Positions 1 through 64,000 of a stretch of 64,000 bases of DNA are shown here, piece after piece. The stretch comes from Nitrospirota bacterium (GTDB taxonomy: Bacteria > Nitrospirota > JACRHJ01). The first letter of the stretch is position 1, and the number at the start of each line of letters is the position of its first letter. The stretch lies in contig JACRHJ010000013.1 of assembly GCA_016212105.1 (NCBI GenBank), positions 46,782-110,781 on the forward strand, in the 5' to 3' direction. The position numbers and the translations under genes are program-made. The notes under the pieces were generated by a model. That model was given only the letters and a program-made list of their open reading frames with translations. It searched no databases and had not been told where the DNA came from.

Positions 1-1099
1 GTATCGCTATTGCCGCGAGTATGCCGAGGATGGCGATACCCGTCACGGCGGCGGCTATCCAGACCACGACGCCGCTCGTCCCGCCTGCCGCGCGCAACCG
101 CTCCTTGAACATCGCCTGGTTCAGCACGCCGCCCGTCTCCAGCCTGCACTCGTCCCTGACGTCGTCCGCCTTCTTGGTCAGGTGCTTCCAGTACAGGTAA
201 TTACCGAGGATGCCGCGCCCTATCATCCAGAATATGCCGAAGAAACCCAGGAATATGTCGAGCACCGCCCAGAGGTACATCTTCCTGTATATGAACCACC
301 AGAACCCGAACAGGAAGCAGGGCCAGTGCCACGTCGTCGCGTACCCGTCGTGCTCGTCGAACTTGTCGAACTTCGCGCCGTACTTTCCGAAGTTCTCGCC
401 CACAAGCAGGGCAAGCTCCTCATCCGGAGACATGACGGCCGGCCTCTGCTGCTCCTTCGCGTATCGCTCGTCCCGCGACGCGGACTGGCCGGACGAAGGG
501 CCGGGGCCGCCGGAGGGACGCGGACGGCCGGTATCGGCCATAGTTATGGGGGCGTCCTCGCCTGCCTGCGCAGGGCCGGTCCGCGCCGGGCCGGGCGCAA
601 GGTCGCCGTAGCCGGACGACAGGCCGGGCGGTACCGGGCTCGGCGCGTCGCCGTAACCCGCGCCTAAGCCCGGGCCGGATTCCGGCGGGGGAGGCGGCGG
701 GGCAGCAGGCTCGTCGTGGCGGGTAAGGCCGGGCAGGTCGCCGTATCCCGCGGACGGCTCCTCCGCGTCCAGAGGCGGGTTCGAGGAGACCAGGCCCCCC
801 GCGGCCTCGAGTATCTCCTTCGTCCTTAAAGCCTTCTCCCTCGTGAACTTCCTGCCGAGCGTGAGCGGCAGCTTCTTCAGGTAGCCCATCGCCGTCTCGA
901 CGTCCTTCTTCGCTAGTTCGGCGAGCTTCGCCGCGACCTCCTCCTCACGGCCGTCCCAGACCGTCTGGAGGACGAGCGTATACTCGGCCGGGGCGCCAGG
1001 CCCGGAGGCCGGCGCTTCCTGAACCACTGCCTTTACACCGCAAGCGGGACAAAAGACGGCGCCGTCCGGAACCCCGGCCCCGCAGGATTTACAGTTCAA
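1..1099 (-). CDS. Partial (C-terminus beyond window edge) zinc-ribbon protein: N-terminal CxxC-x15-CxxC ribbon, a ribosomal L7/L12 C-terminal-domain-like segment, a Pro/Gly-rich linker and a DUF2628-like double-TM membrane domain
   Basis: Minus-strand frame open from a TTG at 1099-1097 to the window edge. TTG is preceded by AGGGGG SD (1104-1109 on the revcomp) and a TAA stop. N-terminus reads CKSCGAGVPDGAVFCPACG; then ...AAKLAELAKKDVETAMGYLKKLPLTLGRKFTREKALRTKEILEAAGG (L7/L12 CTD-like); C-terminus has W/F/Y-rich TM segments (WHWPCFLFGFWWFIYRKMYLWAVLDIFLGFFGIFWMIGRG). GC3 is high. It is missing from the ORF track because it is incomplete. Confidence 0.55.
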   Translation of the reverse strand, partial: MNCKSCGAGVPDGAVFCPACGVKAVVQEAPASGPGAPAEYTLVLQTVWDGREEEVAAKLAELAKKDVETAMGYLKKLPLTLGRKFTREKALRTKEILEAAGGLVSSNPPLDAEEPSAGYGDLPGLTRHDEPAAPPPPPPESGPGLGAGYGDAPSPVPPGLSSGYGDLAPGPARTGPAQAGEDAPITMADTGRPRPSGGPGPSSGQSASRDERYAKEQQRPAVMSPDEELALLVGENFGKYGAKFDKFDEHDGYATTWHWPCFLFGFWWFIYRKMYLWAVLDIFLGFFGIFWMIGRGILGNYLYWKHLTKKADDVRDECRLETGGVLNQAMFKERLRAAGGTSGVVVWIAAAVTGIAILGILAAIAI

Positions 1100-1225
1100 T
1101 TATGCCCCCTGTTTTATAGATATGTGACGTGCGGCAGAGACTTGTAGCGCGGTAAGGCAAACTCCTCCATCAATTTTACACAGCCTCATGAGAATGTCAA
1201 CGCAATTCATGCCCCCGCATCTCCC

Positions 1226-1254
1226 TTGACATCCGGACGGCGGAGGCGGATAAT
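1226..1254 (+). promoter_or_regulatory. Sigma70-like promoter upstream of hflX (TTGACA-17nt-GATAAT)
   Basis: cccTTGACAtccggacggcggaggcgGATAATact: a consensus -35 with a 17-nt spacer and a 5/6 match at -10. Confidence 0.45.
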
Positions 1255-1316
1255 ACTACTAAGGTCAAATTCGGGAAAACACCTCGCCTTTTTGCAAAAA
1301 GGCGACCAAAAAACTT

Positions 1317-3002
1317 TTGAGAGTTAACAGCTACTGCCATCAGGAGGCCCTTATCACCACAGTACACGGAAACACAACCGGGCTGAAGGCCGGGGAGATA
1401 AAGAAGCTCGAAAACATTTACCGCCGCAAGGTGCCTGCGCACGAGTTCGTCACCGCCGAACTGGGCCGGTACATGACGCTCATATCGCGCGACATCGGCC
1501 GACAGGTCGCGGTCCTGATAGACAGGGGCGGCGGGATACCGTTCGTCATCGTAGGCGACAAGCAGGAGATAACCATACCGGACCTCGCGGACTACTCGCT
1601 CGGGCCGAAGAAGCTCCGGGGCCTGCGCCTCGTCCACACCCACCTGCGCGAGGAGCCGCTGACCAACGACGACCTGACCGACCTCGCGCTGCTGCGGCTC
1701 GACGCTATGTGCGCGCTCGGCGTACAGCCGGACGGCTTCCCTGGCCGCGTGTACGTCGCGCACCTCCTCCCGCCCAACCCGGAGGAGAAGACCTGGGCGC
1801 TCATCCCGCCGTTCCCGTTCCACCAGTTGGACATTGACCCGGTAAGCTTCACGGAGGCGCTCGAAGACGAGATGCTCCGCGTGCAGGCCGAGTCCTTCGA
1901 CGTAAAGGACACGAGAGAGAAGGCGATACTCATATCCGTCATGCCCAAGAGAAACAAAGCCGTCCTGGCCGAGCAGAAGGAGGCGATGGAGGAGCTGGTC
2001 GAACTCGCACGCTCCGCCGACGTCCTCGTCCTCGAGACCGTCCTCCAGAGGCCGGACAAGCTCTCACCCAAATACCTGATGGGTTCCGGCCGCCTCAAGG
2101 ACGTCATCATCACCGCGCTCCAGAAGGGCGCGACGATGCTGATATTCGACCAGGAGCTTACCCCTTCCCAGATAAACAACATAACCGAGATGACCGAGAT
2201 GAAGGTCATAGACCGCTCTCAGTTGATACTCGACATATTCTCCCGGCGCGCGCACTCCAAAGACGGCAAGGTGCAGGTCGAGCTTGCCCAGCTCAAGTAC
2301 ATGCTGCCGAGGCTTATGGGCAAGGGCACCGCGATGTCGCGCCTGATGGGCGGCATCGGCGGCCGCGGCCCCGGCGAGACCAAGCTCGAGTCCGACAGGA
2401 GGCGCGTGCGCGACAGGATTTCCCAGTTGGAACGCGCGCTCGGCGCGCTCTCCGCCGCCCGCAAGCAGAGGAAGACCCGCCGCGCCGACGCGGGCCTCCC
2501 GATTGTCTCGATAGTCGGGTACACCAACGCGGGCAAGTCCACGCTCCTGAACAAGCTGACCCAGAGCGACACCATCGTCGAGGACAAGCTGTTCGCAACG
2601 CTCGACACCGCGTCCCGGCGGCTTCGCTTCCCGCGCGACCACGACGTGATAATCACGGACACCGTCGGGTTCATACGCGACCTGCCCGCGCCGCTGTTCG
2701 CCGCGTTCCACGCGACCCTTGAGGAGCTTGCCGACGCGGACCTCCTGATGCACGTCGTGGACATATCCAGCCCGCGGTTCGAGGAGCAGATGGCCTCTGT
2801 CGAGAGCATCCTCCAGCAGTTGGGCCTCGACGACAAGGAGCGGATAATAGTGTTCAACAAGGCCGACCTTGTCGACCCGGACATAGCCTTCTCGATAGCG
2901 CGCCGTTACGAGGGCATCGCGCTGTCCGCGCTCGACAGGAAGACCTTCCCGCCGCTGATGCAGGAGCTTGAGGAGAGGCTGTGGGAGCGGGAGGAGGATT
3001 AG
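1317..3002 (+). CDS. hflX: GTPase HflX (long form with ~190-aa N-terminal extension); start codon uncertain
   Basis: HflX N-domain (ILDIFSRRAHSKDGKVQVELAQLKY, GPGETKLE). G1 motif VGYTNAGKSTLLN. Hallmark DTVGFIRDLP. Longest ORF starts at TTG 1317 with no SD; an AGGAGG at 1342-1347 is not followed by a canonical start codon, so the true start is unclear. Confidence 0.9.
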   Translation: MRVNSYCHQEALITTVHGNTTGLKAGEIKKLENIYRRKVPAHEFVTAELGRYMTLISRDIGRQVAVLIDRGGGIPFVIVGDKQEITIPDLADYSLGPKKLRGLRLVHTHLREEPLTNDDLTDLALLRLDAMCALGVQPDGFPGRVYVAHLLPPNPEEKTWALIPPFPFHQLDIDPVSFTEALEDEMLRVQAESFDVKDTREKAILISVMPKRNKAVLAEQKEAMEELVELARSADVLVLETVLQRPDKLSPKYLMGSGRLKDVIITALQKGATMLIFDQELTPSQINNITEMTEMKVIDRSQLILDIFSRRAHSKDGKVQVELAQLKYMLPRLMGKGTAMSRLMGGIGGRGPGETKLESDRRRVRDRISQLERALGALSAARKQRKTRRADAGLPIVSIVGYTNAGKSTLLNKLTQSDTIVEDKLFATLDTASRRLRFPRDHDVIITDTVGFIRDLPAPLFAAFHATLEELADADLLMHVVDISSPRFEEQMASVESILQQLGLDDKERIIVFNKADLVDPDIAFSIARRYEGIALSALDRKTFPPLMQELEERLWEREED

Positions 3003-3041
3003 ACCGGGTAGGCTTCATTGATATTTCGGGGGTAGACACAA

Positions 3042-3830
3042 ATGCAAAATCGTTACGTCGGGGACATCGGAGATTTCGGTAAGTTCGGACTACTGAAGAC
3101 ATTGTGCCAGCCAGATGAGGAAGGCAACCAGCTTTCCCTTGGGGTAGTTTGGTATCTTGTTCCTGATGAGAACCACAACAACGACGGCAAGCATGTAGCA
3201 TATCTTGAGCCCAGCATAGGCAATATTGCCAATTTCAGAGAATGCGACCCGGTTCTTTATGATGCTATATCAAATATTGTCCGCAATGGTGAACGAACCA
3301 TCACCAGCATACGTCAGCGAAACCTTTTGCCGCGTGGGACTGCTTTTTATGAGGCGGCTTTGACTTTTAACGATATCCCAAATATAGGCTCATCTGCGCG
3401 CAAAACGAGGATTGCCTATCGTCAGGAATGGTTAAGCGGAGCGCTGGAGACTACAAAATCGTGCAATGTTGTTTTTGCAGACCCTGATAACGGTCTTGAA
3501 GTAGGCATTGAGCGTCATCAAGCGAAAGGCCCTAAATACGTCTATTTTGATGAACTATCGCCTTTTATAAAGAGAGGCCAGAGCTTAATTGTTTATCATC
3601 ATCTGTGTAGAGATGGGGACGCCCGCACACAAATTAAACGCAGGCTTGACCAGCTTAGAGGTATGGCTGCCGACACCGAAGGTATTGCCGCTCTGCAATT
3701 TCGTAGAGGAACCGCGAGAGCGTATTTTATCATACCCGCTATAGAGCACAAAACAACACTTTCAAATAATATCCAGGAATTTGTGAGCGGCAATTGGGGG
3801 CGGCATTTTGTACTGCATGAGTCACTCTAA
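3042..3830 (+). CDS. Hypothetical protein of a low-GC island (262 aa); N-terminal YVGDIGDFGKFGLL glycine-rich motif, VVFADPDNGLE and LIVYHH motifs; no family recognised
   Basis: ATG at 3042 preceded by GGGGGTAG. Local GC ~45% versus ~65% in flanking genes. The frame is clean, and 16 nt separate it from the next gene (co-oriented, operon-like). Confidence 0.6.
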   Translation: MQNRYVGDIGDFGKFGLLKTLCQPDEEGNQLSLGVVWYLVPDENHNNDGKHVAYLEPSIGNIANFRECDPVLYDAISNIVRNGERTITSIRQRNLLPRGTAFYEAALTFNDIPNIGSSARKTRIAYRQEWLSGALETTKSCNVVFADPDNGLEVGIERHQAKGPKYVYFDELSPFIKRGQSLIVYHHLCRDGDARTQIKRRLDQLRGMAADTEGIAALQFRRGTARAYFIIPAIEHKTTLSNNIQEFVSGNWGRHFVLHESL

Positions 3831-3845
3831 TACAGGAGAAAAAGT

Positions 3846-4307
3846 ATGAGCCAAGAGACGGAACCCATATGCAATAGGTGGCAGGAGAAGGTGCTCGATA
3901 AGTTTAATGAAGCAATCGAAGACGCAAAGAGAATTATCACAGACAAGAAGAAGATTTCAGCGTTGCTTGACAAGGCACATGAAATGCTTGACGCCCTCAA
4001 GAGAGTAGCCTCGCCAAAATATAAACAGGCATTGGACGAAGTTCAAACGCTGATGAGGTTAATCCGCACATGGGTTTCAGGTGAATACACCAATGTGCCC
4101 GTGTGGACGATAATAATGGCGGTTGCCGCAATTCTCTACTTGGTGAATCCTTTTGACATAATACCAGATACCATCCCCGTCGTTGGACTTCTGGATGATG
4201 CGTTTGTAATTCGTATGGTTTGCATCGCTATAATGGCCGATTTGGATGCGTTCAGGAAGTGGGAGAATTCCAGAGGCAGCGGTGTAGTAGAACCGCAAAC
4301 AGCGTAG
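3846..4307 (+). CDS. DUF1232 (YkvA-like) small membrane protein
   Basis: Signature NPFDIIPDTIPVVGLLDDAFVIRMVCIAIM, typical of PF06803. N-terminal amphipathic helix region; low GC like its upstream partner. Confidence 0.7.
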   Translation: MSQETEPICNRWQEKVLDKFNEAIEDAKRIITDKKKISALLDKAHEMLDALKRVASPKYKQALDEVQTLMRLIRTWVSGEYTNVPVWTIIMAVAAILYLVNPFDIIPDTIPVVGLLDDAFVIRMVCIAIMADLDAFRKWENSRGSGVVEPQTA

Positions 4308-4336
4308 ACAAAGAACGGCATAAACTTATCATCGAA

Positions 4337-4370
4337 GAAGCCCGCGACGTGTGTCGCGGGCTTCTTCGTT
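4337..4370. terminator. Perfect 14-bp-stem hairpin between convergent genes (island operon vs guaA); likely bidirectional terminator
   Basis: gaagaagcccgcgac-gtgtg-tcgcgggcttcttc. On the minus strand it is followed by gatgataagtttatg. Confidence 0.55.
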
Positions 4371-4386
4371 ACATGCAAGCAAAAAC

Positions 4387-5955
4387 CTACTCCCACTCAA
4401 TAGTAGACGGCGGCTTCGACGAAATATCGTAGCACACCCGGTTCACGCCCTTTATCTCGTTTATTATCCGGTTCGATATCACGCCAAGCAGGTCGTACGG
4501 CAGACGCACCCAGTCGGCGGTCATCCCGTCCTTGGAGTTCACGGCACGCAGCGCGACGACGTTCTCGTATGTCCGCTCGTCGCCCATGACGCCGACGGTA
4601 CGAATGGGCAGCAGCACCGCGAACGACTGCCATATCTCCCTGTACAGACCCGCCTTCTTTATCTCCTCCAGGACGACCGCGTCCGCCTCGCGCAGTATGC
4701 GAAGACGCTCCGCGTTTACCTCGCCGAGTATGCGTATGGCAAGCCCCGGGCCGGGGAACGGCTGACGCCAGATTATCTCGTCCGGCATCCCGAGCTCCTT
4801 GCCAAGCTCCCTGACCTCGTCCTTGAACAGCTCGCGGAGCGGCTCGACAAGCTTCAGCTTCATCTTCTCCGGCAAGCCCCCGACGTTGTGGTGGGACTTT
4901 ATGATGGCAGACGGGCCTTTGAGCGACACGCTCTCGATTACGTCCGGGTAGAGCGTACCCTGCGCGAGGAACTCCGCCCCTTCGACCTTCGCAGCCTCGG
5001 CCTCGAACACCTCTATGAACGTCGTGCCGATAATCTTGCGCTTCTTCTCCGGGTCTTCCACTCCCGCCAGCCTGGACAGGAACGTCTCGGAGGAGTCCAC
5101 GTACTTGAGGTTCAGGCCCATCTGCGCGTAGGTCTCCGGCACCCGCTCCGCCTCGCCCTTCCTCAGCACGCCGTTGTTTACGAATATGCAGGAGAGCTGG
5201 TCGCCGATGGCCCTGTGCACGATGACCGCCGCGACCGAGGAGTCCACGCCTCCGGACAGCGCACATATCACCTTCCGGTCGCCGACCTGCTCTCGTATGA
5301 TGCCGACCGCGTAGTCTATGAAGCTGCCCATGTCCCAGGTCGGTTCGCAGCCGCAGATGCCGAACAGGAAGTTCTTGAGTATCTGGAAGCCCTGCGGCGT
5401 GTGTACGACCTCCGGGTGGAACTGCACGCCGTAGAAACGGCGCGCCTTATCCGCCATCGCCGCGGTCGGGGAGTTGTCCGTGTGCGCGACCGGCCCGAAG
5501 CCCTCCGGCATCCGCTCAATCCTGTCGCCGTGCGACATCCAGACCACTGTGCTGCTCGCGGACTCGCCCTCGCCTATGCCGCCGATCGCCTTGAGGAGGT
5601 CCGACTCGTCGTCGATAAGAAGCTCCGCCCGGCCGTACTCGCGCTTGGCCGCCTTGGCGACCTCCCCGCCAAGCAGGTGGGTCATGAGCTGCATCCCGTA
5701 GCATATGCCGAGCACCGGGACTCCGAGGTCCAGGTGCTCCTTCGAGATGAGCGGCGCGCCGTCGTCGTAGACGCTTGACGGGCCGCCGGAGAGTATCAGG
5801 CCTTTGGGGTTGAACGCACGCACCTTCTCGATACCCGCGTTGTACGGCATTATCTCGCAGTAGACCTTCGCCTCCCTGACCCTGCGCGCGATGAGCTGGG
5901 TGTACTGTGAACCGAAGTCGAGTACGAGTACCCTTTGCTGGTGTATGTCTGACAA
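4387..5955 (-). CDS. guaA: GMP synthase (glutamine-hydrolysing)
   Basis: [28 protein letters not shown]..., GATase and ATP-PPase (SGGVDSS) motifs, C-terminus ...[11 protein letters not shown] start at 5955 with GGAGG 8 nt upstream. Confidence 0.95.
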
Positions 5956-5959
5956 GACG

Positions 5960-6277
5960 TTGACCTCCGGTAATTAATTGTGCGGGCGCGGTTTTTCGCG
6001 CCCTTCCAAACTGTAGGGGCCGACCGTCGTGTCGGCCCTTGCGGTTGTTATTATGTAGGGGCGGGCCTCCGTGCCCGCCCTTGCGGTTTATTTGTTCGTC
6101 ATTCCCGCGAAGGCGGGAATCCAGGAAGTTGTAGGGCGCGACGCCCCCGGCGCGCCGGAATAAGGTGCGGGCGCGGAATCCGCGCCCCTACAATATTCAT
6201 ATACAGGCAGATTCTTCGCTTCGCTCAGAATGACACCAAAGAGGGCGGGCACGGGGACCCGCCCCTACATAAAATCC
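5960..6277. repeat. Intergenic mosaic of short hairpin repeat modules (families F, C, D, A, E, F, J, D)
   Basis: tgtaggggccgaccgtcgtgtcggccc; tgtaggggcgggcctccgtgcccgccc; gtcattcccgcgaaggcgggaatcc; tgtagggcgcgacgcccccggcgcgcc; ttcgcttcgctcagaatgacacc; gggcgggcacggggacccgcccctacataaaa. All recur elsewhere in the window. Confidence 0.85.
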
Positions 6278-6361
6278 AAATCCCCCTCATTCCCCCTTTT
6301 TCAAAGGGGGAGGTCAGGTCTTGTCCCCACTTTGTAAAAGGGGGGACTACAGGGGGGATTT
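6278..6361. repeat. 84-bp TIR-bounded hairpin element (copy 1), MITE-like; direct repeat of 6954..7038
   Basis: aaatccccctcattccccctttttcaaagggggaggtcaggtcttgtccccactttgtaaaaggggggactacaggggggattt. Terminal inverted repeats AAATCCCCC/GGGGGGATTT and an internal hairpin ccccctttttcaaaggggg. Confidence 0.75.
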
Positions 6362-6368
6362 GCCTTCC

Positions 6369-6854
6369 TCACTCGTCCTTCAGCTTGAAGTCCGTCCCGC
6401 CCTGGTCGTCGCCGGCGCGCGCCTCCCATACAAGCTCCAGCATGCTGCCGGGGTGGTATATCTCAAGCACCTTCTTCGAATGCCCTCCGGCGGGAAGCGT
6501 GAAGACCCCGACCTTGAAGGACTTCCCGTCCATGCCGATGCTGAACGTGTACTCGTGCCCCGCCGGGAGCCGGACGTGGAACAGGCCGTCGTCCTGGTTT
6601 ATCTCGGCCGTGCGCCTGAAGTCCCCGGCCACGAATAACGCAAGCAGCGGCCCCTTGTGGGGAGTGCCGTACTCGGAGCAGAGCGTCCTGCCGAGCAACT
6701 GGACAGACTCGGCAGTCTCGGCGTCCGTCTTCTCCTCCGTGCACGGGGGCGGGATGTCGTCGATAATGACCGGGCCGGTCGTGGCCGCGTGCGCGGTCAG
6801 CGCGAAGAGCACCAGTGTGGACAGGATTACCAATAGCGCGAACTTGTACATCAT
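6369..6854 (-). CDS. Secreted hypothetical protein (signal peptide MMYKFALLVILSTLVLFALTAHA), flanked by two copies of an 84-bp element
   Basis: Clean 161-aa ORF with host-like GC and an N-terminal signal peptide; no family recognised. Confidence 0.6.
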   Translation of the reverse strand: MMYKFALLVILSTLVLFALTAHAATTGPVIIDDIPPPCTEEKTDAETAESVQLLGRTLCSEYGTPHKGPLLALFVAGDFRRTAEINQDDGLFHVRLPAGHEYTFSIGMDGKSFKVGVFTLPAGGHSKKVLEIYHPGSMLELVWEARAGDDQGGTDFKLKDE

Positions 6855-6953
6855 ACTGCAACTCCATACGTCGAGTCCGTCATTCCCGCTGGTGCGGGAA
6901 TCCAGGAACTTTACTGTTAGCAGTGACCGGTGATGATCATGCCCGGCCTCTTT

Positions 6954-7038
6954 AAATCCCCCTCAATCCCCCTTTTTCAAAGGGGGAGGCTTATGCATTG
7001 TCCCCACTTTGAAAAAGGGGGGACTACAGGGGGGATTT
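6954..7038. repeat. 84-bp TIR-bounded hairpin element (copy 2)
   Basis: aaatccccctcaatccccctttttcaaagggggaggcttatgcattgtccccactttgaaaaaggggggactacaggggggattt. About 85% identical to copy 1, same orientation. Confidence 0.75.
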
Positions 7039-7052
7039 GCTTTTCTCTCCCC

Positions 7053-7475
7053 TCACACCAGCTCCTTGCCCGTCGTCGCCATGCTCAGCTTGCCGTGCAC
7101 GACGCCCTTCGTCCCGATCATCCGGTCGGCAATCCTCTTGACCACCGAGGCCTTGCCGCGCACGACCATCACTTCGAGGCAGTTGTGCTCGTCCAGGTGC
7201 ACGTGCAGGTTAGATATTATCGCGTGGTAGAAGTGGTGCTGGAGGTCGTTCAGGGTGTCCGACAGCTCTCGCGTGTGGTGGTTGTACACGAGCGTGATCG
7301 TACCGACCACCTCCTGGTCCTCCTCCCACTCCCGGCCGACGAGCGCGTCCCGTATCAGGTCGCGTATCGCCTCGGAGCGGTTGGTATAGCCCTTCTCGGC
7401 GGTGAACCCGTCGAACCGGTCCATCAGCTTCTTGTCTATGGAAATCGCAATGCGTGTCAGGTCTTTTCCACCCAA
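7053..7475 (-). CDS. nikR: Nickel-responsive regulator NikR (RHH + ACT-like metal-binding domain)
   Basis: [16 protein letters not shown]...[16 protein letters not shown] (ribbon-helix-helix); C-domain H-rich ([20 protein letters not shown]). TTG start at 7475 with GGAGGG 9 nt upstream. Confidence 0.85.
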
Positions 7476-7518
7476 GGCCGTCCGCCCTCCGAAACCGGTT
7501 AATTTCAGCTATGCCGTT

Positions 7519-7547
7519 TATTATGTATGCTTAGGATTTCAAGTCAA
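7519..7547 (-). promoter_or_regulatory. Putative sigma70 promoter for nikR (TTGACT-17-ATAATA on minus strand)
   Basis: Minus strand reads cTTGACTtgaaatcctaagcatacATAATAaacgg, upstream of nikR. Confidence 0.35.
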
Positions 7548-7629
7548 GAAAAAAATGCCGGGGCCGCAACCATATTGGCGATGATGCGCATAAAATACAG
7601 CGTTAGTTGAACAATCCGCCAGAATTAAC

Positions 7630-7659
7630 TTGACATTAAAAGTACGGTATTGCTATTCT
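7630..7659 (+). promoter_or_regulatory. Putative sigma70 promoter for the ApbE-like gene (TTGACA-18-TATTCT)
   Basis: aacTTGACAttaaaagtacggtattgcTATTCTatg; divergent from the nikR promoter. Confidence 0.35.
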
Positions 7660-7731
7660 ATGTTATACGTTTTCGAAGTCAAGAACAGGGCCGGATAAAC
7701 TTCCCCCCGCTGTTCAGGGGCAGGACGCGGT

Positions 7732-8460
7732 TTGCTTATGTACGAGGAGCGGACTTACAGGGGCAGGGTGCGCGCGGACGGGCTCGTCGCATTCACGGCC
7801 GTCGTCAAGGAGACCGACCTCTTTATCCTCGCGGACAGCGACCTCTCGGCGCTCGCGCTCGAAGTGGTCATAAGGCACCGGCACCAGCTCGAGACCTACA
7901 TCGCGGGCCACCCGGAGTTCCTGACCTCGCTCGTGCCTGTCGAGCTGAAGCTCGGCGCGCCGGAGTCCGCCGTGCGCATGGCGAGGGCCGCGCTGCCCGC
8001 GAACGTCGGGCCCATGGCGGCGGTCGCTGGCACGTTCTCGGAGCTTGTCGGCGAGGCGCTCCTCGCCCGGTCGTCCCAGGCCATCGTCGAGAACGGCGGG
8101 GACATCTATATCAAATCGACAAGCGAGCGGGTTGTCGCCCTTTACGCCGGCGACTCGCCGCTCTCCGGCAGGGTCGGGCTTAACATCCGCCCTGGCGACA
8201 CGCCGCTGGGGGTATGCACGTCGTCGGGGCGGGTCGGCCATTCGCTCTCGCTCGGCAGGGCGCACGCGGCCTGCATAATATCGAAGTCCACCGCACTCGC
8301 GGACGCGGCCGCAACCGCCGTCGGAAACGCCGTGCAGGGGCCGGGCGACGTCGAGAAGGGCATTGCGCGCGCGCAGGAAATCGAAGGCGTCTTGGGCGCC
8401 GTGGTAATCGCGGGCGACCGGCTCGCCGCCTGGGGGCTGGTCGAATTGGTGAAACTGTAG
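7732..8460 (+). CDS. ApbE-like / UPF0280 family protein
   Basis: GPMAAVAGTFSE..., VENGGDIYIKS, LGVCTSSGRVGHSLSLGRAHAACIISKSTALADAAATA, resembling the ApbE fold; 242 aa. Confidence 0.55.
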   Translation: MLMYEERTYRGRVRADGLVAFTAVVKETDLFILADSDLSALALEVVIRHRHQLETYIAGHPEFLTSLVPVELKLGAPESAVRMARAALPANVGPMAAVAGTFSELVGEALLARSSQAIVENGGDIYIKSTSERVVALYAGDSPLSGRVGLNIRPGDTPLGVCTSSGRVGHSLSLGRAHAACIISKSTALADAAATAVGNAVQGPGDVEKGIARAQEIEGVLGAVVIAGDRLAAWGLVELVKL

Positions 8461-8948
8461 GGTGGGCTACGCCCCACCATTGCATATTGGATTTTGGTTC
8501 ACTGTAGGGCGCGACGCCCCCGGCGCGCCGAGGGTTGTCATTGCGAGGAGTCCCGCGCTTCGCGGGACGACGCGGCAATCTCCACCATAATAATACAAAC
8601 GGAGGAGGTTGCTTCGCTCCGCTCGCAAAGACAGATAATAACATGAAGGGCCGACACACGGGTCGGCACCTACATAAAAGCATGGCGGGCAATGCACGCC
8701 CTACAACTAATGTTGCAGGGGGCCGTACCAGGCGAAGCGCGTGTCAGCCCAACCTGTCACCCCCGTGAAAACGGGGGTCCATTTTAACCTTGCGCGGGAA
8801 AATGGATTCCCGCTTTCGCGGGAATGACAACCTTGAAAGGTCTGTCATGGCGGGCAATGCCCGCCCTGCAACTTCCTGGACCCCGTGTCAAGCACGGGGC
8901 GACAAGCATAATCCGTCATTCCCGCGAAGGCGGGAATCCAGGAATTTT
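8461..8948. repeat. Intergenic mosaic of hairpin modules (G, E, C, G-like, B, A, G-like, H, A)
   Basis: tgtagggtgggctacgccccacc; tgtagggcgcgacgcccccggcgcgccg; gggccgacacacgggtcggcacctacataaaag; gtcacccccgtgaaaacgggggtcc; ggattcccgctttcgcgggaatgac; ccccgtgtcaagcacgggg; gtcattcccgcgaaggcgggaatcc. Confidence 0.85.
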
Positions 8949-8979
8949 CACGAACACGAAACACGAACACGAAACACGG
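8949..8979 (+). promoter_or_regulatory. CA-rich tandem element (cgaacacgaaaca x2) occupying the SD position upstream of the FmdE-like gene; a second copy lies upstream of the GT2 gene at 58786..58806
   Basis: cacgaacacgaaacacgaacacgaaacacgg ends 12 nt before ATG 8991 with no SD in between. A 21-nt near-identical copy sits 13 nt before the ATG of the minus-strand gene 57888..58772. Confidence 0.4.
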
Positions 8980-8990
8980 AATTTAGCTAC

Positions 8991-9464
8991 ATGTCTTTCG
9001 ACTTCACAGCCCTCTACGAGTTCCACGGCCACCGCTGCCCGATGTCCACGATGGGCGCGCGTCTCGGTCTTGCCGCGATGGCCGCGCTCGGCGTGACGAA
9101 GGCCGACCAGTTCAAGGTCGAGGGGCTGTTCCATACGAAGAACTGCGCGCTGGACGGCATACAGTTCACCACCGGCTGTACGCTCGGGAACGGGAACCTC
9201 GCATATGCGGAGGAGGGACGCGCGGCGTTCACACTGAATCGGCGGGACGGCCGTGGCGGCGTAGTCGTGACGGTGTCCGGCGCCGCGCTCGAAAGGCTCT
9301 CCGGGTTCAAGGAGTTCAAGGCCCGGCTCATGGAGGAGCGCGATATAAGCGGCCTCGCCCGCGCGATGGAGATAGACGCGGAGATAAACAGGGGTTTCGA
9401 CGCCCTGGTCGACTGGGTACAGTCGGCGGACGAGGGCGGGTTGGTAACAGTGACAGCAGCTTGA
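8991..9464 (+). CDS. FmdE/FwdE-family domain protein (formylmethanofuran dehydrogenase subunit E-like)
   Basis: MSFDFTALYEFHGHRCPMSTMGARLGLAAM..., the HGHxCP motif of PF02663. The upstream part of the longest ORF (8790..) covers repeat modules and is rejected. Confidence 0.75.
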   Translation: MSFDFTALYEFHGHRCPMSTMGARLGLAAMAALGVTKADQFKVEGLFHTKNCALDGIQFTTGCTLGNGNLAYAEEGRAAFTLNRRDGRGGVVVTVSGAALERLSGFKEFKARLMEERDISGLARAMEIDAEINRGFDALVDWVQSADEGGLVTVTAA

Positions 9465-9476
9465 GGAGGTAGCCGC

Positions 9477-10409
9477 ATGGCCGCCAAAATATATGACGGG
9501 GTACTGGAGCTTATCGGCAAGACGCCGCTTGTGCGGCTTGTCCGGATGACCGGCGAGAAGGACGCGGCGGTCTATGCAAAGGTCGAGGGCGCGAACCCCG
9601 GCGGGAGCGTCAAGGACAGGATAGCGCTCTCGATGGTGGAGGAGGCCGAGAAGTCCGGCCACCTCAAGCCCGGCGGGCTGATAATAGAGCCGACGAGCGG
9701 GAATACCGGCATCGGCCTGGGCATAGTCGCGGCCATCAAGGGCTACAAGCTGATACTGACCATGCCGGAGACGATGTCCGTCGAGCGCAGGACGCTCCTT
9801 GCGGCGTACGGGGCGGAGCTTGTGCTGACCCCCGGCCCGGAGGGGATGCGGGGCGCGGTGGTAAAGGCGGAGGAGATAGCGGCCGCCAACCCCGGCAGCT
9901 TCATACCCCAGCAGTTCAACAACCCGGCGAACCCGGAGGTCCACAGGAAGACGACGGCGAGGGAGATACTCTCCGCGCTCGGCCCCCGGATAGACACGTT
10001 CGTCGCGGGCGTCGGCACCGGCGGCACCATCACCGGTGTAGGCGAGGTGCTCCGCTCCAAGAACAAGGACATAAAAATCGTCGCGGTCGAGCCGTCGGCG
10101 TCGCCCGTGCTGTCCGGCGGCACGCCCGGCCCGCACAAGATACAGGGCATAGGCGCGGGCTTTGTCCCGACGGTCCTGAACACGCAGATATACGACGAGA
10201 TAATACAGGTGACGAACGAGGACGCGGCGGATACAGCGAGGCGTCTCGCCGCCCAGGAGGGCATACTCGCCGGCATATCCTCCGGCGCGGCTCTTTTCGC
10301 CGCCCTCGCGGTGGCAAAGAGGCTCGGCAAGGGCAAGAACGTCGTCGTCATACTCCCGGACAGGGGCGAGCGCTACCTCAGCACGGGGCTGTTCGGGGGC
10401 GGGGCGTAG
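9477..10409 (+). CDS. cysK: Cysteine synthase (O-acetylserine sulfhydrylase)
   Basis: GKTPLVRL..., [10 protein letters not shown] (PLP lysine), [20 protein letters not shown]; 310 aa. Confidence 0.9.
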
Positions 10410-10410
10410 A

Positions 10411-10735
10411 TGTAACTTCCTGGGCTCCGTGTCAAAGCCTGCCCTGAGCCCCGGCTTTATGCATACCGGGGTAAACTCCGCCGAATGGGCACGGGGAGAC
10501 ACCAAAAGCCTGTCATTCCCGCGAAAGCGGGAATCCAGCGACGTTGCTTTTATCGTACCATTGAGAAAGGCAGGGCCGACACACGGGTCGGCCCCTACAT
10601 AAAAACAGAACCTTCGGCGCGCCGGGGGCGTCGCGCCCTACGAAATACCGCAGTGGGGGCCACACAGAAGTTCTTGGGCCGCCTTCTTACAAGAAGGCGG
10701 GACTTGTATCGTTAAAGCTGGCGTTTCTCATGCGC
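10411..10735. repeat. Intergenic mosaic (H with nested N insertion, A, C, E, K)
   Basis: ccgtgtcaaagcctgccctgagccccggctttatgcataccggggtaaactccgccgaatgggcacgggg; gtcattcccgcgaaagcgggaatcc; gggccgacacacgggtcggcccctacataaaaac; ggcgcgccgggggcgtcgcgccctac; agttcttgggccgccttcttacaagaaggcgggactt. Confidence 0.85.
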
Positions 10736-10772
10736 CGTTGACCACAACCTGTTCTGACAGGGGGAGAGTGAT

Positions 10773-11237
10773 ATGCAGTTATCGACCAAGGGGCGGTATG
10801 CGGTCAGGGCTATGTTCGACCTGGCGTTTTATTCGCAGGGGGAGCCTGTCCCGCTGTCGAGGATATCGGAGCGGGAGGAGATATCGCTCCATTACCTTGA
10901 GCAGCTCTTCAACAAGCTCCGTAAGGGCGGCGTGGTCGAGTCCGTGCGCGGCCCGTCCGGCGGGTTCAAGCTTGCGAGGAAGCCCTCCGAGATCTCCGTG
11001 GAGGAGATAATCAGCATCGTCGAGGGTCCGATAGTCCCGGTCTCCTGCCTGGAGCACAAGGACAAGGACAGGGTCTGCCACAGGGCGGAGAAATGCGTCA
11101 CGTTCATCCTCTGGAAGCGGCTGGGCAAGAACATAACCGAGTTCCTGTCCTCGGTCACGCTCCAGGACCTGGTGGACGAGGCGAGGGAGCTTCTCGACTC
11201 CGGGAAGGTCACGCACGACTATATGTTCTACATATAA
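10773..11237 (+). CDS. Rrf2-family transcriptional regulator (IscR/CymR-like, Cys-containing)
   Basis: MQLSTKGRYAVRAMFDLA... wHTH, SGGFKL, Cys residues C92/C101/C107; adjacent to cysK. Confidence 0.85.
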   Translation: MQLSTKGRYAVRAMFDLAFYSQGEPVPLSRISEREEISLHYLEQLFNKLRKGGVVESVRGPSGGFKLARKPSEISVEEIISIVEGPIVPVSCLEHKDKDRVCHRAEKCVTFILWKRLGKNITEFLSSVTLQDLVDEARELLDSGKVTHDYMFYI

Positions 11238-11239
11238 GT

Positions 11240-11400
11240 TCTTGTGTCGCCCCGTGCTTGACACGGGGTCCAGGAAGTTGTAGTTGCCCGATTTATCGGG
11301 CGGTTGTCAATGCAGGGCCGACACGCGGGTCGGCCCCTACATAAAAACAAGAACTTCCTGGATTCCCGCCTTCGCGGGAATGACGGCTATACTTGCAATA
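11240..11400. repeat. Intergenic mosaic (H, O, C, A)
   Basis: ccccgtgcttgacacgggg; ttgcccgatttatcgggcgg; gggccgacacgcgggtcggcccctacataaaaac; ggattcccgccttcgcgggaatgac. Confidence 0.8.
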
Positions 11401-11416
11401 GAAAGGACGTTCCATC

Positions 11417-12331
11417 ATGGACGACCACAAGCTTAAGGTCTTCTGCACGGTGGCCGAGACCAAGAGCTTCTCCAGGGCGTCGGAGATAATCCACCTGACC
11501 CAGCCGGCCGTGAGCCTGCAGGTGCAGGCGCTCGAGGAGATATACGAGACGAAGCTGTTCGACCGCTCCGGCGGGACGGTGACGCTCACCCCGGCGGGCG
11601 AGCTGTTGTACAACTACGCCAAGGACATACTCGGCCTGTACGCCTCGGCGAAGAAGGACATCAACGCGATGATCGGCCTCGTCAAGGGGAGCCTGTCCAT
11701 AGGCGCAAGCTCGACCGTCGGCAACTACCTCCTGCCCTCGGTCATCGTCGCCTTCCGGAAGAACCACCCGAGGATAAAGATAAACCTCATCGTCAGCAAC
11801 ACGAAGATGGTCGTGGAAAAGCTCCTCGCGGGCGAGATAGACCTGGGCATAGTCGAGGGCGACGTGACCAAGCACAAGCTTGTGGTGGACAAACTCCTGC
11901 CGGACGAGCTGGTGCTCATCATGAGCCCGGACCACCCGTGGGCGAAGCGCAAGAACGTCTCCGTCTCGGAGCTGCCAAAGGAGCCGTTCGTCATGCGCGA
12001 GCAGGGCTCCGGGACCAGGCAGATGATAGAGAAACGGCTCGAGGAGAACAAGATCTCGCCGGCCAGCCTGACGGTCTCCCTGTACCTCGGCAGCACGGAG
12101 GCGATAAAGACCGCGGTCGAGGACGGGCTCGGCGTGTCCATAGTGTCGTCGTGGGCGGCCCGCAAGGAGCTGCATGCCGGGAGCCTCGTCGCCGCCACAT
12201 TCAAGGACGCGAAGTTCCCGAGGCACTTCACGCTTATCCAGAGGAAGAACTCGTTCGCCTCGCACACGCAGGAGGAGTTCCTCGAGTTCCTCAAGATATA
12301 CCCCTACGAGAACCCGATGAAAAACGCATGA
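11417..12331 (+). CDS. LysR-family transcriptional regulator
   Basis: N-terminal HTH (LKVFCTVAETKSFSRASEIIHLTQPAVSLQVQALEE) and a LysR substrate-binding domain; 304 aa. Confidence 0.9.
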   Translation: MDDHKLKVFCTVAETKSFSRASEIIHLTQPAVSLQVQALEEIYETKLFDRSGGTVTLTPAGELLYNYAKDILGLYASAKKDINAMIGLVKGSLSIGASSTVGNYLLPSVIVAFRKNHPRIKINLIVSNTKMVVEKLLAGEIDLGIVEGDVTKHKLVVDKLLPDELVLIMSPDHPWAKRKNVSVSELPKEPFVMREQGSGTRQMIEKRLEENKISPASLTVSLYLGSTEAIKTAVEDGLGVSIVSSWAARKELHAGSLVAATFKDAKFPRHFTLIQRKNSFASHTQEEFLEFLKIYPYENPMKNA

Positions 12332-13482
12332 CCCTTTCGAAGATTGCAGTCCTCCCGCTGATACTGGCGTTCACGGCCACCCTCCTGGCCTGGACGGAGC
12401 CCGTCCATGCCCGCGACGGCGGGCGGAAGGTTGTTCACACATCCCGCAAGAAGTCCACAAAAAAGTCCCGCAGGTCGTCCTGGAAGAAGAAACCGGCCGT
12501 AAGGCCACCCGCGCATGCGCGCCCGGCAGACCCTGCCGCCGAGGCCGCGGCGCTCGCGGCTTCCGGCGAGGCCCTGCTGGACGGCTACGACGGTACGGAC
12601 AACGCCATGATCGACCGCGCGGAAAGCGAGTTCAGGAAGGCGCTCGCCACGGAACCCGGGCTGGTTGCGGGTTACGTCGGGCTGTCGAAGGTCGCGGCAT
12701 ACCGGGGTTACGCCGGGGGCGGCAGCTTCGACGACAGGGCGCTTACCCGCGCGCTGACGCTCGCGGACAGGGCGCTGGAGCTCGACCCGTCCTCAGGCGC
12801 CGCCTACCTCCAGCGGGGCTACATCCTGTTCTACCTGGAGAGCTACGGGCTTGCGAGGCGGCAGGCGGACAGGGCGGAGGGGCTCGGTGTCAAGGCGTCC
12901 GCGCTTTACGGCGAGCTTGCAATAAAGTCCGGGGACCGTACTGAGGCGAGGCGCATGTTCAAGGCCGCGCTGGGCGAGGCGGGCGAAAGCAGGGGCAGGA
13001 AGGCGGACGCGCTCGACGCGCTCGGGGAGCTTGCGATGGCCGACGCCGACTACGACACCGCCGTGGAGATGTTCAAAGGCGCCTCCGCGCTCAGGCCGGA
13101 CTCGTCATGGGAGGCGTCGAACTACGGGCTGGCCCTTGTCCAGTCCGGGCGTTACGACGAGGCGATAGAGATACTCGGCTACTCGCTGAAGAAGCACGAC
13201 TTCCCGGAGGCGAGGAGCAACCTCGCGCTCGCCTACCTCAAGAAAGGCGTATTCCTGCACGACTCCGGAGAAACGGCGAGGGCGAAGCGCTGCTACCTGA
13301 ATGCGCTGGAAATCGACCCCGGCCTCAAGCCCGTTTACAGGAACCTCGCCGCCATATACCAGGCGGAGGGGAACGACGAGGGCGTGAGGTCCCTGTGCCG
13401 CAGGCTCATGAAGCAAGACCCCGACGACCCCTGGGCAAGGCTCACGCTCGAAGAGATGGCCGGGACAGTACCCCCGCACTGA
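12328..13482 (+). CDS. Secreted TPR-repeat protein
   Basis: ATG 12328 overlaps the LysR stop (ATGA). Signal peptide MTLSKIAVLPLILAFTATLLAWTEPVHA, then multiple TPR-like A/L/Y-rich repeats. The longest ORF from 11938 is rejected because it overlaps LysR in another frame. Confidence 0.75.
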   Translation: MTLSKIAVLPLILAFTATLLAWTEPVHARDGGRKVVHTSRKKSTKKSRRSSWKKKPAVRPPAHARPADPAAEAAALAASGEALLDGYDGTDNAMIDRAESEFRKALATEPGLVAGYVGLSKVAAYRGYAGGGSFDDRALTRALTLADRALELDPSSGAAYLQRGYILFYLESYGLARRQADRAEGLGVKASALYGELAIKSGDRTEARRMFKAALGEAGESRGRKADALDALGELAMADADYDTAVEMFKGASALRPDSSWEASNYGLALVQSGRYDEAIEILGYSLKKHDFPEARSNLALAYLKKGVFLHDSGETARAKRCYLNALEIDPGLKPVYRNLAAIYQAEGNDEGVRSLCRRLMKQDPDDPWARLTLEEMAGTVPPH

Positions 13483-13485
13483 CCC

Positions 13486-14121
13486 CTACCTCCCGAGCGG
13501 CATGCCCCGCTTGAACAGCATCGGGACCCTTGCGGACTCGTGGTCGAGGTAGACCCTGTCGAGGACTACAAGCACCGGCCCGCCCTTCATCTCCTTGGGC
13601 CTCGAAAACACCACGAGCCCGGAGGCCTTCCCGCCCGGCTCTATGGCCAGCGTGTTGTCGAGCGCGGTCTCCCTGTATACCTCCATCCTCTCCTCGACGT
13701 CGTCCATCTTCACCAGTTCGAAGTCTGTATAAAGAGACGTGTAGTCGAGGGCGAAGGTCGGGTCGCCCTTGGGCGGATACAGCTCAGTCCTCCGCGGGTC
13801 GTAAGTGAGGAGCTTCTTCTCGCCCCTGTTCTCTATAGTCATGTACATGACTATGTACGGGCCGGGCGGGAACGGATTCTTGTACTTCCCGTCCTTGAGG
13901 AGCGAGAAGTAGACGTCGAGGTTCTCCGGCGACAGGTACGAGACCTCTACCATCACGTCCGGGACAGTGTACCGCACAGTGTTGCCTTCGTACTGGTACA
14001 GCTTGTCTTCCGCTTCCATATTCTCCTCATAAGGCGAGATGCTCCCGCACCCGGTGAGCGCGAAGGCCGCGAGCGCGGCGCACAGGCTTATCAGGCAGAG
14101 CTTGACGGATGAGTCTCTCAT
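13486..14121 (-). CDS. Lipoprotein, hypothetical
   Basis: Signal peptide plus lipobox LTGC (MRDSSVKLCLISLCAALAAFALTGCGS). GGAGG before the ATG. Confidence 0.65.
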   Translation of the reverse strand: MRDSSVKLCLISLCAALAAFALTGCGSISPYEENMEAEDKLYQYEGNTVRYTVPDVMVEVSYLSPENLDVYFSLLKDGKYKNPFPPGPYIVMYMTIENRGEKKLLTYDPRRTELYPPKGDPTFALDYTSLYTDFELVKMDDVEERMEVYRETALDNTLAIEPGGKASGLVVFSRPKEMKGGPVLVVLDRVYLDHESARVPMLFKRGMPLGR

Positions 14122-14196
14122 TTTGGCACCTCCGGTATTCCGGCCAAGTTATCATAACATGGCCGGGGTGTCAACAGGCCCGGCCAAATAAAGGGT

Positions 14197-14224
14197 TTGA
14201 TTTATCCCGCCTTTGGTTTATAAT
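14197..14224 (+). promoter_or_regulatory. Putative sigma70 promoter (TTGATT-16-TATAAT) for the paralog pair
   Basis: ggTTTGATTtatcccgcctttggttTATAATgtatgc, ~40 nt upstream of ATG 14263. Confidence 0.45.
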
Positions 14225-14262
14225 GTATGCGGTAAAAATACACCCCAACAGCCGGAGTAGAC

Positions 14263-14544
14263 ATGAAACTCACGCCCATGCAGGTAAGGTCTCTGTCGGA
14301 CGAGATGGTGTCGCAGCTGTCCAGGCACGGCCTTGTGAAGCTCAAGGTACCGGCCGAGACGGCCTCGGCGATGGTCGAGAAGGCCCTGACCGACGACCTC
14401 CAGGCCGAGGACAGGCTGAACGAGGAGGTCGAGAAGATACTGAAGGCCCACGAGAGGGACATCGCGGCGGGCCGCATGGACTACAAGACGATGTTCGACC
14501 TCGTCAAGAAGAAGCTCGTGCGCGAGCGCGGCCTGGTACTATAG
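14263..14544 (+). CDS. Small conserved protein, DUF507-like (paralog 1)
   Basis: 93 aa. Shares the pattern M+L..xx..LS....L...G...L.....ED...EV.K.....R.I..G....D.MF with the next gene. Confidence 0.5.
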   Translation: MKLTPMQVRSLSDEMVSQLSRHGLVKLKVPAETASAMVEKALTDDLQAEDRLNEEVEKILKAHERDIAAGRMDYKTMFDLVKKKLVRERGLVL

Positions 14545-14610
14545 CAATTCCCCCTCACCCCCAGCCCCGTACACCCGCGAGGGGAGAGGGGAGCACACGG
14601 AGAATACGAT

Positions 14611-14886
14611 ATGCGCCTTTCGGAAGACAAGATAAGCCACCTCTCGCACGTCGCCTTCGACGCGCTGGTCAAGGGCGGCGCGGCCGAGCTTCTCGCGGAC
14701 GACGCGAAGGTGCGCCGCGAGCTGAAACAGCTCATCGCGCGCCGCGTTAAGGAGGAGGACGAGGTCGGTGACATCGTCAGGAAGAAGATACAGTCCTACT
14801 CGCGCCGCATAATGGAGGGCAGCCCGGAATGGGACGTGATGTTCCGGAAGCACTACGAAGAGGAGATGAACAAGCGGGGGAAGTAG
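14611..14886 (+). CDS. Small conserved protein, DUF507-like (paralog 2)
   Basis: 91 aa: MRLSEDKISHLSHVAFDALVKGG...GSPEWDVMFRKHYEE. Paralogous to 14263..14544; GGAG RBS. Confidence 0.5.
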   Translation: MRLSEDKISHLSHVAFDALVKGGAAELLADDAKVRRELKQLIARRVKEEDEVGDIVRKKIQSYSRRIMEGSPEWDVMFRKHYEEEMNKRGK

Positions 14887-14887
14887 C

Positions 14888-15140
14888 CTCGTTTGCCTTT
14901 ATGTAGGGGCAGGTCCCCGTGCCTGCCCTGCCTGTCACCCCCGCGAACGCGGGGGTCCGGTGACTTGGTTCCGGGCTTGTTTCTTGATTGACGAAAGTCC
15001 CTGGATTCCCGCTGGAGTTTACCCCGGTACTCCTAAGGCCGGGGCGGGAATGACGTTCAACTAAAACGTGAATTGCCGTACCTTTTCTTAACTCACAAAA
15101 GTTCTTGGGCCGCCTTCTTTCAAGAAGGCGGGACTTTGTT
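14888..15140. repeat. Intergenic mosaic (D, B, A with nested N insertion, K)
   Basis: tgtaggggcaggtccccgtgcctgccc; gtcacccccgcgaacgcgggggtcc; ggattcccgc[tggagtttaccccggtactcctaaggccgggg]cgggaatgac; aagttcttgggccgccttctttcaagaaggcgggactt. Confidence 0.85.
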
Positions 15141-15156
15141 CTTCGAGGTTTATGTA

Positions 15157-17271
15157 ATGTCATCCGGCAGGGAAATATCAGCGGAAGGCGTCATCGGCAG
15201 GAACAGGTTCCTCATCGCCGTGTCCGCGGCATACTTGGCCGCGGCCGTCAGCCCGCTGTGGGGGCTCGCATGGGGCACGATGGCCGCGGCGGTCTGGTCC
15301 GGCGTCGTACTCGTCCTGCTCCTTGCCGGGAGCTGGCGGATGCTGCGCGCGGGCGGCCCGCAGTCGAGGACGGACTTCGAGTTCATCGTCCCGCTCATCC
15401 TCGCGGTGAACCTCTTCGCGTCGCTGCTCGGCCCGGACAGGGCATGGCTCCAGCCGATGGCATATCTTGTTGTCGCCCTCTGCGCCCTCTACTTCTCCAT
15501 AGGCTTCAACCTCTCGGTCGCGGGCCTGATATTCGGTCTCGAATTTCTGAACGCCGTCGTCACGCCTGACGGCCTCGACCTCGAGAAGTCCATAAGCCTC
15601 CTCGTCTTCGGCGCGTACCTCGTGGCCGCCGCGCTGGTCCTCGGCAGGCTGTTCCAGTCCGAGTACAGGAAGCGGGAGCGGGCTGTCAAGGCCGTGAAAC
15701 GGCTGCAGGAGGGCGCGCTTTCGCTCGACACCGAAGACACGCCCGACCCGACGGTCGGACACATCTCCCCCGTGGGGAAGATGGGCAGGCTCCTCGACCA
15801 GGCGGCGACGCTCGACCGCGCACTCGAAGACCTCCTCGAGACCGCCCGCTCCGCGATACCCTCCGAGAACGCGCTCCTGTTCATGCCGGAGAGCGGGGGG
15901 GACGGCCTGTTCCTGAGGCTTTACCTGGGCGGCGCGGGCATAATCGAGGACTGCACCATACCCGCGGGCCAAGGGCTTGTCGGCTGGGTGGCCAAGGAGA
16001 AAAAGCCTCTGGTCACGCACGGCAAGGCGAGGGGCATTGGATACGTAAAGAACGAGGAGTCAGTGCGCTCGCTGGTAGCCGCGCCGATAATGAACGGCGG
16101 CTACCTGGAGGGTGTCATAGTGCTCGACTCCTCCCAGCCGGACGCGTTCACGGACGTCGAGAAGGACGTGCTGGAGCGGTTCGCGGGAATCGCGCTGTAC
16201 CTGCTCCAGAACGCGAGGCAGTACCAGCAGGCGGACCACTCAGCCAGGAACTTCGGAGCGCTCCACAAGATAAGCTCCGAGCTGTCTTCCACGCTCGACC
16301 TGGGCGACATACTGGAGCGGCTCGCTACTCTCTCAAAGGACATCCTGCCCTACGACAACCTCACCATCGCCCTGACCGAGGCGGGCGGCAAGGTGCGGTT
16401 CAGGACGATAAAGGGCTACGGGCCGATGCAGCCCCCTGCCGACGCGGTGGCCGTCGAGGGTAGCCTGCTCGGCTGGATCGTCGAGAACCGCCAGCCGCTC
16501 AGCTTCTCGGACCTCGACCAGCGCACCGACAAGCTGCCTATATTCCCCGTCAAGGACCTCCAGGCCTCATGCCGGTCTTTCCTCGGCATACCGCTGGTCA
16601 GCCACGACGAGGTGCTGGGGCTGTTCACGCTGTCGCTCCGGGAGCCGGACGCGATAACCGGATACCAGCAGCACGTGCTGTCCATCATAGCGAACCAGGT
16701 CGCGGTCAACATAGCCAACGCGAAGCTGCACTACATGATGCAGCAGATGGCGACGACCGACGGGCTGACCGGGCTCATCAACCACAGGCATTTCCAGGAG
16801 AAGGCGGACGCGGAGTTCGCGCGCGTGGCGCGGTACCCCGGCCCGCTGTCCATACTCCTGCTGGACATCGACCACTTCAAAAAGGTGAACGACACTTACG
16901 GACACCCCGTCGGGGACGCGGTATTGAAGCGCGTATCGAAGATACTCAAGGACACGGTCCGGGACTCGGACATCGCGGCCCGTTACGGAGGCGAGGAGTT
17001 CGTCGCGCTCCTCACGAACACGGACGAGAAGGGCGCGATGCAGATGGCGGAGCGCATCCGCGTGACCATCGAGAAGAGCCGGTTCCTTCTGGACGGCAAG
17101 AACATACCCATCACGGTAAGCGTCGGCTGCGCGAGCCACCCGGTGGACGCGGGCGACAAGGCCGGGCTTATCGCGAAGGCCGACCAGGCACTCTACTGGT
17201 CCAAGGGCCACGGCAGGAACCGCTGCACGCCGTCGCGCGAGGTGGGCGATGCCGCCCCGGAGAAACATTAG
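15157..17271 (+). CDS. Membrane-anchored diguanylate cyclase with two GAF domains (GGDEF, GGEEF active-site motif)
   Basis: N-terminal multi-TM region, two GAF domains, then the GGDEF domain: LTGLINHRHFQEKADAEFARVARY..LSILLLDIDHFKKVNDTYGH..GDAVL...RYGGEEFVALL. Start set at ATG 15157 (GAGG RBS), after the K hairpin repeat, rather than the upstream TTG 15073. Confidence 0.9.
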   Translation: MSSGREISAEGVIGRNRFLIAVSAAYLAAAVSPLWGLAWGTMAAAVWSGVVLVLLLAGSWRMLRAGGPQSRTDFEFIVPLILAVNLFASLLGPDRAWLQPMAYLVVALCALYFSIGFNLSVAGLIFGLEFLNAVVTPDGLDLEKSISLLVFGAYLVAAALVLGRLFQSEYRKRERAVKAVKRLQEGALSLDTEDTPDPTVGHISPVGKMGRLLDQAATLDRALEDLLETARSAIPSENALLFMPESGGDGLFLRLYLGGAGIIEDCTIPAGQGLVGWVAKEKKPLVTHGKARGIGYVKNEESVRSLVAAPIMNGGYLEGVIVLDSSQPDAFTDVEKDVLERFAGIALYLLQNARQYQQADHSARNFGALHKISSELSSTLDLGDILERLATLSKDILPYDNLTIALTEAGGKVRFRTIKGYGPMQPPADAVAVEGSLLGWIVENRQPLSFSDLDQRTDKLPIFPVKDLQASCRSFLGIPLVSHDEVLGLFTLSLREPDAITGYQQHVLSIIANQVAVNIANAKLHYMMQQMATTDGLTGLINHRHFQEKADAEFARVARYPGPLSILLLDIDHFKKVNDTYGHPVGDAVLKRVSKILKDTVRDSDIAARYGGEEFVALLTNTDEKGAMQMAERIRVTIEKSRFLLDGKNIPITVSVGCASHPVDAGDKAGLIAKADQALYWSKGHGRNRCTPSREVGDAAPEKH

Positions 17272-17372
17272 GACACTTCCACGTCCCGCCTTTTTGTAAA
17301 AAGGCGGCCCAAAAACTTTCGGCAGATTGCATTGTTCCATGCCGCCTGAACTGCTGGTACTGCAAAATTCTA

Positions 17373-17401
17373 TTGCATTTTTGTAATGATGCATCTATTA
17401 T
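17373..17401 (+). promoter_or_regulatory. Putative sigma70 promoter (TTGCAT-17-TATTAT) in an AT-rich leader upstream of the hybrid kinase
   Basis: tctaTTGCATttttgtaatgatgcatcTATTATattaaaat. It overlaps the TGCAAaattctaTTGCA and GATGCATC palindromes, which are possible operators. Confidence 0.45.
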
Positions 17402-17446
17402 ATTAAAATATCTTCACTTTTCCCTCGACATCCCAAGAAAGGAAGC

Positions 17447-20119
17447 ATGAAGAACAGCCTCAGGACAAGAGCCCTGCTGGTCGTCTTTGCAACCCTTTCC
17501 CTCGTGCTGGGCGCGAACACGCTCATCCTTTCCTGGGGGTTCGCGAGCTTCCAGAAGGAGACCCTCCAGACCAAGACCCGGATACTCGGGGAGCACCTGC
17601 GCGAACAGCTCGCCCGCGCGATAAACCTCGGCCTGCCCCTGGACGCGCTCGAGGGCGTCAACGAGTCCTGCCGCGAGATAATCGAGGACGACAAGGACAT
17701 CGGGTACGCCATGCTGGTGGACACCCAGAGCAGGATACTCTACCACAACGACCCGCTCCTCGCCGGCCGCTTCCTCAGGGACCCGGCGTCCGTCAAGGCT
17801 TCCGCCGCCACCGACTACGTCGTCCAGACCCGTACCGAGGACGACGTCAGGTACTACGACGTGTCCATCCCGATATTCGACACGGACCACAAGCTGCTCG
17901 GCTCCGTCCGGCTCGGGCTCAAGTACAACTCCGTCTCGGCGCACATCTACCCGCTGCTCATCAAGTCCTTCTTCGTCGCGCTGTTCACGTTCATCCTCGC
18001 GTCCGCGCTCGTGTCCTTCCTGGTCAGCAGGAAGATAGTCAACCCGATAGTCGAGCTTTCCGGCACGGCGTCCCAGATCGCCGAGGGCGACCTCTCCCGC
18101 CGCCTCGTCATCTCGTCCAGGGACGAGGTCGGCCAGCTCGCGGGCTCCTTCAACCGGATGGCCGAGTCGCTCCGCGAGAGGGAGGAGCGCATACAGGACG
18201 GGTACCGCGACCTCGAGACCGCCAACGAGAGCCTCCAGTACTCCTACGCCCAGCTCGAGGAGGCCGCGGCCGAGCTGGAGCTGAAGGGCTCGCACCTGAA
18301 CGAGAAGGTGGCCGAGCTGTCGTTCCTCCACGACGCGACGGACCGCCTCAGGCTTAGCATCGAGCTGGACGACATCCTCTCCTCCGTCGTGCGCGACACC
18401 ACCGTCGGCCTCGGTTACGAGCGGGTGCTGCTCGCACTCGTGGACGACAGCTCGAAGACGCTGACCGAGAGGCTCGCCATAGGCTTCGACGGGAAGGACA
18501 GGCCGCCGTTCTCCGAGCCGCTCGACGGCAGCAGCGTGTTCGCGGCCGCGGTCTCGGAGCGGGGCGTCCAGTACGTCGCCCAGGCGTCCCTCGACTCGCG
18601 CGTCCCCAAGCACGTCGAGGAGTCCCTGAACCTGAAGGAGTTCGCCGTCATCCCGATGGTGGGCAAGGACCGATGCGTCGGAGCGCTCATAGCGGACAAC
18701 AGGCGTACGTCAATGCCCATACGCAAGGACAAGCTCGACATCATGAACACCTTCGCCTCCACCGCCGCAATGGCGGTCGAGAACGCATACCTCTACCGCC
18801 AGCTCGTGGACAACCTCGACACGGTCGAGCGCGCGAACCGCGAGCTACGCATGCTCGACAGGACGAAGACGAACTTCCTCTCGCTCGCCTCCCACGAGCT
18901 TCGCACCCCGCTCGTCTCGGTGATGGGCTACCTGAACCTCATGCTCGCAGGCGACCTGGGCGAGATCTCAGCCGAGCAGAGGGAGATGCTGGAGATTGCC
19001 ATCAAAGGCGCGTCCCGCCTCCGGGACATTATCGAGGACCTCCTGATGGTCGCGAAGATCGAGGGCGGGCGTATGCCCCTCAAGCTCCGCTGGATCTCGG
19101 CATCGGACGTGGTCGGCTCGTCCATAGACGAGATAAAGACGTTCATGGGCGGGCGCGAGGTGGCGATAAAGACCGAGGGCCTGGAGCTTCTTCCCAAGTT
19201 CGAGGCCGACTTCGACCGTGTTCAGCAGTGCTTCATCAACGTCATAGGGAACGCGGTGAAGTACACCCCGGACGGGGGCAGGATAACCGTCAGCGGCCGC
19301 AAGGTGAAGGTGGACAGGGAAAAGGGCAAGATAAAGCCGGTGCCGTTCGACAACTCCATACTCTCGTCCGACACCTACCTGGAGTTCGTGGTCGAGGACA
19401 CCGGCATAGGCATAAACAAGGAGGACCTCGAAAAGATATTCGACAAGTTCTTCGAGGCCGGCGACGTGGACATGCACTCCACCGGCAAGTCCAAGTTCCT
19501 CGGCGGAGGCACGGGCCTCGGCCTCTCCATAGTCAAGGGCATCGTCGAGGCGCACCACGGCCGAATCTGGGCGGAGAGCGACTGCAGCGACGCCGAGAGA
19601 TGCCCCGGCAGCCGGTTCGTCATGCTCGTCCCGATGAAGCAGCCCGTATCCAAGGCCGAGGCCCCGCTCCCGGTCATGGAAAAAGAGGCGTTTGCGCGCA
19701 CGGAGGCCTCCGTCCCGAACATGCCCAAGGTCGCGGCCCAGAAGCCCAGGGTCCTGCTAATCGAGGACGACGAGGACACCATAGTGTTCACCCGCCTGAT
19801 CCTCGACAAGAAGTTCAGCGTCTCGGTCGCCAAGGACGGGTTCGAGGGGCTGAAGAAGGCCTTCTCGGAGAAGCCGGTCGCCATCCTGTTAGACGTCTGG
19901 ATGCACGGCATAGACGGGCTCGAGGTATGCAGGATACTCAAGGAGAACAAGCGCACGTCCGACATACCGGTGGCGATGTTCACCGCGGCCGCCCAGCAGC
20001 ACGAGAGGGAGCGCGGCATGAGCGCCGGAGCGGACGACTACATCACGAAGCCGTTCACCCCGGCCGAGCTGAACCAGCGTATCGAGAAGCTCATCAGCAG
20101 CGCTGCCAGGGTCTCCTGA
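17447..20119 (+). CDS. Hybrid sensor histidine kinase (periplasmic sensor-HAMP-GAF-HisKA-HATPase_c-REC)
   Basis: Two TM segments flank a ~150-aa periplasmic domain. HAMP (ELSGTASQIAEGDLSRRL). H-box SHELRTPL; G-boxes GTGLGLSI; C-terminal REC (VLLIEDDEDT...DVWMHGIDG...K). Confidence 0.9.
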   Translation: MKNSLRTRALLVVFATLSLVLGANTLILSWGFASFQKETLQTKTRILGEHLREQLARAINLGLPLDALEGVNESCREIIEDDKDIGYAMLVDTQSRILYHNDPLLAGRFLRDPASVKASAATDYVVQTRTEDDVRYYDVSIPIFDTDHKLLGSVRLGLKYNSVSAHIYPLLIKSFFVALFTFILASALVSFLVSRKIVNPIVELSGTASQIAEGDLSRRLVISSRDEVGQLAGSFNRMAESLREREERIQDGYRDLETANESLQYSYAQLEEAAAELELKGSHLNEKVAELSFLHDATDRLRLSIELDDILSSVVRDTTVGLGYERVLLALVDDSSKTLTERLAIGFDGKDRPPFSEPLDGSSVFAAAVSERGVQYVAQASLDSRVPKHVEESLNLKEFAVIPMVGKDRCVGALIADNRRTSMPIRKDKLDIMNTFASTAAMAVENAYLYRQLVDNLDTVERANRELRMLDRTKTNFLSLASHELRTPLVSVMGYLNLMLAGDLGEISAEQREMLEIAIKGASRLRDIIEDLLMVAKIEGGRMPLKLRWISASDVVGSSIDEIKTFMGGREVAIKTEGLELLPKFEADFDRVQQCFINVIGNAVKYTPDGGRITVSGRKVKVDREKGKIKPVPFDNSILSSDTYLEFVVEDTGIGINKEDLEKIFDKFFEAGDVDMHSTGKSKFLGGGTGLGLSIVKGIVEAHHGRIWAESDCSDAERCPGSRFVMLVPMKQPVSKAEAPLPVMEKEAFARTEASVPNMPKVAAQKPRVLLIEDDEDTIVFTRLILDKKFSVSVAKDGFEGLKKAFSEKPVAILLDVWMHGIDGLEVCRILKENKRTSDIPVAMFTAAAQQHERERGMSAGADDYITKPFTPAELNQRIEKLISSAARVS

Positions 20120-20124
20120 CCCCT

Positions 20125-20410
20125 TCCAGATTTGACACCCGCCGATTCCTCCGGTAATATTTATTCAACCCGCCGGGTTGTCATTCCCGCGAAAGCGGGA
20201 ATCCATTGGAAAAGCATAAAGCCAAAATGGACCCCCGTTTTCACGGGGGTGACAATCAAGGGATAAGTAGTAGGGTGGGCTGCGCCCACCAATAATAATC
20301 GGTGGGCATAGCCCACCCTACATGTTCGAGGTCTTTGTAGGGCGCGACGCCCTCGGCGCGCCGAGCCGTCAGACGATCGGTGCATAGCCCACCCTACATA
20401 TACAGGAGCG
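20125..20410. repeat. Intergenic mosaic (A, B, G, E, G)
   Basis: gtcattcccgcgaaagcgggaatcc; ggacccccgttttcacgggggtgac; tagggtgggctgcgcccacc...ggtgggcatagcccaccctaca; tgtagggcgcgacgccctcggcgcgccg. Confidence 0.85.
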
Positions 20411-20414
20411 CCTT

Positions 20415-22505
20415 TTGCTCGACAAATTCTTCAACCCGGCCTCCGTGTCCGTCATAGGGGCCGCACGCGAGCCGGGCAAGGTCGGGCACAGCATACTCTC
20501 CAATATGCTGGCCTACGGCTACAAGGGCGCGGTCTACCCGGTAAACCCGAAGACGGACGAGATAAACGGCCTCCGCTCATACAAGGACGTCCTGTCCATC
20601 CCGGGGCCGGTGGACCTCGCCGTCGTCGCCGTGCCGAGCCCGCATGTGGCGGGCGTGATACGGGACTGCGGCAGGAAGGGCATAACCGCCGCCGTGGTCA
20701 TTACCGCGGGCTTCAAGGAGACCGGGCCGGAGGGCCACGAGGCCGAGAGGGAGATGCTCGCGGCCGCGTCCGAGAACTGCGTCCGCATACTCGGCCCCAA
20801 CTGCCTGGGCCTCCTGAACACCGCCATAGGCCTGAACGCCTCTTTCGCCCCGTCCATGCCGCACAAGGGGAGCATCGCGTTCTTCTCGCAGTCCGGCGCG
20901 CTCTGCACCGCGATACTCGACTGGTCCCTGTCCCGTGGCGTGGGTTTCTCGAAGTTCGTCAGCCTCGGCAACAAGTCCGACGTGAGCGAGCTGGACATGA
21001 TGGCCTACCTCGCGGACGACCCGGAGACGAAGGTCATACTCGGCTACATCGAAGGCGTGGAAAACGGCAGGCTGTTCATGGAGCGCGCCTGGGAGACGGT
21101 CAGGAAGACGCCGGTGATAATAGCCAAATCCGGCGGCACCGCCGCCGGGGCGAAGGCGGCGTCGTCTCACACAGGCTCCCTCGCGGGCTCGGAGCGCGCG
21201 TTCGACGCCGCATTCCGGCAGACCGGGGTGCTCCGAGCGTCCACCATACAGGAGCTTTTCAACTTCGCCCAGGCATTCGCGGCGAGCCCCATACCGGCCG
21301 GGCCGCACATCGCGGTCGTGACCAACGCGGGCGGGCCGGGCATCATCGCGGCCGACGCGGCCGAGCGGTCTGACGCCCGGATGGCCGAGTTCTCGCCGGA
21401 TACGATAGCGAGGCTCCGCGAAAAGCTTCCGCCTTCAGCGGGCTTCTTCAACCCCGTGGACGTCATAGGAGACGCGCGCTCAGACAGGTACGAGGCCGCG
21501 CTGGACGCGGTCCTGGACGACCCGTCCGTGGACGGCGCGCTCGTGATACTTACACCGCAGGCTATGACCGACGTGGAGGAGACCGCCCGCGTGATTACCT
21601 CCGTCCGCGCCAAAAAGGGCAAGCCGGTGCTCGCCTCTTTCATGGGCGGGCAGAGGGTCGCGGCTGGCATAGACCTCCTGAACGCGGCGGGCCTCCCGGT
21701 CTACCCGTACCCGGAGGACGGTGTCAAAGCCTTCGAGGCGCTGGTGCATTACCGCTCCGCGCGAGAGAAGACGCCGCCTGAGCCGAAACACTTCGATGTG
21801 GACTCGGCCTCCGTGCACAGGGCCATATCCAAGGCCATAGGCTCCGGAGGCCGCGAGCTTGGCGAGAAGGACGCGCGCGAGGTGCTCACCGCGTACGGCT
21901 TCCGGGTGCCAGGTAACGTCCTCGCGGTGACGTCTTCCGAGGCGGTCAAGGCCGCGCGCTCCATCGGGTACCCGGTCGTGATGAAGATAGCGTCGCCCGA
22001 CATACTGCACAAGACGGACGTCGGAGGCGTAAAGGTCGGGGTGAAGGACGACAAGGCGGTCGAGGCCGCGTTCCTCGAGATAACGTCGAACGCAAGGCGG
22101 CTGATGCCGTCCGCGCTTGTCCTCGGCTGCATGGTGCAGGAGATGGTGTCCGGAGGCCGCGAGGTCATTATCGGGATGAGCGCGGACCCGCAGTTCGGGC
22201 CGCTTCTGATGTTCGGCATGGGCGGTATATACGTCGAGGCGCTCAAGGACGTGACCTTCCGGGTCGCGCCCATCGACGAAAGAGACGCCAGGGAGATGGT
22301 CGAGGAGATAAAGACCTACAGGATACTTAAAGGTTTACGTGGGGAGAAGTCTTCCGACATGGACGCTATAATCGACGGCATCCTGCGTGTATCGCAGCTC
22401 GTCACGGACTTCCCGGACATAGTCGAGATGGACATCAACCCGTTCCTCGTCATGGAGGAGGGCCGGGGCGCGGTCACCGTGGACGCGAGGTTGACGCTAA
22501 AATAG
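20415..22505 (+). CDS. Acetyl-CoA synthetase (ADP-forming), fused alpha/beta (NDP-forming acyl-CoA synthetase family)
   Basis: N-terminal CoA-binding domain (FNPASVSVIGAAREPGKVGH), ligase-CoA domain and C-terminal ATP-grasp domain; 696 aa. Confidence 0.85.
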   Translation: MLDKFFNPASVSVIGAAREPGKVGHSILSNMLAYGYKGAVYPVNPKTDEINGLRSYKDVLSIPGPVDLAVVAVPSPHVAGVIRDCGRKGITAAVVITAGFKETGPEGHEAEREMLAAASENCVRILGPNCLGLLNTAIGLNASFAPSMPHKGSIAFFSQSGALCTAILDWSLSRGVGFSKFVSLGNKSDVSELDMMAYLADDPETKVILGYIEGVENGRLFMERAWETVRKTPVIIAKSGGTAAGAKAASSHTGSLAGSERAFDAAFRQTGVLRASTIQELFNFAQAFAASPIPAGPHIAVVTNAGGPGIIAADAAERSDARMAEFSPDTIARLREKLPPSAGFFNPVDVIGDARSDRYEAALDAVLDDPSVDGALVILTPQAMTDVEETARVITSVRAKKGKPVLASFMGGQRVAAGIDLLNAAGLPVYPYPEDGVKAFEALVHYRSAREKTPPEPKHFDVDSASVHRAISKAIGSGGRELGEKDAREVLTAYGFRVPGNVLAVTSSEAVKAARSIGYPVVMKIASPDILHKTDVGGVKVGVKDDKAVEAAFLEITSNARRLMPSALVLGCMVQEMVSGGREVIIGMSADPQFGPLLMFGMGGIYVEALKDVTFRVAPIDERDAREMVEEIKTYRILKGLRGEKSSDMDAIIDGILRVSQLVTDFPDIVEMDINPFLVMEEGRGAVTVDARLTLK

Positions 22506-22510
22506 GAGGT

Positions 22511-23587
22511 ATGCGGATGGTCTCGATATACATCGTCTCCACCACGGGCTACTCCGGCAAGAGCCTGGTTACACTCGGGCTCGGCCTGAGGATGCGGGCG
22601 GACGGCATCTCGGCGGGTTTCATGAAGCCATTCGGCAGGTCGCCGGTCGTGGAGGACGGGGTCCTTATGGACGGCGACGCCTCGTTCATGAAGAAGACGC
22701 TCGGCCTCGACGACCCTGTCGGGACGATATGCCCGGTGGTCTACACGCACGACCTGTACGCCGAGGCGCTGCGCGGCAGGGGCCGGGACCTGGCCACGGC
22801 CGTGATGAAGGCACACAAGGCGCTGTCGAAGGGCAGGGACGCCCTCCTTGTCGGCGGCGCGCGCGACGTCTACGACGGCGCGTTCATCGGCATCTCCGCG
22901 CTCCGGCTGATACCAAAGATGGACGCGAAGGTGCTGATGGTGGACCCGTTCGAAGGCGAGGTCTGCGTGGACTGTCTGCTTGCCGTGAAGGAGCTTCTCG
23001 GAGACCGGCTGATAGGCGCCGTGGTCAACAAGGTCCCGGCCGAGGGCGTGGACTTCGTCCGGGGGATGGCCGGGCCCTTCCTCAAGAAAAAGGGCATCCC
23101 GCTCCTGGGCGTAATACCGGCGGACAAGCTGCTCCACTCCATATCCGTCGGCCAGCTCGCCGAGTCGCTCGGCGGCCGCGTGCTGTGCGCGGAGGACAGG
23201 CTCGACGAGCTTGTCGAGAACTTCCTCATAGGCGCGATGGACGCGGAGAGCGCGCTCAAATACTTCCGGAAGACGCCGAACAAGGCTGTAGTCACCGGCG
23301 GCCACCGCTCGGACATACAGCTCGCCGCGCTGGAGACGTCCACCCGCTGCCTCGTCCTGACGGGCGACATGCTGCCGAACAACCTGATAATCGCCAAGGC
23401 ACGCACCGCCGGAGTCCCCATCATCGTGGTCAGGCACGACACGCTCACCACCGTGGAGCGGTTCGAGGCCGTACTCGGCAAGGTCAGGATACGCGAGGAG
23501 CGCAAGGTGGAAAGCGCCCGCTGGATGATGGAGGAGCATTTCGACTACAAGGCCTTCTACAGGCTCGCGGGGCTGAGGAAGCCTTGA
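22511..23587 (+). CDS. Phosphotransacetylase N-terminal-domain-like protein (P-loop/DRTGG domain)
   Basis: MRMVSIYIVSTTGYSGKSLVTLGL (CobQ/Pta-N-like P-loop) and a later DRTGG-like segment (GGHRSD). Adjacent to the ADP-forming acetyl-CoA synthetase. Confidence 0.65.
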   Translation: MRMVSIYIVSTTGYSGKSLVTLGLGLRMRADGISAGFMKPFGRSPVVEDGVLMDGDASFMKKTLGLDDPVGTICPVVYTHDLYAEALRGRGRDLATAVMKAHKALSKGRDALLVGGARDVYDGAFIGISALRLIPKMDAKVLMVDPFEGEVCVDCLLAVKELLGDRLIGAVVNKVPAEGVDFVRGMAGPFLKKKGIPLLGVIPADKLLHSISVGQLAESLGGRVLCAEDRLDELVENFLIGAMDAESALKYFRKTPNKAVVTGGHRSDIQLAALETSTRCLVLTGDMLPNNLIIAKARTAGVPIIVVRHDTLTTVERFEAVLGKVRIREERKVESARWMMEEHFDYKAFYRLAGLRKP

Positions 23588-23943
23588 GCCGAGGTTTCGT
23601 CGCCGCGCTCCTGTCCGGGCTCGCCTGCCCCGGCGCGGGGCAGATATACAACAGGCAGTACGTAAAGGGCGGGATACTTGCCGCCATAACGCTCATTATC
23701 GTCGGCGCGGTTTTCTATCTTACATGGACCGGGATGTCCGAGGCCACTTCGTCCATGCCCCCGGAGGAGGTGCTCCTGGACCTCTTCGGCATTGCCCGCC
23801 GCGTCCTCGAATCCAACAGGGAGACGTTCCTCCGGCTAACGGCCGCGTTCGCCGTCGTGTGGGTGTATGGCATGGTTGACGCATATGTGTGCGGCGGACG
23901 GGTAAAAGACCTCGACACGCCCGGCACGCGTGGGTCTTTGTAG
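23584..23943 (+). CDS. Small membrane protein (TM2/DUF4870-like GxGQxYNxQxxKG motif); TTG start overlapping the upstream stop
   Basis: The tail of ORF 22729..23943 reads MSRGFVAALLSGLACPGAGQIYNRQYVKGGILAAITLIIVGAVFYL... after TTG 23584, which is preceded by GAGGAAG. Not listed separately in the ORF track. Confidence 0.45.
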   Translation: MSRGFVAALLSGLACPGAGQIYNRQYVKGGILAAITLIIVGAVFYLTWTGMSEATSSMPPEEVLLDLFGIARRVLESNRETFLRLTAAFAVVWVYGMVDAYVCGGRVKDLDTPGTRGSL

Positions 23944-24068
23944 GGTGCGACGCCCCCTCAAGCCGATTGTCATTCCCGCGAAAGCGGGAATCCATTGTAA
24001 TGGCCGAGTCAAATTGGACCCCCGTTTTCACGGGGGTGACAGGCAGGGCCGACACACGGGTCGGCCCC
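23944..24068. repeat. Intergenic mosaic (E-like, A, B, C)
   Basis: tgtagggtgcgacgccccc; gtcattcccgcgaaagcgggaatcc; ggacccccgttttcacgggggtgac; gggccgacacacgggtcggcccctacatgaaag. Confidence 0.85.
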
Positions 24069-24071
24069 TAC

Positions 24072-24710
24072 ATGAAAGCAAGAAGATACACCTTGCCCGA
24101 AGACGCCTACAACATAGAATCCGGCGAGGACAAGGCCTGGCGCGAGCTGGCCGCCGCCGGCCCGGAGTCGGTCGTGAAGCGGAGCCTCGCTGCCTACGAC
24201 GCCGCGTCCGGCAGCTACACCCTGACTGTCTTCGGCGAGGAGTACCTCGTTTCACCCGCCACGCGGACCATATCCAACCTCTCAAACCCGTCACGCGCTG
24301 ACGAAATCCTGCTACGCCTCGCTGTACCCGTCTACCTCGTGAACGCCCGCGCGGTTGAGCCGTCCGGCGTGCTGGTCAAGGAGTTCACCGGCGGCGAGAT
24401 ATTCCTCAAGGGCACACACGTCCTGCCGACGGACGAGATAGCGAAGAAGTACGGAAGCGACGGTGATTATTTCCTGAGGGCGGGGATGGCGGAGCTTGGC
24501 GGAGCGCCGGTGAGGCTGGGTGATGCGGCAATCGGGTTCAGGCCGTTCCCGCGCGTCTCGATGACGATGATACTCTGGCTCATGGACGAGGAGTTTCCCG
24601 CGCGGGCGAGCCTTCTCTTCGACGGAAACGCGGACAGGCACATGCCTATTGACGTGGTCTGGGCGGCCGCCCTGCTGGCGTGTGAGAGGATGCTGAAGAT
24701 CCTGAATTAA
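24072..24710 (+). CDS. Hypothetical protein (212 aa)
   Basis: ATG 24072 immediately after the repeat block. Host-like GC; no family recognised by eye. Confidence 0.55.
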   Translation: MKARRYTLPEDAYNIESGEDKAWRELAAAGPESVVKRSLAAYDAASGSYTLTVFGEEYLVSPATRTISNLSNPSRADEILLRLAVPVYLVNARAVEPSGVLVKEFTGGEIFLKGTHVLPTDEIAKKYGSDGDYFLRAGMAELGGAPVRLGDAAIGFRPFPRVSMTMILWLMDEEFPARASLLFDGNADRHMPIDVVWAAALLACERMLKILN

Positions 24711-24716
24711 TATCAG

Positions 24717-25322
24717 TTAAGATATAACCGTTGATTTAAATGCACTTTGAATGTCTTCGATAAACTTCTTGAAACTATTATCTCGTTTTGATGCGAGTTT
24801 TACATCCATTTCTTTTGCTAAATCTCCTCCGTATTCGGCCCCGCCTCTACGTGGCCTTATCCCGCCAGCAATAAAGGCATCCCTCAACATCTTTTTGTAA
24901 ACATCCTTCTCGCATTTTCCAAGTTGCGGGGTATCGGGGGTAGGTATGTTGCCGACCGTCGCCAATGCTTTGCAATCCAATAAATACCAGCACTCGATAT
25001 GTGGCTCTGGTAAAGCCAGGACAAGCGGTGTCAATCCTAATGCATCGCCGGTCTCTTTTTCTACAAGTTTTCGTTTTCCGTTATAGCCAGAACAATTGGC
25101 ATCAACCGAAACCACGACAACATCGTATTTTATAGCACGGCCTATTTTCAACCCGCTCAAATACCGATAGTAGGTCCCCAACGATGCACCTTTTTGATCG
25201 TTAAGGACAACTATTTCGATAGCAATTTTCTTATCGGCGGCGACTCGTTCGATTAAACCGCAGATTATTTCTTTCTGCGCGATGTCCTCCAGAAACACGG
25301 CGACTCGAAGAATTCTACCCAC
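24717..25322 (-). CDS. DUF4276-family protein (TOPRIM/OLD-like, AbiLii-like) in a low-GC island
   Basis: GRILRVAVFLEDIAQKE (N-terminal acidic strand), DVVVVSVDAN (DxD-like), HIECWYLLD (E-x-W motif). Preferred start is GTG 25322 with GGAG 6 nt upstream, overlapping the upstream stop by 8 nt; TTG 25364 and ATG 25358 are alternatives. GC ~45%. Confidence 0.65.
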   Translation of the reverse strand: MGRILRVAVFLEDIAQKEIICGLIERVAADKKIAIEIVVLNDQKGASLGTYYRYLSGLKIGRAIKYDVVVVSVDANCSGYNGKRKLVEKETGDALGLTPLVLALPEPHIECWYLLDCKALATVGNIPTPDTPQLGKCEKDVYKKMLRDAFIAGGIRPRRGGAEYGGDLAKEMDVKLASKRDNSFKKFIEDIQSAFKSTVIS

Positions 25323-26619
25323 CGTAAACTCCGGTCGCAAAGTTCTCTTCGAGCGCATCGTCAATCTCTTGTTTCATGAATAATTCACCAAATGTGCTGA
25401 ACGGCATGATTTGCGTTCTCTGGTTTTCCCAAAGGCTTACAAATAGCTGCTCCGATTCGAAACAACGCGCAAATATGGGGGAATGCGTTGTTATGATTAC
25501 CTGCTTCTGCATCGTCTCAACATATTCAATAAACCAGTCGGCAAGCAGTTGAATCCTGCGGGGATGTACGCCGTTTTCCGGTTCTTCGTAGCCAACTACA
25601 TTCGCAGGTTTCAGGGCGGATAGTATGCTGGCGATACCAATAATCCGGAGAGTACCCTCCGAGACTACCCTTGCGGTCCTTTCCCCGTCTTCTTCCGTAA
25701 CGTGAAGCAGGAGCTGCCCATCTTTAGTACGCTCGATGAGGATATCCTTAACCCTCGGCAATACCTGGGCAAGTGATTTCACCAATGAAGCGAACTGCTT
25801 GGGATTTTCTGCTTCGAGAGTATTTAGAAACGCCGTCAGATTTTCTCCTCGGCTGCCAATGTTTTTCACTTCTGAAATTGGATTTGCCGCCCGCATGATT
25901 TCACGGGGTTCAAAATAATAGAACGCCCATTTTTCCATCTCCCGCTTTGCAAGGCTCATATGCTGATAATGTGGTAAATACAAAGGCGTTGATAGAATTG
26001 TATGGTCTATACCGACATCAAAATATCTGGGATGCGCCTGACCCTCCATGCGTAGCGAAAGTTTACCATTTGATTTTCCAACAAACGGGTTCCGGCTTTT
26101 TAAGGTTTCAGTGAAATCTTTTCGTAATGCTTCCAGCTTTTCATCGAATACACCTATGTTACCGGACTTCAAGTCTACCCTCAGTACAAGTCTGTATCTA
26201 AGTTGCCTGCAAAGTGCAATCCTTTCCTGCGGTGTTGAATCAAATTGAACGTCACCGTGCAGTTCATGCTTAATGTCATCTTTGCTATCGATGTACGGCT
26301 TGCGAATAGCCTTTATTTCTTCTTTAAGTTCTTTTTCCGTATCTTCATCAATCTCAAGGTCGACCTCGAAAGTTATGTCTCTGCTTCCGTATTCATCGGA
26401 GGGGGTCCAGCCGTAAATACACTCTAGTGGTAATCCCCTATGAGAGGAAAAAGCCTTAGTCAGGGTGGGGTTGGTAACAGTGCTTGAGAGCAGGGCCAAA
26501 GCGTCGAGCAGGTTACTTTTGCCCGTGGCGTTCGGCCCCATGATAACGGCAAGCGGGCCGATAGTCAGTTCGAAATCCTTGAACGACTTGTAACCGTCAA
26601 TATAAATGCGTCTTATCAT
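25315..26619 (-). CDS. AAA_21/AAA_15-type ABC ATPase (OLD/AbiLi-like)
   Basis: MIRRIYIDGYKSFKDFELTIGPLAVIMGPNATGKSNLLDAL (Walker A); VVGYEEPENGVHP (Walker B/D-loop); H-loop ITTHSP. Start set at ATG 26619 by the family N-terminus (ORF track gives 26676). GC ~45%. Confidence 0.8.
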   Translation of the reverse strand: MIRRIYIDGYKSFKDFELTIGPLAVIMGPNATGKSNLLDALALLSSTVTNPTLTKAFSSHRGLPLECIYGWTPSDEYGSRDITFEVDLEIDEDTEKELKEEIKAIRKPYIDSKDDIKHELHGDVQFDSTPQERIALCRQLRYRLVLRVDLKSGNIGVFDEKLEALRKDFTETLKSRNPFVGKSNGKLSLRMEGQAHPRYFDVGIDHTILSTPLYLPHYQHMSLAKREMEKWAFYYFEPREIMRAANPISEVKNIGSRGENLTAFLNTLEAENPKQFASLVKSLAQVLPRVKDILIERTKDGQLLLHVTEEDGERTARVVSEGTLRIIGIASILSALKPANVVGYEEPENGVHPRRIQLLADWFIEYVETMQKQVIITTHSPIFARCFESEQLFVSLWENQRTQIMPFSTFGELFMKQEIDDALEENFATGVYGG

Positions 26620-26701
26620 ATTTGCATGCCTTTTCCATCGGTAAACCTGAGAGAATGCCGTCGCCAAGTACGACATGCTATCGGAAACCTTCCGCCACCC
26701 C

Positions 26702-27079
26702 CTACTTCTTCACAAGCGAGCTGACCAGCTTGAGCAGCTCGGCCGTCTGTATGGGCTTCGAGAGGTATGCGTTCGCGCCGAGCGCGAGGCCCTTCTTCCT
26801 GTCCTCTTCCGCGCCCTCGGTCGTGATTATTATTATGGGTATCTCCCTGTACTGGTCGTTGCCCCTGATGAGCGAGACGAGCTTCAGGCCGTCCATGATG
26901 GGCATGTTGATGTCTGTAAGGATAAGGTCGAACTTCGCCGTCGAGAGCTTCTTGAGCGCGTCTATGCCGTCCGAGGCCTCGATTATCTTCGAGCCGTGCA
27001 CCCTCTTCAGGGCGAACGATATGAGCTGCCTCATGGTCGGTGAATCCTCAACTACAAGAAAATGAATATCGGGCATCAC
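26702..27079 (-). CDS. cheY: CheY-like single-domain response regulator
   Basis: HFLVVEDS...DLILTDINMP..DG...K motifs; 125 aa. Confidence 0.85.
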   Translation of the reverse strand: MMPDIHFLVVEDSPTMRQLISFALKRVHGSKIIEASDGIDALKKLSTAKFDLILTDINMPIMDGLKLVSLIRGNDQYREIPIIIITTEGAEEDRKKGLALGANAYLSKPIQTAELLKLVSSLVKK

Positions 27080-27103
27080 GTCCTCCGTAAAGTTTAACCG
27101 GGC

Positions 27104-28003
27104 TTACTCGCCGGCGGGTTTGTCCTTCATCAGCTCCAAAAAGCTCTGTATGGTTACAAGCTTCCTCTCGGACTGGGAGTACAGCTTCGACGAGAATATA
27201 GCCGTCGCCGCGTGCCCCGCGAGCATGGAGAACAGCTCGTAGTCCACGTCCGTGAAGCTCGGCTTCTGGAGGAGCAGCTTGTATATGACTATCACGCCAA
27301 TGACGTGCTCCTTTATCTGGAGCGGTATGCAGACTATCGGGTTTTGCAGGTCGTCGCCCGGCACGGAGGAGATGTCCTCCTCGAAGAAGCTGTCGCCGGA
27401 GAGGGCGACGGAGCCTATCCGCCCCTCGCCGATGGGCACGGCCGGCATGTCCTCGATGGGTATGCCCTCGGTGGCCACGGCGGTCAGGACGTTGGTCTTC
27501 TCGTCCATGAGCATGACCGCGAACCTCTCGGCGCCGACCAGGTTCATTATGATCTCGAGGACGGTCTTGACCGCCTCGCCGAAGTCGAGCGTGGAGTGGA
27601 GCTGGTAGCTCGCAACGTAGAGGTTGGCGAGGTTGTTATTCTCCATCTCGACCTCGATGTACTTCTCGGCGAAGTCCTTGTTCTCCATCTCGACCTCGCG
27701 GTAGCGCTCCATCAGGCGGCGGTTCTCCTCCTCGAGGACGGCGACCTTGTCCTGGAGCGGCTTCAGGTTGCCCGGGCCGCTGGTCCTTATCATCCGGTTT
27801 TCCTCTTCGAGCTGGACCACCTTGAACCGGAGCTTCTCGTTCTCCTTCAGGACCTCCTGGGTGAACTCCTCACCCTTCCTGAACACCTGGAGGAACTCCT
27901 CCGCCTTGTTCTTGATGTGGTTGAACCCGTCCTTCCCGTCTTTCTGGTCCACAACTGCCTCCCTCTTATCGTCCGAATAAAATATCAGTCTCTTTGTCAG
28001 CAA
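27104..28003 (-). CDS. Coiled-coil plus GAF-domain protein of the chemosensory cluster
   Basis: N-terminal heptad-rich region (LEEENRMIR...LEEENRRLMERYREVEMEN) and a C-terminal GAF-like domain. Confidence 0.65.
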   Translation of the reverse strand: MLTKRLIFYSDDKREAVVDQKDGKDGFNHIKNKAEEFLQVFRKGEEFTQEVLKENEKLRFKVVQLEEENRMIRTSGPGNLKPLQDKVAVLEEENRRLMERYREVEMENKDFAEKYIEVEMENNNLANLYVASYQLHSTLDFGEAVKTVLEIIMNLVGAERFAVMLMDEKTNVLTAVATEGIPIEDMPAVPIGEGRIGSVALSGDSFFEEDISSVPGDDLQNPIVCIPLQIKEHVIGVIVIYKLLLQKPSFTDVDYELFSMLAGHAATAIFSSKLYSQSERKLVTIQSFLELMKDKPAGE

Positions 28004-29070
28004 CAGGTCTTTATCAGCTCGTCGGCCATCATGCCGAGCGGCAGGACGTGGTCCACCGCGCCCGACTTGACCGCCTCCTTGGGCATGCCGTAGATGACGG
28101 CCGTCTCCTTGGACTCGGCGAACGTAACCCCGCCCGCGCCCTTTATCGAGACGACGCCCTCCGCCCCGTCGTTACCCATCCCGGTCAGTATAACTCCGGC
28201 CGTCTTCCCGCCGTAACAATGCGCGGCGGACGTCATCATCACGTCTATGGAAGGCGCGTACTTGTCGGACGGCTTTATGTCGCGGAGTACCACCCTGACG
28301 CTGCCGTGCGCGCGCTCGAAGGCCATGTGGCTCCCGCCGGGGCAGATGAGCGCGCGACCGGGGAACACGAGGTCCCCGTGCTGGGCCTCCTTCACCTCGA
28401 GCGCGGACAGCTTGTCGAGCCGCTCCGCGAAGAACCTGGTGAAGTTGGCGGGCATGTGCTGTGACACCGCGACCGCCGCGGGGAAGTCCTTGGGCAGCTT
28501 TGTGAGTATCGCCTGGATCGCGGGCGGCCCGCCGGTGGACGCGCCTATGGCCAGCATCTCGTACCTGCCGCACGCGGCCGCCTTGTCGGCGCCCATCCGT
28601 GGCGGAGGCATGCCCGCGGCCGGCTTCTCCCTCGCCACCTGTTCGAGGAGGGCGACCGAGTTGCTCACCCGCTTCATCTCGACCGGGGCGAAGGTCTTTA
28701 CCTTTGTCAGCAGCTCCGCGCGCAGGTCCTCCATGCTCATGCCCGGCCCGACCGGCTTGGGCAGGAAGTCGACCGCGCCGAACTCGAGCGCGCGTATAAC
28801 GCTCTTGTCGTCCGCGCGCGAGCTGACGACCAGCACCGGCAGCGGCATGGACTTCATCAGCCAGCGCAGGAACGTGAACCCGTCCATCCTCGGCATCTCG
28901 AGGTCGAGCGTGATGAGGTCCGGCTTGAGCCTGACCACCCGCTCTATGGCCTCCTCGCCGTCCGCGGCAGTCCCCACGACGTCCACGTAGGGCGACGAGT
29001 CGAGCATCTTGGACAGGACGTCCCTGTTGTAGGCGGAGTCGTCCACGACGAGGACTTTTATGATTTTCAA
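27997..29070 (-). CDS. cheB: Chemotaxis response regulator protein-glutamate methylesterase CheB
   Basis: N-terminal REC (VLVVDDSAYNR...DLITLDLEMPRMDG). C-terminal methylesterase (GASTGGPPA, H, VILTGMGNDGAEG). Confidence 0.9.
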   Translation of the reverse strand: MKIIKVLVVDDSAYNRDVLSKMLDSSPYVDVVGTAADGEEAIERVVRLKPDLITLDLEMPRMDGFTFLRWLMKSMPLPVLVVSSRADDKSVIRALEFGAVDFLPKPVGPGMSMEDLRAELLTKVKTFAPVEMKRVSNSVALLEQVAREKPAAGMPPPRMGADKAAACGRYEMLAIGASTGGPPAIQAILTKLPKDFPAAVAVSQHMPANFTRFFAERLDKLSALEVKEAQHGDLVFPGRALICPGGSHMAFERAHGSVRVVLRDIKPSDKYAPSIDVMMTSAAHCYGGKTAGVILTGMGNDGAEGVVSIKGAGGVTFAESKETAVIYGMPKEAVKSGAVDHVLPLGMMADELIKTCC

Positions 29071-29104
29071 TTTATGCTGCCTTCTGTAGGGGCCGGAAAA
29101 ATGC

Positions 29105-29300
29105 CGGCCCTCGTTGATTCTGGTTTATGTAGCTGCCCGATTCATCGGGCGTTTTTAATAGCGCCCACAACTGAGCGGGTTACAACTGTTTGTCACCCCC
29201 GTGCAAACGGGGGTCCATTTTGACGTTATTCATGAAAATGGATTCCCGCTTTCGCGGGAATGACGATATCGAGAGTTGGCGCGGGAACTATCCCTGCCAA
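29105..29300. repeat. Intergenic mosaic (O, B, A)
   Basis: ctgcccgattcatcgggcg; gtcacccccgtgcaaacgggggtcc; ggattcccgctttcgcgggaatgac. Confidence 0.8.
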
Positions 29301-29309
29301 CACGCCCCC

Positions 29310-30194
29310 CTATCGTCCGTCCCGGCAGATGGGAGCGCCGACCCCGACTTTGGCCGGCTTCTGGTAGACCATGTCGTTCGTCAGGTGCACCAGCTTGAAC
29401 GCCGCCGATATGTTCATCAGAGACTCGGCGTGGCCGAGCAGGAGGTACCCGCCGGGCACCAGCTTGTTGTAGAACGTCTCCACCAGCTTCTTCTTCGAGT
29501 CCATGTCGAAGTAGATTATAACATTTCGGCAGAAAATCAAGTCAAAATCTTTCAGGAAGCTCAGTTTGTACGGGTCGAACAGGTTGAGGTAGCTGAAGCT
29601 CACCATCTTCCTCACCTCGTCCGCTATCTTGTAGTTCCCCGGTGAGTCCTCCTTGAAGAACCTGGCCAGCCGCCTGTCGTCGGTCGTGCGGAACGCGCTC
29701 TTCTTGTAAATCGCGCGCCTTGCCGAGCCGAGGACCTTCTGGTTTATGTCGCTCCCTATTATCTCTATGTCCCAGCCTGGGCAGTAGCCCTTCTCCATCA
29801 GGAGCATGGCTATGGTGTACGGCTCCTCGCCGGTGGAGCAGCCGGCGCTCCATATCCGGAGCGTCCGGTCTTCCTTCCTCTTCGCTATCTCCGGTACTAT
29901 CTCGTCCGTGAAGGCCTTCAACTGCGCCTCCTCCCGGAAGAAGTACGTCTCGTTCGTCGTGAGCGAGTCTATTACCTCGACCAGCTCCTCCTCCTTCCTG
30001 CGGTCGTACGTCAGGAAGTGGTAGTAGTCCTTGAAGCTCTTGAACTGGTGGAGGCGCACCCTCCTCGTGAGACGCCGCTGGAGGAGGTACTTCGAGTTGT
30101 CGTCGAAGTACATGCCGCAGTAGTCCCTTATATAATCCCTGAGGAGGCGGAACACGTCCTCGGGAAGGTCCATCAGGTCTTCCTGAAAAAGCAT
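29310..30194 (-). CDS. cheR: Chemotaxis protein methyltransferase CheR
   Basis: ETYFFRE..., SAGCSTGEEPYTIAML, FDLIFCRNVIIYF. Confidence 0.9.
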   Translation of the reverse strand: MLFQEDLMDLPEDVFRLLRDYIRDYCGMYFDDNSKYLLQRRLTRRVRLHQFKSFKDYYHFLTYDRRKEEELVEVIDSLTTNETYFFREEAQLKAFTDEIVPEIAKRKEDRTLRIWSAGCSTGEEPYTIAMLLMEKGYCPGWDIEIIGSDINQKVLGSARRAIYKKSAFRTTDDRRLARFFKEDSPGNYKIADEVRKMVSFSYLNLFDPYKLSFLKDFDLIFCRNVIIYFDMDSKKKLVETFYNKLVPGGYLLLGHAESLMNISAAFKLVHLTNDMVYQKPAKVGVGAPICRDGR

Positions 30195-30198
30195 CGGT

Positions 30199-32184
30199 TC
30201 ACCCTTCGAGGAACTTCTTCGCCGTCTCCCTTACTATCGCCTCGTCCGGGGAGGCAAGGACCCCCCCGAGCAGTTCCCTGTAGCCCGGCACGCCGAGCGT
30301 ACCTATCGCCTCGACCGCCGCGAGCCTGACGCTCCAGTCCGGGTCGGCGAGGAGCGCGGAAAGTTCCGCCGTGAGGTCCGCCCCTGGGTAGTTCACGAGC
30401 GCGCCGGCCGCGGCCTTCCTTATCTCCGGGTCGGCGTCCCCGAGCGAGAGCTTCAGGGCGTCCAGCGCGCCGGGGCTCTTGGTCTCGCCGATGGCCTCTA
30501 TAGCGGCTATCTTTACCGGGCCGTAGGAATCCCTCAATAGCGGCATCAGCCCCTCGACCGCCTTGGGGCTGCCGGTCGCGGCCAGGCCGCGCGCGGCGGA
30601 CGCCCTGACCCAGGCGTCCACGTCCTTTATGAGCAGCATGAGCGGCTCGACGGCAAGCTCCGAGCCGGACGCCGAAAGCGCGTTGACCACTGCGAGCCGG
30701 ACGTCCGGGTCCTCGTCGGTGACGGCGGTCAGTATGCCCTTCACCGCCTTGTCCGCCCCGCACCTGGCGAGCGACGCCACGGCCGCCTTCCTTACGTCAG
30801 CCTCCTCGTCCCTTACCAGGCCGGTCAGGAGGTCGTATGCCTCCGGGCCGTCCATCATGCCAGCGAGGGCGGCCACGTTCCTCCGGAAGCCGGGGTCGTC
30901 GTCCCTCGCAAGCTCCGGCAGGTGCGCGGCAAGCTCCGGCCCGGCAAGCATGCCGAGCGTGCTTATCGCCTCCTCCTGCACGTCCTCGTAGTCGTCCTTG
31001 AGGAGCCTCAGCACCGGCCCGACCGCCCTACGGTCCCCCAGCTGCCCGAGCGCCCGTGCGGCCGCGCTCCTCGTATGTCCGTTCTCGTCGTCTATGAGCG
31101 GGATGAGGTAGTCCACGGCGCGGACGTCTCCGGACTTGCCGAGCACGTAGGCGGCCACCATGCGGACGACGCTTTCCTCGTCCGCGAGCAGGGACAGGAC
31201 CGGGTCCACCCCGTCCTTCGAAATCTCGTATATAGCCTCCGCTGCCGCGTCGCGCGCGCCTTCGTAGGGCAGGAGCCTGGCGAGCGCCTCGACCGAGGTC
31301 TTGTCACGCACCGCGCCGAGGAGGCATGCCGCGGCCGTCCGAAGCTCGTCGTCCTCGCCATCCAGGCAGGAGACGATGAAGTCCAGCCCGTCCCGGCCGA
31401 GCGTCCCGGATATGGAAGCCGACGTCCCGGGCTTGTCCGCCGACGCCTTCCATATGCGCGCGAGGCCCTTTATCGCCGTCTCGCGTATGACCGGGGCAGG
31501 GTCTGTGAGCGCCTCGGCAAGCGTCGGGAGCGCGGACTCGCCGCCTATCTTTCCGAGCGCCTCCACTGCGGCCTCTCTGAGGTACCTGTCCTTCGCGGCC
31601 TCTATAAGCGGGCCCACGGCGCCCTTTTCTCCCATCTCTCCGAGTGCGGCGGCGGCATTGAACGCGAGCCACTGGTCCTCGGTGCGTAGCAGCTCCACGA
31701 GCCGCCCGGATGCCTCGGCGTACTTCATCTTCCCCAGGTACTCGGCGGCCGCGGCGCGCACGTTCACGTCCTCGTCGTCGAGCGCGGCCATCAGCGCAGG
31801 CCCCCCGCAAGGGTCGCCTATCTCGCCGACTATGTCCACGATGAACTTCCTGACGTCCGCGTCCGCCTCGGCGAACCTCGCGGACAGTGCGTCTGCCGCG
31901 TGCGGGCCCATCTTGATGAGCGCCTCGGCGGCGGAGTTTCGCATGCCCGCGTTGTCGTCTGAATACAGCGCCCTGTAAAGCCCCTCGAACGCAAGGCCCG
32001 GGTCGAGCCTCAGGATGCCGTCCACCGCGGTCTTCCTGACGCGCCAGTCGGGGTCGCCGATGGCCTTCAGGAGCGGGGCGGCGGCCTCTTCCTGGCCGCA
32101 GTCCATCACCGCCAGGACCGCCTGACGCCTGACCTCCGGGTCGCCGTCATCGAGCATCGCGAGGGCGTCTCTCTCGTTTTCCAA
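30199..32184 (-). CDS. HEAT-repeat protein (PBS-lyase-type HEAT repeats) of the chemosensory cluster
   Basis: About 20 tandem ~31-aa repeats (D..VR..A..ALG.IG...A...L..LL.D). Separated by 4 nt from cheR. Confidence 0.85.
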   Translation of the reverse strand: MENERDALAMLDDGDPEVRRQAVLAVMDCGQEEAAAPLLKAIGDPDWRVRKTAVDGILRLDPGLAFEGLYRALYSDDNAGMRNSAAEALIKMGPHAADALSARFAEADADVRKFIVDIVGEIGDPCGGPALMAALDDEDVNVRAAAAEYLGKMKYAEASGRLVELLRTEDQWLAFNAAAALGEMGEKGAVGPLIEAAKDRYLREAAVEALGKIGGESALPTLAEALTDPAPVIRETAIKGLARIWKASADKPGTSASISGTLGRDGLDFIVSCLDGEDDELRTAAACLLGAVRDKTSVEALARLLPYEGARDAAAEAIYEISKDGVDPVLSLLADEESVVRMVAAYVLGKSGDVRAVDYLIPLIDDENGHTRSAAARALGQLGDRRAVGPVLRLLKDDYEDVQEEAISTLGMLAGPELAAHLPELARDDDPGFRRNVAALAGMMDGPEAYDLLTGLVRDEEADVRKAAVASLARCGADKAVKGILTAVTDEDPDVRLAVVNALSASGSELAVEPLMLLIKDVDAWVRASAARGLAATGSPKAVEGLMPLLRDSYGPVKIAAIEAIGETKSPGALDALKLSLGDADPEIRKAAAGALVNYPGADLTAELSALLADPDWSVRLAAVEAIGTLGVPGYRELLGGVLASPDEAIVRETAKKFLEG

Positions 32185-32214
32185 GACAGTCTCCTTGCTG
32201 TATTATTAATCCGG

Positions 32215-32470
32215 CGGATGAATATCCGGACATCCTCTTACATACGCACGCTCAAGGGGGCGCGCCCCCTTGCACCCCCGGACAAGGGGGAAACGTTCCC
32301 CCTTGCATCCCCTCGACCCTGTACGGATGGAGGCCAACTTATGGCGAGCTTTGCCCGCCGTATTTTTAACAACCTGGCCTCATCCTTGTGCTCCCCCTCT
32401 TAAGATAAGAGGGGGCCGGGGGGCGTTATGAAGTAACGGCGATTAATCTGAATATTCAGCAGCCGGGTTA
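32215..32470. repeat. Intergenic hairpin modules (L family)
   Basis: caagggggcgcgcccccttg, caagggggaaacgttcccccttg and ccctcttaagataagaggg hairpins. Confidence 0.7.
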
Positions 32471-32475
32471 ATATC

Positions 32476-34449
32476 CTAAACCAGCTTGTCCCTCACCGCG
32501 GTCAACATCGTATCGTCGCCCAGCGCCTTCGGGACGTGCCCGCAGCCGAGCTCGGCACGCCTCCTGTCGGAGGCCTCGTCCAGCTGGTTCACGAAGATTA
32601 TGTGTATGTCCCTAGTCGCCGGGTCGTTCTTGAGTATGCTCGCGAAGTCCATACCGTCGAGGTCAGGAAGCGCCGCGTCTATGATTACGAAGCCCGGCAG
32701 CGTCTCACGCGCGAGCCCCAGCGCGGCCGTGCCGCTATACGCCGCCACTACCCTGAACCCGGCCGACTCGAACGTGCGCCTGCGGGCCGCGAGAGTGTCA
32801 GGGTCCGTGTCCACGAGCATTACCGTATTGGTGCTCATGGTCTCCGCCTCGCCCTCGACCGGCACGATCGCGGGCTTCGACGAGGCCTCCGGGGACGCGA
32901 CGAGCGGCCTTGGCAGGCTCATGACGAACCGCGCGCCCGCTCCGCCGTGGCTGGTCGGGCTCTCGGCCCAGATCCTGCCCTCGTGTTCCTTGACTATGGC
33001 CCTGGAGATAGCGAGCCCGAGCCCGCTCCCGCCCCGCCTCCTCGTGGCGGACATGTCCACCTGGTAGAACCTGTCGAATATGCGGTCGAGCTTGTCCGCC
33101 GGTATGCCCGCGCCCTCGTCCTCGACGGTCAGCCTGACCTCGTCCTCAAGGACGCTCGTGATGACCCTTACCCTGCCGCCGGGGCTGGAGAACTTAATCG
33201 CGTTCCCTGCGAGGTTGGTTACCACCTGTTCGAGCTTCTCCCTGTCGCCCAGGACGGTCAGCGGGCCGTCCGGGCAGGAGACCTCGACGGACACGCCCGA
33301 CTGCCTGGCTATGACGCTCGTGGACTTCACGACGCCGCGCGCGAGCTGGTTCAGGTCTATCCGCGTGAACCTTATATGCCCCCCGCCCTCCTCCATCCTC
33401 GAAAGGTCGAGCAGGTTCGTTATCAGGTTTATCAGACGGTCGGTGTTCTGCTCCGCTATCTTGAGGAACTCGCGCCTCGTCTCCGCGTCCTCTATATCGC
33501 TCTCCATCAGGAGGTTTATCGCGCCCTTGATGGATGTGAGCGGGGTGCGCAGCTCGTGGGAGACGGTGGAGACGAAGTTGGTCTTCATCTCGTCCACCTC
33601 CCTTTCCTTCGTGATGTCCTTGAAGGTGACGACCCGGCCCTTCATGCCGCCGGACTCGTCCCTGATGGCCGAGGACAGCCTCCTGAGAACCCTCCGGTAA
33701 GGCCTGACCAGCGTCACTACGAACGACGTCTCGGTCTCCGGGCTGGACGACACCGCCATGTACTTCTTCAGGAACTCGCCGGAGTCCTCGACCCGCTCGG
33801 AGAGCTTGTCCACGAGCGTCCTGACGTGCTCGCCCCTCGCCTGCTCCTCCCTGACGCCGAATATCTCCTCGGCCTCCGGGTTCATGAGGATCACCCGCTC
33901 CGACGCGTCGAGCGCCAAGATGCCGTCCCTGATCGAATGGACTATCGTGTCCGTCTGCACCTTGCCGGCCTTCAGCTCCTGGTTGGCCTCCTCCAGCCGG
34001 AAGGCCATGTCGGTCACCCACTCGTTCATGTGCTGGAGCGACCGGGCCGTCTGGCGGGACTCCTCGGCCGACTCGGTCAGCCTCGCGGTCAGGCCCTCGG
34101 CCTCCTTCCGGGAGGCGTCGAGGCTCTCGATCTTTTCCTTCAGGCTTGCCGCCATCTCGTTGAAGCCGGCCGCCAACGCGGCCAGCTCCCCCGGAGACCC
34201 GACCTCCACCCTGTGGCCGAGGTTGCCCGAGGAAAACTCGGCCGTGCCCCGGACAAGCTCCGCAATCGGCTTCGATACCCAGCCCGCTATCCAGCCCGCG
34301 GCGAGTATCCCGAGCAGGAACGCGGCCAGCGCGGCCGCGAGGGCCTGCCAGAAGCCGCCGTACAACGCCACGGCGCCGACCAGCGCCCCTACAAGGAGGA
34401 CGGTCAGCGATATGTACAACGACAGCCTGAGCCTGAGGGTGTCCTTCAT
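32476..34449 (-). CDS. Hybrid sensor histidine kinase (2TM-HAMP-PAS-HisKA-HATPase_c-REC)
   Basis: HAMP (IAELVRGTAEFSSGNLGHRV). H-box SHELRTPLTSI; G-box GSGLGLAI. C-terminal REC (VMLVDTDPD...IIDAALPDLDG). Confidence 0.85.
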   Translation of the reverse strand: MKDTLRLRLSLYISLTVLLVGALVGAVALYGGFWQALAAALAAFLLGILAAGWIAGWVSKPIAELVRGTAEFSSGNLGHRVEVGSPGELAALAAGFNEMAASLKEKIESLDASRKEAEGLTARLTESAEESRQTARSLQHMNEWVTDMAFRLEEANQELKAGKVQTDTIVHSIRDGILALDASERVILMNPEAEEIFGVREEQARGEHVRTLVDKLSERVEDSGEFLKKYMAVSSSPETETSFVVTLVRPYRRVLRRLSSAIRDESGGMKGRVVTFKDITKEREVDEMKTNFVSTVSHELRTPLTSIKGAINLLMESDIEDAETRREFLKIAEQNTDRLINLITNLLDLSRMEEGGGHIRFTRIDLNQLARGVVKSTSVIARQSGVSVEVSCPDGPLTVLGDREKLEQVVTNLAGNAIKFSSPGGRVRVITSVLEDEVRLTVEDEGAGIPADKLDRIFDRFYQVDMSATRRRGGSGLGLAISRAIVKEHEGRIWAESPTSHGGAGARFVMSLPRPLVASPEASSKPAIVPVEGEAETMSTNTVMLVDTDPDTLAARRRTFESAGFRVVAAYSGTAALGLARETLPGFVIIDAALPDLDGMDFASILKNDPATRDIHIIFVNQLDEASDRRRAELGCGHVPKALGDDTMLTAVRDKLV

Positions 34450-34475
34450 GCCGGGGACCTCCTGACCTTCGCCCG

Positions 34476-36161
34476 TTACGACTTCAGCTCCGACGCCTTC
34501 TTCCCGAGAGACCTGGCCTGGGAGGTGAGCACCTCCACCCCGTCGTTCATCCTGGCGACCAGGTCGACGTTGCCCACGACGCTGTCCTGTATGCGGGCCA
34601 CAAGTTCCTCTATCCTGGCGCTGTCGTCCAGCTGCGTCTTCACCGCGTGGCGCATCTGGCCCGTCATCTCCGAGACCTGGCCGACCGCGTCCTTCAGCCG
34701 CCGGCTGCCCTTCGCCTGCTCGACAGTGGACTTCCTCAGCGCCATCGACAGCTCTTTTATCTTCGAGGCCGAGAGCATGACGCCCTCGGCGGAACGCGCC
34801 TGCTCCTGGGTCGCACCGGAAATCTTCGACGTCATTTCCGCTATGCCAGCGACCGCCTGGCTCACCTGCATCACCTTGTCCACCTGCTCCGCCGTCGCCG
34901 AGGCTATCTCGCCGGTCACTTCCTTGGAGATGACGACGCCCTCGATGATCTTGCCCAGCGCCTCGCCCGCCCTTGCGGTCAGGACGACGCCCTCCTCGAC
35001 CCTGGCCTGGCCGGACTCCATGGACCTGACCGCGAGCGTGACGTCCCTCTGCACCGCCTTGATTATCTTCACGATCTCCTTGGTGGAGACGCCGGTCCTC
35101 TCCGCAAGCTCCTTTATCTCGTCCGCGACGACCGCGAAGGAGCGGCCCTGCTCGCCCGCCTGGGCCGCGATTATCGCGGCGTTCAGCGCGAGCAGGTTGG
35201 TCTTCTCGCTGACCTCCGCTATGACCTTGTTTATCTCGTCGATGGCCTTCGAGCTTCGCCCAAGTCTCCTGACCATCTCGGCCCCGCCCTCGACCTCTTC
35301 CCTTATGCGCTCCATGCCCTCGATGGTCTGCTGGACCGCCACCTTGCCGGTCTCGGCGTCCGAGACGACCTCCTCGGCTAGCTCCGCCGAGCGGCGGGTG
35401 TTCTTGTCCACCCGGGCGAACGAGACCTGAATGCTCTCGATGTTGGCATTGGTCTTTTTCGCCAGCGCGGCGAGCTGGTCCACGCTCCCGGCGGTCTCGA
35501 CTATGGACATCGCCATGCTGTCGGTCATCGAGGCGCTCTCGACGATGGAGTCGAACAGCGCGCCCGCAGAGGAGGAGACGTCCTCGACGGAAGCCGCGAG
35601 CTGGCTTACCGCCACCGCGCTCTCGGACGCCACGGACATCACGCGCTCCACGTTCTCGGAAATCATGCCGCCCGAGCCGTTCAGCTCGCGCATCGCCTCG
35701 GTCACTGTCTCGACCGAGCCTATCTGCGTCTCGGAGTAGTCGATCACCTCGCGGCAGCGCGCGGAGATGCCGTCGGCCGCGGCGAGCATGTCTGCGGAGG
35801 ACCTCTCGACCTCGCCGCCTATCCCGGCCATGCGTCCGGCCAGCCTGTCGAGCCCGGCCCTTATCGCGTCCAGCTCGTCGCGTCCGGAATCCTGAGATGC
35901 GCCGGGCGTCCCGGCCATCGCGTCCACCGCGCCGGACAGCCTGGAAAGCGGGCCTATGACGAGGAGCCCGAAGGCGTAGTACAAGGACGCGACGGCGAGG
36001 CCCGCCCCGAGCAGAGCCAGGAACGACACGGCCGTGACGGACAGCCCGTCGCCGTAGATGACGAGCGCCGCGCCGCCAGGCAGAAGGCCTATGGCGGCTG
36101 ACGCAGCGGCGGAGGCTATGAATTTGACGCCGAGGCCTTTACGGCGCATCTTGTTCTCCAC
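34476..36161 (-). CDS. Methyl-accepting chemotaxis protein (membrane-anchored, no large periplasmic domain)
   Basis: Two TM segments, HAMP-like region and an MCP signalling domain ([35 protein letters not shown]). Confidence 0.9.
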
Positions 36162-36164
36162 GTG

Positions 36165-36350
36165 CCGGCGGTTGATTACCTAAATCCCCCATCCTCTGAT
36201 AAGAGGGGGGCTGGGTGGTGTTATTAATTCAGCAACATAATAGGCAAACTTCCTGGACCCCGTGTCAAGCACGGGGAGACGAACAAGCACACGTCATTCC
36301 CGCCCCGGCTTTAGACATACCGGGGCAGGCTCCAGCGGGAATCCAGTGAC
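36165..36350. repeat. Intergenic mosaic (M, H, A with nested N insertion)
   Basis: cctctgataagaggggggctgggtggtg; ccccgtgtcaagcacgggg; gtcattcccgc[cccggctttagacataccggggcaggctcca]gcgggaatcc. Confidence 0.85.
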
Positions 36351-36414
36351 TTTTGTTACTTCGCATGGTTTGCACATAATGCTGCCAGCTAAATATGAAG
36401 TACCGCAACCTGCG

Positions 36415-36948
36415 TCACGCGGGCGACTGCCCCGCGTCTCTTTTAGCAAGCTCCTCGGCCGCGACGAGCCCCTTCAGCTCGTCGCCGGTAAGAAGCCTGT
36501 CCACGTCGAGTATGACGATAAGCCTGTCGCCTACCTTGCCGACCCCGGTAAAGTACTCCGTGTCCGTGCCCTTGACGGTGTCCGGGGTCGCCTCCACGTT
36601 GTCGGAGTTCAGGTATATGACCTCGTAGACCTCGTCCACCACCATCCCGAGGACGCGCCCCTCGAGCCGGACGATAATGACCCGCACCTTCTTGGGGTCG
36701 CCGCCTTCGGAGTCCACGCCGAACCTCTTTCTGAGGTCTACGATGGGCACCACCTTGCCGCGCAGGTTCATGACCCCCTCGACGAACCGCGGCGCCCTCG
36801 GTATCTTCGTGACCTTCTGGGGCCTGATTATCTCCATGATCTTCATGATGTCCATGGAGTACTCCTCGCCCCCGACCTTGAAGACGGCGAGCTGCATCTC
36901 AGTAACCGCCCTCGAGGCCTCTTTCGGCCTGAGCCTGTCTATAGCCAT
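36415..36948 (-). CDS. cheW: Chemotaxis coupling protein CheW
   Basis: QLAVFKVGGEEYSMDIMKIMEII..., VEGVMNLRGKVVPIVDLRKRFG; 177 aa. Confidence 0.9.
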   Translation of the reverse strand: MAIDRLRPKEASRAVTEMQLAVFKVGGEEYSMDIMKIMEIIRPQKVTKIPRAPRFVEGVMNLRGKVVPIVDLRKRFGVDSEGGDPKKVRVIIVRLEGRVLGMVVDEVYEVIYLNSDNVEATPDTVKGTDTEYFTGVGKVGDRLIVILDVDRLLTGDELKGLVAAEELAKRDAGQSPA

Positions 36949-36961
36949 CTGAAGCCCCTTC

Positions 36962-39859
36962 CTACTTGTATTCTATGCCGTAGATCTGCTTCATCATCTT
37001 CCGCACGCCCTCGTAGTCCGAGTCGGAAGACTTGACGAAGCCGTCGTACTCCGGGTCTATCGCCCGGAGCGCCTTCGCGGCGGCGGGGTCCGTGACCTTC
37101 ATGGCGGCCAGCGCCTCCCGCAGCTGCTCCCGCGTTGCCTTGTCCAGGTTCTTGCCGGCGACAACGTTGAAGTTCGGGATGTCTCCGGAGACGTGTACCA
37201 CGCGGAGCCCCTCCTCCTGGTGCTGCCTGGCGATGGACACCGCCATGCCGCCGGCGTCCGCGTCGCCCTCCAGCACCGCCCTGACCACCTCGTCCTGGCG
37301 GTGCATGTACTTGTATGACTTGAGGTCCTGGAGCTTGATCCCGGCCTCTGCCAGCACCGCCCTCGGCATCAGGTGCGAGGTCGAGGACTTCTCGTCCCCG
37401 AACGCGAACGTCCTGCCGGCGACGTCCGCGAGCGAGTTAACGCCGCTGCCCTCTCGCGTCGCGATCACCGAGTTCGTGGACGGGCGGCCCTTGGCGGACG
37501 CGGTGACGAGCACCTTTGCCCCGAACTTGTGCCTCGCCTCGACGTACGTTGTCGGGCTCATGTAGCAGATGTCCGTCCTGCCCTGCCCGAGGTCGTTCAC
37601 GGTCTCCGACATGTCGTGGCCGGCCACCACCTCGACCTTGACCCCGAGCCTGTCGGACAGGTACTCGGCGAGCGGGGTGAAGTGCCTCCTCATCGCTGAC
37701 GCGTCCTCTATCGGTATCACGCCCATCCGGAGCGTCTTGTCCGCGAGGTTGTATTCCGACATCAGCACGAAGTGGTTTATCTCCTCCCTGAGGACGTCTG
37801 CCTGCCTGGTCAGCTCCGTGACTGACTGGTCCATCTCGGACGCGAGCGTTACGGACTGAGCGGTTATGTCCCTTATCTTCTCTATCGCGCCTACTATCTC
37901 CTGGCTGCCCTTCCTCTGCTCGGACGTCGCGGAGGCTATGTGCTGCACCTTCTCGGAGACGTTCTCGACCGCCATCGTGATCTGCTTGCTGCCCTTGGCC
38001 TGCTCGGCCATCGCGTTACGCACCTGCTTGGCTATCTCGCTCATCTTCTCCGAGGCCATCATTATCTGCTCGGTGCCCTTCGCCTGCTCCTGCGTCGCCT
38101 TGAGTATGTGCTGCACCATGTCGCTGATGGACAGCATCGCGTCCGAGACCTGGCGTATCCCCTCGGCCTGCTCGACCGTCGCCTTCTCGATGCCCTTCGA
38201 CATGCTGGCCGACTTCGACGACGACTCGACTATCTTGACCAGCGCGTCCTTTGCCTCGTATGCTATCTTAACGCCCTGCTCGACGCTGTCGCGGCCGCTC
38301 TTTATGGACACGACCGCGTCCCTCGCCTCGGTCTGGACCGCGCCGATTAGCTTCGCTATCTCGGACGTGGACGAGGACGTCCGCTCCGCCAGGTCCTTTA
38401 TCTCGCTCGCCACGACCGCGAAGCCCTTGCCGTGCTCGCCCGCCTGGGCGGCGAGTATGGCCGCGTTAAGCGCGAGGAGCGACGTCTGGTCCGTGACCTC
38501 GTCGATGACGTTCAGTATCTCGCCTATCTCCTCCGAGCGGCCGCCGAGCTGCTCTATGACGTGCGCGGCCTTGACGACAGTGTCCTTTATCTCCTCCATG
38601 CCCTTTATGGTCTTCTCTACCGCCCTCATGCCGAGCTCAGACGCCTCGGCCGTGACCTTCTCGGACAGCCCGGTGGACTCTTTCGCCACCGACTCGACCT
38701 CCTTGATGGACGCGCCCATCTCTGTCGCGGACGCAGTGGTCTCCTCGGCCGCAGACGACAGGACGTCGACGTTCTCGGAGACCTGCCTGACCGTCGCGGC
38801 CATCTCCATGATGGAAGAAGACGTAGACTCGGTCGAGGCGGACAGGTCGTTCGTGATGCTCGCCACCTCGTCTATCGAGGCGGCCATCTCCATGATGGAA
38901 GAGGAAGACGACTCCGCGGAGGACGAGAGAGACTCGACGCTCTCCGCGACCTCGCGTATGGAGGCGTTCATCTCCTCCATCGACGAGGAAGTGGACTCCG
39001 TCAGCTCCTGCTGCACCAGCGCGCCCTCTGATATCTTCTTCGAGTTTATCGCTATCCGCTCTGTCGCGTTGGTCACGCTTATGGAGGCGTCCTTTACCTT
39101 GCCGAGCATGTTCTTGAGGTTCGCCACCATCGTGTTGATGGCGCCGCCGAGCGCGCCCAGCTCGTCCTCCGTCTTTACGTCTATGGTCTTGGTCAGGTCG
39201 CCCTTGGCGATCTGCGTCGCGGTCACCACGAGGTAGGATATCGGGTCCGTTATGAACCTCGTGATGAAGAACGTGAACGCGAAAATGGCGATGACCAGCG
39301 AGACGACGCCGATGAGCACCGACCTTTTCACAAGCTGGTCCTTCTTCGCGCCAAGCTCCTCGTAGCCGAGCCCCAGCCGGAGCGCGCCGATGTGCTTGTC
39401 CTCTGCGTCCTTGAGCGGTATGACGGCGTCGTAGTACTTCTTGTCCTTGTAGGTGAAGGTCCTGTACTTCCCCTCCTCCACCTCCTTGGCCGCAGCGGCG
39501 CTGACCGCGTCGTCCATAACCTTCCCGACCTGCCCCGGGTCGTCGGCGTAAAGCACCTTGCCGGCCGTGTCGGTGATGATGCAGTACCCGATGTTCTCGT
39601 GCTTCTGGGTAAGTACCATGCACTCGTCGCTCACGCCCTCCAGCGAGTCGAGCGTAAGCCCGAGGTTCAGCGCCTTGGACAGGTTGTTCCTGAACTCCTG
39701 CCCGACCACGAACGCCTTGTCCAGGAACGCGTCCGTGTAGCTGCTCGTGAACCCGTAGGTCAGCGCCACGGTCAGCAGTGTGACCACGAGCACCAGCATC
39801 CCGGTGACCATGCCGAGCGCCCTGAATTTCAGCGATTTAATGGTGAAGTCCAGCTTCAT
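36962..39859 (-). CDS. Methyl-accepting chemotaxis protein with a periplasmic sensor, HAMP, long MA domain and a C-terminal PhnD/SsuA-like substrate-binding (PBP) domain
   Basis: The periplasmic domain resembles the sensor of the kinase at 17447. MA domain ([34 protein letters not shown]). C-terminal ~270 aa: MGVIPIEDASAMRRHFTPLAEYLSDRLGVKVEVV...CYMSPTTYVEARHKFG...TFAFGDEKSSTSHLMP (phosphonate-binding-protein-like). Confidence 0.85.
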   Translation of the reverse strand: MKLDFTIKSLKFRALGMVTGMLVLVVTLLTVALTYGFTSSYTDAFLDKAFVVGQEFRNNLSKALNLGLTLDSLEGVSDECMVLTQKHENIGYCIITDTAGKVLYADDPGQVGKVMDDAVSAAAAKEVEEGKYRTFTYKDKKYYDAVIPLKDAEDKHIGALRLGLGYEELGAKKDQLVKRSVLIGVVSLVIAIFAFTFFITRFITDPISYLVVTATQIAKGDLTKTIDVKTEDELGALGGAINTMVANLKNMLGKVKDASISVTNATERIAINSKKISEGALVQQELTESTSSSMEEMNASIREVAESVESLSSSAESSSSSIMEMAASIDEVASITNDLSASTESTSSSIMEMAATVRQVSENVDVLSSAAEETTASATEMGASIKEVESVAKESTGLSEKVTAEASELGMRAVEKTIKGMEEIKDTVVKAAHVIEQLGGRSEEIGEILNVIDEVTDQTSLLALNAAILAAQAGEHGKGFAVVASEIKDLAERTSSSTSEIAKLIGAVQTEARDAVVSIKSGRDSVEQGVKIAYEAKDALVKIVESSSKSASMSKGIEKATVEQAEGIRQVSDAMLSISDMVQHILKATQEQAKGTEQIMMASEKMSEIAKQVRNAMAEQAKGSKQITMAVENVSEKVQHIASATSEQRKGSQEIVGAIEKIRDITAQSVTLASEMDQSVTELTRQADVLREEINHFVLMSEYNLADKTLRMGVIPIEDASAMRRHFTPLAEYLSDRLGVKVEVVAGHDMSETVNDLGQGRTDICYMSPTTYVEARHKFGAKVLVTASAKGRPSTNSVIATREGSGVNSLADVAGRTFAFGDEKSSTSHLMPRAVLAEAGIKLQDLKSYKYMHRQDEVVRAVLEGDADAGGMAVSIARQHQEEGLRVVHVSGDIPNFNVVAGKNLDKATREQLREALAAMKVTDPAAAKALRAIDPEYDGFVKSSDSDYEGVRKMMKQIYGIEYK

Positions 39860-39868
39860 CGAGGCCTC

Positions 39869-40843
39869 CTACTTTATCACCTTCGTGGCGGCGTTCAGGA
39901 CGTCGAAGGGCACCTTGAGGCCCAGGGTGTTGGCCGCCTTGAGGTTCAGCACGAGGTCGACCCTCTTCGCGTTCTCGACCTCCATGCCGGACGGGGAACC
40001 GCCCTTGAGTATCTTCGCTACCTGTTCCGCGGCCGCCTCGCCCTGCTCCGCGGACGACGGCGCGAGCGCGAGGAGCGCGCCCTTCTCTGCCAGTCCGGCG
40101 ACCTGGGTCACGGCGGGCGTCTTGGCCTTGTTGGTAGCCCCGATAATGCCGACGGCCTCCCTGGACACGACCGCGCTGCACGAGATGTATACGCAGTCGG
40201 AGTCCTTGGCCGCCCCAGGCACCTTGCCCTTGACCTCGGAGGCGCTCCTGGCGGCGACCTCGCTCACCTGGAAGCCGAGGCCCGACGCGCTCTTCTTTAT
40301 CTCGTCGAGCTGCACCACGGAGTCCTTCTCGTCCGGGTTGTAGATTACCGCTATCTTCGCGAACGGCGTTATGGACTTGAGCGTCTTCAGGAGCGTGGTC
40401 ATCGGGACCTTCGAGCTGACCCCGGTCGAGTTGCCCTTCTTCAGCCCGCATGACTGCGGGTCGTAGACGTATGAGAAGACGACCGGTATGCTGGAGGTCT
40501 CCTTGAGCGCGGCGAGCGCGGCCGGCGCGCCGTAGGTGACGATGACGTCCACGCCGACGCCGACGAACTTCCTGACGCTGTTCGTCCAGGACATCGGGTC
40601 CGGGTTAGGGGTCTGGACGAATATCTCCACCTTGTTCTGGTCGAAGCCGTGCTTGGCGAGCGCGCCGACGAACGCCTTGTGGGCGTCCTGGTACCGCTGC
40701 ACGTCGCCGGACATCACGACCCCGATGGACTTTTCCGCCGCCTCCGCCCGCCCGGAGAATCCGAGCACAAGAAGGCATAGCAGCATCATGATTATTTTAT
40801 TCGACCGCATGGTCATCCTCCTGCCTGAAAATATGCATCGCAA
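39869..40843 (-). CDS. Periplasmic substrate-binding protein, COG2984 (ABC-type uncharacterised transport system) family
   Basis: Signal peptide, SIGVVMSGDVQRYQDAHKAFVGALAKHGF, PVVFSYVYDP, GNSTGVS. Start could be 40843, 40816 or 40810. Confidence 0.7.
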   Translation of the reverse strand: MRCIFSGRRMTMRSNKIIMMLLCLLVLGFSGRAEAAEKSIGVVMSGDVQRYQDAHKAFVGALAKHGFDQNKVEIFVQTPNPDPMSWTNSVRKFVGVGVDVIVTYGAPAALAALKETSSIPVVFSYVYDPQSCGLKKGNSTGVSSKVPMTTLLKTLKSITPFAKIAVIYNPDEKDSVVQLDEIKKSASGLGFQVSEVAARSASEVKGKVPGAAKDSDCVYISCSAVVSREAVGIIGATNKAKTPAVTQVAGLAEKGALLALAPSSAEQGEAAAEQVAKILKGGSPSGMEVENAKRVDLVLNLKAANTLGLKVPFDVLNAATKVIK

Positions 40844-40860
40844 TAATTACGGATTAAACC

Positions 40861-42900
40861 CTACCAGTTCCTGGTCAGCAGCACGAGCACAGCCTGGGCG
40901 GTGCCGTCCTGGTCCCCGTCCTGGGGCTGGTCCTGCATGTCCTGGTAGTTGTTCAGGTTATAGCTCGCCTCGGCGCCCCAGCCGTTACGGAAGGCGTACT
41001 TCGCCGTCACGCCGCCGCCGGTCTCGCGGACCTTGAGGTTGGTGAGCGGGCCGATGTACGAGGACGAAACGCCCGCGTTCGCGACGCTTGTCCTGAACCG
41101 CCCCCTGGACCATGACTGGTGGAACTCCCCGTTCAGAGACAGCGGGAACGCGAACTCGTAGTCCGCGCCGAGCAAGTACATGTGGGACGTGTCCCTGTTT
41201 GTCACGTGGTCCTCGGTAGGCGCGGCGAAGGGAGGAAGGTTGAATTCCATCTCCTGGGCCTTCTTGTACCTCGTGTAGTCGTACGACGCGTTGAGCGAGA
41301 GCCTCTCGGCGGGCGTCCAGGACACGAGCGCGCCGACGTTGTCTCTCGACAGCCTCATCTCGGCGTTGTTGTTTTCGGCGCGGGTTATGCGGTAGTAGAG
41401 GTCAGCCGCGACGGACGTGGACGGCGTCCAGTCGACGTCGAACCTTCCCGTGAACTGTGTCTTGGGCCTTATCGCATAGGCCGGGTCGCTGTTGTACAGG
41501 CACTGCACCGCGCCCTTGGCCTTGAGGCTCCTGGACGGCCTTACGTCCACGCCGACCTTCACCGTATGCTGGTTCTCCTCGGACGGTATCGGCAGTATGC
41601 CGGGGATCGTGGGGTCGGTGTACCACACGACCTCCTTGTACCTCTCCTTCTTCTCGAACAGGTACTCGACCTTCATGCCGAACCAGTTGCACGGCGTGTA
41701 ACGCACCGTCGCCTCCGCCTTGTTCGTGCGGCTGTCTACCGCGTTCTTCGTGGGCCGGTTCTTTACGGCCGGCGCGCCCGGGTAGTTCGGCTCGAAGATA
41801 AAGTCCGGCGTCTCGGTGTCGAGCTCAAGGTAGCGGTAACGGAGCGCGACGGTCACATGCTCGAACGGCATCAGCGTCAGGTCCGTGTATGCGCGCCTGA
41901 AGTCCACTTTCGCGTCTGATATGTTGTTCTCCTTGCCGCCGTTGACGAACGTGGCCGAGCCGACTATCCTGCCGGTCAGGTCCGTGTGGGCCTTTACGGC
42001 GTCCTCGCTGGTCGTTATCTCCGGCATGAAGGCATGCTCGGCCGTGTAGGTTGTCGCGCCCACCCTGTACCTGTCGAACAGCGTCGTGTCTTTGTGGGAG
42101 TCGAACGTCTTTATACGGTGGGCGTACTCAAGCTCCACCGGGCCGAAATGGCCGTTGGCCCCGGCCCTGTACTGCCTGGTTATCCAGTCGATCGACCGCG
42201 TCTGGCCGTACTTGGCGCTGCCGGTGTCGCCCGGGTTCCTTGCGTAGAACCTCTTCTGGACGCTGCCCTCCTTCGTGAACTGGCGGAACTCGCCGAATAC
42301 ATGGTACGCCCTGTCCGGCCACTTGAGCCTCAGGTGGAGCCTGTTGTCGTGTACCGTCGCGTGGTATATGTCGTCCCCGCCCAGTTCGAAGTAGGTAGCC
42401 GCCGTCACCGGCTTTAAGTGGTCGAGGTTGTGCCAGAGGCCGAGGCCGATGTAGCTGAGCTTAACCGCATCTTTGTAAGCATACGCGAACTCGGTCTGGT
42501 AGTCGTACTGGTTCTTCATGTCCAGCTCCGCGTCGAACCGGTGCGGGAGCGGGCTGTAGTGGAGCTTGAACCCGCCGGTGACGCTCGAATGCGGCCACCC
42601 GAACTCCATGGCCCGGTTGGCCCCGTTCACGTCGACCACCCTCCCGCCAAGCCAGGTCCTGAATTCCGGCTCGAGGTTGAAGTGCATCGGCGGGAGTTCC
42701 GCTACCTCTTCCTCCCACGCGGCGGCCTCGTCCAGCGAGGCCGAGCCGTCTTCCTCCGCGACTGCGGCCGCGTCATCGGCGCCAGCCTCGGCGCCCGAGT
42801 AGTCCGCCGGCGTCTCGCCGCCCATTACCGGCGCGGCCACGCAGACGATAGATACAATCAGCAGTATATAAAGCAGGTTTTTCATTTTGTCGCCTCCCAA
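40861..42900 (-). CDS. Outer-membrane beta-barrel protein, candidate MtrB/PioB/MtoB-like porin partner of the adjacent decaheme cytochrome
   Basis: Signal peptide; 679 aa rich in alternating aromatic/polar beta-strand patterns (YxY, Y-rich loops). C-terminal ...VLVLLTRNW has the terminal aromatic typical of OMP barrels. Sits 16 nt downstream of the cytochrome. Confidence 0.55.
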   Translation of the reverse strand: MGGDKMKNLLYILLIVSIVCVAAPVMGGETPADYSGAEAGADDAAAVAEEDGSASLDEAAAWEEEVAELPPMHFNLEPEFRTWLGGRVVDVNGANRAMEFGWPHSSVTGGFKLHYSPLPHRFDAELDMKNQYDYQTEFAYAYKDAVKLSYIGLGLWHNLDHLKPVTAATYFELGGDDIYHATVHDNRLHLRLKWPDRAYHVFGEFRQFTKEGSVQKRFYARNPGDTGSAKYGQTRSIDWITRQYRAGANGHFGPVELEYAHRIKTFDSHKDTTLFDRYRVGATTYTAEHAFMPEITTSEDAVKAHTDLTGRIVGSATFVNGGKENNISDAKVDFRRAYTDLTLMPFEHVTVALRYRYLELDTETPDFIFEPNYPGAPAVKNRPTKNAVDSRTNKAEATVRYTPCNWFGMKVEYLFEKKERYKEVVWYTDPTIPGILPIPSEENQHTVKVGVDVRPSRSLKAKGAVQCLYNSDPAYAIRPKTQFTGRFDVDWTPSTSVAADLYYRITRAENNNAEMRLSRDNVGALVSWTPAERLSLNASYDYTRYKKAQEMEFNLPPFAAPTEDHVTNRDTSHMYLLGADYEFAFPLSLNGEFHQSWSRGRFRTSVANAGVSSSYIGPLTNLKVRETGGGVTAKYAFRNGWGAEASYNLNNYQDMQDQPQDGDQDGTAQAVLVLLTRNW

Positions 42901-42916
42901 GGTTGTACCGTAATGC

Positions 42917-43888
42917 CTACTTTAAGAAAACGCCCGGCCTGGTCGCGCTGTTGCTGGGCGAATCCGTGCCGTGTATCTCGGTGTGGCAGTCCGTGCAACG
43001 CGTGGCACGGTCGGTAGAGCCAGTGACCCTGTGGCTCTCGTGGCACTGGTAGCACAGGTACGGCATCTTGGACGTAAGCAGGCCGTCGTTCACCGAGCCG
43101 TGGGAGACGTGGCAGTTGCGGCAGTCCTCGGTCACGTCCGCGTGCTCGTAGGCGAACGGCCCCTCCTTCTCGGCGTGGCAGGCGGTGCAGACCTCCTTGA
43201 CCGTCGCCTCCCTCAGCTGCTTCTCGTTGGCCGTCCCGTGAGGGTCGTGGCAGTCGAGGCAGTTAACCCTCTGCTCCGGCACCGGGTGGTGCGTCGGGAG
43301 CGCGAATTCGGCCTTTATGTACTGGTGGCAGCTGTAGCATAGCTGTGCCACGTCCTTGGGGTGGACCTTGAGGTCGGCGCCCTTGTGGACCTTGTGGCAG
43401 TCGAAACAGGAGACGCCGGACATGTTGTGGACGCCGGAGTTCCAGTTGTGCAGGTTGAACGTCGCGTTGGACGAATGGCATTTCATGCATATCAGCGCCT
43501 GTGCCTGCTTGGGCAGGCCATCCAGGTCTATGAACGTCTCGTAATCACAGGTCTGCACGCCGTCCACGTCCTTGATGCCCTTTATCGCCAGACTCCCCGG
43601 CCCGTGGCAGGACTCGCAGTTGACCAGCGGCAGGCCGGACTCGGCCGAGAGCTGCGCGCCCATCGTTGACGCCTCGAAGTACTTCTTGTACTGGTCGTGG
43701 GCGTGGCACTTGGCCAGGCACGCCTGGTCGCCGACGTAGTCGGCGTCGAGACGGCCGACTATCAGCTTCTCGTACTCCTTCACCGGGATGATCGGCTTGC
43801 TTGCCATCATCGAGACGCAGCCCGTGACCGTAGCGAATACGGCGGCCGCGAACACAACCAGGAAAGGCCCTGTCCTCATACTCAGCAT
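42917..43888 (-). CDS. Decaheme c-type cytochrome (MtrA/PioA/MtoA-like, periplasmic/lipoprotein)
   Basis: Ten CXXCH motifs counted: CLAKCH, CESCH, CMKCH, CFDCH, CYSCH, CLDCH, CTACH, CRNCH, CYQCH, CTDCH. 323 aa; signal peptide with possible lipobox TVTGC. Confidence 0.9.
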   Translation of the reverse strand: MLSMRTGPFLVVFAAAVFATVTGCVSMMASKPIIPVKEYEKLIVGRLDADYVGDQACLAKCHAHDQYKKYFEASTMGAQLSAESGLPLVNCESCHGPGSLAIKGIKDVDGVQTCDYETFIDLDGLPKQAQALICMKCHSSNATFNLHNWNSGVHNMSGVSCFDCHKVHKGADLKVHPKDVAQLCYSCHQYIKAEFALPTHHPVPEQRVNCLDCHDPHGTANEKQLREATVKEVCTACHAEKEGPFAYEHADVTEDCRNCHVSHGSVNDGLLTSKMPYLCYQCHESHRVTGSTDRATRCTDCHTEIHGTDSPSNSATRPGVFLK

Positions 43889-44003
43889 CTCATACCTCCT
43901 TGACTCGCATGTGACAATAACTGCTTACCCTTGATTAATCTTCCTGAAACGAAGCACTGAATATATCAACCAGGCTGTAATGCCTGTAATCGACCGCCGT
44001 CCG

Positions 44004-46871
44004 CTACTGTATCCTCCGCACCATCTCCCTGACGCCGTCGTAGTCCGAGTCGCGGGACTCTATGAAGCCGGTGTAGTCCTTGTCGAGCGACGTGAGGATG
44101 AGCTTCTCCTCCGCGGACCTCGGCGAAAGCGAGGTGAGCGCGAGCTTCAGCTTGTCGGCGAGGACGGTGTCGAGGCCCGGCCTCGCGCAGAAGTTGAACT
44201 CCGGTATGTCGTCGGAGGTCTTTATGAACCGGAGGCCCTTCTCCTTGTACTGGTTCGCGGTGGTCTCCCTGAGGCCGCCCGCGTCCAGCTCGCCCAGGAG
44301 CACCGCCTTGGCCACGTCGTCGTGGTGGCCCAGGAAGCGGTACTCCCTGAGGTCCGTAAGCTTGACGCCCGCCTTGGCGAGCATGTAACGCGGCACCAGG
44401 TAGCTGGACGTGGACATCTCGTCGCCAAAGGCGAACGTCCGCCCCTTCAGGTCCTCGATGCGCTTGACGTCGCTGTCCTGCCTCGTGACTATCATCGTGT
44501 GGGTGTACGGGACGCCGTTCCTCATCGCCTTCGCGAGGAGCGACACTCCGTAATGCTCGTGCGCCTCTATGTACGTCGTCGGCGTCATGTAGCAGATGTC
44601 CGCGACCCCCGTGCCGACGTCCTTTACCGCGTCCGTGAACGACGAGGTGAGCTTGAAGACCACCTCGCGCCCGACCCTGCGGGAGAGGTACGCCGCGAGC
44701 GGCGAGAACTTCTTGTACATCTGGGCCGGGCTCTCCAGCGGCACCAGGCCGAGCTTGATTATCTCGGAGCCGGCCCCGGTAATCCTGAATGTGCCGACCT
44801 CGTCCTTCAGCTCCTCAATGTGCCTGGCGAGTTCCTCGACCGCGAGGCCCATCTCGGAGGCCAGCGTCTCGTTCTCGAGCGCGACGTCCCTGATGCGCTC
44901 GACCGAGCGGACCATGTCCTCGCTGCCCTTCCTCTGCTCGTTAATCGCGTTCGCTATGTGCTGGGCCTGCTGGTTGGTGTTCTCGACCGCCATTATTATA
45001 AGGTCGGAGCCCTTGGACTGCTCGGCGGTCGCGGTCCGTACGTGCCTCGCCACCTCCTTGACCTTGTCCGCCTCGCGCAGTATCTGGTCGGAGCCCTGCG
45101 TAAGCTCGGACGTCGCCCGCTGTATGGACTGGACTATGTCCCTGGTGTTGACCATCGCCTCGGCGACACGCTTGGCGCCCTCCGCCTGCTCCATCGTCGC
45201 GTCCTCTATCCGCTTGGACATCTCGGAGGACTGCGCCGACGACTTCACTATACCCTCCAGCACGTCCTTGGCCTGGTAGACGACGGCCTGGCCCTCCTCG
45301 ACCGCGGCCTTGCCGGACTCCATCGCCTGCACCGCCTCGGAGGCCTCGGCCTGGACGGTGGCGATGAGCTTGGAAATCTCCTGCGTGGACGACGCGGTCC
45401 TCTCCGCCAGGTCCTTTATCTCGTCAGCGACCACCGCGAATCCCTTGCCGTGCTCGCCCGCCTGGGACGCGAGTATGGCAGCGTTCAGCGACAGAAGCTC
45501 CGTCTGGTCGGTGACCTCGTCTATGACGTTCAGTATCTCGCCTATCTGGCGCGAGCGGCCGCCGAGCCGGTTGATGACCTCAGCCGAGCGGTTGACCTCG
45601 TTCTTGATCTTGCTCATTCCCTCGATGGCGCGCTCCATCGCCCCCATACCGAGCCTCCGGGCGTCGGTCGTGACCTTCTCCGAGAGCTGGGCCGACTCCT
45701 TGGCCGCGCCCTCGACGTCCCTGATGGAGTTCGCCACACGCGTGATTGACTCCACGCTCGTGTCGGCCGCGTCCGACAGGACTCCGACGTAGCGCGAGAC
45801 CTCACGGATGGACGCGGTTATCTGGCTGATGGACGAGACGGTCGAGTCTACCGAGGACGACAGCACCGCCGCGCTCCCCGCGATCTCGTCTATCGAGGCG
45901 GTCATCTCCAGTATCGAGGACGACGTGGACTCAGCCGAGTAGTACAGGCTGTCCGCGGACTCCGCTACGCCCTTTATCGAGGCGTTTATCTCCTCGATGC
46001 CGCCGGACGAGGACTCGACCGCGCGCGCCTGGACGTGCGCGCCCTCCGCCACCTTTGCAGAGTTGACGACTATCTGCGTAGAGACCGAGCCGACCTGGTA
46101 GCTCATCCGGTTTATCCTCTGGACGACCCTCTGGACGCTGTCTATGAAACTGTTGAAGCTCCCGGCGAGCTGCCCCATCTCGTCCTTCGACCCGGACTCC
46201 ATGCGGTATGTGAGGTCCTTGTCCCTCTCCATCTGTGTCATGACGCCGACCGCCTTCTCTATCGGTGAAAGCACGACTCTCCTGAGCCAGAGCGCGAGCA
46301 GGAGCGCGACAAGCGCGATCGCGGCAAACGCGTTCAGTATCGCCATGAGCTTGTGGTCCTTGATGTCGGCGTAGACCTTCTCGAGCGAGACGGATACGGC
46401 GAGGACGCCCTGGTACTTGTGGTCGCTCCCGTGGCAGCCCTGGCAGCTCTCCTCGTTCACGAGCGGCTTGAAGAGCGTCAGCGACCGCTTGTCCTTCAGC
46501 TCGGAGACGATGCCCGTCGCGAGCGCCTCCCTCACCCTTGCTTCGACGTCGGCGGGCGGGTCGGGGTAGCCCGCGTCGAGGTATATCTCGTCGCCGTCCT
46601 TGTTGAAGACGCGGACCTCCTTTATGCCGGACACAGTCCTCAGCTCCGAGACCATACCGCTCGCGGACTCCGGCTGGCCGGTGTTCATGACCGTCTTCAT
46701 ACTCGATATGATGGCCGAGGCCAGAAGCTCCGTCTTCGAGTGGTTGGCGGCGAGCAGCTCGGTCTCCTCCTTCTGGAGCGTCATGTATACGAGGAGCCCG
46801 AACCCGCCCATGAGCGTGGCCACGACTATCGCTATAATCTTGGTCTGCATGCGGCTGATGAACATTTTCAC
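44004..46871 (-). CDS. Methyl-accepting chemotaxis protein with a heme-c (CXXCH) periplasmic sensor domain and a C-terminal PhnD/SsuA-like PBP domain
   Basis: TM1 [19 protein letters not shown]; ~140-aa periplasmic domain containing SCQGCH (nt 46445..46431), DUF3365/Tll0287-like; TM2; HAMP; MA domain; C-terminal [35 protein letters not shown]...[16 protein letters not shown]. Paralogous to 36962..39859, with >85% nt identity across parts of the MA domain. Confidence 0.85.
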
Positions 46872-47773
46872 CCTTCCATAGCCAGGATGCGGCCTGTGTT
46901 TAGGAGTATCAGAAGCCGGTCGCCCATGCGGCCGACGCCCTGTATGTATTCCGCCTCGACGCCGCCTATAACGGCGGGCGGGGGCTCAATAGTCTTCATC
47001 GGGAACCTCACGACCCCCGTCACCTTGTCCACGATGACGCCCTGCGGCATGCCCTCCTCGGACACGACGACTATGCGCGTCGCCCTCGTGTGCTCTGCCT
47101 CATCGAAGCCGAGCCGCTTCTTTATGTCGAACACCGGGATTATCACGCCGCGAAGCGATATTATGCCCCTGACGAAGCCCGGCGCCCTCGGGACGTCCGT
47201 TATCTTCTGGAGCCTTATTATCTCGAGCACGTCCTCGACCCGGACCGCGTACTCCTCGCTGCCGAGACGGAACGCGAGGTACTCGACCACGGCGTCTCCG
47301 GTGTCGGCGGCCTCGCCCGGCCCGTCGTCCACCGCGTGAGGGGGCGGAGACGGAGGCTCGTCGGCGGGCGGCTGGTCCCAGACGGGCGGCTCTTCGGGGG
47401 CCTCGGGTCCCGGGACGTCTTCCATCAGATCGCCGGCGGCACCGAATGGCAGAGGCCCGTCCTCGGACAGCGTCAGGAACATGTCGCCAAGCTCCGCATC
47501 GTCTTCGGGCTCCGGCTCAGACTCCGGGACTGGCTCCGTCGCCTTTGCCTTCTTGCGCCCGGCACCGGCCTTTTTCCTTTTCGGTTTGGGTTCCGGCACG
47601 GCGGACGCCACGGGGACGGCGGGCGCACCGCCCTCGTCCGTCACCGGATCGGCTTCCAGCGACGTTGCCGTCTCTTCGGCGGACACTTCAGCCGGGCCGG
47701 CCGCGTCCTTCGCTGCCTCCGCTTCCGCGTCCTTCAGCCCCTTGGCCTTCTTTCTTATCTCAAGCAGGTCCAT
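46868..47773 (-). CDS. cheW: CheW-like protein with ~170-aa disordered Pro/Glu/Ala-rich N-terminal extension
   Basis: C-terminal CheW domain ([58 protein letters not shown]). Overlaps the MCP start by 4 nt. Confidence 0.85.
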
Positions 47774-48579
47774 CAGCCCTCCAGCCCGAGGTCACGGGCC
47801 GCGTCTTCCACCATGGCGCGCGCGACGACCGCCGCGCCAGCGCCCATCCCCGACAGAAGCGCCCCGGTGGCGATGTTGTTTATCACCCTCGGTATCCCGC
47901 CGGAGAACCTGTGTATCGCCTCGACAGCGCCCTCGTCGAAGAGGTCTTCCTCCCTGCCCGCGACCCCGGCCCTGTGCCGGAGGTAGCTCGCCGTGTCATC
48001 GAGGCCGAGCGGTTCGAGGTGGTAGCTCATCCCTATCCTCTGCCGGAGCGCGTCGTAGGCGGGCCGTTTCAGCCGGGCGCGAAGCTCCGGCTGCCCGATG
48101 ATGACCAGGGCGAGCAGGTTCCTGTCGTCCAGCTGGTAGTTCGTGAGGAGGCGTATCTCCTCGAACGTGTCCTTGCCGGGTATGAGCTGGGCCTCGTCGA
48201 CTATTACCACGGGGCAGACGCCCTCCTCGTACATCCTGTAAAGCGCGTCGTTTATCTGCTCCAGCAGGTCGGTCTTGAAATGCTTCGGCCTCTCGACGCC
48301 GAGCTGCCTGGCGAGCATCCGCAGGAGCTGGGCAGGGGAGAGCCTCGGGTTTATGATGAGGAGCGGCCTGTACGACTCGTCCAGCGAGTCGATAAGGGCG
48401 CGCGACAGCGTCGTCTTCCCGGAGCCTATGCCGCCGGTCAGGAGCGCGAAGTCACGCTCCTCGACCGCGTACTGGAGGCGCGCGAGCGCCTCCGCGTGGC
48501 CCTTGCTCATGAAAAGGAACGACGGGTCGGGCGTCTTCGAGAAACACCTCGCCTTCAGGCCGTAGAACTCCTCGTACAT
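47773..48579 (-). CDS. ExeA/GspA-like AAA ATPase (AAA_22, COG3267)
   Basis: ALLTGGIGSGKTTLSRAL (Walker A), VVIVDEAQ (Walker B); 268 aa. Embedded between cheA and cheW. Confidence 0.75.
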   Translation of the reverse strand: MYEEFYGLKARCFSKTPDPSFLFMSKGHAEALARLQYAVEERDFALLTGGIGSGKTTLSRALIDSLDESYRPLLIINPRLSPAQLLRMLARQLGVERPKHFKTDLLEQINDALYRMYEEGVCPVVIVDEAQLIPGKDTFEEIRLLTNYQLDDRNLLALVIIGQPELRARLKRPAYDALRQRIGMSYHLEPLGLDDTASYLRHRAGVAGREEDLFDEGAVEAIHRFSGGIPRVINNIATGALLSGMGAGAAVVARAMVEDAARDLGLEG

Positions 48580-48584
48580 GCTGC

Positions 48585-48855
48585 TACCTCGACTTCATGT
48601 AAAACAACCGCGAAAACCCCGCCTTCTTGTAAGAAGGCGGCCCAAGAACTTTTGTGAGATATTGTAGGGTGGGCATTGCCCGCCATGCTTTTATGCAGGG
48701 GCCGACCCGTGTGTCGGCCCCTGCCTGTCACCCCCGTGAAAACGGGGGTCCATGTTGACTTTATGCGTTACAATGGATTCCCGCTTTCGCGGGAATGACA
48801 ATACATCGTATAAAGGCGGATTCTTCGCTTCGCTCAGAATGACACCATTAAAACA
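48585..48855. repeat. Intergenic mosaic (K, G, C, B, A, J)
   Basis: ccccgccttcttgtaagaaggcggcccaagaactt; tgtagggtgggcattgcccgcc; tgcaggggccgacccgtgtgtcggcccc; gtcacccccgtgaaaacgggggtcc; ggattcccgctttcgcgggaatgac; ttcgcttcgctcagaatgacacc. Confidence 0.85.
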
Positions 48856-48858
48856 AAC

Positions 48859-50841
48859 CTACCTTCTCAGCGTCGCTTCGTCTATCAGCGCCTCGACGTC
48901 CAGCACAAGCACGACCTCGTTGTCGCCGAGCTCGGTCGCACCGGCTATGCCCGGCACGTTCTTCAGCTTCTCGCCTATGCTCTTTATGACTATCTCCTGC
49001 TGACCGACGAGCCTGTCCACCACAAGCCCGAGCCGCCTCTCCGCGATGCCGACTACTACCACGTAGAGGTAGTCGCCCGCGTCTGACTTGGGCAGGCTGA
49101 ACACGCGGTCGAGCCACAGAAGCGGCAGGGTCTCTCCCCTGAGCGAGACGACCTCGCGCTTCTCGATCGTGGTTATCCTGTCCCTCGTTATCATCAGGGA
49201 CTCTAGGACGGACGACAGCGGCACCGCGAACGTCTCGGCCGAGACGTCCACTATCAGCGCCTTGATGATGGCGAGAGTTATGGGCAGCGTTATCGTGAAC
49301 TTCGTCCCCACGCCTATCTCGGTCTCGACGTCTATCATGCCGGAGAGCCTTGATACGTTCTTCTTCACAACGTCCATCCCGACGCCGCGCCCGGAGACCT
49401 CGCTGACCTTCTCCGACGTGGAAAACCCGGGCATGAATATGAAGTCCATTATCTCGCGCTTCGACAGGACGTCCGACTCCTTTATAAGCTCCCTCTCGAC
49501 CGCCTTCCTCCTGACCTTCTCGTGGTCTATGCCGCCACCGTCGTCCTCGACGGTTATCACGACACGGTTCCCCTTGGGGAAGGCGTCCAGCCTGATGGTG
49601 CCCCTCTCCGGCTTGCCGCGCCTCGCCCTTACCTGGGCGGCCTCTATGCCGTGGTCTATCGAGTTCCGGATGAGGTGCATCAAGGGGTCGGACATGTCCT
49701 CGACCATCAGCTTGTCGAGCTCCGTGTCCTCGCCGGACATCTCGAGGTCTATGTCCTTGCCGACGTCGCCGGCGTACTTCCTGACCGCCTGGGTCAGCCT
49801 CGTGAATATCTGGCCGATGGGCACCATCCTGACCTCTATCACGCCCTCCTGAAGCTCGCCGAGCTTACGCTCGAACGTCCGGGTGGCCTTGTGGAGGTCC
49901 ACCGCGATGCCGGTGAAGCCGTGCAGGCCGCGCAGGTCTTTGCTAAGCTGGGATATTATGTTCTTGGAGAGCACCAGCTCGCCGACGATGTTCATCAGGT
50001 GGTCGAGCCGGCTAATGTCCACGCGGACGGTCTTCGACAGGCTCTTGATGGTCGGCGAGGCGGCCTCGGAGGCGGCCTTCTTCTCCTCCGCCTTGTACTT
50101 TATCTCTACGACCTCCGCGCCCAGGCCGCCGACTTCCTCGACCAGCCTGTCCATAGTGGACTTCGTGCCCATCAGGAGGTTGAACTCGATGCCCATGTCC
50201 GGGCTCATCCCGGAGGACGGGAGCGTGCTGATTATCTCGCCCAGGGACTTCAGCTTGTCGTTCAGCGCTGTCAGGTCCTTGTCGAAGGTCATAAGGTCGA
50301 ACCGGGCCTTGACGAGGAATATCCCGTTCTTCGCCTTTACGTTCTCCTTCAGGCGGTGCTCCTCGTACTCCGTCAGGACCGCGACCAGTGCCGGGTCTAT
50401 GGCAAGCTCGTCCACCGGCGACTTCTTGTCCGCCCCGCCGCCGCCCGTCATCGCGGCCTCTATCACGGCGGCGATGTCCGTGGTGTCCGCGCGCTCGAAC
50501 CCGCTCCGGCTTATGTCCTCGGACAGCTCCTTCAGCCGGTCGAGCGCCTGGAAGATGGCCTGCGTGACCTCCGGCGTGATGGGCACCTTGCCGAGCCGGA
50601 GCGCGTCCAACAGCGACTCGAGCTTGTGCGACAGGGTCGAGACACCCGTGAACCCGAACATGCCGGACAGCCCCTTCAGCGAGTGGACGCCCCGGAATAT
50701 CGCGTTCACCACGTCCGGGTCCACCGAGCCGGCCTCGACCATCGCCTCCATCTGGATGAGGTGCTGGTTGAGGTCCTCGAGTATGTCCTCGGCCTCGGCC
50801 AGGAACTCGCCTTTTGACCGTTCGTCTTTTTCTGACGCCAA
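48859..50841 (-). CDS. cheA: Chemotaxis histidine kinase CheA
   Basis: P1/Hpt (FRGVHSLKGLSGMFGF), dimerisation domain, HATPase (DDGGGID, GRGVGMDVV) and C-terminal CheW-like domain. TTG start 50841 with GGAGA 8 nt upstream. Confidence 0.9.
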   Translation of the reverse strand: MASEKDERSKGEFLAEAEDILEDLNQHLIQMEAMVEAGSVDPDVVNAIFRGVHSLKGLSGMFGFTGVSTLSHKLESLLDALRLGKVPITPEVTQAIFQALDRLKELSEDISRSGFERADTTDIAAVIEAAMTGGGGADKKSPVDELAIDPALVAVLTEYEEHRLKENVKAKNGIFLVKARFDLMTFDKDLTALNDKLKSLGEIISTLPSSGMSPDMGIEFNLLMGTKSTMDRLVEEVGGLGAEVVEIKYKAEEKKAASEAASPTIKSLSKTVRVDISRLDHLMNIVGELVLSKNIISQLSKDLRGLHGFTGIAVDLHKATRTFERKLGELQEGVIEVRMVPIGQIFTRLTQAVRKYAGDVGKDIDLEMSGEDTELDKLMVEDMSDPLMHLIRNSIDHGIEAAQVRARRGKPERGTIRLDAFPKGNRVVITVEDDGGGIDHEKVRRKAVERELIKESDVLSKREIMDFIFMPGFSTSEKVSEVSGRGVGMDVVKKNVSRLSGMIDVETEIGVGTKFTITLPITLAIIKALIVDVSAETFAVPLSSVLESLMITRDRITTIEKREVVSLRGETLPLLWLDRVFSLPKSDAGDYLYVVVVGIAERRLGLVVDRLVGQQEIVIKSIGEKLKNVPGIAGATELGDNEVVLVLDVEALIDEATLRR

Positions 50842-50844
50842 GAG

Positions 50845-51170
50845 GAAATCTCCTGAAAGAATCTACGACAAAGTCCCGCCTTCTTGAAAGAAGGCGGCCC
50901 AAGAACTTCTAAACGGCTTCCGTGCGAAACTCGTCGTCCCGAGCGAAGCCGAGGGACCTGCTTTTATGTAGGGGCCGACCCGTGTGTCGGCCCTGACTCT
51001 TCATTAGATTTCGTAGTGGCCGGCCTCTGAATGGCCCGTATGGAGTCCGTGCCCTAAAATTATCGTGTCGCCCCGTGCTTGCCCTCCATTGTCACCCCCG
51101 TGAAAACGGGGGTCCATTTTGACCTTGTGCATTACAATGGATTCCCGCTTTCGCGGGAATGACAAGCGTT
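50845..51170. repeat. Intergenic mosaic (K, C, H, B, A)
   Basis: aagtcccgccttcttgaaagaaggcggcccaagaactt; tgtaggggccgacccgtgtgtcggccc; ccccgtgcttgccc; gtcacccccgtgaaaacgggggtcc; ggattcccgctttcgcgggaatgac. Confidence 0.85.
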
Positions 51171-51172
51171 AT

Positions 51173-51550
51173 TCAGACCGTCACCCCCAGCACCTTCTTG
51201 ATAAGTTCCTGCAGGTCCTCGCCCTTGAACGGCTTGACTATGTAGCCCGAGGCCCCGAGGGCAAGGCCCCGCCTGCGGTCCTCCTCGCTCTTTTCGGTGG
51301 AGACCACGATGAGCGGTATGGACTTGTAGTTGGGGTGGCCCTTGACGAAGCTGATAAGCTCCAGTCCGTTTATGTCGGGCATGTTTATGTCGGTGATTAT
51401 CAGGTCGAACTGGTGGGACGGGAGCGCCTTCAGCGCGTCGAAACCGCTTCCGGCCTCATGGGTGACGAAGCCTGGCAGGGCCTCGACCGTCGCCCGGATG
51501 AGACCCCGCATCGCCTTCGAATCCTCTACTATAAGGACTTTCCTGGTCAT
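51173..51550 (-). CDS. cheY: CheY-like single-domain response regulator
   Basis: KVLIVEDS...DLIITDINMPDINGLE...K; 125 aa. Confidence 0.85.
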   Translation of the reverse strand: MTRKVLIVEDSKAMRGLIRATVEALPGFVTHEAGSGFDALKALPSHQFDLIITDINMPDINGLELISFVKGHPNYKSIPLIVVSTEKSEEDRRRGLALGASGYIVKPFKGEDLQELIKKVLGVTV

Positions 51551-51594
51551 TAAGCGCTCCCCGCCTGAAGGGTTTACCCCTTGTCAAGGTTGGA

Positions 51595-52827
51595 CTACGT
51601 ATTCTTTTCCTTCAGCCTCTCAAGTTCCATAATCTTTCTTTCGAGCAGGGCCTTCTCCATTGCGAGGCCCGCCTGGTACACGAATATCTCAAGGCCGGCG
51701 ATGTTCGGGACCGGCTTCCTGTCCGGGAGGTTGTCCCCGTACAGGAGCGCCACGACCCTGTCGTTGCTGACCAGGGGTATCAGGAAGAACTCCTCCGGCT
51801 CGCTGCCGCCCAGCTCCTTGACGAGGTATGCGTCCCACGCGGTGTGCGAAAACCTCCCGAGCATCGACCTCTTGTTGGCAACCACCTCCGTGAAGATGGA
51901 CTTCTCGGAGACCGGGACGCGTATCTGTCTTACCCTGTGGTCGGCTGAGGCCTCCTTCAGCTCTATGCCGAACTGCCCCAGCCCCTTTACGTCCTCGCGG
52001 GTGACCATGAACAGGACCGAGCGGTTCACGACCTCGCTCGCGTACCGGAGGACGAGGAGCGTTATCTCCGCGGTCGCGGTCGGGAACCTCAGCTCCTCGA
52101 ACATCGACTTCAGCGTGCTCATCTCGCGGGAACGGTCGAGGGCCGCCCTCTCCTCGCCGGAGACCTTCGTGGAGGACGGGGCCATGCCCTGCTCCTCCAG
52201 GAAGTCGGAGAACTCCGAGGCCGCCTTCTTCTTGGCGTTGTCCGGCGCGACCCTGGGCTCCGGGAAGGCCTCGACGGTCTGGGCCGCCTTGGCCTTCGCC
52301 GCAACCTTGCCGTCCCGCTTCTTCTCGTCCATCACCCGGGCGCCTTCCATCAGAAGGTACTCGGGGTTCAGCCCGGCCTTGAGCAGGAACTCCTGCGTCA
52401 CGACCTCTATCTTGTCGCCGGGCGTGACCTCGCCCAGGTCGAAGTTGAAGAACCCGTCCTCCCAGGAAAGCAGGGAGTAAATCATGTTCTCTATCTGGCC
52501 GCGGATCGTGTCCTCTAAGTCCTGCTGCCCGAGGTAGCCCATCTCGACCAGTATCTGGCCGAGACGGATCCCGCCGCCCAGCTTCTTCTGCGTGTCGAGC
52601 GCGCGGGTCAGGTCCCGTTCGTTTATCAGGCCCTTGGATATAAGTATGTTGCCGAGCGTGTCGCGCAGGTTGTCCGTCGCGGCCTGGATGACCTGGCCGT
52701 CCCTGAACACGACGACGGCGGCCCCGGCCTTGCTCTTCAGTACCAGGGTGCCGGTCTTCTTGCTCAGGCTTATTATCTGAAATATATCCGCAAGCGCCAG
52801 GTCTTCCAGACGCCCAACAAGGCTCAT
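51595..52827 (-). CDS. DUF4388-domain protein with C-terminal GAF-like region
   Basis: N-terminus MSLVGRLEDLALADIFQIISLSKKTGTLVLKS (the DUF4388 signature GxLxxhxLxDlhQ). 410 aa. Confidence 0.6.
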   Translation of the reverse strand: MSLVGRLEDLALADIFQIISLSKKTGTLVLKSKAGAAVVVFRDGQVIQAATDNLRDTLGNILISKGLINERDLTRALDTQKKLGGGIRLGQILVEMGYLGQQDLEDTIRGQIENMIYSLLSWEDGFFNFDLGEVTPGDKIEVVTQEFLLKAGLNPEYLLMEGARVMDEKKRDGKVAAKAKAAQTVEAFPEPRVAPDNAKKKAASEFSDFLEEQGMAPSSTKVSGEERAALDRSREMSTLKSMFEELRFPTATAEITLLVLRYASEVVNRSVLFMVTREDVKGLGQFGIELKEASADHRVRQIRVPVSEKSIFTEVVANKRSMLGRFSHTAWDAYLVKELGGSEPEEFFLIPLVSNDRVVALLYGDNLPDRKPVPNIAGLEIFVYQAGLAMEKALLERKIMELERLKEKNT

Positions 52828-52866
52828 AGACTTCCCCTGTCAAAGGTCGGTTTATAAAGATTTGTG

Positions 52867-52895
52867 ATTATATCACCCGTCAAACCGTTTGGCAA
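52867..52895 (-). promoter_or_regulatory. Putative sigma70 promoter (TTGCCA-17-TATAAT, minus strand) upstream of the DUF4388 gene
   Basis: Minus strand reads gTTGCCAaacggtttgacgggtgaTATAATcac. Confidence 0.35.
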
Positions 52896-52947
52896 CAATT
52901 TTGTACCTAAATATATGAGAAGTCTGGATAACGGGACGAGGCCGGTC

Positions 52948-54807
52948 TCATCGCCCCCGCCTTGCCTCAAGTTTCTCCATGAGCGCTGACGCGAGCCCCC
53001 TCTGCCCCTCGTCCGCGGCAAGGCCGAGCGCCTCCCCGGCTCGCGCAACCGCCTCGCCGAACATGCCGTTCTCTGCGTACAGGACGGCAAGGTTGTACGT
53101 CGTCTCGAAACCGGCCGGCGCGGCCTCGACCGCCGCCTCCATCTCCCTGAGCGCCTCAGCCCTCCGGCCGAGACCCCGAAGAGACATGGCGAGCATGTAG
53201 CGCGCCTCGGCGAAGCCCGGGCCGAGCCTGACCGCCTCCGCGAGTTCTCGCGCAGCTTCCCCGTACCGCCCCTCACGGTAGTAGACCTTGCCAAGGTTCA
53301 TGCGGCACTCGGCGCAGGCGGGCTTGAGCCGCACCGCCTCGGCGAACTCGGCCCCGGCCATGTCGGGCCTGCCCATCGCCAGGTAACAGGTGCCGAGGTT
53401 GTTGTGTGCCTTGTACGCCCTCTCGTCGTCCGGCTCCATGGCAAGCGCGCGGCTGAACTCGTCCACTGCCTCCTGGTACCGGCCCGCGTCGAGCAGCGCG
53501 GTGGCGAAATTGACATGCGCCCTCGCGTTGTGCGGAGACTTCCTGGCAACGTCGGCCCAGAGGTCGTAAGGCGTCGCCCAGACCGCGTTCCGGTTGTACG
53601 TAAGCAGCCCGAACAACAGGAGTACCGACACGGCGGCAGCGCGGCGAACGGCAGGCGCGTTTATCAGGCTCCAGCCGGCAACAGCCACGAAGCAGGCGCC
53701 GCCCGCCATCGGCAGGTACAGCCTGTACTCGACGGCGATGTCGGTTATGGGCACTATCACGGACTCAACAACGAAGCCGGCCAGGAACCACAGACCGAAG
53801 AGCGCAAGCTCCGGCCGGGCGCGCCGGAGCCTGTATATCCCCCACAGCATGAAGGCCGCAAGCGCGAGCCCGGCGACAGGAGCGGCCGTGGGCGACGTAA
53901 CGGCCGGAATAGAGTAGTCGGCGTTCTGGTTCACCGGAAACAGCAGCAGACGCGCGTACATCAGGAACGCGCCTGCCTCGGAGAGCCAGTAGGAAAGCAT
54001 GCCGTACTCCCAGACCGGCATCCTCGCGCCGCCCTCCGCATGGCCCCTGAGCGCGAAGTACAGGCCCGCCGCCGTGAGCATGACGGCATATACCGCCCCT
54101 GCCCGCATCCATCCGCGCCCGTCCGCGCGGGACTTCAGGCCCGGCAGTGTGTATACGAGGTCGTACACTGCGTACAATGCGAGGGCATTGAGCGCGATCT
54201 CCTTGGAGAACAGGCCAAACAGGAAGAGTACCGCGGACGATGCGGCCCATCCCCGCTCCGCGCCGTCCCTGTGGCGGATGAAGCAGATAAGCGACAGCAG
54301 GCAGAAAAACACGGCGAAGAGCGACGCGCGGCCCGATATGTAGGTCACGGCATGGGTCTGGACCGGGTGGAGCGCAAATAACGCTGCGGCGAACAGCCGG
54401 GCCGCAAAGCCGTCCCGATGTCCAACCCGACTCATCACCATGCCGGCGAGGACGAAGACGAGCAGCGAGTTCAGTATGTGCACGGCGAGGTTCAGCGCGT
54501 GCCAGCCCGCGACGTCATAGCCTCCGAGGGCGTAGCTCACCGCATAGCTGGCGAGCGTCATTGGGCGGTAGTGCGACCTGTCAGGCCTGTAGCTCGAAAG
54601 CGAGCTGTCCGTGAAGAAATGCGGGAGGTTGGAGATGTCCCGGATGTGCGGGTTGTCCAGTATCTGGTGGTTGTCGTCGTAATGGAACGCCGCGCCGAAT
54701 GTGTTGGAATACGCGAGCGCGCACAGGGCGGCGAGGACGATGACGGCGATGGCCGTCCTCGACGCGCCGGATATATTGCAGAGGCCTCTGGTAGCGTTAT
54801 CTGTCAT
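52948..54807 (-). CDS. Polytopic membrane protein with C-terminal TPR repeats (PMT/DUF1736-like glycosyltransferase-type architecture)
   Basis: About 11 predicted TM helices in the N-terminal 420 aa, then TPR-like repeats (AHVNFATALLDAGRYQEAVDEFSRALAMEPDD...). Confidence 0.65.
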   Translation of the reverse strand: MTDNATRGLCNISGASRTAIAVIVLAALCALAYSNTFGAAFHYDDNHQILDNPHIRDISNLPHFFTDSSLSSYRPDRSHYRPMTLASYAVSYALGGYDVAGWHALNLAVHILNSLLVFVLAGMVMSRVGHRDGFAARLFAAALFALHPVQTHAVTYISGRASLFAVFFCLLSLICFIRHRDGAERGWAASSAVLFLFGLFSKEIALNALALYAVYDLVYTLPGLKSRADGRGWMRAGAVYAVMLTAAGLYFALRGHAEGGARMPVWEYGMLSYWLSEAGAFLMYARLLLFPVNQNADYSIPAVTSPTAAPVAGLALAAFMLWGIYRLRRARPELALFGLWFLAGFVVESVIVPITDIAVEYRLYLPMAGGACFVAVAGWSLINAPAVRRAAAVSVLLLFGLLTYNRNAVWATPYDLWADVARKSPHNARAHVNFATALLDAGRYQEAVDEFSRALAMEPDDERAYKAHNNLGTCYLAMGRPDMAGAEFAEAVRLKPACAECRMNLGKVYYREGRYGEAARELAEAVRLGPGFAEARYMLAMSLRGLGRRAEALREMEAAVEAAPAGFETTYNLAVLYAENGMFGEAVARAGEALGLAADEGQRGLASALMEKLEARRGR

Positions 54808-54920
54808 GTAATCCCGCGTCTCCGTTTGCGCGCTGGCGCGTTATAATGCGCATTAATACCTCTATAAGCAATATTCGAGCCAAATGCCGGAGATGTTTGA
54901 AGATTTTTTCTCGAAAACCC

Positions 54921-54947
54921 TTGACACCCCGGCCGATTTATTATAAT
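54921..54947 (+). promoter_or_regulatory. Putative sigma70 promoter (TTGACA-15-TATAAT) upstream of atpB
   Basis: cccTTGACAccccggccgatttatTATAATatctg. The spacer is slightly short. Confidence 0.35.
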
Positions 54948-55026
54948 ATCTGCCGCTAAGTTTAAAAAGCTAAAAATGCGGACCGGAGAATTTAATCCTG
55001 TATATATAATGTAAAGGGGTAGAACA

Positions 55027-55698
55027 ATGAAAGAAGCGCCGCTTTTCCTGCACAGCCTGCAGCTCGGCAGCTGGCACGTGCCCGCCCACATCGTATACAC
55101 CTGGATCGTCATGGCACTGCTCATAGGCATGTCGCTCATGGTCAGGAGCAACCTGAAGCAGATACCGGGCGGACTCCAGAACCTCGTCGAGGCCTTCATC
55201 GGCGGCATCCGCGACTTCACCGTCAACACGATGGGCCCGCACGGGCTCGACTACTTCCCGCTCATCGGGACCGCGGCCTTCTTCATCCTCATCTCGAACC
55301 TCATCGGCGTCATACCGGGCTTCGAGTCGCCCACGTCGAACCTCAACACCACCGCGGCATGCGCGCTCGTCGTCTTCGCCTCGACCCACGTCGTCGGGCT
55401 GTCGAAGCACGGCCTCGGCTACATCAAGCACTTCATGGGCCCGGTGCCCTGGCTCATCTGGCTTATGTTCCCCATCGAAGTGATAGGCCATCTGGCCCGT
55501 CCGGTCAGCCTTTCGCTCCGTCTCTTCGGCAACATCAAGGGCGAGGACCTGGTCATAGCCGTCCTGTTCTTGCTCGTCCCTTACTTGTTGCCATCGGTAA
55601 TGCTTGGGGTGGCAATATTCACGAGCTTCGTCCAGACGTTCGTCTTCTGTCTGCTGACGATGCTCTACCTTGCGGGCGCGATGGAGCACGCGCATTAA
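55027..55698 (+). CDS. atpB: F0F1 ATP synthase subunit a
   Basis: Five TM helices and the conserved R in LSLRLFGNI; 223 aa. Confidence 0.9.
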   Translation: MKEAPLFLHSLQLGSWHVPAHIVYTWIVMALLIGMSLMVRSNLKQIPGGLQNLVEAFIGGIRDFTVNTMGPHGLDYFPLIGTAAFFILISNLIGVIPGFESPTSNLNTTAACALVVFASTHVVGLSKHGLGYIKHFMGPVPWLIWLMFPIEVIGHLARPVSLSLRLFGNIKGEDLVIAVLFLLVPYLLPSVMLGVAIFTSFVQTFVFCLLTMLYLAGAMEHAH

Positions 55699-55765
55699 GC
55701 CGTAATAACGGGGCCTCGGCCCTCGCATACAGTATCCATCATTCGGGAAAGGAGGAACAAAACAA

Positions 55766-56131
55766 ATGAAAAAGACATTCTTCATGATGCTCATGAGCCT
55801 GGTCGCCGTCGCGCTTTCCGCCCCGGTCGCCCTCGCTGAGGAGATGGCCACCGCCGCCGCTACCGGCGCCGTCGACCACTCCAGCATCTATTCGTACGTC
55901 GCGCTCGGCTCCGGCCTGGGCATCGGCCTCGCCGCCCTCGGCACCGGTATCGGCCAGGGCATCGCGGCCAACGGCGCCGTCGAGGGTATCTCCAGGAACC
56001 CCGGCGCGTCCGGCAAGATCATGACCACCATGATCATCGGCCTCGCCATGATCGAGTCCCTCGCCATCTACGCGCTGGTCGTGTCGCTCATCATGCTCTT
56101 CATGAACCCGTACAAGATCTTCGCGGCCTAA
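55766..56131 (+). CDS. atpE: F0F1 ATP synthase subunit c with N-terminal signal-peptide-like extension
   Basis: [19 protein letters not shown] and [17 protein letters not shown] (the E/D carboxylate helix), preceded by [24 protein letters not shown]. Confidence 0.85.
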
Positions 56132-56156
56132 GGGTTTACGGAACCAGTATGCAAAA

Positions 56157-56188
56157 AGCCCCGTCCTTTTGGACGGGGCTTTTTTTAT
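56157..56188 (+). terminator. Rho-independent terminator after atpE
   Basis: agccccgtcc-tttt-ggacggggct followed by ttttttta. Confidence 0.8.
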
Positions 56189-56189
56189 T

Positions 56190-56385
56190 CAGGTTTTATG
56201 TAGGGGCCGACCCGTGTGTCGGCCCTTCATTTGTCTTATGTCTTGTGTAGGGGCGGGTCCCCGTGCCCGCCCTGGTATTACCGGCGCGCCGGAGTGCCGC
56301 GCCCTGCAAATTCAAAGGCAAGGGCCGACACGACGGTCGGCCCCTACAATTTTGATGGGCGCGGAAAACCGCGCCCATAATCAAT
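56190..56385. repeat. Intergenic mosaic (C, D, E-like, C, F)
   Basis: tgtaggggccgacccgtgtgtcggccc; tgtaggggcgggtccccgtgcccgccc; gggccgacacgacggtcggcccctacaa; gggcgcggaaaaccgcgccc. Confidence 0.85.
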
Positions 56386-56386
56386 A

Positions 56387-57718
56387 TTACACCACCACGC
56401 CCACCAGATCATAAGTGTGCGCCTCTGTAATCTCCACGTCCACCATCATACCCGGCTTTACCTTGCCCTCTGTAATGTATATCACGCCGTCGATGTCCGG
56501 GGCCTGGAAGTACGCGCGCCCCGCTATCAGCATCTCCGACTCCTTCGACGGACCGTCGACAAGGACCTTGTAAACCTGTCCGACGCGCACTTTATTCTTC
56601 GCAAGCGATATCTTCGCCTGCGCCTTCATAAGCTGGTCGCGCCGCTCGGCCGCAAGCTCCTCGCTGACCTTTCCGGCAAAACCCGCCGCGGGCGTCCCCT
56701 CCTCCTCCGAGTACGTGAACACGCCCAGGTGGTCGAACTCCGCGGACTTCACGAACCTGAGCAGCGCCATGAACTTCTCGCGCGTCTCGCCGGGGAAACC
56801 GACGATTATGGACGTCCTGAGCGCGACTCCGGGTATCTTCGCGCGTATCCGCTTTATCAGCGCGCGAATCTGCTTCGACGTCACCTTCCGGCCCATGCTC
56901 GATAGTATCTCGTCGTCTATGTGCTGGACCGGTATGTCGAGGTATTTGACCACTTTGCCGCTTCCCGCGATGAAGTCCAGCAGCTCGTCCGTGTAGTGCG
57001 CGGGATGCGTGTACAGGAGCCGCACCCATTCGAGCCCCTTTATACCTTCGAGCTGGGTCAGGAGGCCGGTCAGAGACTCCGTCGCCTTGAGGTCCGTCCC
57101 GTACGCGGTTATGTCCTGGGCGATTATGCAGACCTCTTTCACTCCCTGCCTGGCCATTGTCCTGGCCTCGGTGACAACGGAAGCCGAAGGCCGGCTCCTG
57201 AGCCTGCCGCGCACGGACGGTATGACACAGTACGAGCAGCGGTTGTCGCAGCCGTCCGAAACCTTGAGGTAGCCCCAATGCTTCGGGGTGAACCGGACAC
57301 GCGGTGTGTCGTGGCTGTAGACGAGCTTGGGCACGGGTACGCGGTGGGCCTTCCTCTCGTCGGCGCCCCTGGCAAGCCCGGCCAGGACCTCGGCGACCCT
57401 GTCGAACTCGCCGGTGCCGAGGTACGCGTCCACTTCGGGAAGCTCCTTGAGCATGCCCGCCTTGTACCTCTGCGACATGCAGCCGGTGACTATGAGGTGC
57501 TTGAGGTGCCCGTGCTCCTTGAGGTCGGCGGTTTCGAGTATCGCCTGTATGGACTCCTCGGTCGCGTCCTTTATAAAGGCGCAGGTATTGACGACGATAA
57601 CCTCCGCGTCCGTCTCGGATGCGGTAATCTCGTGGCCCGCGTCCATCAGGAGCCCGACCATCACCTCCGCGTCCACCTGGTTCTTGGGGCATCCGAGGCT
57701 TATCATACCGACCTTCAT
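56387..57718 (-). CDS. rimO: Ribosomal protein S12 methylthiotransferase RimO (radical SAM MTTase with TRAM domain)
   Basis: MTTase N-domain (ISLGCPKNQVDAE), radical SAM CxxxCxxC (CDNRCSYC), C-terminal TRAM domain. Confidence 0.9.
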   Translation of the reverse strand: MKVGMISLGCPKNQVDAEVMVGLLMDAGHEITASETDAEVIVVNTCAFIKDATEESIQAILETADLKEHGHLKHLIVTGCMSQRYKAGMLKELPEVDAYLGTGEFDRVAEVLAGLARGADERKAHRVPVPKLVYSHDTPRVRFTPKHWGYLKVSDGCDNRCSYCVIPSVRGRLRSRPSASVVTEARTMARQGVKEVCIIAQDITAYGTDLKATESLTGLLTQLEGIKGLEWVRLLYTHPAHYTDELLDFIAGSGKVVKYLDIPVQHIDDEILSSMGRKVTSKQIRALIKRIRAKIPGVALRTSIIVGFPGETREKFMALLRFVKSAEFDHLGVFTYSEEEGTPAAGFAGKVSEELAAERRDQLMKAQAKISLAKNKVRVGQVYKVLVDGPSKESEMLIAGRAYFQAPDIDGVIYITEGKVKPGMMVDVEITEAHTYDLVGVVV

Positions 57719-57724
57719 AATCTA

Positions 57725-57885
57725 CCTCATTTCCTTCAATGGTGTCATTCTGAGCGCAACGAAGAATCCGCCTGTATCAATAAAACCATCCCTCACCCGG
57801 CCCTTCGGGCCACCCTCTCCCCTTGAAGGGATAGGGTACATTATATAAGTCCCTCTTAGTTTCAGAGGGGGCTGGGGGTGAAGGC
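57725..57885. repeat. Intergenic modules (J, M)
   Basis: ggtgtcattctgagcgcaacgaagaatccgcc (revcomp of the J family); ccctcttagtttcagagggggctgggggtg. Confidence 0.7.
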
Positions 57886-57887
57886 TT

Positions 57888-58772
57888 CTACTTTTTCTTC
57901 TCCGCCTTTATGCTCTCCCTCCGGAGCACCGAGCCCCGGAGCATGTATATCACAAGCCTGAGCGCGATGCCCACGTACACCAGCCAGTTGTACAGGAATA
58001 TGTGCTTGTCCGCGAAATGCTTGTTGTAGAATATGAACAGGGACTTGTGGTATATCCAGACCATACGGTAGCCCTTGGTGCTCTTGCCCCGGTAATGGAC
58101 GACCTCGGCCTTGGGTATGTAGAATATACGCCAGCCCGCGTCCTTTATGCGCAGGCACCAGTCCACGTCCTGCGCCGCCATGAAGAACCGCTCGTCCAGG
58201 AGCCCGACCTGGTCGACCACCTCGCGCCGGACCATGAGGCAGGCGCCGTTTATCTGGTCAACTTCCTCGACATCGCCGTAGCCCTCGCGCTCGAAGAAGT
58301 ACTCGCGCGTGTACGGGTTCTTCGGGAACAGCCTGTACAGCCCGGTCGACACGAATATCGCGGCCATCATCGTCGGGCGCATCTTGCCGGTGTGCTGGAT
58401 TGTGCCGTCCGGGTTCAGGAGAGTGCCGCCGCACGCGCCCGCGTCCGGAGTTTTGTCCATGAACTCGACCATCATGTCGAGCGCGTTCGGCTTGACGTAT
58501 GTGTCCTCGTTCAGGAGGACGTAGTAACGCCCGGCCGCAATCTTCATCGCGAGGTTGTTGTTCTCTGAGAAGCCGAGCTTCGTCTTGTTCACGATGAGGC
58601 GGACGTCCGGGTACTCCGCCTTCGTCATCTCAAGGCTGCCGTCGGTCGATGCGTTCTCGACGAGTATCACCTCGAAGCTGATCCGCTGCGTGTTCTCGTA
58701 GACGGACTTCAGGCAGTCCCGCAGGAGGTCGCGGTTGTTCGTGTTAACAATGCATATGGAGAGGTCGGGCAT
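57888..58772 (-). CDS. Family 2 glycosyltransferase
   Basis: ICIVNTNNRDLL..., VILVENASTDGS, DED-like motifs; 294 aa. Confidence 0.85.
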   Translation of the reverse strand: MPDLSICIVNTNNRDLLRDCLKSVYENTQRISFEVILVENASTDGSLEMTKAEYPDVRLIVNKTKLGFSENNNLAMKIAAGRYYVLLNEDTYVKPNALDMMVEFMDKTPDAGACGGTLLNPDGTIQHTGKMRPTMMAAIFVSTGLYRLFPKNPYTREYFFEREGYGDVEEVDQINGACLMVRREVVDQVGLLDERFFMAAQDVDWCLRIKDAGWRIFYIPKAEVVHYRGKSTKGYRMVWIYHKSLFIFYNKHFADKHIFLYNWLVYVGIALRLVIYMLRGSVLRRESIKAEKKK

Positions 58773-58785
58773 AAGTAACGTGTCT

Positions 58786-58806
58786 CGTGTTCGTATTTCG
58801 TGTTCG
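58786..58806 (-). promoter_or_regulatory. Second copy of the CA-rich element cgaacacgaaatacgaacacg, 13 nt upstream of the GT2 start codon
   Basis: Minus strand reads ttaacgaacacgaaatacgaacacgagacacgttacttATG; no SD present. Confidence 0.4.
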
Positions 58807-58809
58807 TTA

Positions 58810-59046
58810 AAATCAAAACCGCCGGGCGCGGCTTTCGCGCCCGTTCCATTTGTAGGGGCCGACCTATGTGTCGGCCCTTCTTAATTATTTGTCGCCCCGT
58901 GCTTGACACGGGGTCCAGGAATTTTAAACTTCCTGGATTCCCGCCTTCGCGGGAATGACGGGCAAAGGCTGAGATTGCCGCGTCGCGTTGCTCCTCGCAA
59001 AGACAGGCAGGGCAGGGCGGGCACGGGGACCCGCCCCTACATAAAA
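58810..59046. repeat. Intergenic mosaic (C, H, A, P, D)
   Basis: tgtaggggccgacctatgtgtcggccc; ccccgtgcttgacacgggg; ggattcccgccttcgcgggaatgac; cgcaaagacagg; gggcgggcacggggacccgcccctacataaaa. Confidence 0.85.
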
Positions 59047-60027
59047 TCAGGCATCCGGCTCCCCGAAGAGCCGCCTCATTTCTTTTGCGGAAATCCTGCG
59101 CCGGGCCATTATATCCCGCCTCTTCGCGAGCGCGTCCGGCAGGAGCTTTACCACGTCCGCGTACGCGAGGAACAGGAACGGTTCAAAGAGGAGCGCGTAG
59201 GTCATGAGCTTCAGCTCGTACCAGAGGAGCCACGGAAGGCTAATCAGCACGTTTACCGGGTCGTCGTCCTTTATCATCGTCAGGTAGCGGTTCTTGTGCG
59301 AATGCCGCCTTATGAACTTGGGCACGGAGCTGCGCCCGGCCTCTTTCCAGCCGCGCCCGTGCTCGGCGACCGCATCCGGGACGTACAGCGTCTCCCAGCC
59401 CATTAAATTCATCCGCCATGCGAGGTCCACGTCTTCCTTGTACGAGAAGAACGACTCGTCGAAGACCTCGCCGTCAACCGCGACGTCGTCCAGCATCCTG
59501 CGCAAGAGGAGGGCGCACGCGCCGCACGGACCGAAGACACGGCAGGGCACGTCGTACTGGCCCATGTCCCGCTCCTCGCGGCCCCGGTCGAGCGCCTTCC
59601 GGTTCCTGTGCATCACCAGCCCGGCGGAGTCGATAAGCCCGGCGCTATCCGGCCTGACGAGCTTGGGGGCGACCGCACCCACGCCTCCGGCGGCCCATCC
59701 GGCGGAGGGTTTGTCGATGGCTGACAGCAGCCTGCCCACGAACCCCGGCACGAAACTTATGTCCGGGTTGACAAGGAGGATGTACTCGCCGGTCGCGGCG
59801 CGTATGCCCTGGTTGGCGGCGGCGGCGAACCCGCGGTTGTCTTCGTTATATATCAGCTTGGCGGATGGGCAACCGGCCCTGACCACGGCAAGAGTGCCGT
59901 CCACCGATCCGTTGTCGACGACGATTATCTCAGTGACGGCGGCATCGGCCGCAAGGCTACTCAGCAGCCCGGCTATTTCCGCCGCGCTGTTCCATGAGAT
60001 CGTCACGGCGGATACCAGCGCGCTCAT
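59047..60027 (-). CDS. Family 2 glycosyltransferase
   Basis: VTISWNSAAEI..., IIVVDNGSVDGT, LLVNPD; 326 aa. Confidence 0.85.
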   Translation of the reverse strand: MSALVSAVTISWNSAAEIAGLLSSLAADAAVTEIIVVDNGSVDGTLAVVRAGCPSAKLIYNEDNRGFAAAANQGIRAATGEYILLVNPDISFVPGFVGRLLSAIDKPSAGWAAGGVGAVAPKLVRPDSAGLIDSAGLVMHRNRKALDRGREERDMGQYDVPCRVFGPCGACALLLRRMLDDVAVDGEVFDESFFSYKEDVDLAWRMNLMGWETLYVPDAVAEHGRGWKEAGRSSVPKFIRRHSHKNRYLTMIKDDDPVNVLISLPWLLWYELKLMTYALLFEPFLFLAYADVVKLLPDALAKRRDIMARRRISAKEMRRLFGEPDA

Positions 60028-60106
60028 CCATCCTCCCCTCGTCCTCGGGACGCATGACCGCGCGCTGACGACGGATACATGGTTTCATCCCTGGCGACCA
60101 GGGCCA

Positions 60107-61516
60107 TCACGGCCTCCTGTATACGTCGTCGAACCTTACGATGTCGTCTTCTTTCAGATACTCCCCGTTCTGCACCTCGATTATCTGGAGCGGGACCTTC
60201 CCGGGGTTCTCGAGCCGGTGCCTGGTGGACATCGGTATGTAAGTGGACTCGTTAACGTGCACGTTCGTCACCTGGTCGCCGTTTGTCACGCGGGCCGTAC
60301 CGGCCACGACCACCCAGTGCTCGCTTCGGTGGTGGTGCATCTGGTGGGAGAGCTTCGCGCCGGGCTTGACCTCTATGCGTTTTATCTTGTACATCGGGCC
60401 TTCCTGCAGGACGGTATACGAGCCCCACGGACGCTTGACGGTCTTGTGCGTGATGTGTTCGTCGTAGCCGCGCCTCTTCAGCTCGGCCACGACCTCCTTC
60501 ACGTCCTGGGCCCGGTCCTTCCTGCAGACCAGCGTCGCGTCGGGGGTGTCCACGATTATCACGTCCTCAAGCCCGACCGCCGCGACCAGCCTGTCCTCGG
60601 CGTAGAACGTAGATCCCTTGCAGCCAACGTTCACGACCTTGCCGACCGAGACGTTTCCGTCCGCGTCCGGCGGAATTACCTCGCCGATAGCGTCCCAGCT
60701 TCCGAGGTCCGACCACGAGAAGTCCGCGACGATTACCGCGACGTTCTTCGAGCGCTCCATCACGCCGTAGTCAATGGAGATGGCCTTGACGGCGGAGAAC
60801 TCCTTATCGAGGACGGCGGCCTCCCTGGGCGTTCCGATCGCCTTGCCTATCCTGCCGAGCGACTTCGACAGCTCCGGCATGTGCTTCTTTATCTCGGCGA
60901 GGACGACGTCAGCGCGCCATACGAACATGCCGCTGTTCCAGAGGTACTCGCCTGATGCGACGTAATTCGCGGCCGTGTCCGTGTCCGGCTTCTCGACGAA
61001 CCGCTCGACCTTGAAGCTTCCCTTGTCTATCTTTGCGCCGAGCTTTATGTACCCATATCCGGTCTCCGGCCTGGTCGGCCTTATGCCGAAGACGACGAGG
61101 TACCCGGCCTCGGCCAGCTTCGCGGCCTTCCTCAGCACCGCGTGGAACTTAGCCTTCTCCTTTATCAGGTGGTCGGAGGGCAGGACGGCGATGACCGACT
61201 CCGGGTCGTCGATGCCCAGGTATAGCGCGCCGAGACCGACGGCCGGGGCGGTGTTCCGGGGCACCGGCTCCAGCATGATGTTTTTCTCCGGACCCGCGAT
61301 ACCCGCGTCGGCGAGCTGGCCCTTAATATCGAGGAGCAACTTGCCGTTGGTTATGATATGCACGTCCGCGGGCTTTATCATGGGCCCAAGCCGGAGCGCG
61401 GTCTCCTGGAGGAGCGTGTGTCCCCCGCCAATCCTGAGGAGCTGCTTGGGGTAGAGTTCCCTCGACAGCGGCCAGAACCTTGTACCCTGCCCGCCTGCCA
61501 ATATCAGCGCTTTCAC
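60107..61516 (-). CDS. manC: Mannose-1-phosphate guanylyltransferase / mannose-6-phosphate isomerase (bifunctional, cupin C-terminus)
   Basis: MKALILAGGQGTRFWPLSRELYPKQ..., C-terminal cupin HHHRSEHWVVVAGTARVT; 469 aa. Confidence 0.9.
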   Translation of the reverse strand: MKALILAGGQGTRFWPLSRELYPKQLLRIGGGHTLLQETALRLGPMIKPADVHIITNGKLLLDIKGQLADAGIAGPEKNIMLEPVPRNTAPAVGLGALYLGIDDPESVIAVLPSDHLIKEKAKFHAVLRKAAKLAEAGYLVVFGIRPTRPETGYGYIKLGAKIDKGSFKVERFVEKPDTDTAANYVASGEYLWNSGMFVWRADVVLAEIKKHMPELSKSLGRIGKAIGTPREAAVLDKEFSAVKAISIDYGVMERSKNVAVIVADFSWSDLGSWDAIGEVIPPDADGNVSVGKVVNVGCKGSTFYAEDRLVAAVGLEDVIIVDTPDATLVCRKDRAQDVKEVVAELKRRGYDEHITHKTVKRPWGSYTVLQEGPMYKIKRIEVKPGAKLSHQMHHHRSEHWVVVAGTARVTNGDQVTNVHVNESTYIPMSTRHRLENPGKVPLQIIEVQNGEYLKEDDIVRFDDVYRRP

Positions 61517-61534
61517 TTTGTGAATCCCTCCAAC

Positions 61535-63037
61535 TCAGTGCAGGTAACCGAGGGCCTTGAGCTGCTTCTTGGTCGCCTCGGACATCTCGGCGGCCTCGGC
61601 CTTCTTCAGGCCGGAGACGCTCTTCTCTTTTTCCATGACGAAGGCCTCAATTTCAGACCTGAGCTTCCGGGCCATGTCGGGCCTCCTGGACGATATGTCG
61701 TCGGCCTCCATCGGGTCGCCGGCCTTGTCGTAAAGGAAGCCATCCCGCCCGGGCGAGACGACCATGATGTACTTGTAACCGCCGGACTGGATGCTCTTCT
61801 TCTCGAACCCGGCCACGACCTGCTCGCTGAACGCGGGCATGTCCTTGATGGCGCCGTCACGGACGGCGGAGACGATGTCCGTCCCCTCCAGCGAGCCGGG
61901 CTTGACGGGCAGCCCTGCGAGCCCGAGCAGCGACGGCATGATGTCGATGTTCCTCACCTGGTCCCTGACGCGTCCGGCGGGCACCCCCGGTCCGTGGAAT
62001 ATGAGCGGGACGTCCAGAAGCTCGCGGAAGAGCGTGCGCCCGTGGTCGCAGCCGTAGTAGTCGTCGCCCAGGTCCCTCATGTATTTTGTCTCGAACACGG
62101 CGTGCTCCCAGAACTCCTCGCCATGGTCGGAGGCGATGACGATCACGGTGTCCTCGTACAGGCCGCCCTTCTTCAGGTAGTCCACGAACTTCGCCAGTTC
62201 CGAGTCCAGGAACGCGAGGCCGCCGTCGTAAAACGATACCTTGTGGTCCCGGAAGTCCCTGAACCCGGCGGTGCCGAGCCCCTTGCCGTCAGAATATTTC
62301 CAGTCGTAATACAGCTTCTTTTTTGACGGGTCGAGCGGCATGAACTTCGAGTCGAACGGCGCGGGCGGGCTGGTCGGCGAATGCAGGTCCATCATCTGAA
62401 GGTGCAGGAAGAACGGCCTGCCCTGCCCCCCTGTGTCCGCCCTGAGGCCGTCTATATACTCCCTCGCCGCCCCGAACATCTTGTCCGCCTTGGCGAAGTA
62501 TATGTACCTGGTCTTGTCGAAACCCCGGCTCATTCCGAAGTCCTTGCCGTAGTGCTTGTCGCCCTTCTTCTCCCCCTCCGTCCCCTTGAGGAACGGGTTG
62601 CCGGTGATGCACGCGGTGGCGTATCCGCCGTCGTGGAAGACCTCGGCTATCGAGGCCGCTCCCGCCGGCAGGCCGTGCACCTTGTCGCCCCTGACCGCCT
62701 TGCCGCCGTGCTCGTACTTCACGCCCGCCCCAAGCTGGAACGGGTACCTGGACGAGAACATGCTCGCCATCGACGGCGCGGTCCAGGGCGCCTGCGACAC
62801 CGCGTTCTCAAAGAGAAGCCCTTCACCCGCAAGCCTGTCGATGAACGGGGATGTGTCCCGCCTGTAGCCGTAGCAGCCGAGGTGGTCCTTCCTCAGCGTG
62901 TCCACAAGCACGACTATGACGTTCGGCCTTCCGGAGCGAGGCGGCTTGCCTGAGGCGTCCTCCCTGCCCCCGCAGCCGAGTGAAAAAACCGCCGCGGCCG
63001 CCGCGAGGAGCGCGCAGCGCAAAAACATCGTCCTCAT
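61535..63037 (-). CDS. Sulfatase-family (alkaline-phosphatase superfamily) lipoprotein
   Basis: Lipobox FSLGCGG; N-terminal NVIVVLVDTLRKDHLGCYGY (the sulfatase metal/FGly region with C-x-x-x-x, though not the canonical CxPxR); DHGEEFWEH. Confidence 0.75.
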   Translation of the reverse strand: MRTMFLRCALLAAAAAVFSLGCGGREDASGKPPRSGRPNVIVVLVDTLRKDHLGCYGYRRDTSPFIDRLAGEGLLFENAVSQAPWTAPSMASMFSSRYPFQLGAGVKYEHGGKAVRGDKVHGLPAGAASIAEVFHDGGYATACITGNPFLKGTEGEKKGDKHYGKDFGMSRGFDKTRYIYFAKADKMFGAAREYIDGLRADTGGQGRPFFLHLQMMDLHSPTSPPAPFDSKFMPLDPSKKKLYYDWKYSDGKGLGTAGFRDFRDHKVSFYDGGLAFLDSELAKFVDYLKKGGLYEDTVIVIASDHGEEFWEHAVFETKYMRDLGDDYYGCDHGRTLFRELLDVPLIFHGPGVPAGRVRDQVRNIDIMPSLLGLAGLPVKPGSLEGTDIVSAVRDGAIKDMPAFSEQVVAGFEKKSIQSGGYKYIMVVSPGRDGFLYDKAGDPMEADDISSRRPDMARKLRSEIEAFVMEKEKSVSGLKKAEAAEMSEATKKQLKALGYLH

Positions 63038-63846
63038 GCAACCCTCCTGTCCACCCCACCCGGGAACCGCGCGTCCTTCGAAGCGCAGTACCTGGCGCTC
63101 TCGAAACCCTCGCCCGCCGCCCCGTCCGCCACGACGTCCAGCAGCCGGCCGCCGGCGCCAGCCACGGCATCCTCAACCTCACGCCGCGGTATCACGTTCA
63201 TCGATATCGTGAACACGCCGCCGGGCGTCATGACGGGGGTGGTGGACTTAGCCTCGCCCCGCCCACGGTCCCCGTCAGGGGCCTGGAAGACCGCCAGCCC
63301 GCCCGGACGCACCACGCGGATGAACTCCCTGACGTATCCGAGCGCGTCTTTTTTGTCCATGTGCTGGAGCACGATGTTCGAGTAAACCAGGTCGAACACG
63401 CCGTCCTCGAACGGGAGGACGCAGCGGGTGTTGAGCGTGAACCTCACCCGCCCTCCGAAGCGGTTGTTTTTCTCCGCCAGGTGCAGCATGTCCTTGGAAA
63501 TATCCACGCCGTCTACAGACCCGTAGTGTTCCGCAAGGGCGAAGCTGAGCCTGCCCACACCGCACCCGAAATCGAGCGCGCGGCCGAAACTGTGGCCGGG
63601 GGCCATCCTCCTGACGTACTCGGCCACACGGGCGGCCTCCGCCTTCCCTGTCGCATAGAACTCGGCTTCGTCCCACCTGCCGCCCCGCTTGGACGGGTCG
63701 GTAAGCACGCCCCACAGCGGGTCGTGCCTGCCTATGGCCTCCCAGTTCTTCCTGACCGAGTCGAGACCTTCCTCCTGCCCGATGCCCAGGTACCTTCGGG
63801 CGAGCTTCCAGGCGTAATACTTCATGTATCCGGCGATACGCATCAT
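63034..63846 (-). CDS. Class I SAM-dependent methyltransferase
   Basis: ALDFGCGVGRLSFALA (motif I), DLVYSNIVLQHM; overlaps the sulfatase start by 4 nt. Confidence 0.8.
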   Translation of the reverse strand: MMRIAGYMKYYAWKLARRYLGIGQEEGLDSVRKNWEAIGRHDPLWGVLTDPSKRGGRWDEAEFYATGKAEAARVAEYVRRMAPGHSFGRALDFGCGVGRLSFALAEHYGSVDGVDISKDMLHLAEKNNRFGGRVRFTLNTRCVLPFEDGVFDLVYSNIVLQHMDKKDALGYVREFIRVVRPGGLAVFQAPDGDRGRGEAKSTTPVMTPGGVFTISMNVIPRREVEDAVAGAGGRLLDVVADGAAGEGFESARYCASKDARFPGGVDRRVA

Positions 63847-64000
63847 CCAGCCTTTTGCCCGCCCGCGGCACGCCCCGTGACGAGCCCGAGCCTCCGCGCA
63901 TAGAGCCTGCCCACCGCCTCCGGCGACAGGACGCGCTGCACGGTCTCCCTGGCGTTGACGGACATTCGCCCCCTCGCCTCCGGGTCGCCGTATACCAGCC
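63843..64000 (-). CDS. Partial glycosyltransferase family 1 (GT4-like) C-terminus; N-terminus beyond window
   Basis: Frame reads ...LVYGDPEARGRMSVNARETVQRVLSPEAVGRLYARRLGLVTGRAAGGQKAG*, a typical GT1 C-terminal motif. Its stop overlaps the methyltransferase ATG. Confidence 0.5.
   Translation of the reverse strand, partial: LVYGDPEARGRMSVNARETVQRVLSPEAVGRLYARRLGLVTGRAAGGQKAG

Follow-up and report, generated by a model that had tools for sequence, protein, structure and literature searches.

Mosaic and doublet arrangements are known for the REP, BIME, and NIME repeats. The REP/REPIN/BIME families and RAYT were reportedly worked on by Bertels and Rainey and, in 2012, by Ton-Hoang; we know of no described feature in which one REP lies inside the loop of another. 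IS200/IS605 elements and their miniature derivatives (PATEs) move by "peel and paste": they use subterminal hairpins in single-stranded DNA (ssDNA), leave no target-site duplication, and show a strand specificity that is tied to replication. Integron attC sites function only as folded single strands, their extrahelical bases set strand choice, and their apices vary in size. Repeats and hairpins also serve as preferred integration targets, as for IS1111/IS110 elements in REPs, the Neisseria Nf phage in dRS3 repeats, and group IIC introns after terminators.

A 2025 study in Nature Communications defined the Neisseria Transformation Sequence (NTS), CGTCATTCCCGCGMAVGCGGGAATCYRG, together with a degenerate Ssn-related motif (SRM), HGTCWYN(0-2)YYVSBRHN(0-5)WNVSBRGN(0-2)RNCYNB (PMC11893778). 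In Neisseria, SsnA, a 94-amino-acid GIY-YIG protein, binds and cuts NTS hairpins solely as ssDNA, and it cleaves 7 nt upstream of the palindrome, a point 3 nt before the start of the 28-nt NTS (PMC11893778). The C after the palindrome is crucial for SsnA binding; in vitro, the identity of the loop is irrelevant, the loop is dispensable, and loop extensions are tolerated (PMC11893778). The Neisseria dRS3 repeat counts among the NTS/SRM, dRS3/NTS being a known recombinase target, and ssn genes, which encode single-domain GIY-YIG proteins of ~90-100 amino acids, are often flanked by the repeats (PMC11893778). Nested or composite forms are not mentioned in this paper on Ssn and the NTS (PMC11893778).

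Composite hairpins in a mosaic of NTS/SRM repeats

We analyzed a 64-kb stretch of DNA from a Nitrospirota bacterium (hereafter, the window), which has a GC content of ~62% and intergenic spacers packed with hairpin modules. With the SRM regular expression, we found 18 matches in the window, all to modules of the types we call A, A2, and H, compared to an expectation of 0.74 and a maximum of four in 100 dinucleotide shuffles. The exact NTS consensus has four matches. These modules share with the NTS/SRM an oriented hairpin, a 5′ GTC box, a 3′ C, and clustering in intergenic mosaics. Since there are four exact NTS and 18 SRM matches, we assign the A and H modules to the SRMs; by the published patterns, to which they conform more often than chance allows, A, A2, and H are all types of NTS/SRM repeat. 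Doublets that SRMs form in the window resemble REPINs. Classical GTAG-type REPs are present as well, as the P modules (TGTAGGGGCCGAC..GTCGGCCC), and the genome carries ~17 REPs of this type.

The original prediction was that a small hairpin module, N, sits inside A- and H-type modules at three loci. A pattern search for the N core, CCCCGGCYTTANNNNTACCGGGG, with up to three mismatches allowed, returned exactly these three matches in the window, all of them exact (Table 1). By chance, 0.07 matches per window are expected, and three were reached in none of 100 shuffles. All three sites are intergenic, and each N copy forms the apex of another hairpin (3 of 3). Elsewhere in the window, no A, A2, H, or S hairpin arms enclose a long loop. 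The direction of N relative to the flanking genes is inconsistent, with one copy sense and two antisense. As the SRM pattern allows a loop of at most 5 nt, it misses the composite sites and matches none of the three.

Table 1. Positions of composite and empty hairpin modules in the window
Feature	Position	Strand	Sequence or remark
Three-level nested composite, H(M(N)) (site 1)	10425-10496		16 nt downstream of the cysK stop codon
Outer H arms at site 1	10425-10431; 10490-10496		CTCCGTG; CACGGGG
H loop remnant at site 1	10432-10435		TCAA
Middle cassette M, with N at its apex	10436-10489	-	Tail scan, minus strand at 10444
N cassette, copy 1	10449-10479	+	Core CCCCGG CTTTATGCATA CCGGGG, 10449-10471; tail TAAACTCC, 10472-10479
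NTS-type hairpin (A) with N copy 2	15001-15055	-	CGTCATTCCCG / CCCCGG CCTTAGGAGTA CCGGGG / TAAACTCCA / GCGGGAATCCAGG
Parts of N copy 2 composite	15022-15044 (core); 15013-15021 (tail); 15045-15055 and 15001-15012 (arms)	-	
NTS-type hairpin with N copy 3	36292-36346	+	Arms CGTCATTCCCG, 36292-36302, and GCGGGAATCCAG, 36335-36346
Parts of N copy 3	36303-36325 (core); 36326-36334 (tail)	+	Tail CAGGCTCCA
Empty H-type SRM directly upstream of N copy 3 composite	36253-36281	-	
Empty H copies	36260-36278; 8883; elsewhere		CCCCGTG TCAAG CACGGGG
Empty NTS/SRM hairpin with GAAA loop (example)	10511-10538	+	TGTCATTCCCGCGAAAGCGGGAATCCAG; 17 further SRM matches
Exact NTS consensus matches	6097-6124; 8914-8941	+	
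Exact NTS consensus matches	11358-11385; 58933-58960	-	

In both A composites, N lies between the arms CGTCATTCCCG and GCGGGAATCCAG, where a GAAA or GAAG loop normally stands. The region of the third copy (66 nt) is 86% complementary to the copy at 14991-15056. In DNA fold predictions for the A composites, an outer stem of 8 bp stacks on the inner one and 10 nt bulge out on the 3′ side; these folds are only modestly better than those for shuffled sequences (z between -1.4 and -2.4). Site 1 has no clean predicted fold (z = -0.35).

Site 1 does lie within H arms, as originally proposed, but the structure extends beyond the end first given for it (10482), and a further cassette, M, intervenes between H and N. 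On the plus strand, M reads AGCCTG + CCCTGAGC ... GCCGAATGGG. The minus strand shows an imperfect hairpin, CCCATTCGGC...GCTCAGGG, and after it the tail CAGGCTT. We also found M without N, inside NTS arms at one locus (L154; GCAAAGCCTGCCCTGAGCCCGCCGAAGG) and at two others (L076 and L003). Since M occurs without N at these loci, site 1 is a three-level nest, and N within it is opposite in orientation to M: H > M(-) > N(+).

The N cassette and its relatives

A scan of GTDB genomes with the N core returned at least 43 loci. Two of these (L007 and L022) match by chance within an orthologous coding region, lack the conserved tail described below, and were set aside; the other 41 loci, together with the window, give at least 44 copies. 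Among the matches listed, N is present in at least 18 other genomes from three phyla, Nitrospirota, Pseudomonadota, and Latescibacterota. The carriers among these matches are five Nitrospirota MAGs, Burkholderiales, other Betaproteobacteria, Methylophilaceae, Coxiellaceae, another gammaproteobacterium, and a Latescibacterota chromosome. The N core had no match in viral contigs, nor did a blastn search of PLSDB plasmids with the A+N consensus return any.

As the sample was gathered by an exact pattern, conservation of the stem and of most of the loop holds by construction. The 7 nt past the palindrome were unconstrained by the search; in the 44 copies among the matches listed, they are C in 38, A in 37, R in 40, R in 44, C in 36, T in 35, and C in 31. 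Loop position 14, also free in the search pattern, is C in 43 of these 44. The tail has two main forms, CAGGCTC and TAAACTC (consensus CARRCTC). Since the bases farther out on either side are variable in the 44 copies (matches listed), the N unit is ~30 nt long and comprises palindrome, loop, and tail. A few copies without a recognizable host (for example, L030 and L043) keep the tail, indicating that it is part of the cassette and not of the junction. It is thus largely shown that N is an oriented cassette of ~30 nt with a 6-bp GC stem (CCCCGG/CCGGGG), an 11-nt loop (CTTTA-NN-C-R-TA), and a 7-nt single-stranded 3′ tail (CARRCTC). A fuzzy search found no degenerate copies (1-3 substitutions) in any locus, a result that says little because the loci had no second N copy of any kind. 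Judged from sequence, N is a discrete shared module and a real family.

The hosts of N are varied. By inspection, there are at least eight families of host arms among the matches listed, including GTCATTCCCG.., GGATCCCGG..GATGAC, and GTCGTCCCCGCGAAG.. arms. N was found in NTS-type arms, in GTCATTCTGAG...CGAAGAATCC, GTCATTGCGAG...GAAGCAATCC, GTCATCCTGAA...GAAGGATCAC, and GGACCCCTG...CAGGGG arms, with reversed polarity in GGATCCCGG...CCGGGATGAC and others, in a fully symmetric version with a 21-bp stem (GTCGTCCCCGCGAAGAGCCTG-N-CAGGCTCTTCGCGGGGACGAC), and in a MITE-internal context. At two loci (L029 and L018), the composite is a perfect palindrome of 21 bp, the tail having gained a complement. 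Relative to the host GTC box, N is forward in ~13 copies and reversed in ~9 (matches listed). N loop variants track the type of host; both S-type hosts have TGCA.

We assessed the position of N within its hosts by asking how well the flanks pair. With a fixed geometry, in which the 5′ arm abuts N and the 3′ arm begins 9-11 nt after the palindrome, at least five contiguous pairs formed in 10 of 44 copies, compared to 0.16 expected. Contiguous complementary runs of at least 6 from flank to flank were present in 14 of 43 copies, versus 2.7 for shuffled sequences and 3.5 for random genomic positions, and runs of at least 7 were present in eight of 43, versus 0.5-0.8 in the controls. An enclosure count based on minimum free energy was no different from that of shuffles (25 of 43 versus ~22) and gave way to these two tests, as did a looser helix score that hardly exceeded controls (6.3 versus 5.2-5.6). 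N is almost confined to hairpin apices; the arms that enclose it are of many unrelated kinds and hold it either way round. The interpretation first put on the three sites is supported only in part. However, as the loop is the sole place where an addition spares the host, the apex location could in part reflect survivorship and need not mean targeting.

To avoid circularity, we also scanned metagenomes with NTS arms alone (GTCATTCCCGC-N18-48-GCGGGAATCC), which gave 142 long-loop hairpins. Tandem half-arms or two adjacent NTS account for 44 of these. In another 32, the tail [G/A](TAAACTC or CAGGCTC)C[A/G] comes after an inner GC hairpin; 24 contain the same kind of cassette inverted, and 42 are of other kinds, several of them near-variants or double cassettes. 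A GC hairpin with the same tail, in either orientation, is therefore present in 56 of the 98 non-tandem hairpins of this sample. The exact N core is absent among the 142; close relatives are present, one of which, CCCCGATTAARGCAYTCGAGGG+CAGGCT, is found either way round. Through compensatory changes, pairing is maintained in at least 12 different inner stems, with the tail constant throughout. Covariation of the inner stem is 0.366, versus 0.125 in shuffles (reached in 0 of 500) and at most 0.115 in slid controls, and double changes occur at four of five pairs. A constant short box beside variable palindromes, as in these tail-bearing cassettes, is also seen in GTAG-REPs (PMC2817692) and SRMs (PMC11893778). 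At the level of sequence, it is largely shown that N is one member of a large class of tail-bearing cassettes at the apices of Ssn-related hairpins.

Junctions, spread, and candidate enzymes

The original prediction spoke of precise insertion into the host loop. Instead, the host loop is missing, not split, in the forward arrangement, to which both A sites belong: CCCGC/GAAA/GCGGG has become CCCG/CCCCGG...CCGGGG CAGGCTCC R/GCGGG (slashes mark boundaries). In the inverted arrangement, two or three host loop bases may persist. The search for target duplications at the cassette junctions found none; the junctions overlap by 1 nt (a shared C), and their boundaries are ambiguous by 1-3 nt. In one family of the larger repeats described below, an SRM loop shows an empty/filled polymorphism among paralogues of one genome, with the plain loop GTAG at L027 and a 38-nt filler at L031 and L039. 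Here, too, the loop is replaced by the filler, not split.

In Burkholderiales MAGs, N lies inside larger MITE-like repeats that multiplied whole. One N-bearing repeat is a TIR-bounded element of ~190 nt, and others are inverted SRM pairs bounded by ACTTCTAAAAAC inverted repeats. Since whole composites multiply in these genomes, N need not hop alone. As N variants track host type and N is embedded in MITE-like units, much of the spread is that of composites.

In relatives whose CysK is 82-85% identical, the gene order NikR-ApbE-FmdE-CysK-Rrf2-LysR is conserved. The spacer between cysK and rrf2 measures 34-70 bp in these relatives versus 363 bp here, and that between ApbE and FmdE 14-113 bp versus ~527 bp. 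These short orthologous spacers indicate that the mosaics were gained in the lineage of the window. As the whole mosaic is absent from the closest relatives compared (CysK 82-85%), the comparison reports mosaic gain and contains no clean empty/filled pair for N. This gain agrees with the suggestion that the modules are, or recently were, mobile.

Of the enzymes proposed to mobilize the modules, neither IS200/IS605, IS91, nor RAYT was found in the window, and no Ssn gene was found there either. Using tblastn with four single-domain GIY-YIG ORFs from metagenome loci (E ≤ 10), we detected no GIY-YIG protein in the 64 kb. Pfam scans of window ORFs that were unassigned by eye revealed chemotaxis, signaling, and housekeeping domains, and no transposase, nuclease, or Y1_Tnp domain. 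All-against-all BLAST of proteins encoded within 2 kb of N at the 43 loci listed identified no recurrent family save in orthologous or paralogous contexts, and no Y1 transposase is near any of these loci. Single-domain GIY-YIG genes are present in eight of 120 metagenome loci anchored on long-loop NTS hairpins. As the window contains no nuclease or transposase, any cognate enzyme would be encoded elsewhere. A mechanism that recognizes hairpins in single strands, as first suggested, fits hosts that are NTS/SRM sites, a kind that SsnA of Neisseria recognizes as ssDNA.

Possible origins of the cassettes

N differs from each of the systems with which we compared it. Unlike the NTS/SRM, it has no GTCWY box, with GAGCCTG or GAGTTTA upstream on its box strand, and its conserved loop is 11 nt long, whereas SRM loops are 0-5 nt. 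REP/REPIN/BIME repeats and RAYT (TnpA-REP) offer a short box beside a lineage-specific GC palindrome, inverted doublets, mosaic clusters, and recognition of ssDNA hairpins (PMC2817692). However, their box is GTAG or GTGG, which the P modules of the window carry (GTAG) and N does not, and no RAYT was found in the window. The two ends of IS200/IS605 elements differ, and insertion takes place 3′ of a fixed tetra- or pentanucleotide, whereas N is a single 30-nt hairpin with variable flanks and shares with these elements and their derivatives only the lack of target duplication. N is not itself a MITE, as its stem-loop carries an asymmetric tail and no target duplication accompanies it, although larger TIR-bounded repeats in Burkholderiales MAGs contain it. 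An attC site was rejected as its identity; N lacks R/L boxes (GTTRRRY) as well as any integrase or cassette context, and in the composites the variable apex is a conserved, shared module in its own right. Elements that target hairpins are kilobases long, encode their own enzyme, and insert beside or within the stem, unlike a 30-nt cassette that replaces the loop. A tRNA- or tmRNA-derived fragment, a CRISPR repeat, and a terminator were also considered and rejected. Literature searches for the strings of N and its tail yielded only an unrelated paper on a plant virus and none that describes the cassettes, and searches with peptides from spurious ORFs of the hairpin (IPAFAGMT and similar) found no match. 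The host repeats and their nuclease are already known; the apical cassette class, its conserved tail, and multi-level nesting appear to be undescribed.

We infer that loop-directed installation in ssDNA is the best reading of these data; with subsequent copying of the composites as units, we would put it at somewhat under an even chance. In this reading, an ssDNA enzyme whose gene would lie elsewhere in the genome recognizes the cassette hairpins; it could be a divergent GIY-YIG nuclease of the Ssn type or a Y1 enzyme. A cassette would be installed in single-stranded DNA at the sole unpaired spot of the folded host hairpin, where it would replace or invade the 4-5-nt loop in either orientation. 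The composites would afterwards be copied as units together with other repeats, and nesting could recur, as in H>M>N. Such a composite is depicted as one hairpin standing on another, with the tail as a bulge, and survival of apical additions would be favored because both hairpins remain functional. The composite host retains its 5′ GTC box, its arms, and the 3′ C, and these are the parts that SsnA needs.

We take the cassettes to be recognition hairpins since their box strand is laid out like NTS and GTAG-REPs. It consists of a 7-nt leader (GAGCCTG or GAGTTTA), the palindrome, and then, in 26 of 44 copies among the matches listed, C. The NTS has a comparable layout, with SsnA cutting 7 nt upstream of the palindrome and needing the C after it, and the box plus palindrome of GTAG-REPs is similar. 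As the tail is 7 nt long and SsnA cuts 7 nt upstream, the cassette boundary may coincide with an Ssn-like cut site; this analogy is speculative and so far a numerical coincidence.

Loop replacement without target duplication also fits gene conversion or template switching, and the main rival to loop installation needs no dedicated enzyme. Apical cassettes could be exchanged by replication template switching or short-tract gene conversion, anchored by identical 8-11-nt arms or GC microhomology, possibly triggered by Ssn breaks in ssDNA with homing-like repair, and amplified passively with SRM or MITE units. We regard this as unlikely, though not to be dismissed. It would account for the wholesale replacement of loops without target duplications (at the A+N sites and at L027 versus L031 and L039), for the 1-nt overlap at the junctions, and for the tracking of host type by N variants; half-arm tandem duplications are common (44 of 142), and quasipalindrome correction would yield the perfect 21-bp palindromes. 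However, carriers from different phyla share the conserved tail and loop position, and the tail stays with at least 12 unrelated inner hairpins, which argues for sequence-specific recognition over neutral shuffling. Transfer between unrelated arms, and inversion, are also hard to obtain by arm-anchored conversion alone.

Taken strictly, the original proposal would make N a miniature non-autonomous transposon of a hairpin-recognizing Y1/HUH enzyme (IS200/IS605, RAYT, or IS91 type) with the loop as a precise target. Although its box-plus-palindrome layout resembles GTAG-REPs, its junctions lack target duplications as in IS200/IS605, it occupies many hosts in both orientations, and the ~17 GTAG-type REPs indicate that a RAYT is probably encoded somewhere in the genome, this reading lacks its defining features. 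N has no GTAG, is a single hairpin without distinct left and right ends, and has no conserved target tetranucleotide, the bases before N and beyond the tail being variable. The host loop is lost rather than split, and Y1 transposases are absent from the window and from the vicinity of all 43 N loci listed. We consider the model quite improbable. Repeated recruitment into intergenic hairpins of a selected motif, an RNA element or a DNA site for a host protein (termination, mRNA stability, or nucleoid binding), is very improbable. The strong conservation of loop and tail across phyla would suit such a motif, as would the intergenic location of every N in the window, at site 1 just behind cysK. 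However, Rfam gave no match at the gathering threshold over the whole window and, at 10380-10780, two chance-level matches only (E 0.27-0.71), neither overlapping N (E ≤ 1). Orientation relative to genes is inconsistent in the window, the relatives have no N in the orthologous spacers, the activity of SsnA-type hosts is on ssDNA rather than RNA (PMC11893778), and MITE-like repeats carry N along; nothing speaks positively for an RNA or regulatory role. That the sites arose by chance, or as independent longer A and H variants with no common origin and no shared N consensus, is scarcely conceivable. The two coding-region matches among the 43 loci listed show that chance matches without a tail do occur, but the reading is refuted by three window matches where 0.07 are expected, by the unconstrained tail and loop positions shared by 44 copies (matches listed), and by the recurrence of the same cassette in at least eight types of host.

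Loop-directed installation has a bolder form, which we find doubtful. Cassettes consisting of a GC hairpin and a CARRCTC tail, including N, could be pan-phylum hyperparasitic mobile elements of ~30 nt that live in the single-stranded loops of SRM/NTS, themselves selfish hairpin repeats, spread by loop-directed cutting and joining of ssDNA by an enzyme that reads the 7-nt tail, and build multi-level nests in repeated rounds. If so, they would be the smallest mobile DNA units known. Hairpin repeats related to Ssn were recognized only in 2025, and their dispensable loop proves to be systematically occupied by a second class of conserved, oriented cassette. This occupancy, in both orientations and sometimes recursive, is a structural clue to the underlying ssDNA transactions, and the 7-nt tail provides a defined sequence for fishing out the responsible protein. 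As natural loop-extended variants of the NTS, the composites also matter for the proposal to employ Ssn enzymes as programmable tools for ssDNA.

Hairpin repeats of the window

The window contains several further families of hairpin repeats (see table). Classical REPs, palindromic repeats with a GTAG box, occur at approximately 17 sites and fall into two subtypes, TGTAGGGGCCGAC-N6-GTCGGCCC and TGTAGGGGCGGG-N6-CCCGCCC. As such REPs are present, a REP-associated Y1 transposase (RAYT) is suggested to be encoded elsewhere in the Nitrospirota source genome. None of the approximately 17 GTAG-type REPs in the window carried an apical cassette.

We also found REPIN-like doublets, in which an A2-type SRM (GTCACCCCCGTGAAAACGGGGGTCC) lies approximately 20 nt from an NTS-type SRM of inverted orientation; SRMs, like the NTS, are hairpin repeats that Ssn GIY-YIG ssDNA nucleases target. 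These doublets form a recurrent 83-nt unit with 82-88% identity (repeat families D4 and D8). The S-type modules, GTCATTCTGAGCG-AAG/CAA-CGAAGAATC, have an apex of the GCGAAGC type, an unusually stable DNA mini-hairpin with flanking tandem G.A mismatches. In other Nitrospirota MAGs, S-type arms host N, the hairpin cassette of approximately 30 nt with a 3′ tail (L008 and L014, among the matches listed). A further repeat, GGGCCGCCTTCTT-N4-AAGAAGGCGGG, resembles a terminator; it has a conserved flanking sequence, AAGAACTTTTGTGAG, and is found repeatedly at the ends of genes, with identity reaching as high as 100% for some pairs of copies (families D16, I10, I13, and I16).

Coordinates of hairpin repeats and coding features in the window and of example arrays in metagenome loci
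Feature	Source	Strand or orientation	Positions
GTAG-type REPs (examples)	window		6013, 6055, 10572-10599, 11314-11341, 24045-24072, 50968, 56200, 56247, 58852
A2/NTS SRM doublets	window		8748-8830, 29184-29266, 48719-48801, 51083-51165
A2/NTS SRM doublets	window	inverted	20178-20261, 23967-24048
S-type modules	window		6201-6245, 48810-48857, 57733-57777
Terminator-like repeat	window		1283-1325, 10663-10705, 15099-15139, 17285-17327, 48618-48660, 50875-50917
Two-gene island	window	-	24717-26676
DUF507 ORF, first half	window	+	14263-14544
DUF507 ORF, second half	window	+	14611-14886
84-nt periodic repeats	window		38712-39013, 45814-45947
Mini-arrays or adjacent hairpins (examples)	L100		245-305
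	L137 (several)		
	L053		386-452
	L062		5885-5945
	L081		5327-5484
	L123		

Protein-coding features of the window

A two-gene island lies within a stretch of low GC content (0.52-0.54 between 24000 and 28000, versus approximately 0.62). One gene product, an AAA_15/AAA_21 ATPase of 453 aa, has a match to PADLOC HEC-01A (E = 1e-54); the other is a DUF4276 protein, with a weak match. The island is probably a candidate defence pair that was gained by horizontal transfer. Elsewhere, two small neighbouring ORFs match the first and second halves of Pfam DUF507 (profile positions 1-93 and 95-181, respectively); either the pair is naturally split or the gene has been disrupted. Two paralogous chemoreceptor (MCP-like) genes, each encoding roughly 960 aa, contain 84-nt periodic repeats within their coding sequences (family D7), which probably reflect repeated protein segments.

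Half-site arrays and GIY-YIG genes at long-loop NTS hairpins

Mini-arrays or two adjacent hairpins made up 44 of the 142 long-loop NTS matches in the metagenome loci. In the mini-arrays, two to four head-to-tail copies of a 5′ half arm with its spacer of 7-11 nt (GTCATTCCCGC-CACTGGT in one example) precede one loop and one 3′ arm; these arrays are half-site duplications. Among 120 metagenome loci selected solely for a long-loop NTS hairpin, eight (L047, L059, L072, L109, L117, L128, L137, and L161) contained ORFs of 84-96 aa whose single domain is GIY-YIG (Pfam PF01541, E = 1e-15 to 1e-18). At L047, the hairpin lies 14 nt upstream of the GIY-YIG gene.

Composite repeats that contain N in Burkholderiales MAGs

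Paralogous copies of one composite repeat in MAG JANPNU01 differ in an SRM loop approximately 120 nt upstream of N. While the L027 SRM has a plain loop, GTCATTCCGGC-GTAG-GCCGGAATCC, a 38-nt filler, CCTTCGACGGGCTCAGGATGAGCCGGGCACTTGCCCGG, replaces this GTAG loop in L031 and L039. In a second MAG, JAYVUH01, N lies at the centre of a repeat of approximately 190 nt (L019, L023, L024, L028, L036, and L001) with terminal inverted repeats of roughly 30 nt (ATTCGATTTCTAATTCATTGG... / ...CCATTAATCATTTATT). This N-containing repeat is a MITE-like element found on at least six contigs.

Follow-up and report, generated by a model that had tools for sequence, protein, structure and literature searches.

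A low-GC cassette has been inserted between two convergent host genes of a Nitrospirota bacterium and carries an ABC ATPase gene followed by the gene for a DUF4276-like partner protein. Judged from its best family match, this pair is of the HEC-01 type of PADLOC, a known and widespread candidate phage defense pair. By analogy to related systems, the horizontally acquired cassette probably acts in abortive infection, with a sensor ATPase gating a TOPRIM-like nuclease. “Window” indicates the whole stretch of 64,000 nucleotides that was analyzed, and the positions of all features within it are listed in Table 1.

TABLE 1 Features of the cassette, with positions in the window. Residue invariance in the ATPase was scored over 27 homologues; conservation in the partner was scored over 149 cluster representatives.
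Feature	Position	Strand	Description
Inserted low-GC cassette	24711..26701	.	1,991 nt; GC dip and empty site in a syntenic contig
Leader, CheY-like stop to ATPase start codon	26620..26701	-	82 nt; from the sequence
ABC ATPase gene	25315..26619	-	434 aa; AAA_15/AAA_21; top PADLOC match HEC-01A
Walker A GPNATGKSN (G28-N36)	26512..26538	-	G28, P29, N30, G33, K34, S35, and N36 invariant
ABC signature-like SEGTLR (S320-R325)	25645..25662	-	Invariant in the 27 homologues; at least 95% in 73 genomes
Walker B and D-loop VVGYEEPENGVHP (V341-P353), including EEPENGVHP	25561..25599	-	E345, E346, P347, E348, N349, G350, H352, and P353 invariant
H-loop ITTHSP (I376-P381)	25477..25494	-	T378, H379, S380, and P381 invariant
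8-nt overlap GTGGGTAG	25315..25322	-	GTG start of the partner over TAG stop of the ATPase; read from the sequence
Partner gene, DUF4276-like, TOPRIM-like putative nuclease	24717..25322	-	201 aa; GTG start
FLED (F10-D13), putative TOPRIM glutamate position	25284..25295	-	After β1 (AF2 strand 5-10); E12 and D13 99% conserved
DVVVVSVDAN (D67-N76)	25095..25124	-	D74-x-N76 after β3 (AF2 strand 68-72), putative DxD-equivalent position
PEPHIECWY (P105-Y113), contains the start of HIECWYL	24984..25010	-	After β4; E110 and W112 100% conserved

Precise insertion at the end of a chemosensory cluster

The borders of the cassette are the stop codons of the two convergent host genes, a DUF3786 gene ending at 24710 and a CheY-like receiver gene with its stop at 26702-26704. 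The GC content of the pair was 45.5% compared to 63.2% in the 4.8 kb on each side and about 63% in the genome, and it was 44 to 48% in every 500-nt window between 25001 and 26500, which agrees with the original prediction of a low-GC island of about 45%. A related, syntenic metagenome contig (L097/L098) contains the same gene order with no GC dip, and its two corresponding stop codons are separated by only 42 nt, compared to 1,991 nt here. These 42 nt at the same place identify the pair as precisely inserted and as separate from the chemosensory operon. The empty site was reached via homologues of the DUF3786 protein; a scan of metagenomes with the DUF3786 protein itself yielded no matches, and a search via an identical CheY-like protein yielded only insert-bearing contigs and no empty site.

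The pair is foreign to the host genome, as had been proposed from its composition and as the empty site now also indicates, and was acquired horizontally. A host-like composition across relatives, named beforehand as the observation that would speak against this origin, was not seen, since 64 of 69 relatives had a lower GC content in the pair than in the flanking DNA. No flanking repeats or att sites above chance were found at the cassette edges. The single edge-to-edge repeat pair, 19 nt with 84% identity at 24725-24743 and 26591-26609, is probably a chance match because both copies fall within coding sequence. There is no tRNA as a possible integration site in the whole window, and no recombinase, repeat, or tRNA was found near the insert.

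The cassette is located at the tail of a chemosensory cluster, as originally described, with CheW-, MCP-, CheR-, CheB-, and CheY-like genes adjoining it. The pair might thus be thought to be a functional output or a regulatory part of this cluster, being on the same strand, starting 82 nt downstream of the final CheY-like gene, and having no predicted terminator in between. However, the chemosensory cluster in L097/L098 is complete and intact without the pair, and homologous pairs elsewhere do not adjoin che genes. A chemosensory role is therefore extremely improbable and was rejected as effectively refuted by the existence of the empty site. Read-through transcription from the che genes into the pair may occur but would be incidental.

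Gene starts and translational overlap

The reading frames listed in the open reading frame track, 25315..26676 and 24717..25364, both on the minus strand, were too long. According to the NCBI record and alignments of homologues, the ATPase starts with an ATG at 26619 and the partner with a GTG at 25322, so the suspicion that neither listed start was right proved to be justified. With these starts, the downstream gene overlaps the stop codon of the ATPase gene by the 8 nt GTGGGTAG, as had been noticed before. This arrangement of GTG and TAG suggests translational coupling. Of 73 homologous loci, 56 allow the same 8-nt overlap, 11 others allow one of 11 nt, and 3 allow one of 1 to 4 nt. The leaders of homologous cassettes are between 68 and 185 nt long. 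In a scan for promoters and terminators, the number of sites did not exceed that in shuffled sequence, and the leader gave no signal above this background. The two genes are intact and have kept all family-invariant catalytic residues.

The ATPase

The ATPase matched the Pfam families AAA_21 (3.5e-27) and AAA_15 (1.3e-23). The top of its 135 PADLOC hits was the HEC-01A model PDLC04184 (1.3e-54), aligned between residues 20 and 410 of the open reading frame and positions 1 and 398 of the 464 profile positions. The three motifs named in the original prediction, GPNATGKSN, EEPENGVHP, and ITTHSP, were all present when the sequence was read directly. In a structure comparison, the model of the ATPase resembled the heads of Smc, Rad50, PtuA, AriA, GajA, and OLD proteins, and the top match of the sequence in the PDB was the Thermus OLD protein 6p74 (3e-16). 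The closest homologue of the ATPase is about 47 to 49% identical.

An ATPase of this kind together with a nuclease could also be a native housekeeping factor for DNA repair or recombination, similar to RecF, Rad50, or SbcCD. This is very unlikely: the ATPase contains a short β-rich domain as its insert instead of a long coiled coil, and the pair is missing from the syntenic relative, has a GC content foreign to the host, shows a patchy distribution, and occurs in variable neighborhoods.

The DUF4276-like partner

The sole Pfam match of the partner was DUF4276 (PF14103) with an E value of 2e-4 and 21.9 to 22.2 bits, below the gathering score of 30.2, albeit aligned over profile positions 2 to 191 of 192. 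DUF4276 was matched by 6 of 8 members of the partner family (best, 4.5e-10). A second protein devoid of any DUF4276 or TOPRIM-like hit, against which the original prediction had been set, was thus not found, because the hit exists at the family level. The match of the partner to the HEC-01B model was also weak (E = 0.0024, 15.9 bits), and 7 of the 8 family members matched HEC-01B models (best, 1e-8). These profile scores characterize the partner in the window as a divergent, deep branch of DUF4276. Since its scores for DUF4276 and HEC-01B are weak, standard tools may not call the system. The closest homologue of the partner among 5.8 billion proteins is 36% identical.

Both motifs described for the partner, DVVVVSVDAN and HIECWYL, were found by direct reading. 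Among the 149 representatives, D74 was 99% conserved and position 76 was N in 85% and D in 15%, so this site is D-x-[N/D] and not a strict DxD; D67 was not conserved in the wider set of homologues. In the PEPHIECWY motif, P105 (97%), P107 (99%), and H108 (89%) were conserved besides the invariant positions. The residues E12, D13, D74, N/D76, E110, D116, and K143 were all conserved to 99 to 100%.

The AF2 model of the partner is confident (pLDDT 90.5). Its longest structural matches were PH0156 (2p62) and the TOPRIM region of an OLD nuclease; no match reached an E value of 1e-3 or below in a Foldseek search against the PDB. The structure 2p62 is also the best structural match reported for a lactococcal AriB homologue (PMC11381338). 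When the PDB sequences were searched with the profile of the partner, no hit was obtained even at an E value of up to 10. The comparison by hhalign of a 155-sequence partner profile with P2 Old, full length and C-terminal, gave a probability of 0.1%, which is uninformative with a single sequence as template. In the literature, DUF4276 has been placed into the TOPRIM superfamily and called Mad4-like (PMC12065111), and HEC-01B is said to have the OLD metal site in common (bioRxiv 10.1101/2024.01.29.577857).

Comparison to known two-gene systems

The general description given in the original prediction, an ABC-type ATPase and a DUF4276 protein in a split OLD-like layout, was corroborated. Its assignment to the AbiL type was not. 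AbiLi/AbiLii of Lactococcus also has a two-gene layout of ABC ATPase and TOPRIM-like protein. Nevertheless, the models for AbiLii had no hit at an E value of up to 0.1 to the partner in the window and none at up to 0.01 to the 8 family members, and PADLOC AbiLi matched the ATPase with 6.9e-28, which falls short of the HEC-01A match by about 27 orders of magnitude. AbiL identity was rejected on these grounds; HEC-01A is the best match of the ATPase, the partner family hits HEC-01B models instead, and some relatives lie between HmaA and HmaB.

HEC-01 (“Hma-embedded candidate 01”) has the same two-gene order as the pair in the window, an ABC ATPase followed by a TOPRIM-like partner, and the genes in the window are adjacent on the same strand, with the ATPase first and an 8-nt overlap. 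The defining HmaA/HmaB context is present in some relatives but absent at the copy in the window. This embedding is the way in which HEC-01 was discovered rather than a functional requirement. The partner in the window differs also as a deep branch, matching HEC-01B with no better than E = 0.002 and staying below the threshold of DUF4276. Experiments on HEC-01 gave mixed results: the representative examined first provided no defense in E. coli (bioRxiv 10.1101/2024.01.29.577857), and another made E. coli B resistant to one or more of the phages T4, T5, and T7 (PMC12881386).

Mad3-Mad4 of the MADS system from Pseudomonas aeruginosa is likewise composed of an AAA_15/21 ABC ATPase and a DUF4276 partner. 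Mad4 has been equated with DUF4276 (PMC12065111), and the PARIS authors place MADS3-4 among the systems of ATPase plus TOPRIM. Membership of the pair in MADS was rejected: NCBIfam MAD3 gave 136.9 bits compared to a cutoff of 420, the mad4 models had no hit to the partner in the window or to the 8 family members, and the genes mad1, mad2, and mad5 to mad8 (kinase, methylase, etc.) are absent beside the pair in the window.

PARIS is also a split pair of ATPase and TOPRIM-like protein, with AriA as the ABC ATPase and AriB as a DUF4435 TOPRIM tRNase, and is the source of the mechanism proposed below. AriB has about 35 kDa and a DUF4435 domain, whereas the partner in the window has 201 aa and DUF4276; the ATPase insert of PARIS is also unlike that of the ATPase in the window. 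Membership in PARIS was rejected, with no match of the partner to DUF4435 or AriB; the AriB model was touched by 1 of the 8 family members (8.9e-4). The OLD family, with P2 Old in class 1, the Burkholderia and Thermus proteins in class 2, and GajA of Gabija, follows the same logic of ABC ATPase and TOPRIM. OLD proteins contain both domains in one chain, but these are separate genes in the window, and the two proteins are apparently fused at just one locus, L022. No Pfam hit to TOPRIM_OLD (PF20469) was found for the proteins in the window.

Distribution of the pair

At 73 of 80 other genome loci from many phyla, the gene directly after that of the ATPase encodes a full-length partner with a strong match. 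The identity matrices of ATPase and partner correlate with r = 0.91, a value reached by none of 999 permutations, and the two genes have been inherited together in many phyla. Matching stretches of this branch number at least 531 in species-representative genomes, and its partner proteins fall into 955 or more clusters at 50% identity. Among the cultured carriers of the branch are Syntrophus buswellii DM-2 and Desulfobulbus elongatus DSM 2908. The phage and plasmid collections searched contained no close homologue of either protein, and IMG/VR contained one ATPase with 32% identity.

This distribution should be considered when the pair is compared to a selfish, toxin-antitoxin-like addiction module, in which the nuclease would be the toxin and the ATPase the antitoxin, and which would persist by postsegregational killing without a role in phage defense. 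The compact, overlapping two-gene unit moved horizontally into unrelated sites, one relative adjoins a HigB-type toxin-antitoxin module, and PARIS formally acts as a type II toxin-antitoxin system (PMC13064643), all of which fit such a module. However, the family is nearly missing from the plasmid and phage collections searched, although addiction modules flourish on such elements, and the pair recurs within dedicated defense loci, leaving this explanation clearly improbable. Toxin-antitoxin behavior and defense are compatible with each other.

Genomic neighborhoods

No defense genes and no Hma genes were found beside the cassette in the window; its neighbors are the CheY-like and DUF3786 genes. 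The pair also stands alone among housekeeping genes in three of the four relatives inspected gene by gene. Part of the family, in contrast, is located inside methylase-based defense loci. At locus L082, the pair is set between HmaA (5.8e-160) and HmaB (7e-118). In the lineage of P0108 and L014, it has a HigB/M78 module on one side and, on the other, is followed directly by a methylase plus ResIII helicase. Of the 80 loci, 8 had an HmaB-like gene within the 8-kb flanks and 4 more had a type-III-like methylase there, which gives 12 loci with a methylase and 68 without one of the two kinds searched.

Given these embedded copies, the pair may serve a methylation-based defense, such as Hma, type III restriction-modification, or a MADS-like system, as an accessory or guard module and work only together with it, for example by sensing anti-restriction proteins of phages in the manner of PARIS. 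In that case, the solo copy would be an orphan that has little activity by itself or none. Two precedents are in line with such a module: mad3 and mad4 are required for full MADS defense yet accessory in the definition of that system, and PARIS shows that an anti-restriction protein may be a trigger. On the other hand, most relatives inspected stand alone, most of the 80 loci lack a methylase of the two kinds searched within their 8-kb flanks, and the solo copies retain all catalytic residues, which argues for their selection as autonomous units. The protection of E. coli B by a HEC-01 representative also speaks against dependence on such a system, which makes the accessory module unlikely.

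Proposed function

The pair comprises an ABC ATPase similar to those of SMC, Rad50, and PtuA and a DUF4276 protein of 201 aa that has a predicted TOPRIM-like fold and whose translation start overlaps the end of the ATPase gene. If PARIS AriA/AriB, P2 Old, and Gabija are valid models, an oligomer of the ATPase would keep the small nuclease inactive and sense the infection. A phage-derived trigger together with ATP binding or hydrolysis would release or open the nuclease, which would cut nucleic acid, stop growth, and abort the infection. The leading guess for the substrate would be tRNA, as for AriB and P2 Old; DNA would be possible, as for GajA. Several observations weigh against this reading: the first HEC-01 representative examined gave no defense in E. 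coli, most family members carry N instead of D in the second place of the DxD-like motif, the cassette in the window has no defense genes as neighbors, and the family is all but missing from the phage and plasmid collections searched. PARIS and P2 Old are ATPase-gated TOPRIM tRNases (PMC11464382; bioRxiv 10.64898/2026.07.10.737580), so the earlier statement that the mechanism of such pairs is uncharacterized is out of date for these two but still holds for the biochemistry of the DUF4276 branch.

A more specific version of this defense function, tentative and on balance rather doubtful, would be a minimal PARIS-like guard. Here, the ATPase would sense anti-restriction or early phage proteins that disarm methylation defenses and would free a tRNA-cleaving TOPRIM nuclease of 200 aa, and the solo copies, dispersed among environmental bacteria, would be autonomous members of a deep branch largely missed by current detection models. 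If true, this would explain the frequent embedding of the pair in Hma and restriction-modification loci.

[quoted passage not shown] The insert is a clean, datable case of a two-gene defense-type cassette set exactly between convergent stop codons, with the empty site kept in a relative. The analysis also delimits a large branch of HEC-01/DUF4276 pairs that is deep and barely detected by Pfam and PADLOC models. In this branch, the 8-nt translational overlap is conserved and the residues of interest for mutation are clearly listed, and its cultured members would permit work in native hosts.

Gene content and insertion site

Two minus-strand open reading frames (ORFs) occupy positions 24717 to 26676 of the window. 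The upstream ORF encodes an ABC-type ATPase (Pfam AAA_21, 3.5e-27; AAA_15, full-length match, 1.3e-23) and the downstream ORF its partner, a DUF4276-like putative nuclease. All motifs of the original prediction were read in the sequence, namely, GPNATGKSN, EEPENGVHP, and ITTHSP in the ATPase, DVVVVSVDAN and HIECWYL in the partner, and the stop/start overlap GTGGGTAG, and its suspicion about the gene starts was justified, the ORF-track starts being overlong. An identical 434-aa ATPase (protein P0008) is annotated in the Nitrospirota MAG GCA_016222885.1 (contig JACRQC010000002.1) with its start at ATG 26619, the same record gives GTG 25322 for the 201-aa partner, and the N-termini of homologues align at these positions. 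Residue 138 of the partner, adjoining the conserved C137, is polymorphic (E138K), with GKCEKD in the window and in Logan contigs and GKCKKD in the NCBI MAG record L001.

Positions of features in the window and in a related locus
Feature	Position	Strand	Remark
hflX	1317-3002		flanks first low-GC island
First low-GC island	3042-4307	plus (ORFs)	45-48% GC
guaA	4387-5955	minus	flanks first low-GC island
27-mer ATGGATTCCCGCTTTCGCGGGAATGAC	6098, 8802, 8915, 10512, 11358, 20180, 23969, 29238, 48773, 51137, 58933		closest to cassette: 23969-23995, 29238-29264
ISL3-family transposase gene	~16176-17369		L001: 19251-20444
Cassette	24711-26701		low-GC insert
Partner gene	24717-25322	minus	201 aa
ATPase gene	25315-26619	minus	434 aa
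19-nt direct repeat	24725-24743, 26591-26609		TAACCGTTGATTTAAATGC and TAACCGTCAATATAAATGC
Partner C77	25092-25094	minus	directly after D74-x-N76
Partner C137	24912-24914	minus	
Partner residue 138	24909-24911	minus	E138K
Latescibacterota Hma locus (L082)	4364-16700		

The low GC content noticed earlier was confirmed, with 45.5% in the pair versus 63.2% in the 4.8 kb on each side. One side of the cassette carries genes for CheW, an MCP, a histidine kinase, CheR, CheB, a GAF protein, and a CheY-like receiver, and the other a DUF3786 gene convergent with this chemosensory cluster. In a metagenome contig with identical gene order on both sides (L097/L098; DUF3786 orthologue 61% identical), the DUF3786 and receiver stops are just 42 nt apart and the GC content remains at about 60%, whereas 1,991 nt lie between the same two stop codons in the window, the partner stop being 6 nt from the DUF3786 stop and the ATPase start 82 nt from the receiver stop. 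The insert-bearing arrangement was seen in three independent sequencing runs. Because of this empty site, the cassette is foreign and outside the chemosensory system; the predicted location at the tail of the chemosensory cluster is correct as a position adjoining the receiver gene. A chemosensory function of the pair is thus excluded, and a role as a DNA repair factor is unlikely, as both the empty site and the foreign base composition speak against it.

Repeats flanking the cassette did not exceed chance, its promoter and terminator signals did not exceed the shuffled background, and the window has no tRNA that could serve as an integration site. An imperfect 19-nt direct repeat (16/19 matching) lies almost exactly at the cassette ends, but both copies are within coding sequence, the 3' end of the partner gene and the part encoding the conserved ATPase N-terminus, and it is probably due to chance. 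The ISL3-family transposase gene, about 7 kb away beyond acetyl-CoA synthetase and sensor kinase genes, is not adjacent, and nothing ties it to the insertion. The palindromic 27-mer, with 11 copies in the window at up to 2 mismatches versus 0 expected, resembles an intergenic repeat family of the REP/MITE type; ORFs running over it are spurious and give MDSRFRGND, and none of its copies is at a cassette edge. The first low-GC island contains two ORFs, for 262 aa without a Pfam or PADLOC match and 153 aa with DUF1232 (5e-13), and looks like a further small foreign cassette.

Conservation of the pair

The ATPase is a member of an extensive family whose proteins are about 422 to 425 aa long, the closest relatives being 41 to 49% identical. 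A scan of species-representative genomes gave at least 531 matching stretches, and the best 80 loci were analyzed. These 80 came from Thermodesulfobacteriota, Verrucomicrobiota, Chloroflexota, Acidobacteriota, Planctomycetota, Latescibacterota, Omnitrophota, Cyanobacteria, and others, with Syntrophus buswellii DM-2 and Desulfobulbus elongatus DSM 2908 as isolates. A full-length, strongly matching partner homologue directly followed the ATPase on the same strand in 73 of them. In the remaining seven, the partner was frameshifted (L016), cut by the contig end (L013), apparently fused in frame (L022), or undetectable (L033, L051, and L083), and in L073 the gene next to the ATPase was that of an HmaB-like methylase. 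In L022 (7989-9893 and 10094-11020), from a deltaproteobacterial MAG, the 634-aa ORF has a weakly DUF4276-like C-terminal part (last 230 aa, E = 0.0035) and represents either a genuine fusion of ATPase and nuclease or a frameshift in the assembly; downstream of it is a Ser/Thr kinase gene like mad6 and PD-T4-6 (1e-36).

A start codon for the partner that would overlap the ATPase stop by exactly 8 nt was available in 56 of the 73 loci, one with an overlap of 11 nt in 11, and one with an overlap of 1 to 4 nt in 3. The arrangement in the window is therefore the family norm, and it speaks for coupled translation of the two genes. Across the 73 loci, the pairwise identities of ATPases and partners were correlated (r = 0.91; 0 of 999 permutations that high): the two genes move and diverge together. 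Among relatives, 64 of 69 loci had a lower GC content in the pair than in the DNA around it (median difference, 5.9 points), as is usual for mobile accessory genes. As a rival explanation, such a pair could be a toxin-antitoxin module of a purely selfish kind.

The partner as a putative TOPRIM nuclease

The partner scored 22 bits against Pfam DUF4276 (threshold, 30.2) with an alignment covering the whole profile, and six of eight members of its family matched DUF4276 (best, 4.5e-10). Its nearest relatives in a collection of 5.8 billion proteins were 31 to 36% identical, and an exhaustive profile search yielded 955 cluster representatives at an E value of ≤1e-3, almost all of them stand-alone and around 200 aa long. 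Over 149 representatives, E12 and D13 after strand 1, D74 after strand 3, and D116 and K143 were 99% conserved, E110 and W112 after strand 4 were 100% conserved, and position 76 was N (85%) or D (15%) and nothing else. C77 and C137, conserved in 87 to 89%, may be joined by a disulfide or make up an additional metal site. By sequence, this conservation is consistent with the TOPRIM pattern (glutamate and DxD-like motif), plus family-specific residues that include both cysteines. DUF4276 has independently been placed in the TOPRIM superfamily and equated with Mad4 (PMC12065111), and HEC-01B was reported to share the OLD metal site (bioRxiv 10.1101/2024.01.29.577857).

The AlphaFold2 model is confident (pLDDT, 90.5; pTM, 0.89) and predicts four strand-helix repeats and, after them, a C-terminal half made of helices. 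Foldseek gave no significant match to this model, the PDB contained no sequence relative of the partner, and an hhalign comparison with P2 Old was blank. The fold evidence for TOPRIM is supportive, not exclusive.

Assignment to a known system

The best PADLOC match of the ATPase was HEC-01A (1.3e-54), followed by PDC-M07A, AriA, AbiLi, and mad3; its score against NCBIfam MAD3 was 137 bits at a cut-off of 420. The partner family matched HEC-01B models, apart from one weak match to AriB of PARIS, and did not match mad4. Of the original interpretation, the architecture of an ATPase with a DUF4276/TOPRIM-like protein stood, but not the name AbiL, which was rejected with AbiLi at 6.9e-28 versus HEC-01A at 1.3e-54 and AbiLii never matched by the partner family.

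HEC-01 was defined as an ABC ATPase-TOPRIM pair embedded in Hma systems (bioRxiv 10.1101/2024.01.29.577857). In L082, the pair is located exactly between HmaA (5.8e-160) and HmaB (7e-118). Two more ABC ATPase paralogues, PDC-M07A-like and HEC-01A-like, follow HmaB there, stacking several ATPase modules in one island. Of the 80 loci, 8 had an HmaB-like gene within the 8-kb flanks and 4 others a type-III-like methylase. In the Syntrophus/Smithella lineage, a HigB/M78 module lies on one side of the pair and a methylase and a ResIII helicase on the other. These embedded copies would fit a rival explanation, a guard or accessory dependent on the methylase system, which would make the window copy an orphan. 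Other inspected copies are solo among housekeeping genes, as in the window. The pair is therefore best labelled a divergent, solo member of the HEC-01/DUF4276 branch of ABC-ATPase-TOPRIM systems.

Possible mode of action

In PARIS, an AriA hexamer sequesters AriB, and a phage protein triggers the release of this TOPRIM tRNase (PMC11464382; PMC13064643); in P2 Old, opening of the tetramer activates the tRNase (bioRxiv 10.64898/2026.07.10.737580). By analogy, an ATPase oligomer may keep the DUF4276 putative nuclease inactive, detect an infection cue, and, with ATP, free or open the nuclease, which would cut tRNA, possibly DNA, and abort the infection. The catalytic motifs of the ATPase are all invariant (Walker A, G28-S35; signature, S320-R325; Walker B/D-loop, E345-P353; H-loop, H379), and such an ATPase-gated nuclease would fit the tight co-inheritance, the translational coupling, and the intact active sites.

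Deletion of mad3 or mad4 lowered defence by MADS. Experiments on the HEC-01 family give sparse support that points both ways: one representative failed to provide defence in E. coli (bioRxiv 10.1101/2024.01.29.577857), and a second one, originating from a cold-seep MAG, made E. coli B resistant to one or more of the phages T4, T5, and T7 (PMC12881386). The pair in the window is a deep-branching new addition to this known candidate defence type.

Follow-up and report, generated by a model that had tools for sequence, protein, structure and literature searches.

Congregation and electrokinesis of Shewanella oneidensis at insoluble acceptors require mtrBC/omcA, the Cache-domain MCP SO_2240 and the chemotaxis machinery (PMC5789149). 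In Geobacter, electrode colonisation depends on esnB and esnC, which encode a CheW and a CheA and have an ATPase gene between them (PMC5585712), and a link of the Esn system to c-di-GMP has been proposed. A HEAT-repeat protein, Cpc7, is the target of the single-domain CheY7 in the Che7 system of Myxococcus xanthus, as summarised in PMC11514114 (citing Darnell 2014). We found no earlier description in the literature of a chemosensory cluster fed by a porin-cytochrome wire such as the one reported here. It lies in a 64-kb stretch of DNA from an uncultured Nitrospirota bacterium (hereafter the window), where a decaheme cytochrome, a 679-aa barrel and an ABC_sub_bind protein are embedded among the receptor genes of a chemosensory cluster. 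From gene content and conservation we lean, slightly beyond an even chance, towards reading the decaheme/barrel pair as a putative sensory antenna of this pathway and not as a respiratory conduit.

The cluster consists of 18 co-directional genes on the minus strand (26702–52827) that encode CheA, two CheW, two CheY, CheB, CheR, three MCPs, a hybrid kinase and HEAT, GAF, AAA_22 and DUF4388 proteins in addition to the three embedded proteins. The Che pathway is complete and includes adaptation, with a Pfam match for each of CheA, CheW, CheY, MCP, CheR and CheB. All genes listed in a preliminary description of this DNA were recovered on the minus strand where it had placed them. It had counted 19 genes, of which we retain 18; the remaining one, encoding a membrane/TPR protein (52948–54807), was left out of the unit because its adjacency to the cluster is not kept in relatives and because it sits upstream of a promoter-like site. 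This sigma-70-like candidate (52867–52895, minus strand; TTGCCA-17-TATAAT with TG upstream) was identified by its match to the consensus (11/12 positions), is the best in the region and lies just 5' of the first gene of the cluster. The core genes are separated by gaps of 9–17 bp or overlap, and no flagellar genes are present within the 64-kb window.

Read in the direction of transcription, the cluster opens with a DUF4388/PatA_N protein (51595–52827; PF14332, E 3.8e-32) that has a tandem MshEN-type c-di-GMP-binding motif (NF053729, 49.5 bits against a cut-off of 38) and a GAF-like C-terminus and is 67–73% identical in all related loci spanning its position. It is followed by a CheY-like single-domain response regulator (51173–51550; 76–86% identity in relatives) and a CheA with Hpt, dimerisation, HATPase and CheW-like domains (48859–50841; 68–79% identity). 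An AAA_22 (ExeA-like) ATPase (47773–48579) is encoded between cheA and the first cheW (46868–47773), which overlaps each neighbouring gene by 1–4 nt and whose product has an N-terminal extension of ~160 aa rich in Pro, Glu and Ala. Downstream of the wire and the two large receptors, the cluster continues with the second CheW (36415–36948, assigned by Pfam), a membrane-anchored MCP without a periplasmic sensor domain (34476–36161) and a hybrid histidine kinase (32476–34449; two TM segments, HAMP, PAS, HisKA, HATPase and REC), which was found in five related loci (L001, L004, L006, L008 and L017). The last five genes encode a 661-aa HEAT-repeat protein that is kept in relatives (30199–32184), a CheR methyltransferase (29310–30194), a CheB methylesterase with REC and CheB_methylest domains (27997–29070), a coiled-coil and GAF protein (27104–28003; 70–79% identity in relatives) and a terminal CheY-like response regulator (26702–27079; 85–87% identity).

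The cytochrome (42917–43888) passes the cut-off of TIGR03508, the DmsE/MtrA decaheme model (241.2 bits against 192.2), and its profile is collinear with MtrA (6R2Q_A; residues 53–326 on 63–327, E 1e-52). Against NF041028, the GSU2203/OmcK model, it scores 221 bits, under the cut-off of 325. It had been described as carrying ten CXXCH motifs; the number of heme motifs is indeed ten, but only nine are CXXCH and the tenth is a CX3CH (CLAKCH, residues 57–62). All heme motifs, including the CX3CH, and C24 are invariant among 36 relatives. Because C24, the cysteine of a VTGC lipobox, is invariant across the clade, the protein is a predicted lipoprotein. MtrA is a soluble periplasmic protein that is not lipidated, from which the window cytochrome would differ in this respect.

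The barrel gene (40861–42900) lies directly beside the decaheme gene with a gap of 16 bp. MtrB/PioB barrels are large, with 26 strands, and wide enough to sheathe the cytochrome. Profile HMMs, by which the preliminary description proposed to confirm this protein as MtrB/PioB, missed their thresholds: the barrel scores 39.7 bits against TIGR03509, for which 240 is required, and has no match to PF11854. Among 56 members of the wider barrel family, 35 match PF11854 at E <= 0.01 (best 4e-13) and 25 match TIGR03509, while NF041027, the GSU2204 model, matches 56/56 sampled members (best E 1e-52) and the window barrel itself at 76.9 bits, under the cut-off of 350. Neither a CXXCH nor a selenocysteine feature is found in the window barrel, and PDB sequences yielded no match to its profile. 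Based on fold, context and these weak family-wide matches, we regard it as distantly MtrB/PioB/GSU2204-like and as the partner protein of the decaheme.

Such a pair might be a true respiratory or lithotrophic conduit for Fe or Mn reduction or oxidation, as in MtrAB, MtoAB and PioAB, that is merely co-regulated, positioned or controlled by Che; the conduit would then receive information from Che, or the two would simply serve one lifestyle. The genuine membership of the cytochrome in the DmsE/MtrA decaheme family speaks for this, as does the induction of its nearest named relatives, GSU2203 (OmcK) and GSU2204, by iron oxide in Geobacter (PMC4070692). The 64-kb window, on the other hand, encodes no MtrC-like outer cytochrome, CymA/NrfH-type quinol dehydrogenase or periplasmic carrier, and no CXXCH-bearing ORF beyond the decaheme and one of the MCPs.

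Eleven distinct loci from Nitrospirota MAGs or metagenomes retain the order DUF4388-CheY-CheA-AAA22-CheW-(heme MCP)-decaheme-OMP-ABC_sub_bind-sCache MCP-CheW-...-HEAT-CheR-CheB-GAF-CheY, with OMP identities of only 34–51%. Synteny had been suggested as a check on the locus, and the porin-cytochrome pair is embedded in the che cluster across all 11. The same order at such low OMP identity argues that the arrangement is not due to chance. Fortuitous juxtaposition, by which an EET pair would have entered the che operon of one genome by chance or recent transfer, can point to a low-GC insertion at 24.7–26.7 kb that adjoins the cluster and indicates that the region can take foreign DNA. The GC of the pair is nevertheless the same as that of the cluster, and the order recurs not only in the 11 loci but in dozens more metagenomic loci; we consider this explanation extremely improbable and reject it on the synteny data.

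Among the 80 metagenomic loci with the most similar decahemes (54–70% identical; denominators vary by step), the OMP gene was next after the decaheme in 54/54 and ABC_sub_bind was next in 42/44, a transducer lay within 9 kb in 27/31 (25 MCP, 5 kinase, 3 both) and a CheA block lay upstream of the decaheme in 15/26. A wire combined with a sensor protein across ~100 related loci suggests that the wire is probably an antenna for redox outside the cell. Genes of this decaheme clade almost always precede a transducer, either a Cache MCP or a heme-bearing histidine kinase, and have no local respiratory partner, which supports a stronger case for sensing than the preliminary description had made. The pair or trio also occurs without an adjacent transducer in some relatives (L020, L028, L058 and L059); these exceptions count against the antenna reading and in favour of a conduit.

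The MCP directly upstream of the cytochrome (44004–46871) has only two TM segments, a HAMP domain and a long signalling hairpin. A CXXCH had been noticed in its periplasmic sensor, and this is borne out: the motif is at residue 143, between TM1 and TM2, and the sensor matches PF21563 (47.4 bits against 27) and is homologous to the Geobacter heme-c PAS sensors 3B42 (E 4.5e-11) and 3B47 (E 5e-7), with which the CXXCH is aligned. This heme MCP is present in the window and in 5/10 related Nitrospirota loci that span its position, and the CXXCH is retained in all five orthologues found. The second large receptor (36962–39859) has a periplasmic sCache_3_2 domain, HAMP and a long signalling hairpin. 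It is the module's invariant receptor, it always directly follows ABC_sub_bind, and a CXXCH is absent from all 31 related copies. It is this heme-less sCache_3_2 MCP, and not the heme MCP, that is the conserved partner of the wire. Both large MCPs end in a PhnD-like (Phosphonate-bd) domain that the preliminary description did not include and that is predicted to be cytoplasmic, since no further TM segment is present. The hairpins of all three MCPs have equal arms of about 226 aa, or ~32 heptads each, which by informal classification is nearer to class 64H; given their equal lengths, the three receptors should share one array with the two CheW and the CheA of the cluster.

The periplasmic ABC_sub_bind (COG2984) solute-binding-type protein (39869–40843) carries a signal peptide. 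Its conserved residues are polar (Y51, Q77, N88, R91, K92, E115, E172, D174, Q178 and N300) and include no Cys or His, and no ABC transporter genes occur near it in the window and the related loci examined. From these residues the pocket looks more like one for small-molecule binding than for redox chemistry. This opens an alternative in which ABC_sub_bind, together with PhnD-like proteins, would bind a solute or shuttle and dock on the Cache MCP or a kinase, like LuxP-LuxQ and TorT-TorS; the barrel would let the ligand in, and the decaheme would only set or exploit its redox state (e.g. of a flavin/quinone-type shuttle or a metal chelate). Besides the polar pocket devoid of redox residues and the missing transporter genes, it is favoured by the constancy of ABC_sub_bind, the most constant partner of the pair, and by the ligand-type sensor domain without heme of the invariant receptor. 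It leaves unexplained why a ten-heme MtrA-type wire, and not an ordinary porin, is constant in 54/54 loci, and the sequence suggests no ligand.

In other lineages, the trio of decaheme, barrel and ABC_sub_bind is joined to histidine kinases, which identifies it as a portable input module. These kinase-type modules (L014, L015 and six more) are stand-alone five-gene units amid housekeeping genes, with the kinase as sole catalytic output. In 8/8 cases the kinase bears a CxxCHH, at residue 89, in its periplasmic domain, whose fold is not related to that of the PAS heme sensor of the window MCP; two independent c-heme sensor domains thus occur on the same putative antenna. A rough NJ tree built from the decahemes intermingles the kinase-linked with the MCP-linked modules, indicating that the transducer class was swapped. 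The five-gene units contain no respiratory partner genes and no further CXXCH ORF. The modules add a second periplasmic SBP, a PhnD-like protein with a signal peptide, as a solute-sensing system might, but solute sensing does not account for a conserved c-heme motif in two unrelated periplasmic sensor domains, and we regard it as unlikely. A respiratory conduit is in our view decidedly unlikely: quinol dehydrogenase, periplasmic carrier and MtrC-type cytochrome are absent from both the 64 kb and the five-gene units, the pair travels with receptors of differing output classes but without any respiratory gene, and heme-bearing sensor domains adjoin it.

Under the antenna reading, an MtrA-like ten-heme lipoprotein would be threaded in an MtrB-like barrel, and this wire would equilibrate with the redox state of whatever the cell surface contacts, be it a mineral, an electrode, a partner cell or a shuttle. 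Its periplasmic end would be read by dedicated receptors, here the PAS-like MCP with one c-heme and the sCache_3_2 MCP. The heme MCP could plausibly do so by heme-to-heme electron transfer, and ABC_sub_bind is probably a co-receptor or adaptor for the sCache_3_2 MCP. A heme-to-heme relay is not the general mechanism, because the sCache_3_2 MCP is heme-less and the heme MCP is missing in about half of the close relatives. A ten-heme wire is also costly as a sensor, which counts against the antenna reading. Judging from gene content, CheA would phosphorylate the CheY proteins, with CheB and CheR providing adaptation. Probably the pathway controls an alternative cellular function, for example surface colonisation or a c-di-GMP-linked response via the DUF4388/MshEN, HEAT and GAF proteins, resembling Geobacter Esn. 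Redox-directed taxis had been put forward for this locus; the embedding of the wire in the che cluster is supported, but the output need not be taxis, as the DUF4388 and HEAT proteins, the Esn-like gene order and the REC-GGDEF carried by relatives speak for surface or biofilm behaviour at least equally. Surface or c-di-GMP-linked behaviour may be what the pathway governs in place of swimming taxis, and motility control is also possible.

Compared with MtrAB (6R2Q), MtoAB and PioAB, the window pair differs in several respects. The window barrel is under all curated MtrB/PioB thresholds. The window cytochrome is a predicted lipoprotein whose first heme motif is CX3CH, and no MtrC, CymA or PioC partner is encoded in the 64 kb. 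ABC_sub_bind is the constant third gene, with a receptor after it, and the role we propose is sensory, not respiratory. The sensor of the heme MCP is homologous to those of Geobacter GSU0582 and GSU0935 (3B47 and 3B42), but the window receptor adjoins a trans-outer-membrane heme wire and has a C-terminal cytoplasmic PhnD-like domain as its own feature. To our knowledge, GSU0582 and GSU0935 are orphan genes, and we know of no redox partner for them. In LuxP-LuxQ, TorT-TorS and FecA-FecR-type systems, an outer-membrane and/or periplasmic binding-type protein feeds an inner-membrane transducer. In place of the ligand-gated transporter of FecA-FecR-type signalling, the outer part in the window is a putatively cytochrome-filled barrel; both a TonB box and an anti-sigma factor are lacking.

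The closest curated models for the window pair are GSU2203 (OmcK) and GSU2204 of Geobacter sulfurreducens, although both scores are under the cut-offs. The locus tags of these two genes are 16–20 numbers from esnB/esnC, which we note as a lead and not as a result. By annotation, the Geobacter Esn/beta-group cluster (GSU2220–GSU2224) resembles the window cluster in its series of regulator, CheY, CheA, ATPase and CheW (PMC5585712, PMC8242959); the AAA_22 ATPase gene occupies the position of GSU2221, the 'ATPase' between esnC and esnB (PMC5585712), and both clusters have CheB/CheR and non-che genes. Beta-group clusters have been described as lacking mcp genes (PMC2577667), whereas the window cluster has three, and the Esn genes are annotated as 40H-associated, in contrast to the MCP arms of ~32 heptads in the window. 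No porin-cytochrome is reported inside the Geobacter Esn cluster. With Che7 of M. xanthus the window shares, by domain only, a HEAT protein in a che cluster; the inputs differ, Che7 as summarised in the above source being without cytochromes. The congregation of S. oneidensis follows the same proposed logic, in that outer-membrane cytochromes sense. There, however, the genes are scattered and the conduit used in respiration also serves as the sensor, whereas the window would provide a dedicated conduit hard-wired to receptor genes.

Domain searches on the gene calls of the window delineated a unit of 18 consecutive genes, all on the minus strand (26702-52827). In transcription order, the unit opens with a DUF4388/PatA_N protein carrying a tandem MshEN-type c-di-GMP-binding motif (NF053729, 49.5 bits, cut-off 38), followed by CheY, CheA, an AAA_22 (ExeA-like) ATPase, and a CheW with a long Pro/Glu-rich N-terminus (46868-47773). 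These genes precede a 955-aa MCP with a single CXXCH in its periplasmic, PF21563-matching domain (heme MCP, 44004-46871), a multiheme cytochrome (323 aa, 42917-43888), an outer-membrane protein (679 aa, 40861-42900), an ABC_sub_bind (COG2984) protein with a signal peptide (39869-40843), a 965-aa sCache_3_2 MCP (36962-39859), a second CheW, and a 561-aa MCP without a periplasmic domain (34476-36161). The remaining genes encode a HAMP-PAS hybrid histidine kinase, a HEAT-repeat protein (661 aa), CheR, CheB, a coiled-coil/GAF protein, and a second CheY. Genes and domains thus bear out, with corrections, a preliminary description of a chemosensory gene cluster with an embedded electron conduit. That description counted 19 consecutive genes, of which 18 stand; the nineteenth, a TPR/membrane gene (52948-54807), was placed outside the unit because it is not syntenic in relatives and sits upstream of a promoter-like site. 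The gene at 36962-39859 was also considered as a second kinase, which was rejected as the domain search identified an MCP. The N-terminal extension of the first CheW (~160 aa, 47290-47773) is Pro/Glu/Ala-rich and probably disordered, and extended CheW proteins (265-313 aa) are kept in relatives.

Packing is tight from the cytochrome to the second CheW (intergenic gaps of 9-17 bp), and the genes from the heme MCP through the ATPase overlap; five other gaps of about 240-330 bp could contain internal promoters. Of all promoter-like sites in the region, the best (52895-52867, TTGCCA-17-TATAAT with TG) is immediately 5' of the DUF4388 gene. Inside the unit, promoter and terminator scans yielded weak candidates only and do not settle the operon structure. 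The 239 bp that separate cheR and cheB contain a terminator-like hairpin (29242-29261, minus strand, 8 bp stem and T-rich tail), which may mark a transcript end or act as an internal attenuator. An Rfam scan of the whole window returned no riboswitch or RNA family at gathering score. Between the terminal cheY and a DUF3786 gene (23889-24710) is a low-GC stretch (24717-26676, minus strand, 0.52 versus ~0.62) of two genes, encoding a 453-aa AAA_15/AAA_21 (AbiEii/OLD-like) ATPase and a 215-aa protein without Pfam match; it looks like an inserted defence-type cassette, since the DUF3786 gene directly abuts the cluster in the related locus L003. About 7-10 kb from the cluster, a GAF-GAF-GGDEF diguanylate cyclase (15073-17271) and an sCache_3_2-HAMP-GAF-HisKA-HATPase-REC hybrid kinase (17447-20119), both on the plus strand, represent predicted extra c-di-GMP and Cache signalling capacity. 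The minus-strand ORF at 54970-55887 (305 aa), charged and of low complexity, is unlikely to be a real gene.

With 241 bits against a cut-off of 192, the cytochrome is accepted by the curated DmsE-family decaheme model, and a profile of 36 relatives matches the MtrA subunit of the solved Mtr complex (residues 53-326, E 1e-52). Its lipobox cysteine and all ten heme motifs are invariant in the 36 aligned relatives. The ten motifs agree with the preliminary description, which had taken all of them for CXXCH; nine are, and the first is a CX3CH (CLAKCH, residues 57-62, window 43705-43722), likewise invariant in 36/36. The proposed assignment of the outer-membrane protein to the MtrB/PioB family failed with the curated model (TIGR03509, 39.7 bits, cut-off 240), and the GSU2204-family model was also missed (76.9 bits, cut-off 350). 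Pfam gave a generic OMP_b-brl match and nothing more specific. A profile of 24 barrel homologues had no match among PDB sequences, and the tie of the barrel to MtrB in the PDB comparison comes from fold only. The AlphaFold model has ~24-25 strands (mean pLDDT 66.9, residues 170-679 mostly >80); in it, the N-terminal ~70 residues of the mature protein, acidic and of low complexity, are disordered. An exhaustive profile search recovered 518 cluster representatives out of 1.84 billion (194 at E<=1e-30), which puts the size of the barrel family at some 200-500 clusters at the 50% identity level. Among 56 sampled members, PF11854 matched 35 at E<=0.01, TIGR03509 matched 25, and the GSU2204 model matched every one. 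Strand count and these family-wide matches favour an MtrB-like barrel, and we place the window protein in a separate branch, of rather modest size, of the MtrB/PioB/GSU2204 superfamily; the protein itself scores below the curated family thresholds.

A word-indexed search with the barrel retrieved 24 homologues of 35-51% identity plus one 99% match, two of them assigned to a Nitrospirae MAG and all others from metagenome or run assemblies; a GTDB scan found seven loci, without exception in Nitrospirota MAGs. Across 11 distinct loci the genes between DUF4388 and the terminal CheY keep their order, apart from optional elements, which answers the proposed synteny check in the affirmative. A chance juxtaposition of the cytochrome-barrel pair and the che genes was rejected because of this conserved order. 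The syntenic loci differ in whether they have the hybrid kinase, the short MCP, a separate gene for a periplasmic PhnD-like protein, or a REC-GGDEF gene, which two relatives insert between ATPase and CheW. The window, L001, L003, L005, L006, and L017 have the heme MCP, and L004 and L009-L013 lack it; L008 starts at the cytochrome, so this position is not covered. Among syntenic loci the barrel evolves fastest (34-51% identity, compared with ~70% for the cytochrome and 68-79% for CheA), as expected if its loops are surface-exposed. Two che-linked loci, L037 and L047, have a second, tandem decaheme-like match immediately upstream of the main decaheme.

Homologues of the cytochrome numbered 1,636 at E<=1e-10, and the genomic contexts of about 100 loci of its clade were inspected. 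Neighbours were mapped by tblastn in the top 80 metagenomic loci, whose decahemes are 54-70% identical, and loci with enough flank were counted. A barrel followed the decaheme in 54/54 loci and ABC_sub_bind lay downstream in 42/44, while a transducer was encoded within 9 kb in 27 of 31 (25 with an MCP, five with a kinase, three with both) and the DUF4388-CheY-CheA-AAA22-CheW block stood upstream in 15 of 26. The G+C content of these loci ranges from 0.40 to 0.62; several lineages are therefore involved. Kinase-linked, MCP-only, and full-che contexts were interleaved in a rough neighbour-joining tree of the decahemes. Exceptions were loci with the pair only (L020, L059), loci with the pair and both binding proteins and no adjacent transducer (L028, L058), and one locus with its MCP upstream rather than downstream (L096). 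The nearest non-che-linked relatives among those looked up (L014, L015; decahemes 56-59% identical) are five-gene units surrounded by housekeeping genes and encode a decaheme lipoprotein, a ~655-aa barrel, ABC_sub_bind, a periplasmic PhnD-like protein, and a sensor histidine kinase. Synteny and these hundred or so loci make the coupling of the decaheme-barrel pair (the heme wire) to a chemosensory pathway real and more general than originally proposed.

The predicted periplasmic CXXCH of the MCP next to the cytochrome was confirmed: the sensor shares homology with two Geobacter heme-c sensors of solved structure (3B42 and 3B47), whose CXXCH aligns with its own, and the motif is kept in all five orthologues found. 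As a core receptor the heme MCP was not sustained, since it is missing from about half of the close relatives and thus dispensable there; the constant receptor is the sCache_3_2 MCP directly after ABC_sub_bind. The kinases of L014 (14833-16797) and L015 (14861-17101) have a ~140-aa periplasmic domain (residues ~31-168) with a single CxxCHH, which recurs in L033, L040, L064, L066, L074, and L087, with the motif at residue 89 in 8/8 module-linked kinase sensors. No Pfam model recognizes this domain, which is possibly an undescribed c-heme sensor family. Homology to the PAS-type heme sensor of the MCP was rejected for want of detectable similarity, and the two are therefore regarded as independent domains. 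The pair travels with receptors of any output class, and two unrelated c-heme sensor domains have been recruited beside this decaheme/barrel clade.

The hairpin tips of the three window MCPs fall at residues 471, 473, and 335, with arms of ~226 aa (about 32 heptads each); from these equal lengths, one shared array with the CheA and two CheW of the cluster is expected. Both large MCPs end, after the signalling hairpin, in a PhnD-like domain (Phosphonate-bd, E 1e-63 to 1e-65; C-terminal ~250 aa, 44004-44860 and 36962-37830) that is predicted to be cytoplasmic because the proteins have only two TM segments. The stand-alone PhnD-like homologues of related loci (23-29% identical) have signal peptides and are periplasmic, unlike the MCP-fused domain.

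On the observed gene content, homologies, and conserved linkage, the heme wire is most simply read as a sensory antenna. The MtrA-like lipoprotein would sit inside the MtrB-like barrel and convey external redox conditions to the periplasm, to be read there by dedicated receptors; we infer this complex and the direction and route of signal transfer. ABC_sub_bind may be the adaptor linking the cytochrome to the Cache domain, and the three MCPs would signal in one array with CheA and two CheW, with CheR and CheB providing adaptation. We tentatively propose, at slightly less than even confidence, an undescribed class of electroreceptor: a portable trans-outer-membrane antenna through which chemoreceptor arrays or histidine kinases would register the redox potential of partner cells or solid surfaces. 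Its most elaborate version seen would be that of the window, built into an 18-gene Che pathway. The antenna reading is weakest at its receptors: the heme MCP is dispensable, as noted, and the constant sCache_3_2 MCP lacks a heme motif in 31/31 copies. ABC_sub_bind conserves polar residues such as typically line a ligand pocket; it has no conserved Cys or His and was on that ground rejected as a heme or metal protein. Besides the adaptor role, these features would fit a small molecule as the true stimulus, one whose availability or redox state hangs on the wire; this alternative is unlikely overall. A conventional respiratory conduit merely co-regulated with che genes is improbable: neither the window nor the five-gene modules encode MtrC, a CymA/NrfH-type quinol dehydrogenase, or a periplasmic carrier, CXXCH-containing ORFs were limited to the decaheme and the heme MCP in the window, with no further ones in the modules, and the transducer class is swapped among related loci. 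Matches to DmsE/MtrA plus an MtrB-like protein in Nitrospirota and related MAGs are accordingly not automatic proof of iron respiration or oxidation capacity, which tools counting such gene pairs would score automatically. For the antenna reading, the locus defines a reconstitutable set (decaheme, barrel, ABC_sub_bind, heme or Cache sensor domain, and CheA) and offers an assay of kinase output versus extracellular potential.

No flagellar genes were found within the 64-kb window, and among inferred outputs we rank an alternative cellular function somewhat ahead of swimming taxis. Possible output proteins are the predicted c-di-GMP-binding DUF4388, HEAT-repeat, and GAF proteins. Geobacter sulfurreducens GSU2224-GSU2220 has the same order regulator-CheY-CheA-ATPase-CheW, an annotation-level match; there, esnB (CheW) and esnC (CheA) are needed for electrode colonization and not for Fe(III) oxide reduction (PMC8242959, PMC5585712). 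That cluster belongs to the 'beta group', for which extracellular matrix control has been suggested (PMC2577667). The window cluster departs from this group on two counts, since beta-group clusters have no mcp genes and go with 40H MCPs. In Myxococcus Che7, CheY7 acts on a HEAT-repeat protein (PMC11514114). Both likenesses are analogies drawn from gene order and annotation.

It has long been asked how bacteria detect electrodes and insoluble electron acceptors or donors. Work on Shewanella and Geobacter implicates respiratory cytochromes as well as chemosensory genes, yet these are genetically dispersed. The closest functional precedent is Shewanella, whose 'congregation' at insoluble acceptors needs mtrBC/omcA, the Cache-domain MCP SO_2240, and the chemotaxis machinery, with sensing by outer-membrane cytochromes as the proposed model (PMC5789149); there, the genes are dispersed and the respiratory conduit itself is the sensor. 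Here, wire, candidate adaptor, and receptors stand in a single operon-like unit, and the same antenna is joined to different transducers. Our literature search, of incomplete coverage, found no account of an MtrAB-type pair within che or two-component clusters and nothing relevant on COG2984/PF04392 as a sensor partner. The parts are members or relatives of known families (DmsE/MtrA, MtrB/PioB/GSU2204-like, GSU0582/0935-type heme sensor, Che); what appears new is that a dedicated porin-cytochrome module, constant in its ABC_sub_bind partner, is hard-wired to chemoreceptors or histidine kinases across the roughly 100 loci inspected.
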